This document shows positions 1 through 64,000 of a stretch of DNA of 64,000 bases, piece after piece (positions within the stretch are counted from its first letter, which is position 1; each line of letters starts with the position of its first letter). The stretch is from Mayamaea pseudoterrestris (lineage: Eukaryota): contig BROI01000007.1 of the NCBI GenBank assembly GCA_027923505.1, positions 682,001 to 746,000 of the forward strand. Reading direction: 5' to 3'. A model generated the notes under the pieces. That model had not been told where the DNA came from and searched no databases. It saw only the letters and a program-made list of their open reading frames with translations. The translations under genes were made by a program, and so were the position numbers.

Positions 1-10
1 CATGTTGTAA

Positions 11-1300
11 TCATATTGTAGGTGGATATGATACGTGAAGCAGCAGACTCGTCGCAGCCAAGGCGCCACCAAACCATTGTGTCGCCGTCACCTTTTTGGA
101 GCGCTTCACTCCATCACTTGCGTCCGCAGCAGCCACTGGCATATAGTTTTGCAGCAAGCCAGATAGAAACATGCCGAATATCAGCGAGAATCCCTTTTGG
201 ACTGCACCGGCATACTTGGTGACCAAGCCGACCAATAAACCGCCCGCGGCATTGGTCAAGAGAGGGATCCACGTTTGCTTGGTCCATCCGGTCCACATGG
301 ATGATGGAGCTGATGCTGGTGTCGCTGCAGTCATGTTGTCGCTACTACCAATGGTTTTGCTGGTCTCGCTCTTGTTCGTATTTGTTCCTTGTCGAAGCTG
401 TTGAAAAACCTTTGTTACACTCATAATGACAATGGAGCAGGTGGCCAGCTCCATGTTGAAAATCATGGCGTTGCGAGAATGGACCTGCAGACTCTTTTGC
501 GCCAAGGCTCCGGCCAGCCCCGAGGTGGTGCTGGCGACAAGGACTGGAACGACTCCCGTCCAAAAGGAATCCTCCGAAAGCGAGTCGGCTGAAGTTGGCG
601 ACTCTGTTTTCGATTTTTTGGAAACTGCTGACACTAGCTTTCCCAGTGAGCCTTCCATGATGAGTGCAGCCAGAACAAGTAGAAAGAGCGCCACCATTTG
701 CTGAGGCGACTGCTTTTGTCCAAGCAAAAAGTAGCAAAAAATGGCTGCACTCAGCGTTTTCGTTTGATTGAGGACATTGTACGTTATCGGAGACAAGTGC
801 TGATAGGCCATGAGACTGCAAATGTTCTGTACAAGATACAGCATGGAAGGTATTCCTGCCGCTTGGAGTGCACTGACAATCGTCCAGCCTTGGGCTGCAG
901 TCGCCAAGCTTCGGTTCAGCAAAATGAGCGACATGAGAATACGAATAACATCCTGCATGAGCACGTAGGTTCCTCGCTGAATGGACTTGCTGGCAAACGA
1001 TTTCGTCAACACAGGTTGGAAGGCAAACTGAAGGCAAAGGAGAATCATGCTGATGCCTCCGATCTGATTCGTCGATGCTGCAATGGCATTCGTTGCAAAA
1101 AGTGTTGTTGCGACTTGTTTCTTGGTCTTGAGAGTACCTACAGAAACAAGACTATTTCTCTTACAACGATCAACACCCACAATATCATACGCTGGCCGTA
1201 TTTGAGATGTTCTTGACGCCGAAAGTGATGTATGAATAGGTCTGGTCGAGAATGATGTCGTTGTAGGGAGCAGAATGGCGAAAAGGATCAGCATCGACAT
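11..1300 (-). CDS. Nucleotide-sugar transporter (SLC35A / CMP-sialic acid / UDP-Gal transporter family) with N-terminal signal and transit-like extension
   Basis: Intronless ORF (longest form starts at 1423). The probable start is M42 at 1300 (MSMLILFAILLPTTTS-F). Family motifs: PSMLYLVQN, TYNVLNQTKTLSAAIF, SGLAGAL, GGLLVGLVTKYAGAVQKGF. Multiple hydrophobic helices. Confidence 0.85.
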   Translation of the reverse strand: MSMLILFAILLPTTTSFSTRPIHTSLSASRTSQIRPAYDIVGVDRCKRNSLVSVGTLKTKKQVATTLFATNAIAASTNQIGGISMILLCLQFAFQPVLTKSFASKSIQRGTYVLMQDVIRILMSLILLNRSLATAAQGWTIVSALQAAGIPSMLYLVQNICSLMAYQHLSPITYNVLNQTKTLSAAIFCYFLLGQKQSPQQMVALFLLVLAALIMEGSLGKLVSAVSKKSKTESPTSADSLSEDSFWTGVVPVLVASTTSGLAGALAQKSLQVHSRNAMIFNMELATCSIVIMSVTKVFQQLRQGTNTNKSETSKTIGSSDNMTAATPASAPSSMWTGWTKQTWIPLLTNAAGGLLVGLVTKYAGAVQKGFSLIFGMFLSGLLQNYMPVAAADASDGVKRSKKVTATQWFGGALAATSLLLHVSYPPTI

Positions 1301-1759
1301 GACTCGTCTCGCCCTTGTCGCCTGGCGATGTGCCGCAGTAACCATTGGACCACTGGTTCCTACAAGTAGTATACTCGTCGGCGACGGGCTGTCAACTATG
1401 TGACCATGTTGAAATCGGATCATGGCGATGATGGATCTTCGATCTTCGGCATCATCCGTTTTCTACTACTGTCGCAGCGTTGTTCGATTCGTCGAAATCG
1501 AACCACTCATGCGGTCGGCTGGTCGACTGCTACCGGTAGTCATGCACAAAGACAATGATGTATTGCGAGGTATAGACTCAATATTTTTGAAATAATAAGC
1601 ACGGGTTGCTATGAGTCAAACCATGCTGCTTTCGCAAGTGATGCAATCCAGCTCCAGTCTCCATTCCACATGCCTGCTGCCTGCTGTCGCAGCATATGAG
1701 CTAACAAACCTAAAGAAGCAACGATTCAACTCTTGAAACCCTCTTACTATATGATTTAA

Positions 1760-2155
1760 CTATTGCTTGCTTTCATATTGCTCCGGCGTCCATGTCTTCA
1801 TTGTCAGAGCATGAATTTGTGGCATGAGATCTTTGAGGCAATCATTGACCATGCGGTGCCTCTTGATGAGGGAAACTCCCTCAAACTTTGAACTGACGAC
1901 AACGAGCTCAATTTTGGCGCCGGAGCAATGGTCGTCGGTAAAGTCGACGACTTCAGTGTGCGTCGCTTCCAAGTCGACGTTGCACTGGAATGAAATTGAA
2001 TGAGGAGGCAGATGGCAGATTGTGACGGTTACGAAATAGGTGAGAATGGAGAATAGATATTACCATTCATACGCCAGTCGTTGAATATTCGAAATGGCGA
2101 CTACTGATTGATTCTGACTTGCCTTTTCCTTGACTTGCTCCGCAATAGAGGCCAT
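1760..2155 (-). CDS. BolA family protein (BolA2-like), ~85 aa, 2 exons
   Basis: Exon 2 (1984-1760) encodes CNVDLEATHTEVVD...VVSSKFEGVSLIKRHRMVN...IHAL, the BolA signature. Exon 1 (2155-2123) encodes MASIAEQVKEK and joins in frame through an intron with donor AAG|GCAAGT and acceptor TTCCAG. Confidence 0.85.
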
Positions 2156-2373
2156 GGTGCAAAATTCTTTGGAGGCAGAAACGGAGCGCCGCGCGAGAAT
2201 GCCGTCACGCAAGCCGGCCGGTGCATGGGTGTGGAGGGATTTCAGGTGTCGGACTGGTTATCGATCAGCCGCACCAAACTCGCCATTGTCATTTTTCCAG
2301 CTTGCCATCACTCTCGTCAAGTCGCTACTACTCCATTGTCATTGTTGCCGCTAGCTTGACACGGCACACAGTC

Positions 2374-5070
2374 ATGGCGTTCCGCGACAAAGATCCCAAT
2401 CGTTTGGGCTCCAAGGGTGGCGCGGAAAAGTTGTGGAGCAATGTCCGCCCACTCAAGAAGCAAGGACTCGTTCCTCCATCACAACTGGCAATGACGACAA
2501 ATCAACCAAAGCCTACTAGCACCTCGTTCCTCGCCGCCGCCATCAAAGGAAAGGAAGGAAACACCATTGAAACATCTTCCGTTGTATTGAGTCCTCTTGG
2601 CCGGCGCAGTCAGCCGTATCGCCTTTTGAGCAATGACAATGCAGGCGGCGCGCTCGTTCCGACATTGCAACCAGACACCGCCTCTCGCGCCGTCCCTAGC
2701 TTGCAGCCCTTTCTTGCTCCTCCCGGTATTCCCGTGACTCCTACAGCGACGCCGGATGAATTCAGCAAGCGCCCTTTGGCTCGCGCGCTGAGTTTCCTTT
2801 CAGTCTACCGAAACGAGGAGCAGTGCACTCGCAACGATAACGCCTCCTTTGACATCTACCAAGACGTCAAGAGCATTTGGGAGGCTCCGGAGTGCCAGAG
2901 TCCAAATGTTCCGCGCGTCGTTGGACTTACAGACCTTTGGGACAGCGCGCCGCACTTCAATCCTTGGTCGACGGGCAAAAATGACAAGTTTCTCCCAGCC
3001 AGCAGCAGCCTTGCCAACAACATTTGGGCGGATACGAGTCGTCGCCGTCAGCCAATGTCTCCCATTACTAGTGTCTCTGGTGATTGGAAAGGAGGAATGG
3101 AAGCTGCATTGATGAACAAGGACAATTTCTACAACATTCTCCAAGCTAGCCACGACAGTCCCTCGTGCAGCCTTGACGACGAGGATGAGTCGGTCGACTA
3201 CGAGGACGCGGAACGCATGACGGAAGGCGTGTTTCGTCTCTTGTTTGGAGACGATGGTATTAAGGAAGACTCTCCCCTGTTGCCGTCGACTACGGAAGCG
3301 TCTCATCATGACGAGGCTGTAAAGCAGGTGGACGTCGAGACGAAGGCACTGGCAAACGCAAGCGTTTCATCCAACGGCGAAAACATGCTCGCCAAGATGT
3401 GGAACGACATCAAGGACCAGTATAACATTGACGACATTATTGTCTACAAGGGTCCGATGACCCGACCAGACTACGCCAACGTCATTGCCGACTTGGTCGC
3501 CTTCAAAACAGTAGGCGGAGCTGAGCGCGCCGAATACGTTCTTCTCTACATTATCCGACTCTACAAACTTGGTCTCTCAAATGTTCGGCCGGATGGCGGC
3601 TGCTACAACAAGGTCCTTCATGGCTACGCGGAGGCTCGCATGCCGCTACAGGCGGAAGCGATTATTAATTTGATGTGCGCCTTGGCGGACGATGGAGACG
3701 AAATGGCGGTACCAAACACGAAGCACTACACAACGTTGCTTCACGCATGGCAACGTTCCAAAATGCCAGATTCCCTCGACCATTGTGAGCAAATTCTGGA
3801 CAAGATGCACGAGCTGTACGAAATCCGTGGCTTGACTAGCTGTAAGCCGGATGCGTTCACCTACACGACTGTTTTGCACGGCTGGTCCGATTCTGGACGT
3901 CCAGGTAAGTGCGCGCAAGATATCTTTTCTAAGCTTGTACATTCAAAGCATGACTTATTGCCGCTCTCCTCGTTCAGACGCATCGGCACGAGCAGAGGCG
4001 CTCTTCCGTAAAATGAAATACCGCGTTGAACAAGGCGACGAAGAACTTGCTCCTGATACTATTACATACTCGAATCTCATCAACGTCATTGCTAACGGGC
4101 AAGGATATGCTCGAGCAGCGGACATCTTGTGGGAAATGGTCGACGAGTTCTTGAAAGGCAACGCCAAGTGCAAGCCTCGGGTTCGTAATCTCAACACGAT
4201 TTTGGCTGTGTGGTCGAAATCCTATGCGCCATACGCGCCCGAGCAAGCTCACAAGATCGTCCTCCGCTGGTTGCACCTTAACGAGACCACGGAGATGACT
4301 GTCAAGCCGGATGCTTACTCTTATTGTCTCTTGCTCAAGTGTTGGTAAGTTAGTCACAACTTGGCCCATGTAGTTTTGGAACCTTTCAAGCAGGGAATGA
4401 CTAAATCATCGTGTATCTTCTCCCATCTTGCAGGTCCACTTCGACTCGCTCCGATGGTTCCGAACGCGCCGAGGAGACGTTACTTTGGCTGAAACAGCGC
4501 AGCAGGGCCGGCGATTGCGCTGCAAAGCTTGACACCATCAAGTACTCGACAGTGCTGACGGCTTGGATTGTTCGCAAGAAGTGGAAGCAAGCCAGTGCTC
4601 TTTTCGAGAAAATGGTAAATGACTACTTGGCCGGAAATAAGGATGCTAAACCAGATCTCAGTGTCTTTCAGAAGATTCTTGACGGATTATGTTCGGCGTC
4701 ATTGGTCAAAGAGGCCGACAGCCTGGTTCGTACGATGTGGACGCTGTCTATCCGCACCGGAGAGGATGTCACCAGCAACTGCGCTCAGGTCATCAAGGCG
4801 TGGGGTCAGGCTGGCTTTCCTGATCGGGCCGAGTGCCTCTTGATGGATTTGCAGAGGCTTTTCGATTCCCACCGTATCAAGTGCGGGCCGACAAAGCACT
4901 TGTATCGGATGGCGATCGATGGGTGGGGACGATCTAAGGTGCATGATCGTGGTACTCGTATTGCCAGCCTCAGTCGAAAGATGAACCTCCGATTCCCTGC
5001 CGGAGCCTATCAGCAAATCAAGTCAATTTCAAACGACAACACGTCCTTGACGGAGCGCCAACACTCATAG
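2374..5070 (+). CDS. Pentatricopeptide-repeat (PPR) protein with long disordered N-terminus, 3 exons
   Basis: Exons 2374-3904, 3978-4344 and 4434-5070, with GTAAGT donors and CAG acceptors; frame is conserved. PPR-like repeats: PDGGCYNKVLHGYA, PNTKHYTTLLHAW, PDAFTYTTVLHGW, PDTITYSNLINV, PDAYSYCLLLKCW, DTIKYSTVLTAW. Confidence 0.85.
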
Positions 5071-5799
5071 GGATTAGTCCAAGTGCACTAAAACACGCAG
5101 CTCAGTCGTTCTATAGTCTGCCCCTAGTAATGAGTGATGGCTTCATCCTACAAGGCTACGGAAGCAGATGTATAGTAAACTCTATCTTAAATCACAACTG
5201 TCATAAGCCTATAGACAATGCTGAAGCCTCACATGACTGCAAATGTTTATCTTTGTGTATCCAATGACTCCTTGTATCCATTCGTGTTGTTGGCCAGTGG
5301 ATATGTAGTTCCATCTTCTTTTCCTTCACTGCCGAGTCAATCCCATTAATAGTAGTTGTATAGTCCCTCCTTCTTTTCCTCAGCCCAGCTGACACAGATG
5401 CGAACTACTCACCAATGACATTGCAGGCCACTGAGGGTCCAGCCATGCATTCCTTTTTGTAGAACACGCTCAACAATGGTGTGGGCACCATTCTTGTGTG
5501 ATTTGGGCATATACAGCGCTCTATATATGAGCTGTTTAAAAGCCATGCTTGGAATGCCGCTTTGGCTAATTTAAACTGGCAAGATACGAGCAATGGTCTC
5601 GCCAGCAAGTCATGGTCTGCTTCAACATGGCTCGCTTCATGGGCAATGTGAGAATTGACATGTTGGCTCGAAAGCGAGTTCTTACCGGTAGATACGGAGT
5701 ATGAGGGGAAAAGTTGTTAATACTGTACATCTTTTATAATATGCATAAGTAAATACGCTGAACTTGGCTCGGCGATGACAATCACACTACCGTAGACGT

Positions 5800-7659
5800 T
5801 CACGCCCAAGCCTTCCCGTTCCAACGTTTCAACTTGAGATACTCCTGAACTTCCGGCGACTTGGCGATAAACTTCCATAGATCTTTCAACTGCTTCATGG
5901 CAGCGTCGGTACGGTCGCGTAGCATGGTTGCCATGCGCTTCTTGGCATTCTGAATGAGCGTCTTGTAGTAGCAGCGAACGCGGTCGCGAATCTGCTTGGT
6001 CGTCACCTCGGCAGGGAAAATCCACTTGTGATCCTTGGCCGTTTGACAAATATGTTGGCATAGTAGGTTGTTAAAGGCAAATTGCTCTCGAAAGTGATTC
6101 TTGTTGCTTGACAATTCATAGTACCGAGCCATGTTCTTGAGGACAATGTGCTCGAGTGGCGGGTACAAATTAAATTGAAACGACAAATCCAAAACACCGG
6201 CAGGAGGGTTCTTGCGTTTGGCTGGCTGGGCATGTCCAAGCACCATGCGCACGTAAACTTCCTTCGTCGCCGTCGGGCAGTCGACAAGAATGTGTTCCAT
6301 GACATCTGCAATAGATTTCGGTTGATGCTTGACTTTTGGCCGTTTCGAAACTTTTGTCTGTTGGCGGTTTGCAACTGCCGCTGGAGGATACTCGGTGGGC
6401 CGAGCCCTCTTGCCCTTGAATACTGCCGAACTCGAGTGTTTGTCTCCTGGAGCTGAGAGTGTCGCAATGGGTTCATACTTTCCCGACGGCCATACGGCGG
6501 ACAAGAGAGCCGCGTCTTGCGCTCCGGCAACAACAAGTTTCGTTCTGGTAATACGGCTATTGGAACCAAGTTGCGGCTTGGCAGTTTCAAATGGAGGAAG
6601 TGGCTCGCATGTTGGAAAGGAATTGGTCGGCCCGAGCAAATTGGACGTTGTAGTTTCGTGAAAGGGTAACGATCGGCGAGTCGACCGGCGCAAATATGTT
6701 TCGGCATCGGCCCCGTCCTTTCGCAACGTTGCTCGATTGGGTGACTTGTCTTGGAGTACATGTCTGATGGAACGTTTTGCCAGTGACTTGTTCCGCTTGG
6801 CAGCAGTTTTCGTTTGCGAGTTTCGAACCTCCCTGCTCGTGGAGATTGTTGGGTGCACTTGCAAAGCAGACTCAAGAGCGTGCATGGTGCCTTTCTTGAC
6901 CAAAGTCTCTCCATGCATCGTTGATGACGATTGTTGCAGAACATTGGTGTCACATTGCGTCATCGTCTTGGCGACTGGTACCAGATTGCTTTGGCTCGTC
7001 TCGGCCGGATATTTCGTCGGCGATGCTCCATACGACAAGACGAGCAGCTCGCAGCTTTGCTGACTACTACTTTGTTCATGTTCCGTTTCATACGGTTGAT
7101 CGTCTATATGCGTTCCATGTTGCTCTTGCTCCAAGAGTTTAATGTCAATCGCACTCAGCAGCGAGTCCCAGCCTTCCTGGTCATTCTGCTCCATGTTTCG
7201 ACGCAATCCTTGCAAATGACAAGGAGACGTTTGGCTTGTTGCAGTTTCATGCTGTCGAGCAGAATCGTCGGCATTGCTGTTCACTGCAAATGTCATTGCC
7301 ACATTGGAACGTGACGATGAATCGCCGTTTCGCTTCATGGATGCCTCAGTGGCTCTCAAGCTCTCATAATGACTATTATCAATGGAACATTCCGTCTCTT
7401 GCGACATGCTTAGTTCATCTTGCTTGAGCTCTTCCGTGAGGATGGATTGACTTCCAAAGACGGCCTGCGAGGAGGATGCACCGAGGCGTTCGAGGAGCTT
7501 ATCTCCAGGAGAATATGACTTGGCGCCTTTAAACTGCGTCAATGAATGCTCCGGGTAATTATTCGTATGTTTTGAAAAGGACATGGCGTTTGATTGAGTT
7601 GATCCAGGTATAGTAGTCGATGCAGCGGAGCGTCGGATCGAATGAAGTTTGATTGCCAT
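5800..7659 (-). CDS. Hypothetical protein, 619 aa; S/Q/T-rich disordered N-terminus and basic helical C-terminal domain
   Basis: Long intronless ORF. The C-terminal ~130 aa look folded (FNLYPPLEHIV...YYELS...QFAFNN...IRDRVRCYYKTLIQNAKKR). Basic NLS-like patches. Confidence 0.7.
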   Translation of the reverse strand: MAIKLHSIRRSAASTTIPGSTQSNAMSFSKHTNNYPEHSLTQFKGAKSYSPGDKLLERLGASSSQAVFGSQSILTEELKQDELSMSQETECSIDNSHYESLRATEASMKRNGDSSSRSNVAMTFAVNSNADDSARQHETATSQTSPCHLQGLRRNMEQNDQEGWDSLLSAIDIKLLEQEQHGTHIDDQPYETEHEQSSSQQSCELLVLSYGASPTKYPAETSQSNLVPVAKTMTQCDTNVLQQSSSTMHGETLVKKGTMHALESALQVHPTISTSREVRNSQTKTAAKRNKSLAKRSIRHVLQDKSPNRATLRKDGADAETYLRRSTRRSLPFHETTTSNLLGPTNSFPTCEPLPPFETAKPQLGSNSRITRTKLVVAGAQDAALLSAVWPSGKYEPIATLSAPGDKHSSSAVFKGKRARPTEYPPAAVANRQQTKVSKRPKVKHQPKSIADVMEHILVDCPTATKEVYVRMVLGHAQPAKRKNPPAGVLDLSFQFNLYPPLEHIVLKNMARYYELSSNKNHFREQFAFNNLLCQHICQTAKDHKWIFPAEVTTKQIRDRVRCYYKTLIQNAKKRMATMLRDRTDAAMKQLKDLWKFIAKSPEVQEYLKLKRWNGKAWA

Positions 7660-7895
7660 GGCCGCATTGTTCGGTTTCTTTTGCGCGCGACGAGGCTCGT
7701 TCCAACGACTTTGGTTTGGTGACGGCTAAATTTTTCGATGGCTTCATCCAAGTCGAGTGACGGACGATGGACGGACGTTTTCATTCCCTCCGACGCAACA
7801 CGTCATCACGTCACGCTTTGCAAAGAAAAAAGGTGCAGCAGCTTGGACAATCGAGACGAACCATCCTGGTCCATCGCAAGTCCTTCTACTATTAC

Positions 7896-8522
7896 ATGAT
7901 GAAACTATCTTGTCTCGTGCTCCTATCCTCTGCCTCGGCTTTTTCGGTGAAAAATTTGGCGCCTCATCGAAGAAGCAGCGTTGTCACAGAGCTCGATGCA
8001 GTTTCACGTCGCAACATGCTGACGTTTGCCGCAGCCACCATTACTTGCTTGCTTCCTGCATTGAATGCCAACGCTGACATTGACTACGCCAAGGTGCAGG
8101 ACCTTTTGGGTCGACCCGATGGCGAATCCTCGGCGGCGCCGCAGTCATACTCGCCGAGTGGTCGGCCAACCTACTTGACGGAGCCGACAACTGAATTCAA
8201 AAACAATGAAGCCAGGGCGAGCGAGTTTAAACGAAAACAAATCAAGATCAAGCAAGAGTTTGCGGCATTGCTGGATAAGCTAGACACGGATCCGAACGAT
8301 CAAGACTTGCTGGCGCGAGACTTGGACGCACTGCGAACGAGCGTGCGAGTCAACAATGGGCTTCCCCTCGGCATTACCAAGGAGGAACTGGTCAAGCGCG
8401 TGCGACGACGCAAGGCCAAGCGATTCTGGCCAGTGCAGGTGGAGATTGCCTATCAGGACTTGCTGCAGGAGCTTCGACTGCAGCAGAGTCCAAACTATAA
8501 GGATGAGGAGAATCCGTTGTAA
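7896..8522 (+). CDS. Plastid (thylakoid lumen)-targeted protein of unknown function
   Basis: MMKLSCLVLLSSASA-F (signal peptide with ASAF motif), then a transit peptide, twin-arginine SRRNML, a hydrophobic stretch and an ANA-D cleavage site. Confidence 0.8.
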   Translation: MMKLSCLVLLSSASAFSVKNLAPHRRSSVVTELDAVSRRNMLTFAAATITCLLPALNANADIDYAKVQDLLGRPDGESSAAPQSYSPSGRPTYLTEPTTEFKNNEARASEFKRKQIKIKQEFAALLDKLDTDPNDQDLLARDLDALRTSVRVNNGLPLGITKEELVKRVRRRKAKRFWPVQVEIAYQDLLQELRLQQSPNYKDEENPL

Positions 8523-8773
8523 TTATACGAAAGGTTCATCACGATAGTATACTGAGATGACTTTCATCCTGCAGTTCCATCAAGCTACTGCTACTTAATT
8601 AGACAATCAATAACACTAACATTCAATCTTTAATTTAACAGCAGTTAGTGTCTATGATGTTGTCAAGTCTTAAACAGCTCGATTGATTACCGAGCGACTT
8701 GATTTCCATCAAACAGTCAAAACACCAACTGCGGGTGCGTTCATCTCTCCTTTCTCCTTCACAACCATCATGC

Positions 8774-9884
8774 TTAACTCTTGCAGAGAGAGCCGCAAAC
8801 GACAAGGTTGACGGAAAGAACAGTCTCGTCCACGGTGCTAAACTGCTCATATCCATTGGCGCATCCATACTCGCCCGTTCCTCCAATAATGGCGTTCTCG
8901 CTCGACTGGCACGTGAAGGCAAGGTTAATGGTGGAAACAACATCTTGACTGTTGGCATCCATAAAGCTAAAGGCTCCCGTGGCGACGCATTCGGAGCGGT
9001 CCGTCGTGTCGGCTGGCGTAATGGCAAAGTCCGAGTATGTACCAAGCTTGTCGCCAGACGACGCGTCGTAGAATGGAACGTTGCGGAGTCCAAAGCCATT
9101 GACTGCCGTAAAGCCGCCGGCGGTGATTTCGTCCGTGTAAAGCTTGACGGCAATGGTGGAGCATGTTGCGGTTTCGCCGTTTCCGTGGCCGCCGTCAGTG
9201 CCTGGGGCGGAGCCGGATCCAGTGGTGGGAGGAGCGACAGCGGTGGATCCCTTGGCTGGAGGAGGTGGGACAGCGGTGGAGCCTTCCGGAGTTGATGGAG
9301 CAACAGCGGTGGAACCCTTGGCTGGAGGAGGAACGGCGGCAGAGCCTGGAGCAGCTGGTGGCGTTGCAGTAGAACCGGTAGCAGGTGCAGGTGCGGCTCC
9401 ACTGCCTTGCGGCGGCGATGGAGGTGGAACGGCAGTGGAACCAGTTGCTGGAGGAGGAACGGATCCGCTGCTCTTGTGGTGGTGAGCAGGAGGTGCTACC
9501 GAGCCAGAGCCTGTCATATGAAAACAAGGATAGATGAGTGAATGTGTAACTGCAAAACAATCAATCCGCGAAGCTGCTGTATCATTTCTCACCATGCTTG
9601 CTGGCTCCCTTGGAGACTGCGCTACCCTTGGTCGACTTGCTTGCTCCCTTGCTGGCGCTGCCCTTGGAAGCCGCCTCATGGTGGTGCGCATGATGTTCGT
9701 GCTCGTTACGTTCCTTGGTCGAAGCCGAGCCCGAGCTGGTGTGAATCTGGAGCGAGTTCGAGCCTTCGGCTAACCATCGGCCACGAAGGAGCGTCTTGCG
9801 AGTCTCGGGATTCTTTGGAGGATTCGAGTGCGTAAAGGACGCAACAGAGACAAGGAGAAGGGAGAGGACGAGTGACTGCATCAT
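8774..9884 (-). CDS. Secreted Lys/Ser/Gly-rich, Pro-repeat protein with C-terminal dirigent/AOC-like domain (family member 1), 342 aa, 2 exons
   Basis: Exons 9884-9593 and 9510-8774 (G|GTGAGA...ACAG|GC, in frame). Signal peptide, RWL, His cluster, SKGSASKGASKSTKGSAVSKGASK, about 10 GST(A)VPPP repeats, then ECVATG...FTC...NAIIGGTGEYGCANG. Confidence 0.8.
9200..9505 (-). repeat. Coding tandem repeat of ~10-11 aa (GSTAVPPPxx) units
   Basis: Degenerate ~30-33 nt units (e.g. gcggtggaXcccttggctggaggagg on the + strand) encoding GSTAVPPPSPPQ, GSAAVPPPAK, GSTAVAPSTPE, GSTAVPPPPAK, GSTAVAPPTT. Confidence 0.8.
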
Positions 9885-10454
9885 GATGTTGATTGTGGAG
9901 TTGATGGATGATGAGTGCTCACGACGAATTTACAAAAAGTGTGTGTGTGCCGATTGATTGTGTTGTTTGTGTGTGAGCTCGATGCTGCAACGGCGTTCAC
10001 GCTTCGCGCCACCCGGCTGGCGACGTTGGCACACATTACATAGGCTATCGCAAGGCTCACGCGCAGTTTAAATCTGAACGGATGATTTGAATGTGGTGCG
10101 AGCTTCGATGATCCAATGCGCTCGATTCAACTTCCGATAAGATTCATTCGAGGTCGATCTTACGTAGAAATCGTACGCACACGTAGTACGAGTCGTTAAG
10201 TGCCGGATCCTGTAAAAATCGCAGTGGTTATGGATGAGAACTGGTGCGACATTTTAACGGGTTCCCAACGCTCGGACACAAACCATGGGACCGATGACCC
10301 TGCCATCGAAAAAGCACGATTAGGTTTTTCCAAATGTCACCGCGTTCTTTGACAGTGAGCGTCCCAGGTAACAACGCTTTACATGATACAAACAAGGCAA
10401 ACAACAATGCCAGACAGCAGCATGTCTACTACTACAAGCAGAACAATTCACCAC

Positions 10455-12477
10455 ATGCGACGTTTCGCCATCTGCCTCGCAATATCCGCTGTGACGTGCG
10501 TCGACTCGTTGGCACCTCCGCATCCAGACTGGCTCGACTACGAGAGTGTTCACGCGGAACGACGTCGGCGCAACGTTACCTACGACTACACGCCCCAGCA
10601 TGTGACGGCGGAACACTGTCGCTTTCTGAGTGAGGAGCTTTGCGAAATGGAGGATCAGTTGACGGGCCGGGTGCGACAACAGAATCTGGAACGCGTCGAG
10701 CAACGGCGTCGCGGCCTTCAAGTGGGTGTTCCAATCGAATTTCCTGGCAATTCCAACAAGGATATACTACATTCTCCCAACATTGGAGAGTTCAAGATTC
10801 CAGTGCTGCTGATACGCTTTCCGGAGGATGTTAACAAGCCGTTGCAACCGCTGGAATACTTTGACGAAATGTTCAACGGCAAGGGAACATCAGACGTTAA
10901 TCCTGCTGGTTCAGTGGCGGAATGGCTCTTTTACAATTCACTTGGACAATATAAAGTCACGTTTGACGTGCAGGACTGGACGACGGCTCCAAATCCAGCT
11001 TCCTTTTACGCCAAGGGTAACGCCGCCAAGTTGGGCATTTTGATTGCGCAAGACGTGTTTCGATGGAAGCTTGACGAAATGGATGCCGCGAACTTTGACT
11101 TTTATCAGTACGATCAGGATAAAGACGCACGCATTGACCATATGATTGTTTTGCATAGTGGCTTTGCTGCTGAATTTGGAGACCTTGAATGTGCTCCCGG
11201 TAGTTGGATGGACCGGATCTGGAGCCAAGCCGCCGTTGGCGGTGTCAGTGACGGCTTCATGTCGCGCAATCCGCAATCGTACGGACAATACCTATCGTCC
11301 TTTGCCTTGGCCAGTGCCATTGGTACGAAAGGACTCTGCGATTCGCCTGGTGGTGACATGGGCATCCCGTCTCATGAGGTACGTGGCCTTATAAGCATTT
11401 TTAGCTTTAGCACTTGATTGTTCTTTGAAGGCTCACACGTTTTCGTCTTGCCTCAGTTCATGCACGGTTTCGCGCTGCCGGATCTCTATGACACTGATCC
11501 AGATGATGTAGCCATCAAAATTGCTGGTCCTGGAAGCTTTGATGTCATGGCGAATGCGTTTGGTTTCAATCGAAATGCCAAGGTGAGTTTGTTGATCGAC
11601 TTGCGTCGCGACGATATAGGTCGATACAAGTCTCACGTCATGTCTCTGCTAACATTCATTATAGTTTCCCGGCATGCTGTCGTCATTCAGTCGCCAATAC
11701 GGTGGCTGGCTGACTCCTATCAACATTACTAGAAGTGGATATTACGCTGTTCAGCCGGCGGAAGTTTCGGGAACGGCGTATCGCATCGACGCTGGCTTTC
11801 CAGCCGGCGAATACTTACTAATTGAAAATCGGGCAGGACTCATGTGGGCTGGAGATTGGCCGGCAAGCGGTATAGTGATCTTTCATATTGACGAGAATGT
11901 AAGGCTGGACTCTGTTGGATGATGCCTGCGTTATTCGTCTCTATTTGCTCACACTTGAGCACCCTCGTCTTTGCAGGCGCCCATGCAAACTCAACGCGGC
12001 TATCCTGGTCACGCGAACTGGCCACAACAACACTATCGAGTCAGTGTACTTCAAGCGGACGGTAATTACGATATTGAGCAAGGAGTGAACTTGGGCGACG
12101 AAGGGGACTTTTGGATCAAGGATATGGTTCTTGGACCGGGCCCCGATGTCTGGCCAAACACTGACAGCTATCAAGGCTCGCAATACCAGACGGGTCTTCA
12201 AATTACCATCATGTCAGATCCTGGCTTCATCATGATCATCAAGGTCGATGGGATATCGGGAACGAATGCTGCGCCGGGCTTTGCACCAGTTGATCCGTCC
12301 GATGTTTACAATCCTGGTCAGGCTGGACAATATATGCCCAATCAAGGAGCAATGAATAGCTACACGGGAACAACGGAGATCGATGATTTTAAAAATACTG
12401 GGAGAGTCATCGCATGGGTGCTCTCCTTACTGGGAGGCGTTGCCATGGTGCTGGGCTTGTTGGTGGTGCTGCTATAA
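10455..12477 (+). CDS. M6 family (immune inhibitor A-like) zinc metalloprotease with signal peptide and C-terminal TM anchor, 4 exons
   Basis: Exons 10455-11378, 11457-11582, 11665-11898 and 11977-12477. Splicing reconstitutes HE|FMHGFALPDLYD. Also VLLIRF, HSGFAAE, RIWS, EYLLIENR, IFHIDE, LQADG. Upstream in-frame ATGs from 10383 are possible alternative starts. Confidence 0.88.
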
Positions 12478-12822
12478 TCTCGTCGCACCGGGGTGCATGC
12501 CTCGCACTTTAGGTGACACTGACTGCATTTGGGGAACAAAAACAATTTCGCAAATCGTTAACGAATTCGTAGATAGATATACAAACTTCAATTCATGACA
12601 ACGTATCATGTCTTACCATCATTGGCGAATGAGACAGCATCTTGCACTAGCATGGTGTATACAGTGTACTTTACCGGTAGCTAAAATACGAAACGTAGAA
12701 AAGCTAATTAGATGCCTAAATTACGTTGGTATAGCGGCGTGCTAGTAAGTCTATTGGCCATACGAGTATGCATGAGCAGCGTCGTCGGCACGGTGCAGAT
12801 ACTCAGCTTGCCGATATGATAT

Positions 12823-14265
12823 TCAAGACAGCATATCCGCATCATGATCGTCATCACCATTGGGACCGCTATCCTTTTCTCGCTTCTTGTGCTGCTCCTC
12901 CATGGCATCCAAAAGCTTTTGGTTGGCCGTGTCGGCGCTGAATCCCTTGGTTCCGCCCTGCGCTTGATCCAAATCTTTTTCGTGCAAAAAGGGTGCTTCC
13001 ATGTATTCGCCCGGAGCCAAACGAAACTTGAGTACGCCCTTCTCCAGGTCAATCTGACAAGTGTGTCGCTTCATCATGTCCAATCCAAAGAGAAAAGGCA
13101 TTTCGCTGCCAGAACCAGCATCATCCATGACTGTGACACTGCAGGGAAAGTACATGCCTCCAATTTGCAACTGCACCATGTGAATTCGTCCAACAATCTT
13201 GCCAGTGCCAACGCCTTTGGCGATTCCATGAAAGCGCGTGTCAATGTAGTCGTCAAGGCCGCATTCCTTGGCGACGCGAAGACTCATAATGGTCGTTTGC
13301 GCACCAGAGTCGCAAAAGGCTTGAATCGGATGATCGTTGATCTTGGCTTGTACGTAGAGCATTAAAACTTGACCAAGAGCTTCCGGATACTCGTTCATCA
13401 TTTGCGTGTACTGCTCGTGAACCTTGCTGCGTCGCTCCTTGGCTGCAAAGTACTCCTTGGCTTCCGCGTCGTCCGGATTGGAGGCAAGCTGGCGAACCAT
13501 ATCCGACTCCTTGCGGCCGCTTTCGGTGATGCGCATGGCATTTTTGATTCCAGACTCAACAAGGTGATTGCGCCAAAACTGAACGGCTTGATCGAGTGGT
13601 TTGTTGCGGAGTTGGGAAGCCAACTTGGGATCGTGATAGTTCAATTCCTTGAGCAAGTGCTCCTTGGACTGCAACAGCGTAACCTGAATGCATGAACGAA
13701 CATGGATGAGAGCAGTGGCACATTAGTGAGCATATGCATGTCATCAAGTAAAAAGTGGAATAGATCAAACAAGCATGGCACGTACAAAGGCGTGCGGATG
13801 CGGGTTATAATGCATGGCATCATTCACATCCATTCCATTCCAATATACTGGCGCCGGCAATTGCCCATTCGGCTGGGAAGCAGAACTAGCCAAACTACCC
13901 AAATTGTTTCCTCCGCTTGAACCAGAAGATGCGCCTCCAGCTGCCAGCAAGTTGGAAAAGTCCAAGCCGCCAGAAGCAGCTGGCTGTTGCGGAGCTGCGG
14001 GTTGTGATGATTGCGACTTGCGGGTTTGCACCGCCAAAAGGTCGCCATTTTGACAGCCTGCTGCTTCCAGTGATACAGTAGTATGTAACAGTGGTTTTCC
14101 ATCGCGAAACAAAACGAGGTCGTCATTGTCAAGCCCAAAGAGAGCCTTTGCCCAAGAAATGATTTCCGCAATCAGTGTTGACGAAGGAACCGGAATGCAT
14201 TCCGATCGACCGGTAACAGCAGCTACGAGAGTAATCGTCCAATCAGAAGATGATGAAGAAGACAT
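12823..14265 (-). CDS. DDI1: DNA damage-inducible protein 1 (UBL plus retroviral-like aspartyl protease), 2 exons
   Basis: Exons 14265-13786 and 13683-12823 (GTACGT...TTCAG). N-terminal ubiquitin-like domain. Motifs VLMLYV, AFCDSGAQTTIMS, IDTRFHGIAKGVGTGKIVGRIH, FLFGLDMMKRH. No C-terminal UBA domain is evident. Confidence 0.92.
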
Positions 14266-14593
14266 GGTAGATGTAGATTTGAGCTTGAGCTGAAAAGAAA
14301 GTGATTGGACAGTCGAACCAGACCGACGTGCGGAGATGATGTTGTGTCGTCCATGGTGGTGCAAGATTGAGCGAAAGCTTGTCGCTGCGGCAATAATTCA
14401 ATGACAGACAATAGAATAAAGACAAGCGACCCGACAACCACAACAAAGCTGGGATGGTCTAGGTGGTTATGACGACTGCCTAACACGCAGTAGGTCGGGA
14501 GTTCGACCCTCCCTTCCAGTATTTTTTTCACATCCTGTGATGACTCAGATGGAGGATGACCGCAAATACTGTACAAAGACGATGCTGTTATAA

Positions 14594-15077
14594 TAATGCA
14601 CCCCATGGGTCCGTGCTAACGATTCGCATCCCATGTGCCTTCATTTTTTGGCAGTTATGATTAATCCAAGCAATGGGTTCAACTTATTTTGTGGTGAAGG
14701 TCAATCCAAGCCAAGAGTCCACCCTATTTTGTTTTTTGGGACAATCCAATCCTAGGATCATCGCTAACTTGTGGTAGAGATTGATCCATCCAAGGAGTTC
14801 ATATTAACTTGTGGTTATGGTTAATGCACCTCATGGGTCCATGTTAACAATTCGCATCCCATGTGCGTACATTATTTTTTGGCAGTTATGATTGAGCCAA
14901 GCAATGGGTTCAACTTATTTTGTGGTTAAGGTCAATCCAAGCCATGAGTCCACCCTATTTTGTTTTTAGGGACAATCCAATCCAAGGATTATTGCTAACT
15001 TGTGGTAGAGATTGATCCATCCAAGGAGTTCATGTTAACTTGCGGTTATGGTCAATGCACCCCATGGGTCCATGTTA
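14594..15077. repeat. Tandem repeat, ~2.1 copies of a 228-231 bp unit built from six diverged 30-41 bp sub-monomers
   Basis: Units start at 14594, 14822 and 15053 (taatgcacc.catgggtcc). Long near-identical blocks such as caagcaatgggttcaacttattttgtggt and gctaacttgtggtagagattgatccatccaaggagttcat. About 41% GC by hand count; non-coding. Confidence 0.92.
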
Positions 15078-15245
15078 TCTCGCAGAAATGTGGTATGCTA
15101 AACTACTCGTGCTGCAAAAAAATAGTCATCGTAGCTCACCCGTGTCGCATCGATAACGCAGTCACAGTGGTTCTGCAATCTTTCGTCGTCGATCACGCAT
15201 GCGACTGTGACTGGCCACTTTCTTCCATGCATTACCAAAACAACG

Positions 15246-17441
15246 ATGGGTTACTCGCGAGCGCCGCTGCTGCTAGTCATCGTTTTGGCACTTTACTTGA
15301 ATCTCTTTACTGGTGGTCAAGTCATGGCAATGTCCGATCAAGAAGCAAACGGTGAAGACGAAGGCGACGCATCAGATTCGTCACTCCTCGCGTTGAACGA
15401 CGAAGATTCCAATGGCGGCATTTTGTGGGAAAATGTTGCATTCAGTCAAGGAAAACGAGTCATACTGGAACCATGTTCGTTTCACGTTGAGAATGGACGA
15501 GTCTGTGCCCTTCTTGGACCATCCGGTGCTGGCAAAACGACATTGTTAAAGTCCTTGGCGTCCGTGCTGAAGCACGAAGGTCACGTTTACCTTTACGACA
15601 AGACTGACAATGACGAAGACAGCAACGACCAAACGACGCTTCACTTGACGTCGCTACATCACCACGCCAACCGCATTGCCTGGTTGCAGCAGCAGGACCA
15701 CTTCTTCGAGCGACTCACCGTAACGGAAACCTTGGAGCTCGCCGCCTACTTTGAACTTCCTCACTTATCTTCCAATGAACGTCAAAATATTGTATCCAAC
15801 CTCATGGACGGACTCGGATTGCATCAAAGCGACTTTAACAACAATACCGCTGAGTATAAGAGTATTCGGAGCAAGAGCCGCAACACAAACCGCCCAACCA
15901 GCGTCTTGTCAGGAGGAGAGCGCCGCCGATTGTCCGTCGCACTGGAACTACTGAGCAGTGAAGACATTCGCGTCTTGCTAGCCGATGAACCAACGACTGG
16001 TCTCGACAGTGGTCGATCGGAACGAGTGGTGGGGTTGATTCGCAATCTGGCCAAGGAACGGAACGTTCCAGCCTTGCTGACGCTGCATCAGCCGCGATCC
16101 AGCATTTGGAATTCCTTGCTGGATGACTGCATTCTCATGGCAGACGGAGGACGAGTATGTTACGCTGGTACAACGGATGATTGCTTAAGCTACTTTGCCA
16201 ATTTGGGATTCCATTGTCCGCCGGCGACAAACCCCGCCGAGTTTATTATAGACTTGGTGTCGGTGGACACCGAGGATGCCAAGCAGGAGCTACTGGACCG
16301 GGCGCGAGTTGATGAATTGGCAGCAGCCTTTCGCAAACATCAAGAAATCGAGCGCATAAGGCAGGAGAAGCAAAGCCATCGCAGCAAAAAGCAAGTTGCA
16401 GTTGTCATGGAGCAAGTCAACGGCAATTCGCGACCAGTCTCGTTCATGCCACGTCGCGGTCCATTGCATTGGATACCACGCTTTGCCGCCCTCGTTCGTC
16501 GCTCCTGGCGACAAAACTCGAGGGCGCACGCCATCAATGCCTTTCGGTTGGTGGCTAGCGCCGGTAATGCCATGCTACTCGCACAAATCTTTCCTACGGT
16601 GCGTGGTAAGATTGCCACGGCGAACAGTGTCGCCGATCGAGTCGCACTCTTGTCCTTTGGAGCAATCAACATGTGTATGCTTGCGTTCATGAAGACGGTG
16701 GAACTGTTCGCCAAGGAAAAGCCTGTGATTCAGCGAGAGCAGCGGCGCAACCAGTACACGGCACTGGAGTATTTGGTTGCCAAGGGGCTGGCGGAGCTGC
16801 CACTCGATATTGGCTTTGCTTGCATCTTTACTACTGTGTTAAAGCTTGCATCAGGGATTCGCATATCATGGGGACGCGTTTCGGCTGTCTTTTCGTTAAT
16901 GACCGCTGCGGGAGCGTCGCTCGGGTTCTTGATGGGGAGCTGGGCACCAAGCGGCCCACTCGCGCAGCAGGCGGGAATACCAATTCTAGTCATACTCATG
17001 GTAGTTGGTATCATTAACCCCAGCGGATCATCAGCATCAATCGAAATTCCCTGGTATTTGCGTGCCTTGAAACTTGTCAGTCCGTTTACGCATTCCATCG
17101 AATCGCTGTGTCTTGGCGAATATCCGGGAATGCAGTTTCTAAAGCAAGGTCTTCTTGGTCGGATGGGAAACCTGAGAATGGGGGGCTTGGCATTTGTCCG
17201 AAATGGCGATCAAGTTATTGACGCGCTAGGGTTGCAAGGGAAGACCTTTGAAGGGACAATGAAGCAATTGGCTATGTTGACGGCTGCAAACTTCTTCTTA
17301 AGTTGGGTAGGACTGATGTTTCACGGGTACTACGACAATCCGCGGCATGTAGAGCAGCCACCGCAGCAACGCAACCAGCAGACTGCTGTTCCGCGGGCGA
17401 GTGCATTGCCGTTGGCGGTTCCAATTCGAACGCGACTTTAG
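15246..17441 (+). CDS. ABCG (White/WBC) half-transporter with N-terminal hydrophobic leader
   Basis: Walker A GPSGAGKT, signature LSGGERRR, Walker B LLADEPTTGLDS, TLHQPR, NPAEF, followed by an ABC2 membrane domain. Intronless. Confidence 0.93.
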   Translation: MGYSRAPLLLVIVLALYLNLFTGGQVMAMSDQEANGEDEGDASDSSLLALNDEDSNGGILWENVAFSQGKRVILEPCSFHVENGRVCALLGPSGAGKTTLLKSLASVLKHEGHVYLYDKTDNDEDSNDQTTLHLTSLHHHANRIAWLQQQDHFFERLTVTETLELAAYFELPHLSSNERQNIVSNLMDGLGLHQSDFNNNTAEYKSIRSKSRNTNRPTSVLSGGERRRLSVALELLSSEDIRVLLADEPTTGLDSGRSERVVGLIRNLAKERNVPALLTLHQPRSSIWNSLLDDCILMADGGRVCYAGTTDDCLSYFANLGFHCPPATNPAEFIIDLVSVDTEDAKQELLDRARVDELAAAFRKHQEIERIRQEKQSHRSKKQVAVVMEQVNGNSRPVSFMPRRGPLHWIPRFAALVRRSWRQNSRAHAINAFRLVASAGNAMLLAQIFPTVRGKIATANSVADRVALLSFGAINMCMLAFMKTVELFAKEKPVIQREQRRNQYTALEYLVAKGLAELPLDIGFACIFTTVLKLASGIRISWGRVSAVFSLMTAAGASLGFLMGSWAPSGPLAQQAGIPILVILMVVGIINPSGSSASIEIPWYLRALKLVSPFTHSIESLCLGEYPGMQFLKQGLLGRMGNLRMGGLAFVRNGDQVIDALGLQGKTFEGTMKQLAMLTAANFFLSWVGLMFHGYYDNPRHVEQPPQQRNQQTAVPRASALPLAVPIRTRL

Positions 17442-17574
17442 ATGCTTTGCACAGCGCTATGTGTCGCGTTCATGACACCGGCTTTATTAAGTTAGAATTA
17501 ACAGTCTAAGAAGCTTTGCTGGTATGTACAGTTACAGCTAATGTTTTTCTATAATATTATACTCTACACACGTC

Positions 17575-20500
17575 CTACGCTGTCCAGAACGAAATGCCAC
17601 CCGGCGGATGGTTTCTGTTGCTGTCGCTGCTAACATACTGCTGGACGTCTTCATCGACAATTGTAATCATACCGTCGTCACTCCCGATAAAAAGAAACTG
17701 AGGGGTCGGATTAAGATCGGCAGGTGTGAGCCCAATGCAACGAATAGGTCCGTGGCGAGCCAGGTCGAGCACAGCGCAGACCACCATGTCACTTGTCGTT
17801 CGTATCAAAACTTGGCATCTCGTGCCGCCGGTAATCAGAATTTCGCCGCTTGAGCAGATAATCATGTCATTCAACTTTTCACCCGCATCAGTGCTGCAAA
17901 GTCGAACACCATTTACGGTGAAAGTATGCAATCCAAAATCACCCATATGCACGACGACGATGCTCGTTCCGTGCATGGCAACTTTCTCTACGCCTTTAGA
18001 AGGTTTACCTTCGGCTAGCGGGGGAGGGTGAAAAGAGCGAATAAATTCACCTCGTCTTATTGTATGAATACAAACAAGACCACCATGACATCCCGACACG
18101 ACGGCGTCCAGATCTGAGTCTAGGGCAACGCACGCCATCGGCGCTGGTAGAAAGAAGACGAATTTGAGTTGATCTGCGAACAGAAACGCGTCATTTCCTT
18201 TCATGCTTCCTACCTTCATGTCCCCAAAGAACGTGGCAACAGCTCAAGATTTGCCCGCCATCGTTCGAGGCACCGAGTACAGTCTGCATATATCCATCGG
18301 ATATTGCAACACTCATATCCGGATGATCAATAACCCAGATACAACAGGTTCCATCTTGTGCACCCGTAACCATGAGTCCACCGTCTTGTCCAATCGCGAG
18401 ACACGTAATCGAGTCTTGATGTCCTCCACAGCCATGAGCAATTTGCCGTAAGGTCTCTGTTGAGTGAATCCGAACAGCATCATCAAAATAGCCACAGCTT
18501 ACAACATACCCGTTGGTTTCCGCATTAGAAAGCTTATCCGTGCCAACAAGAAGTCTGTTAGTCGGTGGCATTACAGCTTTCCGACGAATCAATTCTTTCG
18601 CCTGGCCGCCAATCGTCGCAGCGAAGGAACAGCTGCTAATGGTCCGATAGCTTGCTTCCATCTTCGTTTCACTTACAGCGGACCCTCGTTTGATTGAAGT
18701 ACGTGATGTGCTTATCTCTCGCCTTGACATTGGATTCAGCTTGTCCATCCTCAATTGACCCTTCTTGCCCTTGAGAGCCCAACGATATGTCCCAATGCTC
18801 ATGTCTCCGTACACGACTAAAATTGACTCAGTCTGGACATGAATCTTGAACACGGCTCCTTTTGCATGCTCGCTTCGTGTGTTACCAAACTGCTTCGAGG
18901 GAGTGTGGCATCTTAGTTTCTTGGGAACTGATAGGTCGTGTATCAAAGGTTTCCAGCACACTTCGGTAGGGTACCGGCAGGGATGTGGGTCGCATTGAAT
19001 TAACTGACTGGGTGTTTGTCCAAAATTTTGAATGTGGCTTTCCGCCGCCTTGCGATCGACCATGTCGGAAATTTTGTCTAGATCAACGGATCCTTCATAT
19101 GACAAATGGTGAAAAAGATTGTGCGCCAACATGGCTTCAGGGCCTCGCTGTTTCTCTCCAAATACTAAATCAAGCCAGTGATGAAGCGACTGTGAAACTA
19201 TATCAGACTCTAAAGCCAGACGATGAAGTCGGACAAACTCATAGGGTGACCCTTTCGCCCAGGGTGGCAGCACCACATGATCGACCTGCCGCCCTCGTTG
19301 CGTGCGGCCTAGTGGAAATTTGTTCGTGTTTAGAAACATCTCGGGTAAACAGTAGAACTCGGGAATCAGCTCTTTCATGTCAGCAGTAGATGTCAGACAA
19401 GAGTTCCAACTATCAGCCAAGTCAATAAAAAGCCTGTCAGGGGAGTCGAATCTCCCTGACTGCAATTCAATGGCCATTGTTGTGAATGGCTCTTGTCGAA
19501 TAAGATAGTGGAGCACGATTCCTGGCGATGAGTAATGGCTTCCGTACAAAAATTTCTCATTTTCTGCAAAGCCAAAGAGTTCCAAATCATTGTATCGCTC
19601 AATGAGCTGAGCTAAGCGATCCGGATTTAATGCCCCGATCGGTTTGGTTAGATCTCGATATGCACGGGAGTCCGAAAGATCAATTTCCGTGCTAGTGTAG
19701 TCGGCAAGTACCCAAGGAAAGACTGGATACTGGGTAATATCGTTGAAGCTTCGGCCGGCCATGCGATTTAATGCCATTATGTATTCGAAGTTTGATATTT
19801 GGCGCTTTCTCCATAACTCTGTGAGGCGAGACTTTCGAAAGACGGTTCTTGGATTCAGCGACTTAAGTGACCACAGCATTGGCGTCTGTGGGCAAACAAT
19901 GTGTTGAGGCGATTTTTCAGAAACTACTAACTGTTTTCAATGCGTCGTAAGTTACCTTGCAGCTGCTCCTCAACTTGGCATAAAATCTATCGCGCTCCTT
20001 AAACCCGCTAGCAAAATTCAGAAACAGTTCATGACTGTCAGAGAAAAAGAGTTCTAGCGCTTGTGGGCGAAGCATGTATCTGCGGCCATGGACTTCTGTC
20101 AAACGAGCAAGTCGCCAGCGCCGACTCGTTGAGTCCTTCTCGCCAATCGCAACGGGCTCATTGGTGATGGTACCAATTTCATCGCCCATTTGGCGAAAAT
20201 ATAAGCCATGTGTAGTAAGAAGTAAAGCTCCTTCGACGTATGATCGAAGGGAAACAAGCATAACCGGGTCGAAGCGAGCAACCACTTCTTCATTGTCCGT
20301 CCAAATAAACACTTTTGCCCATGCGTCACTGTCGCCATCACCATCAACTCCACCTATCTCTGTGGACTCTATTTTATCCCACTCTTCATCTTGCTCCAAG
20401 TCGTTGACACTCCCAGCGGGGCGCTTGGAATGGTTGCTCTCACCACGACTGGCACCGTCGTCTTCGTCGTCGCTCGTATCGGATGTCAAATCGTTTTCGT

Positions 20501-23500
20501 GAAGCTCCTCTTTCTTAGCCGTCTCGTGAGAAGTAAACGCTTCTGCGTTGCGTCGCATGACATCAGAGAATTCTTTCTCCAGTATTGTAGGCTTCGCGTC
20601 TCGTTCGTGGTCAATATCTTGCTCATAGCTCGCCCCTGCGTGGTCGAGGAAATTTCGATTTGGCACAAGCAACGTCCTACGTCCTATCCTGTCGGTATAT
20701 GGAGCGAGTTTCCAATGCTTTTCGTCATTCCATGGCCCAGCAGCTTTATTCTGTATTGCGCTCCATCGATTCTCTGCTCCATTCCGTCTTAGTAGTATTG
20801 ACATAGCAATATCGGTGTCGCTGTTGTGCTTCTCTGCCAATCGTTTCAGCGTGCTAGTGCCCTCCAATTCTAGTTCACGGACGGCGTCCGTCGCTGCCCA
20901 TTTCTTCTGATTTTCAAGATATTCTTTGAACCAGACATCCATCACCTTTTCAAAGTCTGATACTATTGCTGTAGAGTTGTTGACAAGTGCATTAATCGAC
21001 ACCACCCCTTTGCCAAGCCGTTCGATGTCTGATCCCAATGGCATTTTAGTTGGGCATAGCTGCTCTGGCACCAATAGACCCAAACGAGATTCTACGTCTT
21101 GAAAACCTGAGACCCAAAGGCTGCGAAGAAACTCTCGCACCAATGATTCTTTAGATGTTGATGACGAAGTACCTTCTAAGCTACTTCGAAGTGCTTCTGC
21201 AGCGGATCCAGACAAGCACACCATAAACAAATCCGTTCGCGCTCGGTAAGCTGTGGCAACAATGTCTCGGAGTTCGAGGGCGGCCCGAAGTAAACGTCTA
21301 TGAGCCTTTCTCTGCCCGTCTCTATTTTCAAAATATAGTTCGTAAGGCGAAGATTCGATCTCCGAAAGCACAGCTGAGCAACGCCCCAGGCCTCGATGGC
21401 AGTGCATTGCGACGGCTAAGACAAGATGATCAAGTTGCGTCACCGGCGTTGCAGGTATTTCTATGCCAGTACTGTCCTTGACATTGAGCTCGCTGATAAA
21501 CTCGAGTATCCACTGAAGTAAGGAGCGAAGTCGACCGATAGCCTGCAAAAATCGGGCACTACATGGTTCGATATGCGACAAAAGTATAAGAGATAATCGC
21601 ACCCCTGACAGAAGGAGTGGCCCTTGCGAAGAGCCTAATCGAGGATCGGAGTTTCGAACGAGAGAAAGACCATGCAATTGACTCGAAGGCAGTGCTTGCT
21701 CCAAAGTGTCTGGAAACATGAACGAATCCAGTATGGCGAGAATTTGCGCAGCCACTACCGTAGAGAGTCGTCTATTGGCATCGCGTCCATCATGATTCCC
21801 CGTCTCGATTGTTGACAGGTATTGTGACGATTTGATCGCACAAAGACGCGTTTCTGGGAGGCGAATACCATGAATCCCTTTGGAGGCGGAGTCTATCGCA
21901 GCCCCTCGCTCATTAGCGTAGTCAAACAAGTCGACAACTCCGTAACTAAAAAGGTTAAAGAGAACTTCAGATGCGGTGATAAAGATTTTCCAGACTCAGC
22001 TGAGAGACGTACCCACATGCAGTCGTCATCGCGACAACTACTTCCGTCAAATGGCGAAGCGATCTCCAGCTCCGAACGGCAGCATTCAAATCCAGACCTC
22101 TAGTTCCATTGGAAAGTATCGCATCGGTGACGAGCCGTGCACTCTGTTTTAAAAGAGGACTTTCATACTCGATATCAATTTCCTTCCATTCCGCGGCCGA
22201 CATCGAACTTATATCGCGAAGCGTGCCGTAATCGAACAAGTTACCACAAAGGTTGCTAAAAATTAGAAAAGAGACGTGCCGCCCATTGACACATAACCTT
22301 TGAAGCGACGCTGCTCTCTCGACTGCATCCAATGCCTGTTTCGACGCAATAAAAAGTTAGCCCCCACAGTTCTAGATTTTTAAAACTCTATCCGACAGAC
22401 ACAACGCACCTTGTCGCCACCTTCGCGAAATAAAAATCCAAGCAAACATGAGTATAGATCTAGACACAGATCCACCCGCCTGAAGACGGAAGTCGAATCA
22501 ACATCTTGCTTCTTGTAGTGGGTTGATCCCTTAACAAACTCGCTCACGGAGTCCGAAATTTCATTTTTGTCCGAAGACTCCGTTTCAAGTGACGATAAAA
22601 TAGTCTCTAAACCATCTGCTATGAGAACAAATAAAATGGGTTGCCAATCTGACAACGTCGAAAGCATAGCCATACTCCGTCGACTTGCCCTAGCCATTGC
22701 GAGGATGTCTGATATCCATAGCTCTTGCGAATTTCCGTCAAGGAATCGCAATAGCCGCATTACGACTGTCAGTGCCAGTGGGTCGCTTAAAATACCACCA
22801 ATAACACTCCCAGTCTCCGATATAAAGTCATCACAGCGAGGCATATTGAAATAATATCCTGACGGCTGGTCATCACATTCAGATATTAAACTAGATTGAA
22901 GAAGCGGCAGTGAAGATAGTTTCTGCCCCGTATCATTGTTGATCCAACAGAGCAATGCTGACCTAGTCTGCTCACCCCACTGGTTGCGGTGAGACTTTAA
23001 AAAATGCCACATAAGCGTAACGGCCACTTTTGCCGTCGTCGTGGTGATTGAAGATGTAACTGTCGGCCTGACACCCGGACCCATAGCTGCAATCCCCTTT
23101 GCAATCAGACCTAACCCGCGTGTTTGAATGATGGCATCGACATGATCATGTTCTGTTTGTGTTGACTGATTCGGAAGCGACAAAGGCAAGTCTGAATCGC
23201 TTGATGTCATCTCAAAGAATGCAGCCATGGATCGAAGACCGAAGCAACATACAGCATCGTCGCCAGTGTCGATGAACGTGGCAAGTATCCAGCCTACTGA
23301 GGCTTGGATGCTCCCACAACAGTCGACGAAACTTTCAACGAGGCCAGGAACCGGCGGTCGAATCTGCAGCAAGAGATAAAAAGCCGCCGACGCCTTCACA
23401 TTCCAAAGTCTCCCCATGTCGCAGTGTAGTGTACACATTTCTTCGCCACCGTCTTTTACACAACCCAGTTTCGGTCCCAAGCGACTTGCCAAGAGCGCGA

Positions 23501-26500
23501 GAAAAGGCGACAGATATGCTGGTGTCACACCCGTGGACAGAACATTAAAAATCATTCCGAGTAAAATATCAAGCGCGTGCGACAGCTCGGCAACTTTGAC
23601 AGCACCTAAGCGTCCATTATTTTCGTCGAGATAATCGTTCACTAACAATACCATATCCCTTGCACCAACACAGTCGCGGACCTTTCCAGGGACAGATTTT
23701 GCAATACGCGAAAGGACAGGAAGCAAGCCTTTTTGTAGCAGGTGCTGCTCTATAGGTGGCGAGGTCGCCCCACCGAGCCACAGCGGAATGTTAAACACAA
23801 GACGAGAAAAAACCTTGGTTTCGAGACCCACGTAATGTGTACTAGCAATACGCAAAGCGAAAAGTGAATGGACAAGCCGATAAGCGGTGATCTCGCTCTT
23901 TTCAATTACCTGGAAAAGCTTTCCCGAAAATGATCGCCGATTACTTAGTATGAGCTGCTCAAGCACATCCACTCCTCCACAGCGGAGAAATTCTCGCGCA
24001 TTATCATGATGCTCATTAATGAAGGCAGTAAGCAACATAAAAATATCGGGTAATGGTGAAAACAACTCGTCTTCATCGGCATCGAAAGACGCTTCGTATA
24101 AAGGTTTCATCGTGCCTACCCCAGTGAGAAGCACTCGGAAGATCGGAACCAGTGATTGCATCCCACCAACGCTACTGATACCATCCTGGGATCCATTGCA
24201 TGACCACGCAAAATCGTTGTCTGACAAAGACAAGTGAGATCCAACGTGCAATTCGATCACCATGCCGTCAAACGTTCGACGGGGATCCCAAGAAAGAAAC
24301 ACTCTCGATCCGAACTGGCTTAGTTCTAGACCCGAGGGCAGGTGCAACTCATTATCATCGTCACCTTCGCCAATGTCAAGGATAGAAACGCTAGGACTTT
24401 CGGACATATTGCGTCCCACAAGCCGTCGGTGACTTAGAACAATCTCTTCGGCATCATCGTTTGTAATGTTAGCATCCAGCACACGCGAACGTTTCACTAT
24501 TGCACTCCGCCGACTATCCCAAGTTTGACCTGTGCTGCTCGACCTTTTTAGCAAGTTGTTGTTTCCGCCAGTGGTCTCGTATAGCGCGCTGAAAGAGGCA
24601 TCACTGACATGGTCATTAAGTAAATACAGAGTACCAGTTTGTCCTTCAAAGCTGTCAGCAAAAGTGATGCATAGATTGAAACGGGATCGCACATGAGAGC
24701 CGCGTCTCAACTTCGACAGCCCAGTCTGTTGCCACCCTGCAGCTAAACCAGCTTGTAAAAGGGACGACGCACTGTCATCGCCAGCGACACCACTTGTATT
24801 AGGAAATGCCAATGAGTCAGTCAACAAAACCTTCCCATCGAGCATGATGGAAACTTGCTGCCGGGTCGACATTGAAAAAACACCTTTTAGTCTTGATCTT
24901 GTGTGCCGCACGACAAGATGATACCATACCCTGGGCAGAAGTACACACCCTTGTACATCGATAGTCCTGGTCGGTTTGGGTTGACTCGAATCGAAAATGG
25001 AAACAGCCACCGTACAAGCATCTGATGACGGCTGGTGCGATAGAGGAACCAACGACACTTCGATACCGCCACCATCATCCGAGCGTACACTCAACAGAAT
25101 CGGCTTTGCTTTGGCCGGGTCTAATCGCTCGGCTCGGAACCAAACTGCCATGCCAAAGTCATTTCGAAATGGCCAAGTCGACAAACCTGTGATCGTTCGA
25201 TGCATGCCGCCACCACCAGACAAGGAAAAGAAGTGACGCGGAGGCGTTCGGCTCATGACAAGTGGCCGCGACGCACCCGACGCTGCTGTGCGCATTGCCC
25301 GCAGCAGACACATGCGCGACGTGTTGGTATAATGCGGTGACTGGCATCCCGTCAGCAAGCGCCGGAGGAACCATGGCGAAACGCCAGCGACACCTACCAA
25401 GCCCATGAATCGAGCCAGTGGCGCCAATAAAAGGTTCGCCTGCTGCGGTCGCACCCAATGTTTACTCGTCGCGGCTCGCTCCCATAAATTCCACAATACT
25501 TGCAGCGAGGGTCGATGGTCCTTGATCAGGTTGCGACTTGTTTCAAACTGTTCATCCCTGCAAAACTTGTTCCAGTAATATTGAAAGCGAGCAAACGTAT
25601 ACAGTAAGTGAGGCCGTCGCGAGGCATGATCTGGATCATTTGGTCCTTCCTCAATAACCCTTATCAATGGCTTTGTCGTGTCAAACGTTGGTCGCGTCAA
25701 AAAGCATGATTCATTGTACTCGTCATCTGGTTCAAACGTTAGCAGTCGAACAAGTATTCGAAGCAGCGACGATACAAACATTATAGGAAATCGTAGCAAG
25801 GCAGGGTGTGCAGCAGTGCCGGCGCTCAAGAGTCGAATGATTCGCGACGGATCAATCAGTGTTGGTTGATCCGAAATATTGCTGCGCGCGTCAAAGTCTC
25901 GCGTCTGCTCCAACGCGACCACCTGTTGCACCACTCCCAAGTCAATCGATGGCGCGCAAAAGCCTTGCAGCAGTAAATGCAGCAATATAGCATAGTCATC
26001 TGTTGGTGGCGTGTTTTCCGGCAAAATTTGGTACTCGACGAGCAGTTCCAATACTGACGACTCCTCTCCTTCCGGCACTGTCAACGACGATGTTGCTACG
26101 TTTCGCAGCCGTCGTCGCGATGATGATTGTGGCGAAAATACTGGCTTGCCACTTTCTGCTTTTGCATTGTTGCTTTCAGAATCATGAAATGACTCAAACT
26201 TGCCTCGAAAGCTTTCCTGCATGAGCGACGAGGAGGAAGATGATGCCAATGATTCCAAGGATGCTTGTCGCTCGGAAATATATTTAGCGCTGCGGACATT
26301 GTCGACCGTAAAATCTATAGACTCCTCCACATTATTGTCTCTGACAACCACAATGTCTTGATCAGTCATGTTGCTTGGTCGTCCAGCTGCATGAATCTTG
26401 AGCGTCGTTTGAGGCGAGTAATGCTGTTCGGATGTTGGCGGTGGTTGTGGATTGTCAAGTACAGTTTCCATGGATGCTTCCTCCATATACAATGATGTGG

Positions 26501-26831
26501 ACGCCCGCTTTAACAAACTCTCCTCGTCTTCGTCGTCGGAGAGAAAGGGCGAAGTCACGCCTTGTCGTTCGCTTGATTCAGTAGCTGTTCGCTCGGCAAA
26601 CGATTCAAGGGGTGTAACCTTTTCTTCACCACCCTCGTTTTGCTGATCTCCCTCATTACCATCCACCATGACTGCAGATTCAGAAGCCAGCAGCTCCGTC
26701 AATTCCCAGTCCTCCGTGGCCGAATTGTGTGACGGCCGCCGATTCATTGGATCATTTAGATCCTGCGAATCAAAAGGGAAATTCGTGGATTGATTCATTT
26801 CGTCCGTCGGTGATGAAGTGTGACCGTCCAT
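17575..26831 (-). CDS. BEACH-domain protein (neurobeachin/LRBA/NBEAL-like: ConA-like, PH, BEACH, WD40), ~2991 aa, 5 exons
   Basis: Exons 26831-22410, 22335-22013, 21945-19956, 19885-18214 and 18143-17575, all GT-AG and in frame. Motifs RRYMLRPQALELF (PH), [52 protein letters not shown], then WD40 repeats. Confidence 0.93.
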
Positions 26832-27337
26832 TATTTTAGCAACTTGATCGGTTTAACTAATCCTAACGGAGACGAGACGTAACACTCTTCACGTATCAGC
26901 TGCCTTGATTGCCTGCTGTAACCAACCCTTTGTTTGCTTGCGCCATGGTGAGTCGCGTCGAAGGTAGTCTTCAAAAACAAATCGTGTTCGAGTCGTACCG
27001 GTAATCGAATGTGACGTCATGGTCATTTTTGACGGTCATCCAACCGCGACGTCGCGCGGCGCGCGCAAGATCCATCCGTCGAATCGTCCGCTTCCTTCCA
27101 AGACCAAACCAACACGGACTCGTCGATTCTTAACAGATACTGCTGTACATTTCGGTATACTAAGCAGAAAACTTCGCGTTACTGTTAATCAGTGCAGTTC
27201 GTTGTGAAAATAAAATATTGAAAAATACGTCTTGATCACGGACGTAGACTTCGAACGCAACATCACGGATCAATAACAGCCGATTCGAGCTACATCAACT
27301 CAAAGCAACAGCGACCAGACATATAATAATAATCAGA

Positions 27338-28267
27338 ATGTCAGCCGCACCAGTGTCACTCGACGGCCGCAATCCTGTCGACTTTGACCAAGTACCCGAG
27401 CACGAGCGCATGCTTGCCAACCGCCTGCACATTAACCAGGCCATTGTGCAGGCAGCCGCCGCGTCAACGCCAAAGCAACCAATGTCAGCAGTCACCAAGG
27501 CCCGAGACGTTTCACTCGCGAATCAAACAACGACGGAATGGAACGCCGCGTCCACGGAAGGCGGACTCAAGGAGCACTGGCCATCGCACTTGCCGCGGCC
27601 GCCGTCCATGAAGAAGCTTGTCGACGACAACGACTCTGCATCTGGAAGCAACCGCAGCAACGCACCTCGCGTCATTTTGTTCAACGCCAACATGGATGAA
27701 GGCGTGAGCTTGGTGCGCGTCTTGGCAAAGAAGGGTCTCCAAGTGACGGCGGTGGTGCGCGTCTTTACCAGCAAGAACGCCAAGCGACTCACCAAGCTCA
27801 AGGGCGTGACGGTCAAGGTGGCCGATTTGAACAACAAGGAGGCGGTCATGCAGGTTGCGGAAGGATGTTCGCAGGCGTTTCTTGTGACAAAGTACTGGGA
27901 GCGGTTTGAGAATCCCATTGAGGAAAACATGGCCAAGGTTGTGGTGGATGCGTCGGCGGCATCGGGGATTCAGCGGCTGGTGTTGGCCACCTTTGAGGAT
28001 ACGCACATGCTTCGACTGCGAAGTTTGAAGTCGCAAATTAGTCCGACGCAGGATGGGCTCATTTATCCAACCTTTCAGGGAATGGACAGCATCAATAAAT
28101 TTGCCAAAATGCGAGGCGTAAGCGTTACGCACATGTTTACGAGTTATTTGGATGTGGAGGACGCCAAGAAGAGTTTAATCTTGATCCGAGGCGAAAATGG
28201 AAAGATTATATCACAAAGCAACTGGCAAGACCCTGTCTCGGGCAAGGCTTTGCCAGTACCGGCGTAA
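27338..28267 (+). CDS. NmrA-like / atypical SDR-fold protein with degenerate nucleotide-binding motif
   Basis: VTAVVR, VTVKVADL, AFLVTKYWE, E...AKVVVDASAASGIQRLV match the NmrA pattern. The Gly-rich motif is replaced by FNANMDEG, and the C-terminal part is short. Confidence 0.7.
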   Translation: MSAAPVSLDGRNPVDFDQVPEHERMLANRLHINQAIVQAAAASTPKQPMSAVTKARDVSLANQTTTEWNAASTEGGLKEHWPSHLPRPPSMKKLVDDNDSASGSNRSNAPRVILFNANMDEGVSLVRVLAKKGLQVTAVVRVFTSKNAKRLTKLKGVTVKVADLNNKEAVMQVAEGCSQAFLVTKYWERFENPIEENMAKVVVDASAASGIQRLVLATFEDTHMLRLRSLKSQISPTQDGLIYPTFQGMDSINKFAKMRGVSVTHMFTSYLDVEDAKKSLILIRGENGKIISQSNWQDPVSGKALPVPA

Positions 28268-28678
28268 ATGAAAGGCTGAGTGATCAATGTCTTGTCAGTG
28301 AATGCAACCAAAACCAGTCCTTGCCTGCCTTAGATTGTACTGGTAGATATACTGGTAGCTTTAAAAGTATATATGTGTAATTTATCAAACCAATTAAGCT
28401 ACTAAAGGATTACGCATCGTATCCAGGGAGTTTTGCCATCTCTCTTAGCTTAATCATCGTACGAACTCGGTCGATAATTTAAGGACCATTTGAATGCGTT
28501 TCAGACCTTTGAACGTCCTATAAGCTCTCTATATACAGCATGATTTCGGTGATACAAAACATTAAAAGCACTTATTACGTCGTTCAAAAGAACGACTCAC
28601 TCAATTACGATAAACATTCTTCCATTTCCATCCACATTATCCTTTCAGACACACCCATCAAACCCCTCCATCCACACT

Positions 28679-29449
28679 CTATCCTTCATTCGATCGCTCA
28701 AAGTAGACTGCGTTGAAAAAGATGGACGTGCCAACCAAACTCGCCTTTTGCTCCGGCGTCGCTTCCTTGGGAAACACAATCTCAAAGGCATTCGCATCCG
28801 TAAACACCTCCATGGCCAAGCTCTTTGGTTTCTTGAGAATCTTGCCAAGATGCGCAGCATCTCCTCCGTTCGTATCGCGCTGGTTCGGATCAAAGATCCA
28901 AAACGGAAGCTTGCAGCATCCCTTGCCAAAGCATGGATTGCCTTCCGTGCAGCAGTTGACGCAGCAGCCGGCGCAGCAGGTCGGCGGATGAATCTTGTAA
29001 ACCTTGTTTCCGTTGGCGTCCAGTAGCGTGTATTGCGGAACGCAGTAGTAGCAATTCTCCTGAATCTTGCCAAGGTCGTCCGATCCGCTCTTGAAGGAGG
29101 CTTGCTGGTAGCAGCAGCACTTGCAGGCACCCACCACGCAGCAAACAAAGGGACGTTCCACCGTCAGGAGCTCGGTTTTGGTCGGCACTTCCTCAATGCG
29201 CGTGGTAAAGGGATAGACGGCGCCGCAGCACCAGCGGCAGAGACAGTTTGATTCTTCCAATGACGTTGCCATTTGCTGTCCGTTGATGTAGTACTTGATT
29301 TCATTCTTGGCGTTGCATGGGCAGAGGCACTCCATGAGCCAGCCGCGACGAGTCTCGCGGACTTCCATGTTCGTGGCTCCGGAAAGGTGGGTACGCATGG
29401 CTTCCGTGCCGCGGCTCATTTGTTGGGGTTTGGGAGCAGCAATGGACAT
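28679..29449 (-). CDS. Phospholipid scramblase family protein
   Basis: EESNCLCRWCC, LTVERPFVCC, LGKIQE, YKIHPPTCC, GKILK, FTDANAFEIVFPKEATPEQKASLVG. Cys-rich loops. Confidence 0.85.
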   Translation of the reverse strand: MSIAAPKPQQMSRGTEAMRTHLSGATNMEVRETRRGWLMECLCPCNAKNEIKYYINGQQMATSLEESNCLCRWCCGAVYPFTTRIEEVPTKTELLTVERPFVCCVVGACKCCCYQQASFKSGSDDLGKIQENCYYCVPQYTLLDANGNKVYKIHPPTCCAGCCVNCCTEGNPCFGKGCCKLPFWIFDPNQRDTNGGDAAHLGKILKKPKSLAMEVFTDANAFEIVFPKEATPEQKASLVGTSIFFNAVYFERSNEG

Positions 29450-29847
29450 GGTTGCTTGGGAATGTATCAATGGATGAAGGGTGGAGGATAATCCGCAATG
29501 AGCGGATGATGCGAGACGCGAGAGGGAGACTGGATTTGTGAAATGATCCAATCAGAAAGAGAATTTGAAAGCAAGATATATCAAGTTGCTCACTTCCGAG
29601 ATTTCAGCAGTGTAGTGATGAAGTGCTTCGTTGTTCTGGCGAAAATGATCTGGTTAAATTATTCGCATGTCCATGGTTGCGACGTCAACTTGCAATCGGA
29701 AGATACGGTTTAAAAATTAGAGTTTAGGGTTTTCTTTGGTCACAAATACGTCACAGCTGTACTGTATGTCTTGCTCTTTTCCATACAATTGGCAATAACG
29801 ACGATGATGCTTCTAGGTACCGTATATAGGAAACAGACGACCCCGCC

Positions 29848-29930
29848 TGTCAAGCAGTCCATTAAGCTAACTTTTCTTACAGAAACAAATGATCGGGCTT
29901 GTCAAGCAGTCCATTAAGCTACCTTTTCTT
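29848..29930. repeat. 31-bp direct repeat (1 mismatch) spanning the thioesterase stop codon
   Basis: tgtcaagcagtccattaagctaacttttctt (29848-29878) vs tgtcaagcagtccattaagctaccttttctt (29900-29930). Confidence 0.85.
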
Positions 29931-30786
29931 CTGATTGAATCATTTCCTCGTAGACGTTGCGAGGAATCACAAAGACACTGGACGCTTCACAATAGAGCGT
30001 TGCAGCGACGGCCTCATTGTCATCGTCACTCCAACGTTCCACCACAACCTTCCATACCATTTTGCGCTCCTTTCGCTCCACAAGCACGGCTCGTATACAA
30101 ATGGTTGATCCAGCTGGTACACCGGCTCGGTAGTTGACATTCAAATTGGCCGTGACGGCATAGGGAACATCCAAACCTTCAATGGCAGCGTAACCAAGTG
30201 TATCATCAATCAGCAAGGCCAATATTCCGCCATGCACTTGGCCCTTGTGTCCATCCAAGTTGTTTCCAAGCTGCACAATGCTCATGACGACTTCGTCATC
30301 ATTTGGATGTATATTCTTGTAGACGTCAAAGGAACGAATGCCGCCGCCATGCGCAGTGTCATTTTCCAGCAGTGCTCCCAAGACGGCATGCGACTCCATC
30401 AAGGCGCGTGGAGGAGGTTCAATGTATTCGTAAATGGAAGTGTCGACGCGATGTATTTGTTGTTGTGGTTTGGCAGCAGTGTTCGTTGTTGCTACATTCA
30501 TGTTTGCACTGTCGCAACTCGTCATGGACAGTCTACCAAATATGAATCTCGGCCGCAATCGCTCTGCATCCTCCAACAAGTATCGATTATAGAAATTTGA
30601 AAACGTTTCTCTTGGTTGCACTCGGCTATTCGACAAAACATTATGGTTCGACGAGGGTGCAACAAATGCATTGGTGGCAGTGGTCGAAAGAAGAACGACC
30701 GTTGTTGCTCCAGAGCAAGCGATCAAGCAGCGTCGCGACGAGAAAGTCTTGGTTGAAAGTAGATTACGCATCCTTTGAATGTGCAT
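29914..30786 (-). CDS. Hotdog-fold acyl-CoA thioesterase (PaaI/THEM4-like) with organellar leader
   Basis: DGHKGQVHGGILALLIDDTLG, VTANLNVNYRAGVP, RKM, LYCEASSVFV. The N-terminal leader contains TNA-FVAP. Confidence 0.85.
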   Translation of the reverse strand: MHIQRMRNLLSTKTFSSRRCLIACSGATTVVLLSTTATNAFVAPSSNHNVLSNSRVQPRETFSNFYNRYLLEDAERLRPRFIFGRLSMTSCDSANMNVATTNTAAKPQQQIHRVDTSIYEYIEPPPRALMESHAVLGALLENDTAHGGGIRSFDVYKNIHPNDDEVVMSIVQLGNNLDGHKGQVHGGILALLIDDTLGYAAIEGLDVPYAVTANLNVNYRAGVPAGSTICIRAVLVERKERKMVWKVVVERWSDDDNEAVAATLYCEASSVFVIPRNVYEEMIQSEEKVA

Positions 30787-31172
30787 CTTGTGTTATTGAT
30801 GAGTGTGGCCGTACAATGCGACGACGTGACAAGGGATGGATGACGACGAATGACGAACAATGAAGGAACGCGAAAGCTACCTAGCCGGCACTACGTGTCG
30901 TACCGGTAGACGAGGCTTGCTCGTTGGAACGGTCGCTTTGCAACCACAATGGCAAACTTGCTGCGGGAGCACACGCCAAAATAGTGTCGCTAAGGCGCCG
31001 AAAGTCGTAAAATATGAAGTTTATAAACCCCAATGCAAGTATATACAGGATGAAATGGGTAAATGATGTCATTGTTACAGAAGAATTATGTGATTACAAA
31101 CTATAGCGGCGACGCTTCATGGCCTCGAAAGCCAAGCGAAACGACGGCGCGCGGATGCACGAAGGAACATTA

Positions 31173-31913
31173 TTACATGGTGCAGGTTCCGCAAACACTG
31201 ATTTCAAGATAGATGCGTGTTGGAGTACGCCGGAACACTCGTGCTGTGCCTGCTGCGCATTGGAAGTCTCCAGTTCCTCCAGTGACAGAGTTTTCAATTT
31301 GAGTCGAGCACGTCCCTTTAAATTGAGGAGAACGAGGCAATGGTGAGTCTTTGTGTCGATTCGAGGTGTAATTTCATCACTGTCAAAAAATCCATAACAT
31401 ACCTTGGTAGAAGAGCTGATCTGATGTCTTTCCAGCTGGTGTTCGGCCAAAGCTGAGGGCTCCATTGGCCGTGCAGTCAAATGTTCCAGTGATGAGATTG
31501 GTCTCCGTCACAAAGCCTACAACTCTGCCAGTTCGGGCATCAGAGAGGTTGAGGCGGTCAACAGTGTAGCCAATGGCCTTGCCCTTGGATCCTCGACCAG
31601 TACTGATCTCGCTCAAGTTTCTGCGGTACTCTCGCTTGTCGTAGTAGACGCGGTATGTTGCGCAGTCTTCCTGGGACGCGCCCTTGCTTCCCTTGGTTCC
31701 CTTGGATCCTCCCGTGTTGCCTCTTGGACCTCTGTAAATGTACGTCGATAGTCCAGGTGGGCCTTGGCGGTGTGATAATTGACGGTTGAATCCATTTGCT
31801 TCAGGGGCAACTTCTTCATCGGGGACGACGCCCTCTTCGCTCATTGTAGATTCTAAAAGTCCAACCGCAATGGCGGGCAGCATGAAGGAAAGAAATAGCT
31901 TGAACGCGCGCAT
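31173..31913 (-). CDS. Secreted Lys/Ser/Gly-tract protein with dirigent/AOC-like domain (family member 2), 217 aa, 2 exons
   Basis: Exons 31913-31403 and 31315-31173 (G|GTATGT...TAAAG|GG). The splice restores QLFYQG-TCSTQIENSVTGGTGDFQCAAG...VCGTCTM*, colinear with the intronless paralog at 32515-33147. Signal peptide, acidic propeptide, RQL, GGSKGTKGSKGAS. Confidence 0.8.
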
Positions 31914-32514
31914 GTTGATATGTTGATGATTGTGTGAAAGTTATCGATGTATGCGAAAGTTTCGATACCAAAGCAATTTGTGAGATCACAGACGCTGTAA
32001 CGGTGCACTGACGGTGCGTTGGATCAAGTTGACGCGACAATTTATTTTCGCACCGCGCGTTGAGTCCGATGGAGTATTTTGAGCTCGAGCCGGGCTGCCT
32101 TGGATCGCTTCATCCGACTGCCAAATTTCCAGAAGCAACGGCAGGTGCGCAATGCGCACCTGGGGTCGGCGCACCGTGAGAGAATCTCGGCAGCGACTAC
32201 CCATGGGCTATGGAACCAGGATAGGTATGATAGACATCAAAGTCTACTAATGATTTATTGAGTCAACTATTGAGTACTTTAATTGATGGTTTTGAGAGCT
32301 GCCAAGCGAATAAGTTTGCGTCATCGAGCAAATTCGACTCGACACTTGTACACATCTACCAGCAGGCTGCACACACGCTACTGTTGGTATTACGAGACGA
32401 AGTGTTTGACAAGATATTTGGATTATATAAAATTACAACAAGACGAAATAGCTTGATTGCATACGCCTGGGTAGATCGGGTGCAGGCAGAGCGGACATCT
32501 CGACCACAAAACAT

Positions 32515-33147
32515 TTACGACAATTTGTCACATGCCATTAGTTCAAAAAAGAACCTGTTGGATCTTTGTCCTGAGAAGCGCATAACTCCCTTGGCCCCAG
32601 TGTAGACTCCAGTTCCTCCCGTTACTGCATTTGTCAGACCACCAGAGCATGTTCCTTGGTACAAAAGTTGGTTCCGCGTTCGACCGCGCGCATTGTTGAG
32701 TCCGAAATTAATTGACCCAGTCGCTGTGCAGTCTTCTCCTGCGTCGATGACTGTCTCGGTGAGAGTAGCAATGATTCTGTTGGTCTTTCGATCATATATT
32801 GGCAATCCCTCTATCGCTTCTCCAAAATCGCCAATGAGTATGCCATTCTTTGTGTAGTCTCGCTGCGCCGTCCACACTGAAATCATTTCACAGATGGGTG
32901 AAGCGCCACTTCCCTTGCTCCCTCCCTTCCCTTTGCTAGCTCCTTTCTTACTCGCGCCCTTCTTACTGGGTGGTCCCTTTTTACTGGCTCCCTTGCTTCC
33001 TTTCAAAGTCCGATGGGTGCCGACGTCTCTGGCGCCTCCTCGCACCTGCGGCAATTCTTCTCCCTCGATCTTGTTCTTGTTGACGTCGCGAAAAGAGAAG
33101 CCCAATGCTGGGGCCACCAGCAATACTAGGAAAGCAAACGTACGCAT
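32515..33147 (-). CDS. Secreted silaffin-like Lys-rich protein with dirigent/AOC-like domain (family member 3), 210 aa
   Basis: Intronless. Signal peptide, then RTL directly followed by KGSKGASKKGPPSKKGASKKGASKGKGGSKGSG, then DCTATG...QLLYQGTC...NAVTGGTGVYTGAKG. Confidence 0.82.
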   Translation of the reverse strand: MRTFAFLVLLVAPALGFSFRDVNKNKIEGEELPQVRGGARDVGTHRTLKGSKGASKKGPPSKKGASKKGASKGKGGSKGSGASPICEMISVWTAQRDYTKNGILIGDFGEAIEGLPIYDRKTNRIIATLTETVIDAGEDCTATGSINFGLNNARGRTRNQLLYQGTCSGGLTNAVTGGTGVYTGAKGVMRFSGQRSNRFFFELMACDKLS

Positions 33148-33746
33148 GTTGTTGTTAGACTGAAGGTAGTTGGTGATATGATAACGTCGTGTATGATCAA
33201 TGGGCGATGGAACTATGGAGGTCCACTTGCAAGAATGCGTCGAGGGCCGGATTATGAGATCGAGCGTTGCGTTTTGATTTCAACCTAGCGGTGCTGGCTC
33301 GATTCCCGAATCTTACGTGTCGTAGGCAATAATAAGAAGTCTAGATATTATTGCCCTACTCAGAGCCGGGCGGGTAGCTGGATCTTGTTCACAAAATGCA
33401 CTCTTGCAGAGTCGACGAAAAAAAGGCGCGCGCGTTGACCATTGCATCGCGCCCTTTCCAGCGCGCACCTCTTCCTTTTCGTTATCCCAGCTACCTTGAA
33501 CTTGCCAACAAGTCAGCTTAAGCTCAGCAAACTATCGTCAATTACTTTGTCATTAATGAGTTGAAATGATTCTACTTTTGTCTTTACCAGCCGTGTAGAT
33601 AATTTGAATGTTGCCATTTTTGTTTCTATCGCTCCTTCAGCAAGTAAGTAAGAATGTCATGCGCAGATGCATTTATTTCTATAATATGGGCTGCTATATG
33701 TTATATCAGTATCTATGTACCGCCGTGCATTTCCAAAAGATTGAGT

Positions 33747-34496
33747 TCAAGACTTGCAATATCGCATCGCCAGGCAATGCTGTTCAAACTTTGTTCTGCT
33801 ACGTCGTCCAGCTTTTTCCCACATCATAACTGGCTCAGTATTATCAGAAAAGATAGGCATTTGAGTTATGCTGTCGGGCGAAAGGTACTTGGCCTGAACA
33901 GATTGAAACGTAAGCAATCTCCATTCATCGTTCGTTGTTGCAACCGACTGGCGTAAAGCCGCGCTCTCTCTCGTACAGTTGCGGCCTTCGCACGCGCAAT
34001 CTGATTGGCATGACGGAGTTCCACATTCAACAGGGAGTAGTTGTTTTTGCTGCTCCAGTGCACCATGCATGCGTTCCTCGACGGTTGTCCCATTCGTCGG
34101 AGCCGTGATTGTACTATTTGGACTGCTTCCCAACATTCGTGTCGCTACCTTGTTCCAGGTACCATGCAGCTTGGCCATCATGTCTTGCAAAATCATGGGA
34201 CATTCATTGCAGCCTTCGCATTGCTTGGTTTCTACTTTGTCTTCATCTTCGTCCACCGAAACTGATTCAGTATCATCATGAGCGTCCTCGTTACCTTCGT
34301 TCGATTCAGACGTCGACAATTGCAGAGATTCCTGCTCGAATCCCGGAAACGAGAAGCATTCGGTAGGACTGATAGATTCACGGCTTTCAGACGGACGATT
34401 CAAGACTGGTGCGGCTTCAGGCCCGAGTAACAATATTTCGACGACGAATGACATGGCGTCGGCGTCGCCAACAAGTTCATCCTCTCCCGAAGACAT
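33747..34496 (-). CDS. Hypothetical acidic/Cys-containing protein
   Basis: 249-aa ORF with no recognisable family. The start is uncertain. Confidence 0.4.
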   Translation of the reverse strand: MSSGEDELVGDADAMSFVVEILLLGPEAAPVLNRPSESRESISPTECFSFPGFEQESLQLSTSESNEGNEDAHDDTESVSVDEDEDKVETKQCEGCNECPMILQDMMAKLHGTWNKVATRMLGSSPNSTITAPTNGTTVEERMHGALEQQKQLLPVECGTPSCQSDCACEGRNCTRESAALRQSVATTNDEWRLLTFQSVQAKYLSPDSITQMPIFSDNTEPVMMWEKAGRRSRTKFEQHCLAMRYCKS

Positions 34497-34820
34497 AAGA
34501 AACGGTCAGAAACGATATCAAAACTTTTATCAAACGATCACAGAATATACTTGTGTTTATTCTATCTGCGAATGGGGTAGGTGCGTCGTTATTATTGTAC
34601 TATCGCAGCAATGATTTCGGATCCGCCGCCATGGTGACTTGAAAGTTCGGGTGCAGTGAGAACCGTTAGGACATAGTCTACCTCGCCAAACATTCTCTTC
34701 GTTGTTTCTGTTATCACGCGCTATTAGTTGCCAATTTCAGGCATATAACAGCCAAAGGCTCCATTTACTGTTGTATTATTATCAAGTAGCTATAAATAAA
34801 GGATGTGTTGACTCCATTTG

Positions 34821-35564
34821 CTACAAACGCTGAGTGGCTAGATGGCAAGGGCGATGCCGCTTCACGCCACTTGTCATTGGTTCGACCGGTGGTGGAGCTT
34901 TGTGTCGACCATTGCATTTCGATGGACCAGTATCAAAAGACTGGCAAAAGAATTCCTGCTGGACGCCATGAAACAAGGTGCGTCGATCAGAGCATGTCAT
35001 GGCATGTCGATCGCGAAACGAATCCTCGGAACGCGGGACGGGCATGTTCATGTCCTCCATCGCTTGCTTGACTCGAGCTTCTAGCGGATAATGCTCCGTC
35101 ACATTGCGTGCAACCACGAGGGCGGGCTGCCCAATTCCTTCATCAGATGGCCAGGTGATGCGATAGCCACTTGGGGTTTTCTCCAAGCGCATGCCTTTGT
35201 AATGGGGACAAACGAGCGAGCATTAGCACAAGCAAAAATACCAGTAGCGAGTAATATTAACCGGCTACTTACTCTTCATTACGTGTTCTGCCTGTTGCAT
35301 GGCTCCGTCGGAGTCCAAGACGTATAGCATTGCCGAATCGTCTTTTTCCATGCTTCCCACAGCTTGCGCTTGGGTCATCGCGAGGATTAAAACATTTGGT
35401 GTGACCATATCGCTTCCAAAGTCAAATCGAAGCGACTCCTCGGCCTCGTCGAGTCGCCACGTCTTGTGCATCGAGGAGCATGGCAACTCCCTTGGTTCGC
35501 ACCGCCGGCGAGCTGGTCTCCGCAAACACATGTAGGCGCGAAAGTTCCACTCATTCCAGAGCAA
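34821..35564 (-). CDS. Hypothetical spliced gene or gene remnant; 5' end unresolved
   Basis: Two ORFs are joined in frame by a canonical 78-nt intron at 35272-35195 (A|GTAAGT, branch GCTAAT, CAAAG|GC). No clear ATG start and no recognisable family. Confidence 0.35.
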
Positions 35565-35872
35565 ATTCCTTTCGCCTCAAAATCAAGGTAGCGGATGCAT
35601 CACATCGTCAATTCAAACTCGTTGAATACTACTTGCAAAGCTTTACATGTCATACTTACGTGTTAGAGTCGTATGAAGCCACTCGGAAAAGTCAGTGAAA
35701 GCTTCTTCGTCGAATGCGGTCACTACTATCCAATATATGACGAGTATTACATTGCACCACACATAGAGACATCATAAAACACGGTTATGTATTACTACCA
35801 TCAACGTTCCTATCATATTGATTCTTACTACGTGCAGCATTCATGCATAATGCAAATTACGTTCACAGGTAT

Positions 35873-37030
35873 CTACTCTGCCATGGGACTGTCCTCATCA
35901 TCATTTTTACCTTCATCCGCTGCTGCTGCATGTTCGTTCGTACCACCTTCACTTTGCTGCTGCTCCGCCTCCACTTGCGCCACGATTGCCTCCAAGAATG
36001 CTTGAATGGGATTGCGCTGCGCTGCCGCTGGATCCGTCGGCGACGGCAACTGAAAGTTTGCCAACAGCGAAACCAACCCATCATTGGCGCCAGTGTTGGC
36101 ATCCGGCAAGACTGCCATGGTCAACGTTCGGAGCGTACTCTGGACTTGCGGCGATCTCAAATTTTCTTCCAAATGTTCCATCGTCTGCTGGCCGGGCGGA
36201 AGTAGTTCCAGCAAGCGGGCCGAAGCGTCCGCATCCTGCAGCAAGCTGGTAATGGCCGCTGGACTCACCAAATTGTCGAGCGACGGCCCGCGAGACGTTG
36301 ACGCGTTGTTCACCTGCGCCATGGCGCCCTGCAAGTCCGCCAGCGTCAATTGCTGTTGCTGCTGCGGTGGTGTACTTGTTGCAGATGCTGAATCCGCCGG
36401 CGGCATGCCAAGGTTTTGCAGAATATTGGAAAGCGCATCCACCTGAAGAGTCGACGGACTAGCTGATCCAGCAGCCGCTGCAGCAGTGCCTCCTCCTGCA
36501 TTTGCACCAACGGCAGCATCTCCACTAGTCACTGTAGTGCTTGCTCCAACGGGCGCCGCACTCGCTGGATCCGTCAGGTACTGATTAACTTGCGCCACAA
36601 TGTCGTCATCCTTGTCCGCACTCTCATCCTGCATCCAGTACATGCGGTAGGCTCCTTCGCCATGCGTCCAGACGTAAATGCGATCATTCTTGTGCTTGTT
36701 GCTGCTATTCGAGTCAATAGTGATGCGCTCAAAGGAAGTAACACTGTCGCTGCTGGATGCAATTGGAAACTTGTCAACGACGCGCTTGTCACGTCGATCC
36801 ATCCACTCCCACTCCAAGCAGTTCGATTCAGTGTTCCAAACAAGCTGCACTTGTCCGCGCGCAGTGTCGGGAGTGCATTGATAGGAAGCATTGGAGGAAT
36901 CCCACTCCAAGTTCATCTTGCCGGCGTGGAAGGATACCAGCGGAGGTGTTTCCGGAGTCGTCGCCGTGCGAACGTTGCGTGACGAAGCATTGCGGCCGGC
37001 GCCAAGTTGGTCAAACAAGTCGGCGTACAT
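35873..37030 (-). CDS. RPN13: Proteasomal ubiquitin receptor Rpn13/ADRM1
   Basis: N-terminal Pru domain (LVSFHAGKM, PDTARGQVQL, W.DR, RIYV, MYWMQD, VNQYL). C-terminal UCH37-binding region (LLELLP, ENLRSPQ). Confidence 0.88.
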   Translation of the reverse strand: MYADLFDQLGAGRNASSRNVRTATTPETPPLVSFHAGKMNLEWDSSNASYQCTPDTARGQVQLVWNTESNCLEWEWMDRRDKRVVDKFPIASSSDSVTSFERITIDSNSSNKHKNDRIYVWTHGEGAYRMYWMQDESADKDDDIVAQVNQYLTDPASAAPVGASTTVTSGDAAVGANAGGGTAAAAAGSASPSTLQVDALSNILQNLGMPPADSASATSTPPQQQQQLTLADLQGAMAQVNNASTSRGPSLDNLVSPAAITSLLQDADASARLLELLPPGQQTMEHLEENLRSPQVQSTLRTLTMAVLPDANTGANDGLVSLLANFQLPSPTDPAAAQRNPIQAFLEAIVAQVEAEQQQSEGGTNEHAAAADEGKNDDEDSPMAE

Positions 37031-37375
37031 GATGTCGGGTATGAGAGGCTGTAGGCTGTAGTCGATTTACAAGATTGCAGAAACGAGGATGCAGCAGCGG
37101 CAAAGTAGTTGTGCGTTGTGTGGATCGTCATCGTCGAGCGTCGAAGCGCATCCTCGCATGGCGTTTTAGTCGTAGCGGTACTGATCCGACGCGATCTTCG
37201 TTGTACACCGTTGCGACACGTCATGATCGCGGCAGAAGGCGCCAGAAGATGGCGAGCCATTCATCCGTCGCGAGGAAGAAAGCGTTCCGACCCCTAAGAT
37301 TCTTCTCGCATAATCCAGAGCAGCAGCTGGCAACAGAAAGAGACAATCTATAGTAGCTGATATCATAGTACTACC

Positions 37376-38889
37376 ATGTCTGCAGTCTCCTTATCCGAAC
37401 ACAATCTCAGCCACAAGCACGTCAATGTTGCGTTCTTGACGGCAGGTGGTTTGGCCCCTTGTCTTTCGGCAAGCATGGCGCAGCTGGTTCAATACTGGAT
37501 CAAGGCTTTGGAAAACAAGCAAATTACTGGCTTGTCCTTTCGATGCTACCTTGGCGGCTACAAGGGACTCTTGATTGGTGAATCAGTCATGTTGCCCGAA
37601 GCGGAATGGGCTGGTATTGATGCACTCAATCATGTGGGAGGGAGTCCAATTGGAAACTCGAGAGTCAAGGTAAGAGCGACGGGAAGCAGCGGTGCACTAG
37701 TATCAAACGCAGCAATGCTGTGAGGAGCTTGACGCGACTTGCGCGGTCGATGGATCACTTCAGGCTCATTCTCACGCACCTATTCTCATTCCATCGTTCG
37801 TTTCATTCGTCATATTTCGTTGCAGCTCACCAACGCCACCGACTGCATCCAACGCGGCTACGTCAAGGACGGATCGACGCCATTGGAAGTGGCATCGCAG
37901 CAGCTTTTGGCGGACGAGGTTCACGTGTTGCATACCATTGGAGGCGACGACACCAACACGCAGGCGGCTATGTTGTCGGACTATTTATACAAGCAACACG
38001 GCGGCAAGGTGTTGGTCATTGGCATGCCCAAAACGATTGACAATGACGTTTTCCCCATTCTGCAAACGTTTGGAGCGCAAACGGCAGCTGAGCAGGGAGC
38101 CTTGTTCTTTGCCAATGTCGTGAATGAGTGTACCGTAAGTGACGCGCCCACGAAACGAGCATGAGTTCTGTATACTTTGACTTCAATCTCGTCTCACCCT
38201 TACAACCTCCATCTGCTACTATCATTCAGGCCAATCCCCGCATGCTCATTCTGCACGAAGTCATGGGCCGCGACTCGGGCTACTTGACGGCGCAAACAGC
38301 CAAGGAGTATCGCACCCTTTTGGCCAAGCAAAACCTTGGCAACTCGAGTCTTCCGTACCACAACAAGAAGGCTCGTGACATTCACGCCATTTGGGTACCG
38401 GAATTGGACTTTGAGTTGAAGGAGGAGGCCGCTCGTTTGACCAAAGTTTTGGATACCGTTGGGTGCGTCAATGTGTTCTTTGGCGAAGGTACAGGCGTCA
38501 AGAGCATTTTGGCCGATATGGAGGCCCGCGGCGAAGTCGTTCCGCGCGACGCCTTTGGCCACGTCAAACTTGACAAGATTAACCCGGGAAAGTACTTTTC
38601 GGAAAACTTGGCTAAGCTGATTGGAGCGGAAAAGACGATTGTGCAAAAGAGTGGATACTTTGCGCGATCTGCGGCGGCGAATGACTTTGATCGCGAGTTG
38701 ATTGGCTTGTGCGCCAAGGAAGGTGTGGCAGCAGCTATTGCTGGTAATTGCGGATGCATGGGTCAGGATGAGGATAAGGAAGGTCATCCGATCCGGGCGA
38801 TTGAGTTTGAGCGCATCAAGGGAGGCAAGCCCTTTGATATCTCGCAAGCTTGGTTTCAGGAAATGCTGAAGGAAATTGGTCAGTGCTAA
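37376..38889 (+). CDS. pfp: Pyrophosphate-dependent phosphofructokinase (short bacterial-type PPi-PFK), 420 aa, 3 exons
   Basis: Exons 37376-37669, 37826-38134 and 38230-38889. Motifs LTAGGLAPCLS, GGSPIGNSRVK, GGDDT, PKTIDND, HEVMGRDSG, QKSGYFARS. Confidence 0.92.
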
Positions 38890-39019
38890 ATTGACATTGC
38901 TACAAATACCTTGCTACCGCATCAATTGTTAACGCTTGCGGAAAAGACGGATACTCTATGCATGTAAAACCATTAACTAGTCTATCAGCTGTATGTCACA
39001 ACCATCTCTGTTTCAAATA

Positions 39020-41706
39020 CTAGGCCAAAACCGGTTCTAAGCTCTCCGGTGGCGTGTCTGTTTCGCTGATACCAACCTCACTTGATGTTGCCCGTGACCG
39101 CTCATAATCGCGGTGGCTGACAAACTCCTGATATGCACTGTCTGCTTGGAATGGTCGCGGACCGACAATGTCTACAATGTCGTCGTGTGTAATCGTCTCC
39201 TTTTCTAACAGCAGATTTGTCACCTTCTCAACGTCCGCCTTGTGCTTGCGTATAAGCTCCATGGTTCGTTGGTAGGCAGCATCAACAATGGAACGAGCTT
39301 CGTCATCCATGGCTTCCGCAGTCGAGTCAGAATACGGCTTGTCGCCCATCCCGTTATTGTCGTCCTCCGCAAATGAAAGTTGTCCCAACTTTGTGTTCAT
39401 GCCAAAGTCCTTGATCATGCCATAGACAAGCTGCGTGACGCGGCGCAAATCATCCGATGCACCAGTGGTCACATTTCCAAAGAATACCTCTTCAGCAGCT
39501 CGGCCGGCTAGTGCCATGCAAACAATGTCCATAATCTGCTCCTCGCTGCGTAGAAATGTCTCCTTTGGCAAGTACTGAGCAAACCCCAAGGCGCCACTGC
39601 TACGAGGAATAATAGTAACCTTTAACAATGGGTCAGCATGCTCCAAAAACCAGCCAGCGATAGCGTGACCAGCCTCGTGCGTGGCAACAATCTTTTGCTC
39701 CTCAACACTCATAATCTTATTGCTTTCCAGTCCACCAATGATACGGTCAGTCGCCTTCTCAAAGTCGTTCATCGACACGGATTCCGCCTTTCGTCGCGCC
39801 GCAACAATGGCTGCTTCATTGCAGAGGTTTGCAATGTCTGCGCCAGCCATTCCTGGTGTCAAGCCACTCAGGCGACCAGCGTACTCTTCCACTGGACCTT
39901 CCAAGGTAATGCCCTTCAGATGCACCTCAAAAATTTCTTTACGCCCCTTAAGATCAGGTCGATCAACTGTAATCTGTCTATCAAACCGCCCAGGCCGCGT
40001 CAATGCTTGGTCTAGAATGTCTGGCCGGTTTGTTCCGGCCAGCACAACGACGCCGGTTGTAGGTGAAAATCCGTCCATCTCGACCAGCAGCTGGTTTAGT
40101 GTGTTTTCTCGCTCGTCGTTACCACCGCTAAAACCTCCTTTTCCTCTTTGACGGCCTACTGCATCAATTTCATCTATAGAGGATTGACGGACCAATGTAT
40201 GGTTAGAAAAAGGCTTGTAAAATCATTTGCGAACCAAAAATATGCACTCACCTATAAACAGTATGCATGGAGCTTGAGCTCTTGCCTCTCTGTCGGTAAA
40301 AAAGTGGGAGACGCAGAAGAGGAAACGATTGGTAAGCGACAAAGCAACATGAAATTACCGCATCATCAAAAACCTCCTTAAACGTACTTGAACAAATCCC
40401 TCACTCGCGACGGCCCAACACCGACAAACATTTCAATAAAATCAGACCCACTTATCGAAAAGAATGGCACATCCGCTTCACCCGCCACAGCCTTGGCTAA
40501 CAGTGTCTTGCCCGTTCCTGGAGGTCCACACAGCAACGCTCCCTTTGGAATTTTAGCGCCAAGTTTAGTGAATCGCTCCGAATCCTTCAAAAAGTCAACA
40601 AACTCCATAATTTCCATCTTGGCTTGCTCACACCCCGCCACATCTGAAAAGTTGACAGTCACATCCTCCTTGGCAATCTTTTTATGCGTCGACTTGCCAA
40701 CGCCAAAGATACCGCCCGGTCCACCTCCACCGGCACTTCCGGCTCCACCTCTGCCTAAAACGCCGCGCGAACCAAAGTACACGGCGGCGACAAAGGCAGC
40801 GACGGGCAGAATCTTGACGAGCTCCATCGCGTAATTGGTTTGCGACAAGTACTGCACCTCGATCCAATCCTGCGGGTGCTTGGATGACTGCGCCTTGGTG
40901 AGCTTATCCTCGAACGCTTCGACGCTGCCAATGTAAAAGTAGGGTGCTGCTGTTGTAGTTGTTGCAGTTGCTGTCGTGTTACTTGGAGTAGACGTCATGC
41001 CGCCGCCGCTTATACCATCCATTGACATACTTTCACTTCCATAGTGCGACAAGTCGTGGTCAGGGTCCAGAGTCGTTGCAGCATTCTTTTGCTTCAAAAT
41101 CACCTTGGCTAGTTTCTTGTTAATAACTTGAATCTTTTCCGTCTTGTGCAGGTAGTGGTTGCGAAAGTCTACAAAGGTAATTTCATTGCCAAGTGGCGCC
41201 GCACCGTCTTCCTGGCTGTCGACAAAGGAGCGCAAGGTAATCACTAACAAAAGTAGCGCCACCAGGCCGGGTATATTGTTCATGTCTTCCTCCGGTGGCG
41301 GTGGAGGCTTGCTTCCGTGCTTCTTCTTGTCGTCGTTGTTGTTGGTTCGTTCATCATTCTTGGCAAAGGTGGAGGAAGCCTTGTGGTCCGCGTCAGTCTT
41401 CGATGTGGTGCTGCTGTTCGTTTCCGAGCTAGCAACATCACCTTCCGGTGGCGGAGGCTGTCGGGGCGCCTTTTCGTGAAAAAAGTCTTCAAAACCCTTG
41501 GGCAAGTTACGTTTGGACCAAAGGTACCAGTGATCAAGTAGCGAATCGGCAGATGCACTTGTCTTGAGCGAAAAGTGTTTGACGCCAATCACAGACAAGG
41601 GCGATGATGAATACATCGTGGAGGCAGGATGACGCAGAGCTCCCGCCTGGCGCTTCAATGAGCGTCTCGACGACTGCAGCAAAGCGTTACGGACAAGACT
41701 AGTCAT
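39020..41706 (-). CDS. AFG3: Mitochondrial m-AAA protease subunit (AFG3/paraplegin; FtsH3/10-like), 836 aa, 3 exons
   Basis: Exons 41706-40388, 40289-40252 (38 nt) and 40173-39020. Mitochondrial-type presequence, 2 TM segments, Walker A GPPGTGKT, Walker [20 protein letters not shown]...RPGRFD, zinc motif HEAGH. Confidence 0.93.
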
Positions 41707-42122
41707 TGGTATCGTAAATTGTATCGTCGACTAGCGATGACGAGAGAGCTGTCAGTCGGACTAACTGCAGCGTCTATAACGCCATGGTGGCAGTCGTCGC
41801 GCGGCGAAACGCGCGGAACGCTGACGCGCTTCAAGTCGCATCGGTTATCATCAAGACGAGTCACGAATGAAACGTCAACCGGCGCGCCATGATCGCAAAA
41901 GCTTGACCCCCTCCAATGCTTTCGACCATGCATAAATGAGCGACCACTAGAGCCATCATTATTTACTCGAAACTCTAAGGCAATCCTTGAACTGTATTAA
42001 CTGACCAGCAGACACTCTTGAATCCTGAAAGAAAGCTATCAAAGGCTGCAGAACAAGTAGCTCCTTTACTCGACTTCACCTACCAAATTGAATTTCACAC
42101 ACCCATCAAACATCACTTTACC

Positions 42123-43121
42123 ATGACGCAGTCTTTTCGCCGCAAGGACTCCATCCGCGAAACCGCCCAGCATGCCGCCACGGATGTGACTCGTCGACTG
42201 GCATGTGGTGCTGGTGCCGGCATGATTGCCAAGACGGTCACGAATCCACTGGAGCGGATCAAAATTCTGTCGCAGACTGGAGAATCGTCGAGCACTAGCA
42301 GCAGCAGCAGCAGCAGCACTAGCAAGCAACCACAAAAGTATTCCGTCGTTCGACTATATCGCGACATTATCAAGCATGAAGGCGTACTCGGACTGTGGGC
42401 CGGCAATGGCGCCAATTTGGTGCGCGTCATTCCCTCCAAGGCCATTGTCTTTAGCACCAACGACTTGTATCGCAATCTACTACTCTCAACCTTTGGAGGA
42501 GGCAGCAGCAATCAAGACTTGCAGCATCACCACAAGAACAGTTCACTACTCGCCTTTGTCTCTGGCGGCATGAGTGGTTTCACCGCCAGCGCCGCCACGT
42601 ATCCACTGGACTTGGCGCGCGGCCGCATGAGCGGCAAGCTGGCGGGCATTGACGGCCACAAGCACTACAGCGGCATACTACAAACCATGCGCGTCACCGT
42701 GGCCGATGAAGGTGTGTATGCACTATGGAGAGGCGTGACACCCACCATGCTGGGGGCGGTTCCCTACGAAGGCATCAAGTTTGGTACGGTGGGAATATTG
42801 GAGAATTTACTGCCAAAGGAGGAGAGTTCATTGTCGGGACCGACGCGCAAGATGCTGTTCGGCGGACTTGGGGGTGTTGTTGCGGGAACGGTCATGTATC
42901 CGAACGATACGGTGCGGCGATTGCTGCAAGTGCAGGGCAGTCGAGGGACTACTTCGGAATATACGGGCTACTGGCAATGCTTGAAGCATGTTTATCAAAC
43001 CCAAGGCTTGCGGAGACTTTATCGAGGCATGGCAATCAATTTAATACGCATGGCGCCAAACACTGCCATTCAGTTTGGTTCCTACGAGTTGTTGAAGGAC
43101 TTGACGGCTGGGTGGGGTTGA
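42123..43121 (+). CDS. Mitochondrial carrier family protein (SLC25A42/CoA-carrier-like)
   Basis: Three PX[DE]XX[KR] repeats: PLERIK, PLDLAR, PNDTVRR. Also GNGANLVRVIP. Confidence 0.9.
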   Translation: MTQSFRRKDSIRETAQHAATDVTRRLACGAGAGMIAKTVTNPLERIKILSQTGESSSTSSSSSSSTSKQPQKYSVVRLYRDIIKHEGVLGLWAGNGANLVRVIPSKAIVFSTNDLYRNLLLSTFGGGSSNQDLQHHHKNSSLLAFVSGGMSGFTASAATYPLDLARGRMSGKLAGIDGHKHYSGILQTMRVTVADEGVYALWRGVTPTMLGAVPYEGIKFGTVGILENLLPKEESSLSGPTRKMLFGGLGGVVAGTVMYPNDTVRRLLQVQGSRGTTSEYTGYWQCLKHVYQTQGLRRLYRGMAINLIRMAPNTAIQFGSYELLKDLTAGWG

Positions 43122-43321
43122 GTGCGACTGTATATCAAAGACACAAAGTGGCCTTGATGAAATGGTTGCAACAATGTTCCAAATCGCCTTTCGATTGTTA
43201 AGAGCTTCTCCTACGTACCAAAATCAGTGAAAACCTACAGTATAAAATAGTTTGCTATAAGAATACAACTTGCTACTTGGTTACAACAATTTATATTACA
43301 CAAACCCAACACTCACAGCAT

Positions 43322-44128
43322 TTACCCCGTCTGCGAACCTCCTCCAAAGTGGAAAGGCTCCGACTCGCCATCAGGAACATCCTGATTCAAATTCAAATTA
43401 TCTAGATTCGTCAAAATAACTTGCGGATGTGACTGCTTGTCATGATCCGGTCCATACTCGTCGTCGCTCTCCTCATCAATATTTTCCAAATCCAAGTCAT
43501 CTTCATCGTCGCATTCATTCAGCGGCTCGAGCGCAATCGAAACATCTCCATTCGCATCAACTCCCTTGGCCGAAGAGTTGCGACTCGAGTAGCTGCGAAC
43601 ATCCGAAAAGGCGTGACAATCCTCCAAGGCTTCATCCGACATGCGCTCGGCCAGCGGCGGCATGGGCGCGTTCATGCTATTGTGAAGCAACTTTTCCTTG
43701 GCCAAGTCAATCGACTCGGACAAGCCAGCGCGATCCGTCAAAATATCTTGAATCGTCAATTCCCGCATTTCATCCAAACTGCTAACGGAGGAATTGGCAT
43801 CCATGGTGGTGGGCGTGCGGTCGCCGCCCTTGTGCAGCGATGGACTGCGCGAGCGACTCGTCGAGCAGCTTCCATCCATGGAGCGGGTCTGGCGCTTGTG
43901 AAGCATCAGATTGGATGGAATATGCATGTGCGAAATCATGGGACTCGTGGAAGCGTCCAAAGGAGCGGCAGGAGGCGCAAGGTTGGGGAGCGAAGTGGAA
44001 CCGCTCAATCGCTTCGGGACTCGCGTTGCGTGCAAGCGGCCGGGCGGCAAATTGACGCTGTCTTGGTCGTCCGCCTCGTTTGCAGTAGCTGGAGGCAAGT
44101 CTTCCTGGCGTACAAAAGAGTCTGACAT
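43322..44128 (-). CDS. Hypothetical acidic, Ser-rich disordered protein
   Basis: 268-aa ORF with coding-like codon usage and no recognisable domain. Confidence 0.6.
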   Translation of the reverse strand: MSDSFVRQEDLPPATANEADDQDSVNLPPGRLHATRVPKRLSGSTSLPNLAPPAAPLDASTSPMISHMHIPSNLMLHKRQTRSMDGSCSTSRSRSPSLHKGGDRTPTTMDANSSVSSLDEMRELTIQDILTDRAGLSESIDLAKEKLLHNSMNAPMPPLAERMSDEALEDCHAFSDVRSYSSRNSSAKGVDANGDVSIALEPLNECDDEDDLDLENIDEESDDEYGPDHDKQSHPQVILTNLDNLNLNQDVPDGESEPFHFGGGSQTG

Positions 44129-44448
44129 TGTAGTTATGCTCGGTTACTATTTCAATATTGCGCAAGAAGAAGGACAAGAGCCGCAAGCAGGAGGAGGCGA
44201 AGCAAGCTTCATCACCCCACACGAATGTGCGATGCAGCCAATCGCGCGCGATTTTTGCAACGATGACACGCCCCTTCTTCCAACGGAAATGACCCCCAAA
44301 TTAGTACCGGTATGACTATTATGTTTCCGTTGAGTAAAGATTTGTGTCGCAGAGCAACTCGTGAGCGAGAATTGATGGACCTTCCATTCCATTGCATCGC
44401 TTGCTCGCACGACCTTTACAGTTAATGTAATGAGCGAGATAAAGCTTC

Positions 44449-45978
44449 ATGGCAGCTTGGAGTAGGAGGTCAACGACAAACAGAGTCTCTCTATTCTTTG
44501 TAGTTGCCATTGGCATCCTTGTTATCGTTGCGAATGTTCTACAAGAAACCGAAAAGGTTCGCCGAAATGACGTCCTTCATTCGTTGCATTCCAAATTCAA
44601 CACTGAACCAGCCAGCCATGTTCCGTCAGAGCTAATACAACTCGGAGTCTATTCAAATCGAGATTTCGCCGAGACAAAGAGTCGCCGTGCTCCTCCCTTT
44701 TGGAACTGCATCGGAAACCGTAGTGATGCTGCTGCCTGCAACCAGCAAGCCAATGTCTGGGGACCTTGCTATGCACCCACTCGGCAAACTGACTGGCAGA
44801 ACGAAGTTGAATTTTCGCGAGCAAACAACCATACAGCAATGTATCATGACAAGCTAACTAGTTATGGCAAGAGTGACATTGACAATCTATCCGACTACTG
44901 CAAACCTGGCTTTCTCATCATTGGCGCCGGCAAATGCGGAACGTCGTCGCTCTACCACTACATTACGTCGCATCCTCGCGTGTTACCTGCTTTGGAGAAG
45001 CAGATCCACTACTTCAAGTACTACTACGAGTATCCCTTCAAGTGGTATTTGCGACACTTTTCCACAGCGACCAACTTTTTGGCAAACGGCGCACTCTTGA
45101 CGGGGGAAGCCTCGCCTGGATACTTGCCGTATCCAGATGTTGTCAACCGCGTTCGACAAGCTTTACCAGGTGCTCGCATCATTGTCATTGGTCGCAATCC
45201 GCTCGAGCGAGCGTACAGTAGCTATCGATACAACTACGTGGAGCCTACAGTGGAGGAGATGTACAAGGGGCGGGTGCCCCATGTTCGTGCCGGCCGCAAT
45301 AAATTCTACTATGAGGAATTTCTCTTTTCGTTTCAAGACTTGGTGGAAGCGGAACTAGATGAACTGCGCAAGTGCATGAACGTTTCGACTGGTGCCGCGG
45401 TTGTGAATGCGCGTAGTCACTGGAGTCGGTACGCATGGGTCCGCGAGGAAGTAACACGACGTGAACAAAGTGGTTTGCCGCCAATGGTGGATTTGGATGG
45501 ATCCTGCTACGGCAAGGCCGTAAACAGTACCGTGCCAAGAGAACAATGGATTGCGCTAACGGCCAAGTATCCAAATAAGGTCATGACAATACGAAACTTG
45601 CATTTGAAACAAGCCTTGATTGGTCGGAGCCTGTATTTTGCGCCGCTGGAATGGTGGTACGCTGGGATACAAGCAACCGATATATACTTCTTGTGCACCG
45701 AAGAGCTGCGTGACCTTTCGGGCGCTCCATTGGAAAAATTGGGGCGCTTTCTTGGGTTGCCCTTTTACAATTTTTCAAGTGCCTTGCAGGAGGGTGCGTT
45801 CAACGTTGGAGGGCACCGCGGCTACGACGAGGAGGTTTCTTGGCAAGAGGTATCAAGCGAAGCAGCCAGACTGCAAGATATTCCATTGTCTGAAGACATT
45901 CGTCGAGAGGTGCTTAGTTTTGTGCAGCCATACAATGAACGATTGTTCAAGCTTGTTGGTCGGCGGTGCGATTGGTGA
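44449..45978 (+). CDS. Type II membrane sulfotransferase (heparan-sulfate 3-O-sulfotransferase-like fold)
   Basis: N-terminal TM anchor, 5'-PSB loop IIGAGKCGTSSL, K..HYF, GEASPGYL, 3'-PB motif RNPLERAYS, and C-terminal F..PYNERL..L. Confidence 0.88.
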   Translation: MAAWSRRSTTNRVSLFFVVAIGILVIVANVLQETEKVRRNDVLHSLHSKFNTEPASHVPSELIQLGVYSNRDFAETKSRRAPPFWNCIGNRSDAAACNQQANVWGPCYAPTRQTDWQNEVEFSRANNHTAMYHDKLTSYGKSDIDNLSDYCKPGFLIIGAGKCGTSSLYHYITSHPRVLPALEKQIHYFKYYYEYPFKWYLRHFSTATNFLANGALLTGEASPGYLPYPDVVNRVRQALPGARIIVIGRNPLERAYSSYRYNYVEPTVEEMYKGRVPHVRAGRNKFYYEEFLFSFQDLVEAELDELRKCMNVSTGAAVVNARSHWSRYAWVREEVTRREQSGLPPMVDLDGSCYGKAVNSTVPREQWIALTAKYPNKVMTIRNLHLKQALIGRSLYFAPLEWWYAGIQATDIYFLCTEELRDLSGAPLEKLGRFLGLPFYNFSSALQEGAFNVGGHRGYDEEVSWQEVSSEAARLQDIPLSEDIRREVLSFVQPYNERLFKLVGRRCDW

Positions 45979-46028
45979 ATACGATCTTTAACACATAATT
46001 TAAAAGCCGTAACTTTGTTCAAGTATAA

Positions 46029-47048
46029 TTATATCAACTGCTGCATTAACTCCTTGGCCCGTCCCTCCGCCATGCGCACGGCCAGTGCCAACATGGTTGG
46101 ATCAATTGCCTTCAGTGACGCCAAGTCGCACTGCAAGATACGATTCGTTCGAGCGTCCAACACAATGGTCAATTGTCCCACACAACCGTGCTGCAATTCA
46201 ATCCGCGTTGGATCAACAATCCATTCCATTGTAGTGTCATCCTCCGATTTGGATGTCCAAAGACCAAGCGTCAATGGAATCGCAACGACTGGCAGCTGTA
46301 TCCTTCGTTGTATCTTTGCATTGGTGTCAACTGGCTTGGCATATACAATGCCAGACTGCTTGCTACTGCTCTTGGCATCCATCGTCGACGTTGTTTCCGG
46401 CAAGATTGTATCTTGACATGCCGCAAGGGCAGCTAGGAGGCAGCAGTCTTTGAGGTTTCCAGCCGCTTCATTCAATATTTGTAATCCGATTTGAAACGAA
46501 AATGCATGCGTTGGAGAAATGATAAGTTGCTGCAAATCCAATGTTTCCTGTAGAGTCCGCTCCAACCATGATTGCAGGTTGGTATAGTCGGCTTGCGTTG
46601 ACGATGCTGACGATACCGTCACATTCACGTCACCTCCTCCATTCGGAACGATAATGCGTCCAACCTGCAAGACTATTCCAGCAACGACGACGCGCGTCGC
46701 ATTGAGTGACACCATTGCGGATCCGTTCGTCGTTTTGCGTAACACAGCCTTGGTCAATGAGAGTGACCGACACTGCGAAAGCAAGCGACCGTCGGGTCGC
46801 GTTTGGCGCGTCCAATATGACTCGAGAGTGAGCTGAATAACCAAGGAGATCGAGAGTAATTGATATGTGAGCTTCATCCCAGAGACGTGCTCCTTCTGTT
46901 TTGGAGACACACTACGGAACGAATACAAGCTTACCTTTTTACTCAGCAAGACATTCATTTGCTTGGTAACTTCCTTCCACTGCACAAGGTCATTGCTATT
47001 CTGTAGCTTTGGATCAGCATCAGCATTTGTCATAGTTACGTCTGCCAT
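46029..47048 (-). CDS. Exosome complex RNase PH-like subunit (Rrp43/Rrp42/Rrp45 type), probable 102-nt intron at 46934-46833
   Basis: TRPDGR...R, GSAMVSL..TRVV.GI, LDLQQL.I, ILNEAAGNLKDCC...D..LP, IVDPT..E. Probable intron AAG|GTAAGC...TTCAG|CTC. Confidence 0.8.
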   Translation of the reverse strand: MADVTMTNADADPKLQNSNDLVQWKEVTKQMNVLLSKKVSLYSFRSVSPKQKEHVSGMKLTYQLLSISLVIQLTLESYWTRQTRPDGRLLSQCRSLSLTKAVLRKTTNGSAMVSLNATRVVVAGIVLQVGRIIVPNGGGDVNVTVSSASSTQADYTNLQSWLERTLQETLDLQQLIISPTHAFSFQIGLQILNEAAGNLKDCCLLAALAACQDTILPETTSTMDAKSSSKQSGIVYAKPVDTNAKIQRRIQLPVVAIPLTLGLWTSKSEDDTTMEWIVDPTRIELQHGCVGQLTIVLDARTNRILQCDLASLKAIDPTMLALAVRMAEGRAKELMQQLI

Positions 47049-47262
47049 GTTTACCTACTCAAACGGTGCGAAATCTTATCCAAATATTATGATCTGTTTT
47101 GCCACGGTCGAATTTGAATGGCGTGTCAGAGGTTGCGCTGCGACATCCGTAAACCGCTACGACTTTTCTTTGACAGCCAACCGATTCTTCGTTTTCGCCT
47201 TGGTTTTGCTCGCCATTTTTCTCGCTCCCACAAACACTAGAGCGACTCATGCTTACACGAGA

Positions 47263-49428
47263 ATGTTCAAAATCTCAAGTCATTCTTCAATATTACTGCG
47301 CCGATCACTCTGCCTTGCCGTTTTTAGCCGACAGTTTACTCAGTCACTCTCCTTTGCGGCGAGCCGATTTAACAAACCAGCCTTTTCCTCTTTTGTAAAA
47401 AGTCCATACTCGTTCCGACGTTCCTTGACATCTGCAGCAGCTGCTCCTGCTACTATTGAAGCTGAGCAAACTATGAAAGACGAAACCGCCATGCCGCCTG
47501 CAGAAACCTACCCTCGCTTTGCCAACGTGGCCGGTCTCCACCCAAACCTCAAGTCGGCTCTCGAGAAAATGGAGCTTGTCACCATGACGGAGATTCAAGC
47601 CAAGACCTTTGAAGCAGCATCTGCCAATCAGGATGTTTTGGGACGAGCCCGAACAGGAACAGGCAAGACTGTCGCCTTTCTCCTACCTGCGTTGCAGCAA
47701 CTACTGGAGCATCCGCAGCAAATGATGGAAGCAAACCAAGTTTCCATTTTGATTCTTTCGCCGACGCGTGAACTGGCCGCTCAAATTTCGGAACAAGCCC
47801 GCCTGTTGCTTCAAACGAGTAGCAGCAGCAAACCAATCATTACGCAGCAAGTCATTGTTGGCGGCACCAACAAGCCAAAGGACGTTTCCGCCTTTGAGCG
47901 ACGCATTCCCACCATTCTCGTGGCCACGCCGGGCCGACTCTGCGACCACTTGCAGACGACGACTGTGCGCGGGCAGCCATTCTCCAAGGCGGTGAGCAAG
48001 ACGAAGATTCTGGTATTGGATGAAACTGATCGGTACGTCTATGTGAGAATTGTTTGATTGACTGATGTTCAATTTTTTTTTTGTTAATCACTCCAACCCT
48101 TTTGATCCTTTTCCTCCACCAGACTCTTGGACATGGGTTTTCGTCGCGAGATTGAAAAGATCATTTCCTACCTTGGACCCCCGCAGCAGCGTCAAACACT
48201 ATTGTTTAGTGCCACTATTCCACCAGAGGTTCGAAACGTCATGGCCAAGACGATGAAAAAGTCGTTCGTTTCCGTCGACTGCATTCACGATCACGACGCA
48301 AGCTCACATACCAATGCGCAGGTGCAGCAGTCGCATGTTATTGTACCGGCCTTTTCGCGATTAGTGACTGGAACGATTGAAATCTTGACGAGCATTATTG
48401 ATCGCGAAAAGGGAGACTTGAAAATGGTAGTGTTTTTTCCTACGGCCAACTTGGTTGCCTTTTACGCCAAACTCTTCAACGAATCTCTTCGCGTACCAGT
48501 GCAGGAGCTTCACTCGCGCAAGTCGCAGAGCTTTCGAACCAAGACGGCTGACAACTTTCGTGAGGCGGAGAATGCCGTTTTGTTTACGAGCGACGTTTCG
48601 GCCAGAGGAGTCGACTATCCGGGAGTGACTCATGTGGTGCAGTTTGGCATTGCCGATTCAAGAGAGTCGTACATTCATCGATTGGGACGAACGGGCCGAG
48701 CGGGCAAGGTTGGTGAAGGCGTGCTGGTGTTGACTGATCTTGAACAAATGTTTATGCAATCGCTGGAAGGTTTGGATATCCCGGTCAACCAAGAGATGCA
48801 GAATATGGTGGATGGTTCTCCGTCGCCGCAAATGATGAGTAAAGTTGATCCTATTCTGTCGTCGATTCGCTCGGGGCGTGACGATGGTATGACACAAAGT
48901 GTGAGATCAGCTTACCAGTCCATGCTTGGCTTTTACAACGGCAAGCTTGCCAAACTTGGAGTACGTGGCAATGATGCCCTCGTTGATTTCGTCAACTCGT
49001 TCGCCTTTCAAGCTGGTTTGAGTGAAATCCCGGAGCTGGAATTGCGAACGGTGAAGAAGATGGGTTTGGCAGGAGCAAAGGGACTAAACGTTGTCAAGTC
49101 GCTGACTGTCAATCGCGGTGGTGGTGGCGGCGGCGGCGGCGGTCGAGGCGCCGGTGGAAGCGGCCGTGGATCTGGTGGAGGTGGAAATGGCCGCGGATCC
49201 GGAGGGCAAAGAGGTGGATCTGGAGCTCAAATGCAGGCCCGCGGCGGCGGAGGCAACGGTGGTCGAGGACGCCCGGAAGGAACTGCACGTGACGGATCAG
49301 CCCCACAAAAGCGAAGGAGCACGACTGCCGGTCGAGGAGCATCCAGCGACACAAAGAAGGCCAGACCGGAAGGTGCGAACGGAAGAGGTTCTGCGGGCAA
49401 CAGAAACCGTCGCCCTAATAACGACTAA
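47263..49428 (+). CDS. Organellar DEAD-box RNA helicase (Mss116/RH25-26-31-like) with RGG tail, 2 exons
   Basis: Exons 47263-48032 and 48123-49428. Q motif MTEIQ, ARTGTGKT, SPTRELA, TPGRL, DETD, FSAT, DVSARGVD, HRLGRTGRAG. Organellar presequence and Gly/Arg-rich C-terminus. Confidence 0.92.
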
Positions 49429-49723
49429 ATCATTTTGTCAGTCACTAACGATTGAACGACGTCTTAATTTGGCATAATTAACGACAAGATTTTTGTATTC
49501 TTTTGCATAAAGGTTAATAGAAAGCTCGATAGATGATGTTAAAAGTCTAACGGAAATTTTGGTTTTACAGCAAGCGAAGCGAATGTCTTGCATGCTCTGT
49601 TCACAAGTTAAAGTGCGGCCCTGGATAGGAAGATGGCGTCGTCAAGGTGACACCGTGGTTCATGTCGCCTTAGGGGCGCTGTGTCGTCTGCGATGGGTAA
49701 AAAGCCGAAGTATAATTTCATCG

Positions 49724-51484
49724 TCAACCAACCTTGGCATTCTCATTCTGCGTCAATGTCGTGCTGGCTTCAATCGGTTTCGGATCACGAAAGTTTGACT
49801 CTTTCCGTATTGACAAGTAGGCAACGACGACACAGACAAAGCAAAAGTCAAAGGCTGCCGAGTATAGAAATGTCTTGACCGTTCCCATGCGGTGCTGCAG
49901 CTTGCCTCCAATTATGGCTCCCAGCGACTGGCCCAGTCCACCGTACATGGCGTTCAAAAACATGAGCATGGTCGCATGCAATCCCGGCGGAGAGATGGCA
50001 TGCGCGTAAATGGTTCCAGTCGACCAAAATGCGGCAAACGTGATTCCTCGCAGTGCTTCGGCAACCAAACCATGATATGGGTTGCGCATAAAGGCGTAAA
50101 TGAGAAACCGTGTGACGTAACTCATGAGTGATAACACAATCACCCGATCCGCTCCCAGCGCCTGCGTCAAGGAACCGGAAAACCAAAACATGGGCGCTCC
50201 AGCCAAGGAGCTAATGAGCCGACTCAAACCAAGGTCCTTGCCAGAGAAACCAACTTCGCGCATGCGAATGTAGGCAAAATTCTCAACAACCCCGCTCGAA
50301 ACGCCAACAACTAATACGAGAAAGAAGAATAAAAGCGCGTCCGCATTCTGTAGCAGCAGCATGATACCTTCGGACATTTTGGTGTTTGCCTTGCTGCCGT
50401 CCTTGTGACTGACAACCGTTTGGTTGTTGCGCTCCGCCGCTTGCTTCTTATCGTCCAAACGACGAAACGCTTGAATGCACATCCACGTTGGCACGCTCAG
50501 TGCCGCATGCGCCAGAAAGAGTAGCTTAAACCCCGTCAAACTAGTCCAAAACTTGTCGGCCAAAACAATGGCCATGCGCACAAAGTCGGGGTACAAACGA
50601 ATGCGGTCTTCAAAGGCTTGCGAATAGACGTGCTCACCCTTTGGCCAAGCAACGTGCTTGGATCGATGCAGCAAGAATCCCACGAGCGAGCTCCCCAAAC
50701 CAAAGCCAATCTGACCATACAGCCTCAGCCGTCCATACGTGGCCTTGTCGTTGAGATGCGACATGGCTAACGAATCCAGCAAACTCTTGACGGGCGCGTT
50801 GAAGAGTGCCGTCAAAAATACCATGACGCTCAAGTAAACGGCATCGCCGTGACAAGCCACGAGCAACTGTCCCAACAGACTCACGCCAAAGGCCACCTTG
50901 AGAATGCCAAACGGATTCTGCGACTGATCCGCAAGAAAGCCCCACATGGGTGCCACCAGAAACGTTGTGAGTGGCTTGACGGCGCCCAGCAGTCCAATGA
51001 TTTGGCCGCCGTGACCAAGCGAATGATAGTAAACTGGTAGATAGGGCAGCAAGCTACCGAGTGAACCGTAATAGGAAAGAAATAGTAGACGAATCAACCA
51101 AAGTATGCGAGGGTCTTCTTTCGTGGGTGTAGTTGCGATTAATGGATCATTCGTAGCAGTTGTCGTTGTCGTTTTGTCGAGAGGTGCTGCTGAATCTGCA
51201 GCACCAAATGATGTTGTCACTGATTCATGTGTAACGGCAGGAGCCGTTCCAGCTGCAGCCAACGTCGATGCTGCACCCCCTCGTACCCTCAAGAGTCGTG
51301 CATATCTATGTAACGTCAAGCCGCTTTTTCGGAACGTCATGCTGCTCGTATTAGTAGCATGGACGAGTCGTACGTTGCTCGGATCTGCTGCCAATGCGAG
51401 CAGTAGCAAAAGCCACGTTTTCCATCGACTTCCTTCACAAGATAACTTCATATGACTAGCTGAGCAAACGAGAGAATGATCCAA
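49724..51484 (-). CDS. MFS transporter (MFSD6 / MFS_1_like) with signal-peptide-like leader
   Basis: PYLPVYY..LG..G..IGLL, APMWGFLAD, YGRLRLYGQIGFGLG, EALRGITFA, MYGGLGQSLG.IIGG. Twelve-TM pattern. The start may be M12 (51451). Confidence 0.85.
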   Translation of the reverse strand: MDHSLVCSASHMKLSCEGSRWKTWLLLLLALAADPSNVRLVHATNTSSMTFRKSGLTLHRYARLLRVRGGAASTLAAAGTAPAVTHESVTTSFGAADSAAPLDKTTTTTATNDPLIATTPTKEDPRILWLIRLLFLSYYGSLGSLLPYLPVYYHSLGHGGQIIGLLGAVKPLTTFLVAPMWGFLADQSQNPFGILKVAFGVSLLGQLLVACHGDAVYLSVMVFLTALFNAPVKSLLDSLAMSHLNDKATYGRLRLYGQIGFGLGSSLVGFLLHRSKHVAWPKGEHVYSQAFEDRIRLYPDFVRMAIVLADKFWTSLTGFKLLFLAHAALSVPTWMCIQAFRRLDDKKQAAERNNQTVVSHKDGSKANTKMSEGIMLLLQNADALLFFFLVLVVGVSSGVVENFAYIRMREVGFSGKDLGLSRLISSLAGAPMFWFSGSLTQALGADRVIVLSLMSYVTRFLIYAFMRNPYHGLVAEALRGITFAAFWSTGTIYAHAISPPGLHATMLMFLNAMYGGLGQSLGAIIGGKLQHRMGTVKTFLYSAAFDFCFVCVVVAYLSIRKESNFRDPKPIEASTTLTQNENAKVG

Positions 51485-51807
51485 TGGTTCCTATCGAAGT
51501 CGAACGGAGTCTCTCATCATGGTGGATACATGGACCACTTGGTCGATCGAGGGACAGTTGACCGACGAGTGGCATCGTCGGTTGAGAAACGAAAACGTCG
51601 GAGCGGTTGTGGTATCATGCGGCACTCAAAAGACATTTTCCTCGTATGAAGCAATGGCGTCACGCTTGTCACACGAGGCGCGCCGCGACAAACCTGACCA
51701 AGATCTTTCGGCGGAACATTCAGCAGCAGTAGTCTTGCTGCAACCTTTCCATTCATCAGGTGCTCTTGTACAGCTTGGCCCCTTCTACTACAACTTTTAG
51801 CTTGACT

Positions 51808-53433
51808 ATGGCAGCCTTGACCTTGCCGACCCGCGCCACGTATGAGGTGCACGAGCACGTCAAAGTGGATACGACTGGTAAGCGTGTTTGGACTTGCTTT
51901 ATTCGACGGTCTTGCATCAAGTTGACTGCATTTTCACACTGTCATATTCCAAATTACTTGCTAGACAATGAGGACCATACGTTTTGCGGAATATTATTTC
52001 CAATCCGATGCAAGAATCTCCTGCCGATTGAGCACATTATCATCAAGAGCGTCGCCGTGCGCGGTGATTTAGGCCTTCTCTCCGTCTACGTTTCCAATGA
52101 ACGACACCACGACGAACGACAAAGAGCAAACAACAATAACAATAACAATGAACACACCTTTCGCTTGACGCCTCGCCACTGGACCAAGATTTACGAACGC
52201 AGCCACGAGTCATCCTCTCGCGAGTACCAAGTCTTGACCTTTGACGTTCCAGTCATGCTCAAGCCCGGCCAGGTGCGAGCACTCTACGTGCACAGCCAGG
52301 CCCAAGGTGACTCCGGCATTGTTTACGACAACTCCAATCATCAAGTCGGTCACCATGTGCCGCGTCACGATGACAACATGCTGACCATATACTCGGGCAA
52401 GGCTCATTTATCGCCTGTTCCGTTTGGACAAAATCCGATTTGTAAGTAACTTGTGTGCATTTGAGTTGTTTGATATGGCGAATCTACGTTTTACAAAGGA
52501 TGCTCATCAATTTCTCTCTCTCTATTTATATTAATAGGGGGCTGGGGCAATGCCTGGCGCGACCACCGCGAGTTTGTTGGAACCTTGGAGTACGCCACGC
52601 GCTACAAGCTTTGGACGCCGCATGTTCACGACTTGCAGGGTCCCACCTTTCGAAACGCCGTCACTGCCATGATTTCCTGCCAGCGGCGGTTTGAAAGTCC
52701 AGTCTCGTTACTGCCTGATGAGTGTTTGTATTATATTATGAACATGTGTCGGTGGGATTGGTTTGGTGATGCACCGACTGGAATGAGAGTGAGACGACGT
52801 TTGAGACGTGACCGCGAGTTGGAGGCGGAGCGAGTGCGGCGCGAGCTGGAGGAAGCGGAAGCTGCAGGTGCAGCTGTTTCCATGGAACAAGAGCATGACG
52901 GTGGTGTTGCTGCTGCTAGTCCTGCCTCAAACGCAGCTAACGATGCAATCGACATTGAGAATGGATGCTGCCGCCGACGCGCATCATCTGCGTCGTCGAG
53001 CGATGAGAGTTTTCACGACGCAGAGGAAGCGGAGCAGGATGTTGATTCGGACTTGGAGGTGGATAGTGATGTGTTTCTGGACGAGGAAATGGATGTAGAT
53101 GATGATGACGAAGAAGACGACGACGAAGATGAGGATGATGACGATGATGATGATGAAGAGGCGGAAGAGGTTGACGACGATGACGACGACGACTCTGCTA
53201 CATCGGACGAAAGCGACTGGGAACGCGCTCATGGTTATAGGGCGGACAATCGAGTGCTTCGCGTCCGAGCAGCTGATTCCGACGACGAGGGCAATGATGA
53301 AGCTGTAGCAGCTGCCGAAACGGAAGCCAATACAAGGCAGGCTTGGTTTCACCGCAATTTGCATCGCATTCATGTTTTGCGCGCCATGGTGGGTGACGTT
53401 GCTGAGGACGGAGATGCAGACATGGACGCATGA
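51808..53433 (+). CDS. Hypothetical protein with beta-rich N-terminal domain, C-terminal F-box-like motif and acidic tail, 3 exons
   Basis: Exons 51808-51877, 51965-52441 and 52538-53433 (GTAAG donors, TAG acceptors, frame conserved). Motif WTPHVH...FR.AV...LLPDECLYYIMNMC and a poly-D/E tract. Confidence 0.75.
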
Positions 53434-53717
53434 GTATATCTTTATGGCTTAAATCTTTTAGTTTTATAGAGTAGCGTAATACATAGTTATGGCTAATAAA
53501 GACTGCAGCTTGGTAGCACATTTCGATTTCCTACATGTACCGGACGTTGAGCAATAGCTAAAGCAACACGAAACGGATGTCGCACGTGGATTTTAGTCAC
53601 GCTTTGGCCCGTCACGAGCGAAGTCGCGCGACCATGGCGAATTGATCTTGGAATCTTTGTCTTCCGTCTTCCATCACCATCTTCCTTTCTCGCTACACGT
53701 GTAACAAATACATCGAC

Positions 53718-55108
53718 ATGCCCCATTCTCCCGAAGATTACCACGAGGTTTCTACTGTAACCCTTCCAACCTTTCTGGCTGGCCACGAAGATGCGAGCGA
53801 CGTTATGGAAGCACTCGGCGCAACGGACGCTTCCGAGATTGAAGCAGTGGAAATGGGCGACGGCAATTTGAACCTTGTATTTATCGTTTCCAACAAGAAC
53901 AATCCAGACAAAAAGGTGATTGTCAAGCAGGCTCTCCCATATGTTCGCTGCGTCGGCGAGTCGTGGCCCATGACGCTGGAGCGAGCGTACTTTGAGTACA
54001 AGGCACTGACTGCCTTTAAAAAGGCTTGCGCTAACCATGTTCCAAAAGTGTACTACTTTTCGCGCATTAACGCGCTCATGGCCATGCAGTACATTCCGCC
54101 TCCGAATATTATTTTGCGTAAGGGTTTGATCCAAAAGATTCGCTATCCAACCATGGCGTCGGATATTGGAGTGTTTTGCGGCAAGACATTGTTTCAGGGA
54201 AGTGGATTCAAGTTGCAGCCCAAGCAGCTGCGAGAGCAGGTGGAGTTTTGGAGCAAAAACTCGGAAATGTGCGCTCTCACTGAGCAAGGTAGGTGGTACA
54301 AGTAGTTGTCTCGCTCGCTTGTGTGCAAAGGCGTAGCCATGACAAAAATTGTCATCTCAACCTGTTCACTCTATTATTGTCTGCAGTAATCTTTACGGAG
54401 CCATACATTGAAGCTTCCAACAATCGCTGGACGTCCCCGCAGCTTGACGACGACAAGAAGGAGCTTGAGAACGACCAAACGCTTCGCCTCGCCGTGGCCA
54501 AGCTCAAGAACAAGTTTGTGACAGAGACGCAAACGCTGCTGCATGGCGATATTCATACGGGGTCGGTCATGTGCTCGCCAGAGCCCAGCCAAACCTTTGT
54601 CATCGACCCCGAGTTTGCCTTTTACGGACCATTGGCCTTTGACACTGGCTTTTTTATCGCCAATTTGTTGCTTAATTACGTTTCGCAACCGGGACATGCG
54701 AATGACGGTGACGACGACGACACATATTCTGATTGGATCTTGGAGCAAGTGAAAGTATTTTGGCAAGCCTTTGCTGCCACCTTTGTCGTGCAGTGGAACG
54801 ATGTGTCGCAGCACACTGGCTACCGGTACCAGCGAACCATGTTCCCGTCCACAAACGATCACAAGGTGGCACAGAAAGAGTGGATGGCAAACACACTGTC
54901 CGACTCGGTTGCTTTTGCTGGCTGCGAAATGATTCGTCGAATTGTGGGGATTGCACATGTGGAAGACTTGGATAGCATTGCAGATGCAGACGTTCGGGCC
55001 AAGTGCGAGCGTCATGGACTGGAGATTGCCAAAGTGTTGATCAAGGAACAAGGACGGTTCTCCAAGATTGAGGAGGTGATTGAGGTTGCGAAAGGCTGCC
55101 AGCTTTAG
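53718..55108 (+). CDS. mtnK: 5-methylthioribose kinase (methionine salvage), 2 exons
   Basis: Exons 53718-54288 and 54387-55108. Motifs EMGDGNLNLVF, VKQALPYVRCVGESWP, N.EMCALTEQVIFTEPY, LLHGDIHTGSVM, IDPEFAFYGP, EMIRRIVGIAHVED. Confidence 0.95.
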
Positions 55109-55519
55109 GTTGCTGTGTTCTTGTACTTGCATGAATGCTCGAACCGATAAGAACCGATACGCTATTGATGATAGTTCACTGTCAATTGCAGAGAGTATGT
55201 AAGAATGCATTCATTGAAAGTGTTTGTACGACGAATGATAGCTTATAATTGTTGCTTGCTATCGGTGACACTACGGTAGAGAAAGAGCAAATTAGCTACT
55301 CCATGGAATAGCTCGAACTGGCTGCGGCGAGAAACTCATGCTGCACAATTGATCTTAAGCGTGTATGAATACATATCAATCCATAGTACAAATACAGCTG
55401 CCGATGACCCTTGATGTTTCGGAAAATCCCAAGCCCTCGAAGTCCATCGATTTGCCTCATAACTTCTCATTCGCAGGAGCAGACTTGATGTCTTTTCTCT
55501 CTTGCTAACATCTAAAGAC

Positions 55520-56824
55520 ATGCTTGTATTTTCTTTTACACCTACTTCACTCACTGCGTTGTTGTTTGTCCTTCTTGCTACTGCAATTTGGACCTCAAGC
55601 GCCCATGAATCAACACTCAAGCTGAAGGCGCGCTCAGGGTTTCGCATTCGACTTCCCAAAGCCATCAGCGATCACACGGCCAACCTTGTCGAAGATGCTG
55701 CTACGGGAACTAAAAGCATTTACATCATGGGCGGTTGCGATGCTCAAAATGGAAACGTTTTCAACAAGGGATTTGGGGAGTTCATTTGCAGCAGCATCAG
55801 CAACAAGCTGTACAAGCTAGACACTGCCACGCAGAATATTACAATCATGGCGGACATGCCGACGGAGCGATACCGCCATGCAGCTGCTGTTATAAACAAC
55901 AAGCACATTTGGGTTGCTGGTGGACGCGACTTGGATGATTACATTATCCCGACGATTGATGTGTACGACATTTCGAAAAATTCTTGGCGATCGTTCGACG
56001 TTGATGAAGCCTATCAGTCATCCGATCTCGGTGGATTTGGGAAAGGCAACAATGCCTTCTTTGTCGGAGGATACAATTACACGTATGGTTTTCGTGATGC
56101 TGTTTTCGCTATTGACTCGAGAGCTTCCTTGGCGAGTGGATCATCGTCACTTGTCATTCAAGACAAGGCTCCACTTCGCGTGGCCCGTGGCGACTTGACA
56201 GCCGTTGTTAATGACGACGAAACGTACGCCATTGTCACGGGCGGTTTTGGTGTCACGAATGAGTTTTGTGCGCCATTGGCGGAGGTGGAGCGATACAACT
56301 TCAACGACGACTCATGGAGGTTGATTGCGCCCATGAACAAGCCGCGATCCGACATTGCGCTGGTGGAGCTGAATGGAAACATTATTGCATTAGGCGGGGA
56401 GCGGCAGATTTTGAACATTTGTGAGATCGACCCGCCCGAAGTAGGTGAGGCGACTTTTGCGGTGGACGACGTGGAGGTGCTGGATGTAAACGCGAGCAGC
56501 TGCAGTACAAAATGGACGGTCCTGCAGGACTTGCCTCAGAATCGCTTTCGTCTCGCGGCTGTGGCTTTGGATGACGAAAATGCTGTCTACACGTTTGGCG
56601 GACAGGAAGACTACAACTCGACTTGCCAGTGCTATCGGCCTACCAGGCAGGTTATCATCTATGATGCCACGGAAGTGGAGCATGATCATGCGACGGAGCA
56701 GGATAGTTTTAATGCCGAATCGTCAACGGGGAGTCTTGGTGACACATGTAGCTCGGCGTCGTACACAATGCGTGGTTATCTGTGGGCCGCCTTTGTTGGC
56801 ACGACTGCGGTCATGCTTGCCTAA
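55520..56824 (+). CDS. Secreted or surface kelch-repeat beta-propeller protein with C-terminal hydrophobic (GPI-like) tail
   Basis: Signal peptide. Six GG kelch blades (IYIMGG, IWVAGG, FFVGG, IVTGG, IALGG, YTFGG). Ser-rich linker and terminal hydrophobic segment. Confidence 0.82.
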   Translation: MLVFSFTPTSLTALLFVLLATAIWTSSAHESTLKLKARSGFRIRLPKAISDHTANLVEDAATGTKSIYIMGGCDAQNGNVFNKGFGEFICSSISNKLYKLDTATQNITIMADMPTERYRHAAAVINNKHIWVAGGRDLDDYIIPTIDVYDISKNSWRSFDVDEAYQSSDLGGFGKGNNAFFVGGYNYTYGFRDAVFAIDSRASLASGSSSLVIQDKAPLRVARGDLTAVVNDDETYAIVTGGFGVTNEFCAPLAEVERYNFNDDSWRLIAPMNKPRSDIALVELNGNIIALGGERQILNICEIDPPEVGEATFAVDDVEVLDVNASSCSTKWTVLQDLPQNRFRLAAVALDDENAVYTFGGQEDYNSTCQCYRPTRQVIIYDATEVEHDHATEQDSFNAESSTGSLGDTCSSASYTMRGYLWAAFVGTTAVMLA

Positions 56825-57086
56825 CCCGATCGCAAGCGACCCTTATTACTCAATCCTTTGCTCAATGTAAATAAGTTTCTTTGCAAACTATCTTTCCTTA
56901 TTGAATTTTACAAGCTGACCTGACAGCCAGTGGCACTGCCCCGCCCCTTGCCTGTCACACTGTAGAGTATACAAGTAGGATATGTGACAAAGCTGCTGAT
57001 ACTTCCCCAGATGCAACTATGCAGTATTGTACCAAGACTTTTGCAACTCTGTAACTTCTACGAAGCTAAACTCTGCTGCATGCCCT

Positions 57087-60000
57087 TTACAAGTCCCAAA
57101 TGTCAACCGCATCCGAGTCATCGCCACTGCGCATATCGTTGGATGAGGCAGCACTAGCCAGCGTCACTCTCGAAGTACTGTGAGTAAGAACTGGGGCGTC
57201 GTCATCAGAATCATCCCAGTTGCCTTCCGTATTAGCCATCTGAGCCAAGTCTTCCTGTAGAGTCAAAACCTCGCGACCACTTCCGTCTACATCTAGTCCA
57301 TCATCCGATGAGCCTCCAACAATGTGACCACGCGCATTCTTCTCGGCTCTTTCCTGATCTTGTTCCGCAGTCTTGATCTGAGCTTGCTGACGCTGTAAAA
57401 CATCCTTCAACATTTCCGCAGCCGTTGTACCACCACGGACGCGCCGCAACTGCTCTGGCTCGTAGCGTCCTCGAGGCATGCCCGGGCTCGACATGTTTAT
57501 ACCATGCGCATCCGCCCAAGCCAGCCAGGGCATCCAAGTGTCTGGATCTCCACGACGAAGAGTCTGGTCGTTTCCTATTACTATCAAAGCACGCCGGGCC
57601 CGAGTGAAACTAACGTTGACTCGCCGCCAGTCGGAAGTAAAGCCAATGGCACCATAGTCATTGCTACGAACAGCAGAAAATACAATCGCTTCCTTCTCCC
57701 GACCTTGAAAGCCATCAACCGAAGATACTTCAACGTATGGCGGCCCAGTATCGCGAATCAATTGTCGAATCAGGCGCCGAATCAAACGAGCTTGTGCCGC
57801 GTACGGTGTCACTACCGCAATGTCACTGACCGAGCATTGTCCGCCAGCCATGAGTGCAGCCACAGCGTCGCATGCTGCCGCTGCTTCCGCCTCATTATAC
57901 TTGCTCACTCCGTCGTCCATTTCTACTCCGTAAACTGGAACATAGGCCACCGGAAACTCTTCGCGTGGCCAGGAGAAGCCTTGCAGCGGCCTGCGCTCCG
58001 GTGCCGATACTCCATTCTTCAAAAGACCTCCATAAAATAGATCCGAAGGGAACTGTGCAATACAAGGATGCATTCGATATTGCGTATCCAGCATAAACGG
58101 CGGCACGCCGCAGGCAACCATGCGCGAAAACAACGGAACTCCATGGCCTTCTTCCTCAGCTCTCGTACTCAAAACTGTTGGCGGGAGCTGACAGTGATCT
58201 CCAACCAAAACAAGTTGACGGCATCCTCGAGTGATGGGAACAAGAATGGCTGGCTCCGTCGCTTGCGTCGCCTCATCCACAAGAATGTGTTCCAAAGGAC
58301 CAAACATGTCGAGAATATCACTACCCGAACCAATGCATGTGCAGCAAACTATCTGTGCGTCTTTCATTTGTTTCATTCTTTCCTTGTATCCAGCCATTCC
58401 ACCAGAACGATCCTGACTGCTCCCGTACTGCGATGGCGGACGATCGATACAGTAACGCAACAGCTCCGGGCGAACAGCCTCGGGTCGGCCCAAGCGGACG
58501 ACGCGCAGTCCGACCGCCGCGCAGCCTTCCACTAAATTGTCTACTGCAATGTTCGAATCGGATGTGGCAAGAATTGGTGCCGGTTCATCTCCATTCTTTG
58601 TAGCAGCATCGCGCATACGCGCCCAATGCTGGATAATGCGAATCGCTACTGCGGTTTTACCAGTACCTGGTGGTCCCTGGACGAGAGACAGCCGATTGGT
58701 CGTCGCACCTTCTAGCGCCAAACACTGCGAAGGATTCAACCCATCCAACAAGCCATGCCGTTCCAAAGCTAAACGATTTGACTCGCGCGCGGCCGCAGCG
58801 TCAAAACTGTCTCCTTCATCCTCAACGTTCCAGGCAATTGCCTCTGAACATAACTCAGCGGTGGAAGTCATCTCGCCTCGCGGGAGTGCACCATTAAACC
58901 TGAAAATATTTTCATCCATAGATGTTATGGCTTCGATGAGCTGAGGGCAAGGTCGGCGAAAGTCTCTCATGTTCGTGTCAATCGGACTGCATATCGCCAC
59001 GGCAGCATTTAGTTGCCGATTAAAACCCATGCGATTCGCTAACTTGTCAACACGGTAAACATTTCCTTCAATAGCTTCGGTCAAAGAAGCATACAGATTC
59101 GTATTAAGCTTATCTTGCAAGCGCAACACAACCGGGTTTAGGTTTGTAACGGTAGCTTCAATCATGTTCCTGTCCAGACTTTCGGCAGACATGGGATAAG
59201 GCCCAGCATACGGCAAGATTGATACCGCGTCTCCTGGCGCAATGCCACGTTGCTCCAAATTTTCAGGAACAAAGCAAAGTTGGTTGCCTGGAACCACAAC
59301 CAAATCAGCAGGCTTCTTGCCTCGTTTCAAACGAGCATCAACAATGCACAGCCCAGCGCGAACAAGACGTTCACAAGGCGCGGAACAGATTCTGTCGCGA
59401 GCTGAAGTCGCCTCCTCAAGAAACTCTAGCGCAATACCGCGAACGATGCGTAAAAAATATGTTCGTTTCTTCGGCGAGTCGAATTCCGTTGCAATGCACA
59501 ATGCATTCATCAAGTCAGCTGCAGTGTAGGAGCTTGAGTTCCGTAAATTCTGCGGCAGACACATTAAAATGCGCTCCGTCTGCGCCAGTGCCATCGTCCC
59601 TGGCATGGTACAGCTGCGAAGGCAGTACAAGGCATCATCAAACAAGGCTGCTGTCATGAATGCCTTTTGTACTGTTTCAAGTACGGTGGCGTCCAATGCA
59701 AAATGATGGTTGCGCTTATCGTGCAAAAGCTCGCGCATACCCACCAAATCGGACTGATCAACCGCCAACCGGATCTGCTGGTTGAATCGACGAACGAGCT
59801 GCTGATTCGCAGCATCGCCTCCCGTCAAATGTCCGCCCTTTCCCTTTTTCTTCTTGCTTGTAGTCTTTGCAACCTTTTTGATCGATGCAGCAGGAGTCGC
59901 CGCTGCACTGTTTGTAAATGCATTATTCGTATTATCGCCGCCATTAATATTGGCGCTTCCAAGCGACGTTTGCGACTCGTTGCGACGAATGACAACCTGC

Positions 60001-60980
60001 GTCGTGGCAGAAATGCTAACGGCACGGCCCGGCAAGTTTTCAAGCGCCTTGGACGTTGACACTGGTGGCGCAATGGGAGCTGCAGCTGCATCGTCGACAG
60101 CTTCCAAATCGTTTCCATTTTCATCAACGTTCTTCGGTTTCTTCTTCCTCTTGGGCTTCTTCTTGGTAGGTTTCTCCGTCGCAGGCTCGGCTGCCTCATC
60201 AACCGCTGGGTAAACATAATTACGCGACAAAATGACAGGGACGCCCTTCTTGCCGCCAACCTTGATGGTTTTGGGATCAGGAAGTGACGGCAATGAAATG
60301 ACTGGAGGTTCCATGGTGGAGGTTGAAGTAGTCTCAGATTCACGAGTTGCTGCCAAATTTGTCGCTTTCGTCGGAGCAAAGGGAACTCCAGTCACCAATG
60401 ATTCAAAGGCATCTGTGTCCATCGGTAGGGGTAAAGATGCATTGACAGCAGCTTCCGCCTCTGAAACAAGCCCGACTGGCTCGTCAAAGGCAAGGTATGC
60501 ATGCTCCGTTCTCACAATGGGTTCCGTTACCTCCAAATGGCCAAATTCGTTATTAATTTCATTCACAGCACCGTCATCATCATTCAAAGTCGTATCCTTG
60601 ACTTCTCTACCAGGTTCATCTGCTGCAACTGACTTTTCTCCTCCTCTACCTCCTCTTCCCTTGCCTCGTCCTGAAGTCCGACCACGACCTCGTCCGCCGC
60701 CGCGTCTTGTTGTTGCTCCCTGACTTCGGCCGTCATTGTTGCTTGTCGTTGTTGATCCTGCCGTTGCATTATCATTATTTGCGCTCGCAGCTCCATCTCC
60801 GTTACTGGCCGTTGCCGTTCCAGTCTTGCCAACTTCTAATGTAGTTGTCTGTCGCTGATGTCCTCGTCCTCTGCTGCGAGAGTAACGTCCTCGACCAGCT
60901 CCTCGTCCTGGTGCTCGACCGGCGCCCGGGTTGACAAATGTTGCTGCGTTAGTGCTAGCTGCTGCGAAACTCTCAGTCAT
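57087..60980 (-). CDS. UPF1-like superfamily 1B helicase (AAA_11/AAA_12)
   Basis: [82 protein letters not shown]. Intronless, 1297 aa. Confidence 0.92.
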   Translation of the reverse strand: MTESFAAASTNAATFVNPGAGRAPGRGAGRGRYSRSRGRGHQRQTTTLEVGKTGTATASNGDGAASANNDNATAGSTTTSNNDGRSQGATTRRGGGRGRGRTSGRGKGRGGRGGEKSVAADEPGREVKDTTLNDDDGAVNEINNEFGHLEVTEPIVRTEHAYLAFDEPVGLVSEAEAAVNASLPLPMDTDAFESLVTGVPFAPTKATNLAATRESETTSTSTMEPPVISLPSLPDPKTIKVGGKKGVPVILSRNYVYPAVDEAAEPATEKPTKKKPKRKKKPKNVDENGNDLEAVDDAAAAPIAPPVSTSKALENLPGRAVSISATTQVVIRRNESQTSLGSANINGGDNTNNAFTNSAAATPAASIKKVAKTTSKKKKGKGGHLTGGDAANQQLVRRFNQQIRLAVDQSDLVGMRELLHDKRNHHFALDATVLETVQKAFMTAALFDDALYCLRSCTMPGTMALAQTERILMCLPQNLRNSSSYTAADLMNALCIATEFDSPKKRTYFLRIVRGIALEFLEEATSARDRICSAPCERLVRAGLCIVDARLKRGKKPADLVVVPGNQLCFVPENLEQRGIAPGDAVSILPYAGPYPMSAESLDRNMIEATVTNLNPVVLRLQDKLNTNLYASLTEAIEGNVYRVDKLANRMGFNRQLNAAVAICSPIDTNMRDFRRPCPQLIEAITSMDENIFRFNGALPRGEMTSTAELCSEAIAWNVEDEGDSFDAAAARESNRLALERHGLLDGLNPSQCLALEGATTNRLSLVQGPPGTGKTAVAIRIIQHWARMRDAATKNGDEPAPILATSDSNIAVDNLVEGCAAVGLRVVRLGRPEAVRPELLRYCIDRPPSQYGSSQDRSGGMAGYKERMKQMKDAQIVCCTCIGSGSDILDMFGPLEHILVDEATQATEPAILVPITRGCRQLVLVGDHCQLPPTVLSTRAEEEGHGVPLFSRMVACGVPPFMLDTQYRMHPCIAQFPSDLFYGGLLKNGVSAPERRPLQGFSWPREEFPVAYVPVYGVEMDDGVSKYNEAEAAAACDAVAALMAGGQCSVSDIAVVTPYAAQARLIRRLIRQLIRDTGPPYVEVSSVDGFQGREKEAIVFSAVRSNDYGAIGFTSDWRRVNVSFTRARRALIVIGNDQTLRRGDPDTWMPWLAWADAHGINMSSPGMPRGRYEPEQLRRVRGGTTAAEMLKDVLQRQQAQIKTAEQDQERAEKNARGHIVGGSSDDGLDVDGSGREVLTLQEDLAQMANTEGNWDDSDDDAPVLTHSTSRVTLASAASSNDMRSGDDSDAVDIWDL

Positions 60981-61304
60981 GCAATATAGATGAATTAAAT
61001 GCTGCTGCTGTATTGTTCTTTATAAAGTAGCTGCAATGAGTTTGTCGAGACGAATATGTAAACGTTTTTGTCTTCGATCGGCCTCCTGCAAATGTGAGGA
61101 TTTGGAATCGGTTGGTGCGCATGTCCATGGTGAAAAGCGTGCGGACGGGCGAAACGTGTCGACGACGGATGGACGGACCATGTCGTTGCGGTACTCTAGA
61201 GGGAGTCGCAGTGGTAATGACTGAATCGTTCCATTCGCGCTTCCACAAACGCAACAACACGATCAACTCGACTCTCTTAATGCTTCCGTCTAAGTAGCAT
61301 CAGA

Positions 61305-62849
61305 ATGACAACCATATCTACTCCCCAACAACAGCATGTCCAAGAGGAAGGAGTATTACGCGATGTGCTCGATGAACTCGACAAGGAACGAAAAAAGCGC
61401 GCCGAACTGGAAGCCAAAGTGCGAGCCTTGGAGGCGCAACAGGAGGAGCGGTCAGGCAAGCACAAGCTACTGGCGCTTCAGTACCAAGTGGATGGATACC
61501 AGCAAGTCATTCATGCGTTGACTGAATCCAAGCCTGCCTTGTCCGCAGCGAATGTCAGGCAATGTACGATTCCGATTCACATTCTGCGACTCTTGGAAAT
61601 TATTCCGTGGGATGCGCGTGCACATGAATTCATCTTTCAGGACGAGTGCCTCTATGAATGGCAAATATACTTTGAAGATCAGTGGCAGACGCAACTTAGA
61701 TACTTTCCAGCTGCAATTCGGAACCTTCCCCTCGTAAAATCCACGACAAAGTCAACAATTACAGCGTCGCGAAGCAGCAGTACATCTGGTGTGATTTCAA
61801 CTCACGCAAGCCCTATGACGCCGACACGACAACACTCGCTGCACAGCAGCAGCAATAGGGATGCAGAACCTACTTTATCGAAGCACCATCACGCTCAATC
61901 CGATGGCGGCGGCAGCAGCGACTCGAGCAGCAACCTTTTGGCCGTTTTGGCGGGCGCCAACTCCACTACTAGCAAGCCACGATTTACGCCACCAACGATT
62001 GTCATGACGGACATGAACGTATCCAAGCTTTATCATACGCCAAACGACGACTACATGCTGCCTGCGCTGCTAAACGGAGGCACGTGGGAGTGGGTGAACG
62101 TTTGGCATGTTGGCGAGCATGCCAAATGGGTTTACGGATCGACAGTCCAACAAGTCATTGCCGAATTGCAACATGCGGAAACTTTGAACACTGCACTGAC
62201 GCGTCACGACAATCCAGAAGTGTCACCAGCGACTCGACTATTGCGAGGCCGAAGATGGACACGTCGTCGAGTGCTTGTGGAATATCCCAACATGTGCCAC
62301 GCTACCAAGGCATATTTGCACCAACTTGCGTCAAGCACGCAACGAGGCGCACATTGTCAAGAACTGTCGCAACAATTGACAAACACGCAAACGACGCTGT
62401 CCGAGACGCGCGAGTGCTTGAAAATTGCGCGGGCGCAGCTGCACGAGTCGCGGCGATTGCTGCAGCATGTGGTGGTGAATCGCAGCGAAGCGCCGTCCGA
62501 GCAACAGCAGGAGCAATTGGCTCACGAAACGGAACTGATTATTGAATTCTTAGCGCAAAGCAAGCTAGCGGTTGGAGCAATGACGGCCGAGGATCAAGTG
62601 GGTGAAGGTCATGCGGATGATAGTAGCTTCAACGAAGCAACTGCGACAAGTGCAAAGCGACCACTTCGGGGTAGACAAACTCATGCATCACTCCCTGGAA
62701 GCAGCCATCACAGTGAATCAGCGTCAGTTATACCCGCATCCTCAACCTCGTCCACGGGCTCGAGCGATCTATTTGATTGGAAGCGTCTCGGACGAGGTGC
62801 TTTGATGGATCGCATCAAGTTGAGTCAAGTGCAACAACAGCAGCATTAA
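61305..62849 (+). CDS. Coiled-coil protein with degenerate DysF (dysferlin/Pex24-like) motif
   Basis: Coiled coils flank YEWQ...W, LP...GTWEWVNVWHV, WVYG and LLRGRRWTRRR, the DysF Trp/Arg pattern. Confidence 0.6.
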   Translation: MTTISTPQQQHVQEEGVLRDVLDELDKERKKRAELEAKVRALEAQQEERSGKHKLLALQYQVDGYQQVIHALTESKPALSAANVRQCTIPIHILRLLEIIPWDARAHEFIFQDECLYEWQIYFEDQWQTQLRYFPAAIRNLPLVKSTTKSTITASRSSSTSGVISTHASPMTPTRQHSLHSSSNRDAEPTLSKHHHAQSDGGGSSDSSSNLLAVLAGANSTTSKPRFTPPTIVMTDMNVSKLYHTPNDDYMLPALLNGGTWEWVNVWHVGEHAKWVYGSTVQQVIAELQHAETLNTALTRHDNPEVSPATRLLRGRRWTRRRVLVEYPNMCHATKAYLHQLASSTQRGAHCQELSQQLTNTQTTLSETRECLKIARAQLHESRRLLQHVVVNRSEAPSEQQQEQLAHETELIIEFLAQSKLAVGAMTAEDQVGEGHADDSSFNEATATSAKRPLRGRQTHASLPGSSHHSESASVIPASSTSSTGSSDLFDWKRLGRGALMDRIKLSQVQQQQH

Positions 62850-63004
62850 TAATGTAAATGATAAAATTGATAAGTTGATTAGCTAGCTTATTGGATGTCT
62901 TATCTGAGAAATGGTAATGTTGACGCATGCTCGCATGCGAGCGACTGGTTCTCGATGGTATCGACGAGTTGAAATCGTAGTGCTGTGATTCATCGACAAC
63001 AACG

Positions 63005-64000
63005 TCATTGAAGGCCGTCCGTAAACGTTTGAATGGCACTCCATGTTTCACTTGACGATTCCCAAGGAAGCAACGACTTGCCAGGAAGTGTTTCAAGCTC
63101 CGCGAGACGCAGATTGGCAAGGTACGGCAATCGACCGTCTCTTCGTTGCGACGTGTCAGCTTGACCCTGCAGAATCAACGTTGGTTGCTGGAGAGTTTGC
63201 AGCTCCGTTTCTAGTGACTGCAAGCACAAGGCTCCAGCGTTGAAGACTTGCACCGGCGGCCTTGTTTCACGGCAAGCTTCCTGGAGCGTTTCGTCGAGCC
63301 ATTCGTCGTCGCATGGTTGTTCAAACAAAAAGGCGTTTGAAAAGACTTTGATCGCCCAGCGCGACTCCAGCACACCAAAGGCTAGAGTCCCAAACAAGGG
63401 TGACTTCAAAAAGCTGTAATTGAATTCAATGTCTTTGAGAGGGACTGGTGTCGTCAAATCCTTGTAGGTTGGGGGGCTAGCCAGAATGAGACTGGAGATT
63501 GTGCTGGGATTCTGGGCGGCGAGGGCGACTCCGATGGGAGCGAGTCCACCTTGCACTAGTAAATGACATGACTTGTAACCAGCTTGCCTGGCAGATGGTA
63601 GTATGACATTGTCTAGCAGTGTTTGACAAGCTTCGATCCAGACTTGTGGAACATTCTCCAAAGCTCCAGATGAAAACGCATTCCAATCGTCATATTCATT
63701 GACGCTTCCCAGTTTAGTGCCATCAACATATCCGCATCCTGGCAAGTTGATGGCGTAAATGTCTCGTTCTGAGTTTCTTTCTGCAGCTACTTGCGCCAGT
63801 CTCCTCCAGTACCAGCTCGCAAGGCCAACGCCGACGGGGTGTATGCAAAGCAGTGGTGGTCGTGACTGCTTCTTCGATAACGCACTAAAGAGTGGAAAGT
63901 TTGGCGTCCATGGCGGCAGAGGAGGAGACGAAAAAGATGCTTTTTGATGATGGTACGTAATGGGAAAGCTGATGGAGTCTCCATCGCGATTGTTCTTCCC
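63005..64000 (-). CDS. Alpha/beta hydrolase-fold protein (5' end outside window)
   Basis: The frame is open from 64000: PLLCIHPVGVGLASWYW, IYAINLPGCG, LLVQGGLAP, LILASPP, QQPTLILQG, LPG..LLPWE. Confidence 0.8.
   Translation of the reverse strand, partial: GKNNRDGDSISFPITYHHQKASFSSPPLPPWTPNFPLFSALSKKQSRPPLLCIHPVGVGLASWYWRRLAQVAAERNSERDIYAINLPGCGYVDGTKLGSVNEYDDWNAFSSGALENVPQVWIEACQTLLDNVILPSARQAGYKSCHLLVQGGLAPIGVALAAQNPSTISSLILASPPTYKDLTTPVPLKDIEFNYSFLKSPLFGTLAFGVLESRWAIKVFSNAFLFEQPCDDEWLDETLQEACRETRPPVQVFNAGALCLQSLETELQTLQQPTLILQGQADTSQRRDGRLPYLANLRLAELETLPGKSLLPWESSSETWSAIQTFTDGLQ

Follow-up and report, generated by a model that had tools for sequence, protein, structure and literature searches.

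Three Mayamaea pseudoterrestris paralogues that pair an RXL site and a lysine tail with a predicted dirigent-type barrel

A 64,000-nucleotide stretch of the Mayamaea pseudoterrestris genome (contig BROI01000007.1, positions 682,001 to 746,000; hereafter the window) carries three genes, termed here G1, G2 and G3, which a first-pass annotation had read as silaffin-like RXL/lysine tails fused to a folded barrel. This raises the question of whether the genes are real and related, whether the barrel is what it was taken to be, and where the proteins would be delivered: to the cell wall in general, into the silica deposition vesicle, to a site unrelated to the wall, or into the plastid.

Gene models and family

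All three genes lie on the minus strand, and the coordinates first assigned to them (8774-9884 for G1, 31173-31913 for G2 and 32515-33147 for G3) were confirmed by the gene models, by the identity of the spliced G1 model to database protein P0013 and by splicing of G2 in contigs of public runs. G1 is coded by exons 9884-9593 and 9510-8777 with the stop at 8776-8774 (342 aa), G2 by exons 31913-31403 and 31315-31176 with the stop at 31175-31173 (217 aa), and G3 by the single exon 33147-32518 (210 aa). The 87-nt intron of G2 was removed in one contig each of three of the four runs compared (X2, X3 and X4), and run X1 has a contig in which it is unspliced; all four belong to one study, for which the library kind is not on record. 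The barrel is under purifying selection; the G2 and G3 coding sequences show at least 27 differences from the run contigs, and among those listed 23 are synonymous and 4 non-synonymous, the latter all lying outside the barrel. The three are real, expressed genes for putatively secreted proteins, a hitherto undescribed variant of a known fold.

BLASTP aligned G3 with exon 2 of G1 (7e-11) and with exon 1 of G2 (8e-16), and judged by sequence G1, G2 and G3 are paralogues whose likeness reflects shared ancestry and not chance. When the 1545 six-frame pieces of the window were searched with a family HMM, the matches were the four exon pieces of G1-G3 only (E-values of 4.8e-52, 2.6e-48, 1.7e-16 and 3.1e-12); with the next match at 0.11, this search found no fourth family member in the 64-kb window. 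The second exon of G2 continues the HMM match of the first (profile positions 132-180 after 7-135). The motifs [ED]C.A.G...F and [FG]TC are present in all three genes as first described, but the third motif, N[AS][IV].GGTG.[YF]...[AN].G, matches none as it was printed and all three with two dots after [YF]. The proposal of a three-member family with one architecture is thus supported by BLASTP, the HMM and the motifs. The family is large, with 92 representative matches, one of them from a Bacillariaceae MAG. When 185,579 prokaryote genomes were scanned by pattern, 50 matches came up, of which a single one, 24 residues long and from a Clostridia MAG, survived tblastn.

Table 1. Parts of the three genes, with positions in the window
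Feature	Position	Strand	Basis
G1 signal-peptide-like start, residues 1-16, ends VAS, then F	9837..9884	-	translation; cleavage site presumed, by eye
G1 propeptide, residues 17-38, ends RWL	9771..9836	-	1 acidic, 5 basic residues
G1 tail part 1: His-rich run, then K/S/G/A tract	9593..9770	-	sequence composition
G1 intron	9511..9592	-	82 nt, GTGAGA...TGACAG, GT..AG
G1 tail part 2: Pro/Thr/Ser/Ala/Gly-rich repeats	9164..9510	-	predicted disordered
G1 predicted barrel, Cys214 to end, six Cys, and stop	8774..9163	-	HMM 4.8e-52, Pfam Dirigent E 5.3e-5, pLDDT >90
G2 exon 1: signal-peptide-like start, propeptide to RQL, short tail, first three quarters of predicted barrel	31403..31913	-	HMM 1.7e-16
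G2 intron	31316..31402	-	87 nt, GTATGT...TTAAAG, GT..AG
G2 exon 2: last barrel quarter, GGTG hairpin, C-terminal Cys pair, and stop	31173..31315	-	HMM 3.1e-12
G3 signal-peptide-like start, residues 1-16, ends ALG, then F	33100..33147	-	helix predicted, residues 4-15
G3 propeptide, residues 17-48, ends RTL	33004..33099	-	5 acidic, 6 basic residues
G3 cationic tail, residues 49-85	32893..33003	-	37 residues: 11 K, 10 G, 8 S; net charge +11
G3 predicted barrel, Cys86 to end, four Cys, and stop	32515..32892	-	pLDDT >90 over 85-207

The C-terminal barrel and its predicted trimer

The domain, which begins in G2 at Cys84 (codon 31664-31662), was modelled by AF2 for G1 and G3 with pLDDT >90 throughout. 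Foldseek with the G3 model returned 25 PDB chains at E <= 1e-3, and among the matches listed (E up to 3.2e-3) all were allene oxide cyclases (AOC), dirigents, PodA or barrel cyclases. In VIA-align, the best match of G3 was the dirigent domain of rice JAC1 (7r5z; Z 14.3, rmsd 2.9 A over 122 aligned residues), and 37 entries of the dirigent/AOC fold class scored Z of at least 8.5, whereas unrelated streptavidin-type barrels first appeared at 6.6. For G1, the same fold set gave Z from 13.0 to 8.2, led by PodA (13.0), Cyc15 (12.8) and the rice dirigent domain (12.3). A profile search of PDB sequences gave nine matches at E <= 10, eight of them weak dirigent, PodA or PyrI4-type matches, which align the GGTG-x-[FY] hairpin. 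With Pfam Dirigent, G1 gave E 5.3e-5 at a score of 23.4, under the gathering score of 29.1, 23 of the 92 family rows matched at E <= 0.01, and G3 and exon 1 of G2 did not match; in the Pfam search of the family Dirigent was the only family matched, with no AOC match. On the evidence of the models, the C-terminal domain of ~125 aa is a barrel of the dirigent/AOC superfamily, as the first-pass annotation had proposed, and the structure searches agree (Foldseek E 3.5e-5 for AOC2; VIA-align Z as above).

Among the 90 family rows that extend over the C-terminal half of the domain, 60 retain the full set of six Cys. Cys2 and Cys3 disappear jointly in seven of seven cases, and Cys4 is missing in 13 rows, 8 of which also lack Cys6. 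Such paired losses would imply disulfides and therefore point to a secretory location.

The barrel had been called possibly oligomerising, and a homotrimer is indeed predicted, at 0.87 in each of three runs compared with 0.02 for the best of three controls. At least 96% of contacts agree between runs, partner pLDDT is at least 84, and the predicted interface takes in residues 173-180. In calibration, 21 of 30 solved homo-pairs but none of 23 solved single chains scored at or above the mark. Among eukaryotes, 17 of 29 did so, as against none of 30 single chains and only one of seven without an older solved relative; the calibration used two copies and the trimer job three, with the family alignment left out. 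The pass may also echo the model's memory of solved dirigent/AOC trimers.

Tails and probable destination

The RXL sites first noted (RWL at residue 36 of G1, RQL at 44 of G2 and RTL at 46 of G3) are real and enriched family-wide: R.L occurs in 33 of 44 linkers, which take in 8 G3-orthologue rows and 3 whose signal peptides were falsely called, against 8.1 expected on shuffling, and KG follows it directly ten times. The start of G3 is kept in seven orthologues, and orthologues share the propeptide pattern GFS[FLM]RD...R.L-KG; the G2 propeptide is acidic (7 acidic, 1 basic). A published account lists silaffins, frustulins, cingulins and silacidins as carriers of RXL and treats it as a motif at which diatom wall proteins are processed; the frustulins that carry it are not silica-forming and enter the wall only once silica has formed (PMC4557024). 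Since RXL is also found in these frustulins, it marks wall proteins generally and not silica proteins.

A K/S/G tract had been assigned to all three proteins. It is strong in G3, with 11 Lys in 37 residues and none acidic, and moderate in G1 (a K/S/G/A run of ~25 aa that begins 34 residues past RWL), but weak in G2, whose tail has 3 Lys. The G3 tail is modelled at pLDDT 37-60, and tracts like it number just 3 among the 1545 six-frame pieces. The G1 tail also holds His runs and ~115 aa of Pro/Thr/Ser/Ala repeats, absent from the first description, with an 18-nt tandem repeat (x2.8, 9597-9651) in its first part and a 33-nt unit (x3.2, 9228-9332) in its second, which is predicted disordered (pLDDT <55 over model residues 1-111). 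Relatives have tails of long K/G/S, GKGYYPPP or GKGAMPGKG repeats, and 22 of the 44 linkers pack 4 or more Lys into 15 residues. Neither the pentalysine regex K..K..K.{1,2}K..K nor the repeated K[SG][SG]K screen matches any of the three window genes, among which G2 alone has two KxxK motifs side by side. Family-wide, the regex matches 3 of 44 rows and the repeat screen 5 of 92; the G3 orthologue P0005 matches the regex, and both it and P0006, another orthologue, have repeated K[SG][SG]K.

We assign a probability of about 0.5 to the following reading as a whole: G1-G3 are expressed paralogues in a large family of secreted proteins of diatom-type algae, and their products are RXL-processed, trimeric barrels with wall-tethering cationic tails. 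We infer that the signal peptide would direct each protein to the ER and that the endopeptidase of diatom wall proteins would cut the propeptide off at RXL. The mature protein would comprise a disordered cationic K/G/S tail, lengthened in G1 by the His runs and Pro/Thr-rich repeats, and an eight-stranded barrel of ~125 aa closed by two or three disulfides, and the homotrimer would be built around the conserved N-x-x-x-GGTG hairpin. Because the barrels would trimerise, one particle would display three cationic tails, which may tether it to anionic wall material, be it the surface of the silica, phosphoproteins or acidic polysaccharides; wall association is plausible, either within the silica or in its organic casing. 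The barrel pocket may bind a small ligand, hydrophobic or phenolic, or orient one for coupling.

A more specific destination is conceivable, if doubtful: a silaffin-type tail with modified Lys and phosphorylated Ser would carry the barrel into the silica deposition vesicle, leaving the protein embedded in biosilica. The composition of the G3 tail, the KG that follows RXL and the orthologues P0005 and P0006, which do match the published screens, favor this. In the silica proteome, 29% of proteins carry pentalysine clusters, compared with 1.5% of background, and KxxK pairs, though weaker, likewise have some silica-targeting effect (10.1101/2021.09.18.460806); engineered R5-peptide-enzyme fusions entrap themselves in silica (PMC4557024). 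However, none of the window genes matches either screen, RXL extends to the frustulins, and the known domains listed for the silica proteome of three centric diatoms (92 proteins) do not include dirigent, although a sub-threshold dirigent-type member may sit among its unannotated proteins. The view that a folded domain is unusual in a silica-associated protein was overstated, since 29 of those 92 proteins carry known domains (preprint 10.1101/2021.09.18.460806), and silicanin/SiMat7-like proteins have a Cys-rich one.

It seems unlikely that the proteins are secreted but unrelated to the wall, acting as soluble or mucilage-bound binders or enzymes whose low-complexity tail would be no more than a glycosylated spacer. 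Such a protein could be a barrel cyclase, coupling or lectin-like protein for oxylipins, phenolics or sugars, which would suit the structural neighbours, every one of which either acts as an enzyme on small molecules or binds them (AOC, pterocarpan synthases, PodA, Diels-Alderases and the JAC1 dirigent domain), and the tails, which vary widely in length and composition, are mostly Pro/Thr/Ser/Ala repeats in G1 and are absent before the first Cys in some rows (many possibly truncated). Yet the Lys-rich tract right after RXL persists in G3 orthologues at 44-66% identity, and Lys clusters occur in half of the linkers.

F, Y or L at +1 is the rule for heterokont plastid import, and plant AOC works in chloroplasts. 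A heterokont bipartite presequence taking the barrel to the plastid or periplastidial compartment is nevertheless improbable: F does stand at +1 of the presumed signal peptides of G1 and G3, as had been noted, and L in G2, with F, Y or L in about 25 of 41 family members (all read by eye), the G1 propeptide is basic, and the use of such presequences in this genome is evident from two neighbouring ORFs (7767-8522 and 29914-30786), but the G2 and G3 propeptides are unlike transit peptides, the paired Cys losses point to disulfides, the long Pro/Tyr/Lys repeat tails resemble extracellular matrix proteins, and the Pfam match is to Dirigent, not AOC.

Relation to known systems

The plant dirigents (PF03018; AtDIR6 5lal, PsDRR206 4rev, the pterocarpan synthases 6ooc and 6ood, and JAC1 7r5z) have the same eight-stranded barrel (Z 14.3-10.6 for G3 and 12.3-10.5 for G1), their GGTG-x-[FY]-x-x-A-x-G hairpin aligns with that of the G1-G3 family, and they are secreted, as G1-G3 probably are. 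Dirigents are trimers, and a trimer is predicted here. In contrast, G3 shares 9-17% and G1 13-22% identity with the solved dirigents, the Pfam match lies under the gathering score, and G1-G3 have 4-6 conserved Cys, carry in addition an RXL propeptide and a low-complexity cationic tail, and come from an alga with heterokont-type plastid signals; to our knowledge, dirigents are regarded as a land-plant family. AOC (PpAOC2 4h69, AtAOC 1zvc/2gin) shares the barrel and gave the best Foldseek E-value (Z 11.9-11.4), but it is a trimeric stromal enzyme without disulfides or tails, and Pfam AOC did not match the G1-G3 family. The bacterial barrel enzymes PodA (5k21) and the Diels-Alderases Cyc15, AbyU, PyrI4 and PloI4 also have this fold (Z 13.8-11.8 for G3; identity 11-16%), PodA being the top match of G1.

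With silaffins and cingulins (C. fusiformis Sil1p, tpSil1-4, CinY/CinW), G1-G3 have in common a signal peptide, RXL and disordered K/S/G-rich cationic stretches, and the KK and KGSK spacing of G3 resembles the Sil1p repeat as quoted in the first-pass annotation. However, there is no homology, the pentalysine and repeated-KXXK screens do not match, the tail is short (37 aa in G2 and G3), and the folded barrel forms the bulk of the protein. Silicanin/SiMat7-like proteins also combine a signal peptide and RXL with a conserved Cys-rich folded domain; the SiMat7-like ones carry eight Cys and are anchored to a membrane by their C terminus (PMC5501833), whereas G1-G3 have no anchor, another fold and an added cationic tail. 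Engineered R5-enzyme fusions have the same layout of cationic tag and folded cargo (PMC4557024); silica entrapment is known for these fusions, and G1-G3 are natural. Our literature search found no description of an RXL/Lys tail combined with a dirigent-fold barrel, in agreement with the first impression that the combination is undescribed. Here, natural genes pair a silaffin-like lysine tail with the kind of barrel that guides chemical coupling in plants.

Fold of the shared domain

The domain shared by G1, G2 and G3, three minus-strand paralogues in the window, is in our estimate a barrel of the dirigent/allene oxide cyclase (AOC) superfamily with a probability of about 95%, as judged from predicted structures. 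AlphaFold2 was run on G3 (92-row alignment) and on G1 exon 2 (12 rows). Both models show a helix-capped barrel of beta-strands, and their pLDDT exceeds 90 in the domain but stays under 55 to 60 in the tails. A Foldseek search against the PDB returned 25 chains at E <= 1e-3, the best being moss AOC2 (3.5e-5), with the dirigent domain of rice JAC1 at 2.2e-4; all matches among those listed (E up to 3.2e-3) were dirigent, AOC, PodA or barrel-cyclase proteins. VIA-align superposed G3 on the JAC1 domain (7r5z) with Z 14.3 and an rmsd of 2.9 A over 122 of the 142 residues of 7r5z, and gave Z values of 13.8 for Cyc15 (a bacterial barrel enzyme), 13.5 for the pterocarpan synthase GePTS1, 12.9 for bacterial PodA, 12.2 for AtDIR6 and 11.9 for PpAOC2. 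Superfamily entries scored at least 8.5 and the next unrelated entries, streptavidin-type barrels, 6.6. With G1, the same set of entries was found at Z 13.0 to 8.2.

At the sequence level, Dirigent (PF03018) was the sole Pfam domain family matched. G1 exon 2 reached 23.4 bits (E 5.3e-5) against a gathering cut-off of 29.1 bits, so that Pfam's own threshold does not support membership of its Dirigent family. G3 and G2 exon 1 gave no Dirigent match at E <= 10, G2 being searched as two separate exons, and the four exon translations of the three genes gave no match to AOC (PF06351) at E <= 10. Across the family, meaning the 92 representative proteins found from G1 exon 2, Dirigent was matched at E <= 0.01 by 23 rows (best 2.4e-6). 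A profile search of PDB sequences yielded nine weak matches, eight of them dirigent, PodA or PyrI4-type proteins aligned on the GGTG hairpin, and the family hairpin aligns to AIVGGTGQF and AIVGGTGAF of 7r5z and 6ooc. All three genes have the GGTG-x-[FY] hairpin, and G177 and G178 are invariant across the 92 rows. The dirigent/AOC barrel claimed in the first-pass annotation is therefore supported by Foldseek and VIA-align on predicted structures, together with the weak Pfam and PDB-profile matches, and the most apt description of the three genes is a new form of the superfamily, algal and equipped with a tail.

Dirigent and AOC trimers have already been solved. When three copies of G3 residues 82-210 were modelled together, every one of three runs scored 0.87, and the highest value among three controls was 0.02. 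The runs shared at least 96% of contacts at pLDDT of at least 84, and the predicted interface takes in the invariant 173-180 hairpin. The calibration used two copies, where the G3 job used three and left the family alignment aside. In it the mark was reached by 21 of the 30 homo-pairs with solved structures and by none of the 23 single chains; for eukaryotes it was reached by 17 of 29 (1 of 7 where no older relative had been solved) and by none of the 30 single chains. Because trimers of relatives are solved, the high score shows likeness and may be model memory; it supports, but does not show, a homotrimer of the G3 barrel.

Gene models, probable transcription and surroundings

The spliced product of G1 (342 aa) is identical at every residue to its database entry, P0013. 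By sequence comparison the three genes are homologous, BLASTP of G3 giving 7e-11 against G1 and 8e-16 against G2 exon 1. G2 and G3 stand in tandem, about 600 bp apart, and G1 is 21 kb distant. When the window was cut at stop codons into 1545 pieces, an HMM built from the 92 family members matched only the four that hold exons of G1, G2 and G3; no further family member was found among those pieces, the next score being E 0.11. Each gene begins, by reading of the translations, with a hydrophobic signal-peptide-like N-terminus. The first-pass annotation had described an RXL-ended propeptide behind this start, and it is indeed present in 3/3 genes (RWL in G1, RQL in G2, RTL in G3), its cleavage being predicted. 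Behind the propeptide come a low-complexity tail and, last, the domain with its conserved Cys residues. Two of the domain motifs proposed there match all three genes, and the third had to be corrected to two free positions, not three, after [YF].

Genes and other features of the window
Feature	Position	Strand	Content
G1 exons	9884-9593 and 9510-8777	-	82-nt GT..AG intron between; from ORF listing and minus-strand reading
G1 tail			175 aa; 10 K, 12 H, 27 P, 30 S; net charge +3
His runs flanking the G1 Lys tract	9640-9720, 9470-9500		HEHHAHHHE and AHHHK
G2 exons	31913-31403 and 31315-31176	-	87-nt GT..AG intron between
G2 tail			37 aa; 3 K; net charge +4
G3 single exon	33147-32518	-	210 aa
G3 tail			37 aa; 11 K, 10 G, 8 S, 0 acidic residues; net charge +11
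ORF with SSASA-F cleavage context	7767-8522	+	no Pfam match
Three consecutive long ORFs	18191-26831	-	DUF4704; PH_BEACH; BEACH+WD40
Thioesterase ORF	29914-30786	-	4HBT type, Pfam E 5.3e-10
Two adjoining ORFs, FtsH-type protease	39020-41706	-	AAA domain; AAA-lid + M41 peptidase
ORF with Sulfotransfer_3 match	44449-45978	+	weak, E 3.9e-6, about the cut-off; 11 kb from G3

Four public sequencing runs from one study, of unrecorded library kind (X1-X4), cover 31000-33300 at 95-99% identity. In each of X2, X3 and X4, one contig lacks precisely the 87 bases of the predicted G2 intron, and X1 has an unspliced contig. The simplest reading is that X2-X4 hold cDNA-derived sequence from a close relative. 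That relative is 1-5% diverged from the window, with small insertions in the G2 intron and many synonymous changes, and may represent a different strain or a sister species. Of the 27 differences listed inside the G2 and G3 coding sequences (nine further differences lie outside the listing), 23 are synonymous; the four replacements fall in the G2 propeptide and at the end of the G3 tail, and none in the barrel. X2-X4 are without a contig over the G2-G3 interval (31924-32539), a gap to which we gave no evidential weight.

The window is eukaryotic and gene-dense, with a GC content of about 50%. Pfam matches among 28 ORFs around the three genes were to transporters, BEACH, FtsH, helicases and other housekeeping genes of that sort; the ORFs scanned included no wall or silica gene cluster. 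The three long ORFs with DUF4704, PH_BEACH and BEACH+WD40 domains look like one very large neurobeachin-like gene broken by introns or frame changes, and the two FtsH-type ORFs are probably a single intron-bearing gene. Besides these, a weak Sulfotransfer_3 match was seen in the window (Table), which is worth mention solely because some silaffins are described as sulfated (10.1101/2021.09.18.460806).

The family and the route of its members

A phmmer search with G1 exon 2 against 1.84 billion representatives found the 92 proteins at E <= 1e-3, with 38 at E <= 1e-10. G3 has seven clear orthologues (44-66% identity), which share the conserved start M-R-x-x-x-F-L..P-A-x-G-F-S-x-R-D and carry R-x-L-K (6/7) or RAV-K (1/7), followed by a K/G/S tract of varying length. 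Under a crude criterion, both a signal-peptide-like start and the first Cys of the domain are present in 44 of the 92 aligned rows; these 44 are non-independent (eight come from the G3 orthologue group) and include three false signal-peptide calls without a linker. R.L occurs in the linkers of 33 of the 44 rows, where shuffling within each linker would give 8.1, and is followed by KG 10 times; at least four Lys within 15 residues are found in 22 of the 44. Repeats in the tails of relatives include KGSKG, GKGKGYYPPP and GKGAMPGKG. One subgroup (P0049, P0054, P0064, P0078, P0083, P0097 and P0101) has the conserved propeptide [AT/Y]R[LF][EQ]I.TDENGERRL straight after the signal peptide; it ends in RXL, with little or no Lys tract. 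Conservation of propeptides at subgroup level, of which this is one example, suggests that they serve in sorting or as chaperones.

Two profile searches of a word-indexed protein library, the first of which scored the 8000 candidates with most shared words, found 28 and 12 proteins; the one with a taxon label is from a Bacillariaceae MAG. This relative, the plastid presequences in the window and the use of RXL suggest that the host is an ochrophyte, probably a diatom. In a protein atlas, the best clusters for G3 were plant dirigents, with scores of only 0.80 to 0.76, and of the unnamed clusters the nearest to the G1 domain (0.90; 61 members, 139 aa) was labelled Nucleocytoviricota. Viral relatives are unsupported: none of the 27 pattern matches from an IMG/VR scan with one family alignment was confirmed as a relative. 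A pattern scan of prokaryotes gave 50 matches and from them one relative, 24 residues in a Clostridia MAG, which is not meaningful.

All six Cys are present in 60 of the 90 family rows that span the C-terminal half of the domain. Cys2 and Cys3 are lost jointly in 7/7 cases, and Cys4 is missing in 13 rows, eight of which (the G3 clade) also lack Cys6. Paired loss is the pattern of disulfide pairs and would therefore point to an oxidising compartment, that is, to the secretory path. The predicted pairs are Cys1-Cys5, Cys2-Cys3 and Cys4-Cys6. We consider a secretory location of the three proteins likely.

It could also be proposed that the signal peptide and the residue after it form a heterokont plastid presequence and that the proteins are imported into the plastid. 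The heterokont (ASAFAP-type) rule is F, W, Y or L at position +1 of the signal-peptide cleavage site, and the presumed +1 residue, by reading of the translations, is F in G1, L in G2 and F in G3. One of F, Y and L also stands behind an AXA-like end in about 25 of 41 members of the family (about 18 of 34 with the G3 orthologues counted once), and plastid-type signals are clearly in use in the host genome, as in the SSASA-F and thioesterase ORFs (Table). However, the propeptides of G2 and G3 are acid-rich (acidic/basic residues 7/1 in 28 and 5/6 in 32, respectively; the G1 propeptide has 1/5 in 22), and both the paired cysteines and the long repeat tails of the family speak against plastid import, which we regard as improbable. 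The excess of F, Y and L at +1, as read by eye, is far above that of a random residue and is unexplained in an otherwise extracellular-looking family.

The SSASA-F ORF at 7767-8522 reads, after upstream Met codons, MMKLSCLVLLSSASA-FSVKNLAP, then SRRNMLTFAAATITCLLPALNANA, which resembles a bipartite plastid presequence of heterokont type with a putative twin-arginine (RR-type) thylakoid-lumen signal. The N-terminus of the thioesterase, ...LLSTTATNA-FVAPSS, is an ASAFAP-like plastid signal.

Tails and a possible role in the wall

Silaffins are recognised by recovery from biosilica with HF or NH4F, by polyamine or methyl groups on Lys, by phosphate on Ser and by silica precipitation. The tails of G1, G2 and G3, as translated, are silaffin-like in composition and charge. 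K/G/S/A tracts of this type occur in three of 1545 six-frame pieces of the window, G3 and G1 being two of the three, and the G1 tail has tandem repeats at the DNA level. The G1 Lys tract is also flanked by two His runs (Table), and the His residues of this tail may bind metal or sense pH.

The RXL site has been described as a probable endopeptidase motif common to silaffins, frustulins, cingulins and silacidins, and frustulins as added to the wall only once silica has formed (PMC4557024). Since frustulins also have it, RXL marks diatom wall proteins and not silica proteins as such. For the Lys tract, published criteria are the pentalysine cluster K..K..K.{1,2}K..K, reported in 29% of 92 silica-proteome proteins versus 1.5% of the background, the weaker one of two KxxK motifs within 10 residues (both 10.1101/2021.09.18.460806), and a signal peptide with repeated K[SG][SG]K, 1-6 residues apart (PMC5501833). 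The pentalysine cluster was found in 0/3 window genes and 3/44 family linkers. Repeated K[SG][SG]K was found in 0/3 genes (motifs: G1 0, G2 1, G3 1) and in 5/92 family rows. Two adjacent KxxK are present only in G2 (71 and 74), G1 and G3 having one each; if starts up to 14 residues apart are allowed, 12 of the 44 linkers qualify. The G3 orthologues P0005 and P0006 pass published silaffin-type screens. The window proteins fail the pentalysine and repeated-K[SG][SG]K screens, so earlier searches would have missed these proteins.

We infer from composition that the tails may target silica. That they tether the proteins to the wall has about an even chance in our view, and embedding in the silica itself appears rather unlikely. 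A silica-type protein with a folded domain, which the first-pass annotation had taken to be unusual, is known in principle: 29 of 92 silica-proteome proteins are reported to have known domains (10.1101/2021.09.18.460806), and the silica-associated SiMat7-like/silicanin proteins are described with a folded domain behind an RXL site, as in G1, G2 and G3 (PMC5501833). What is new is the dirigent-type barrel, and the annotation's statement that the combination of barrel, RXL and Lys tail was undescribed holds for the open-access literature searched, supplementary tables lying outside it. In that literature we found no diatom dirigent protein, judged on title or start of abstract, and no relevant diatom AOC paper among the listed matches, judged by title.

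Dirigent proteins steer the stereoselective coupling of radicals produced by an oxidase. One possible role, which we put forward as a long shot in all its parts together, is that a trimeric dirigent-fold barrel, delivered by its silaffin-like tail and released at RXL, would orient radicals from a wall peroxidase and so give a defined cross-linking of matrix proteins. The targets would be Tyr-rich or Lys-rich proteins, and the product would be the insoluble organic matrix by which silica is patterned. Each trimer, through its three cationic tails, would also act as a multivalent nucleator of the silaffin/polyamine phase, and the Tyr-rich tails of relatives, such as GKGYYPPP, would serve as cis substrates. 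The published silica proteome includes a peroxidase (10.1101/2021.09.18.460806).

In lignan and lignin chemistry dirigents guide the coupling of radicals, and they are regarded as an invention of land plants. The known range of the fold would grow if diatom-type algae have it too, in a large family that is conserved and expressed. The family unites this barrel with two sequence hallmarks of diatom wall proteins, the RXL site and a cationic Lys/Ser/Gly tail. A small trimeric barrel would be a new, structurally tractable candidate for wall and biosilica research, amenable to expression, crystals, ligand screens and tagging, and, if the tail targets silica, these proteins would be nature's equivalent of the silaffin-tag fusions engineered for enzyme immobilisation.
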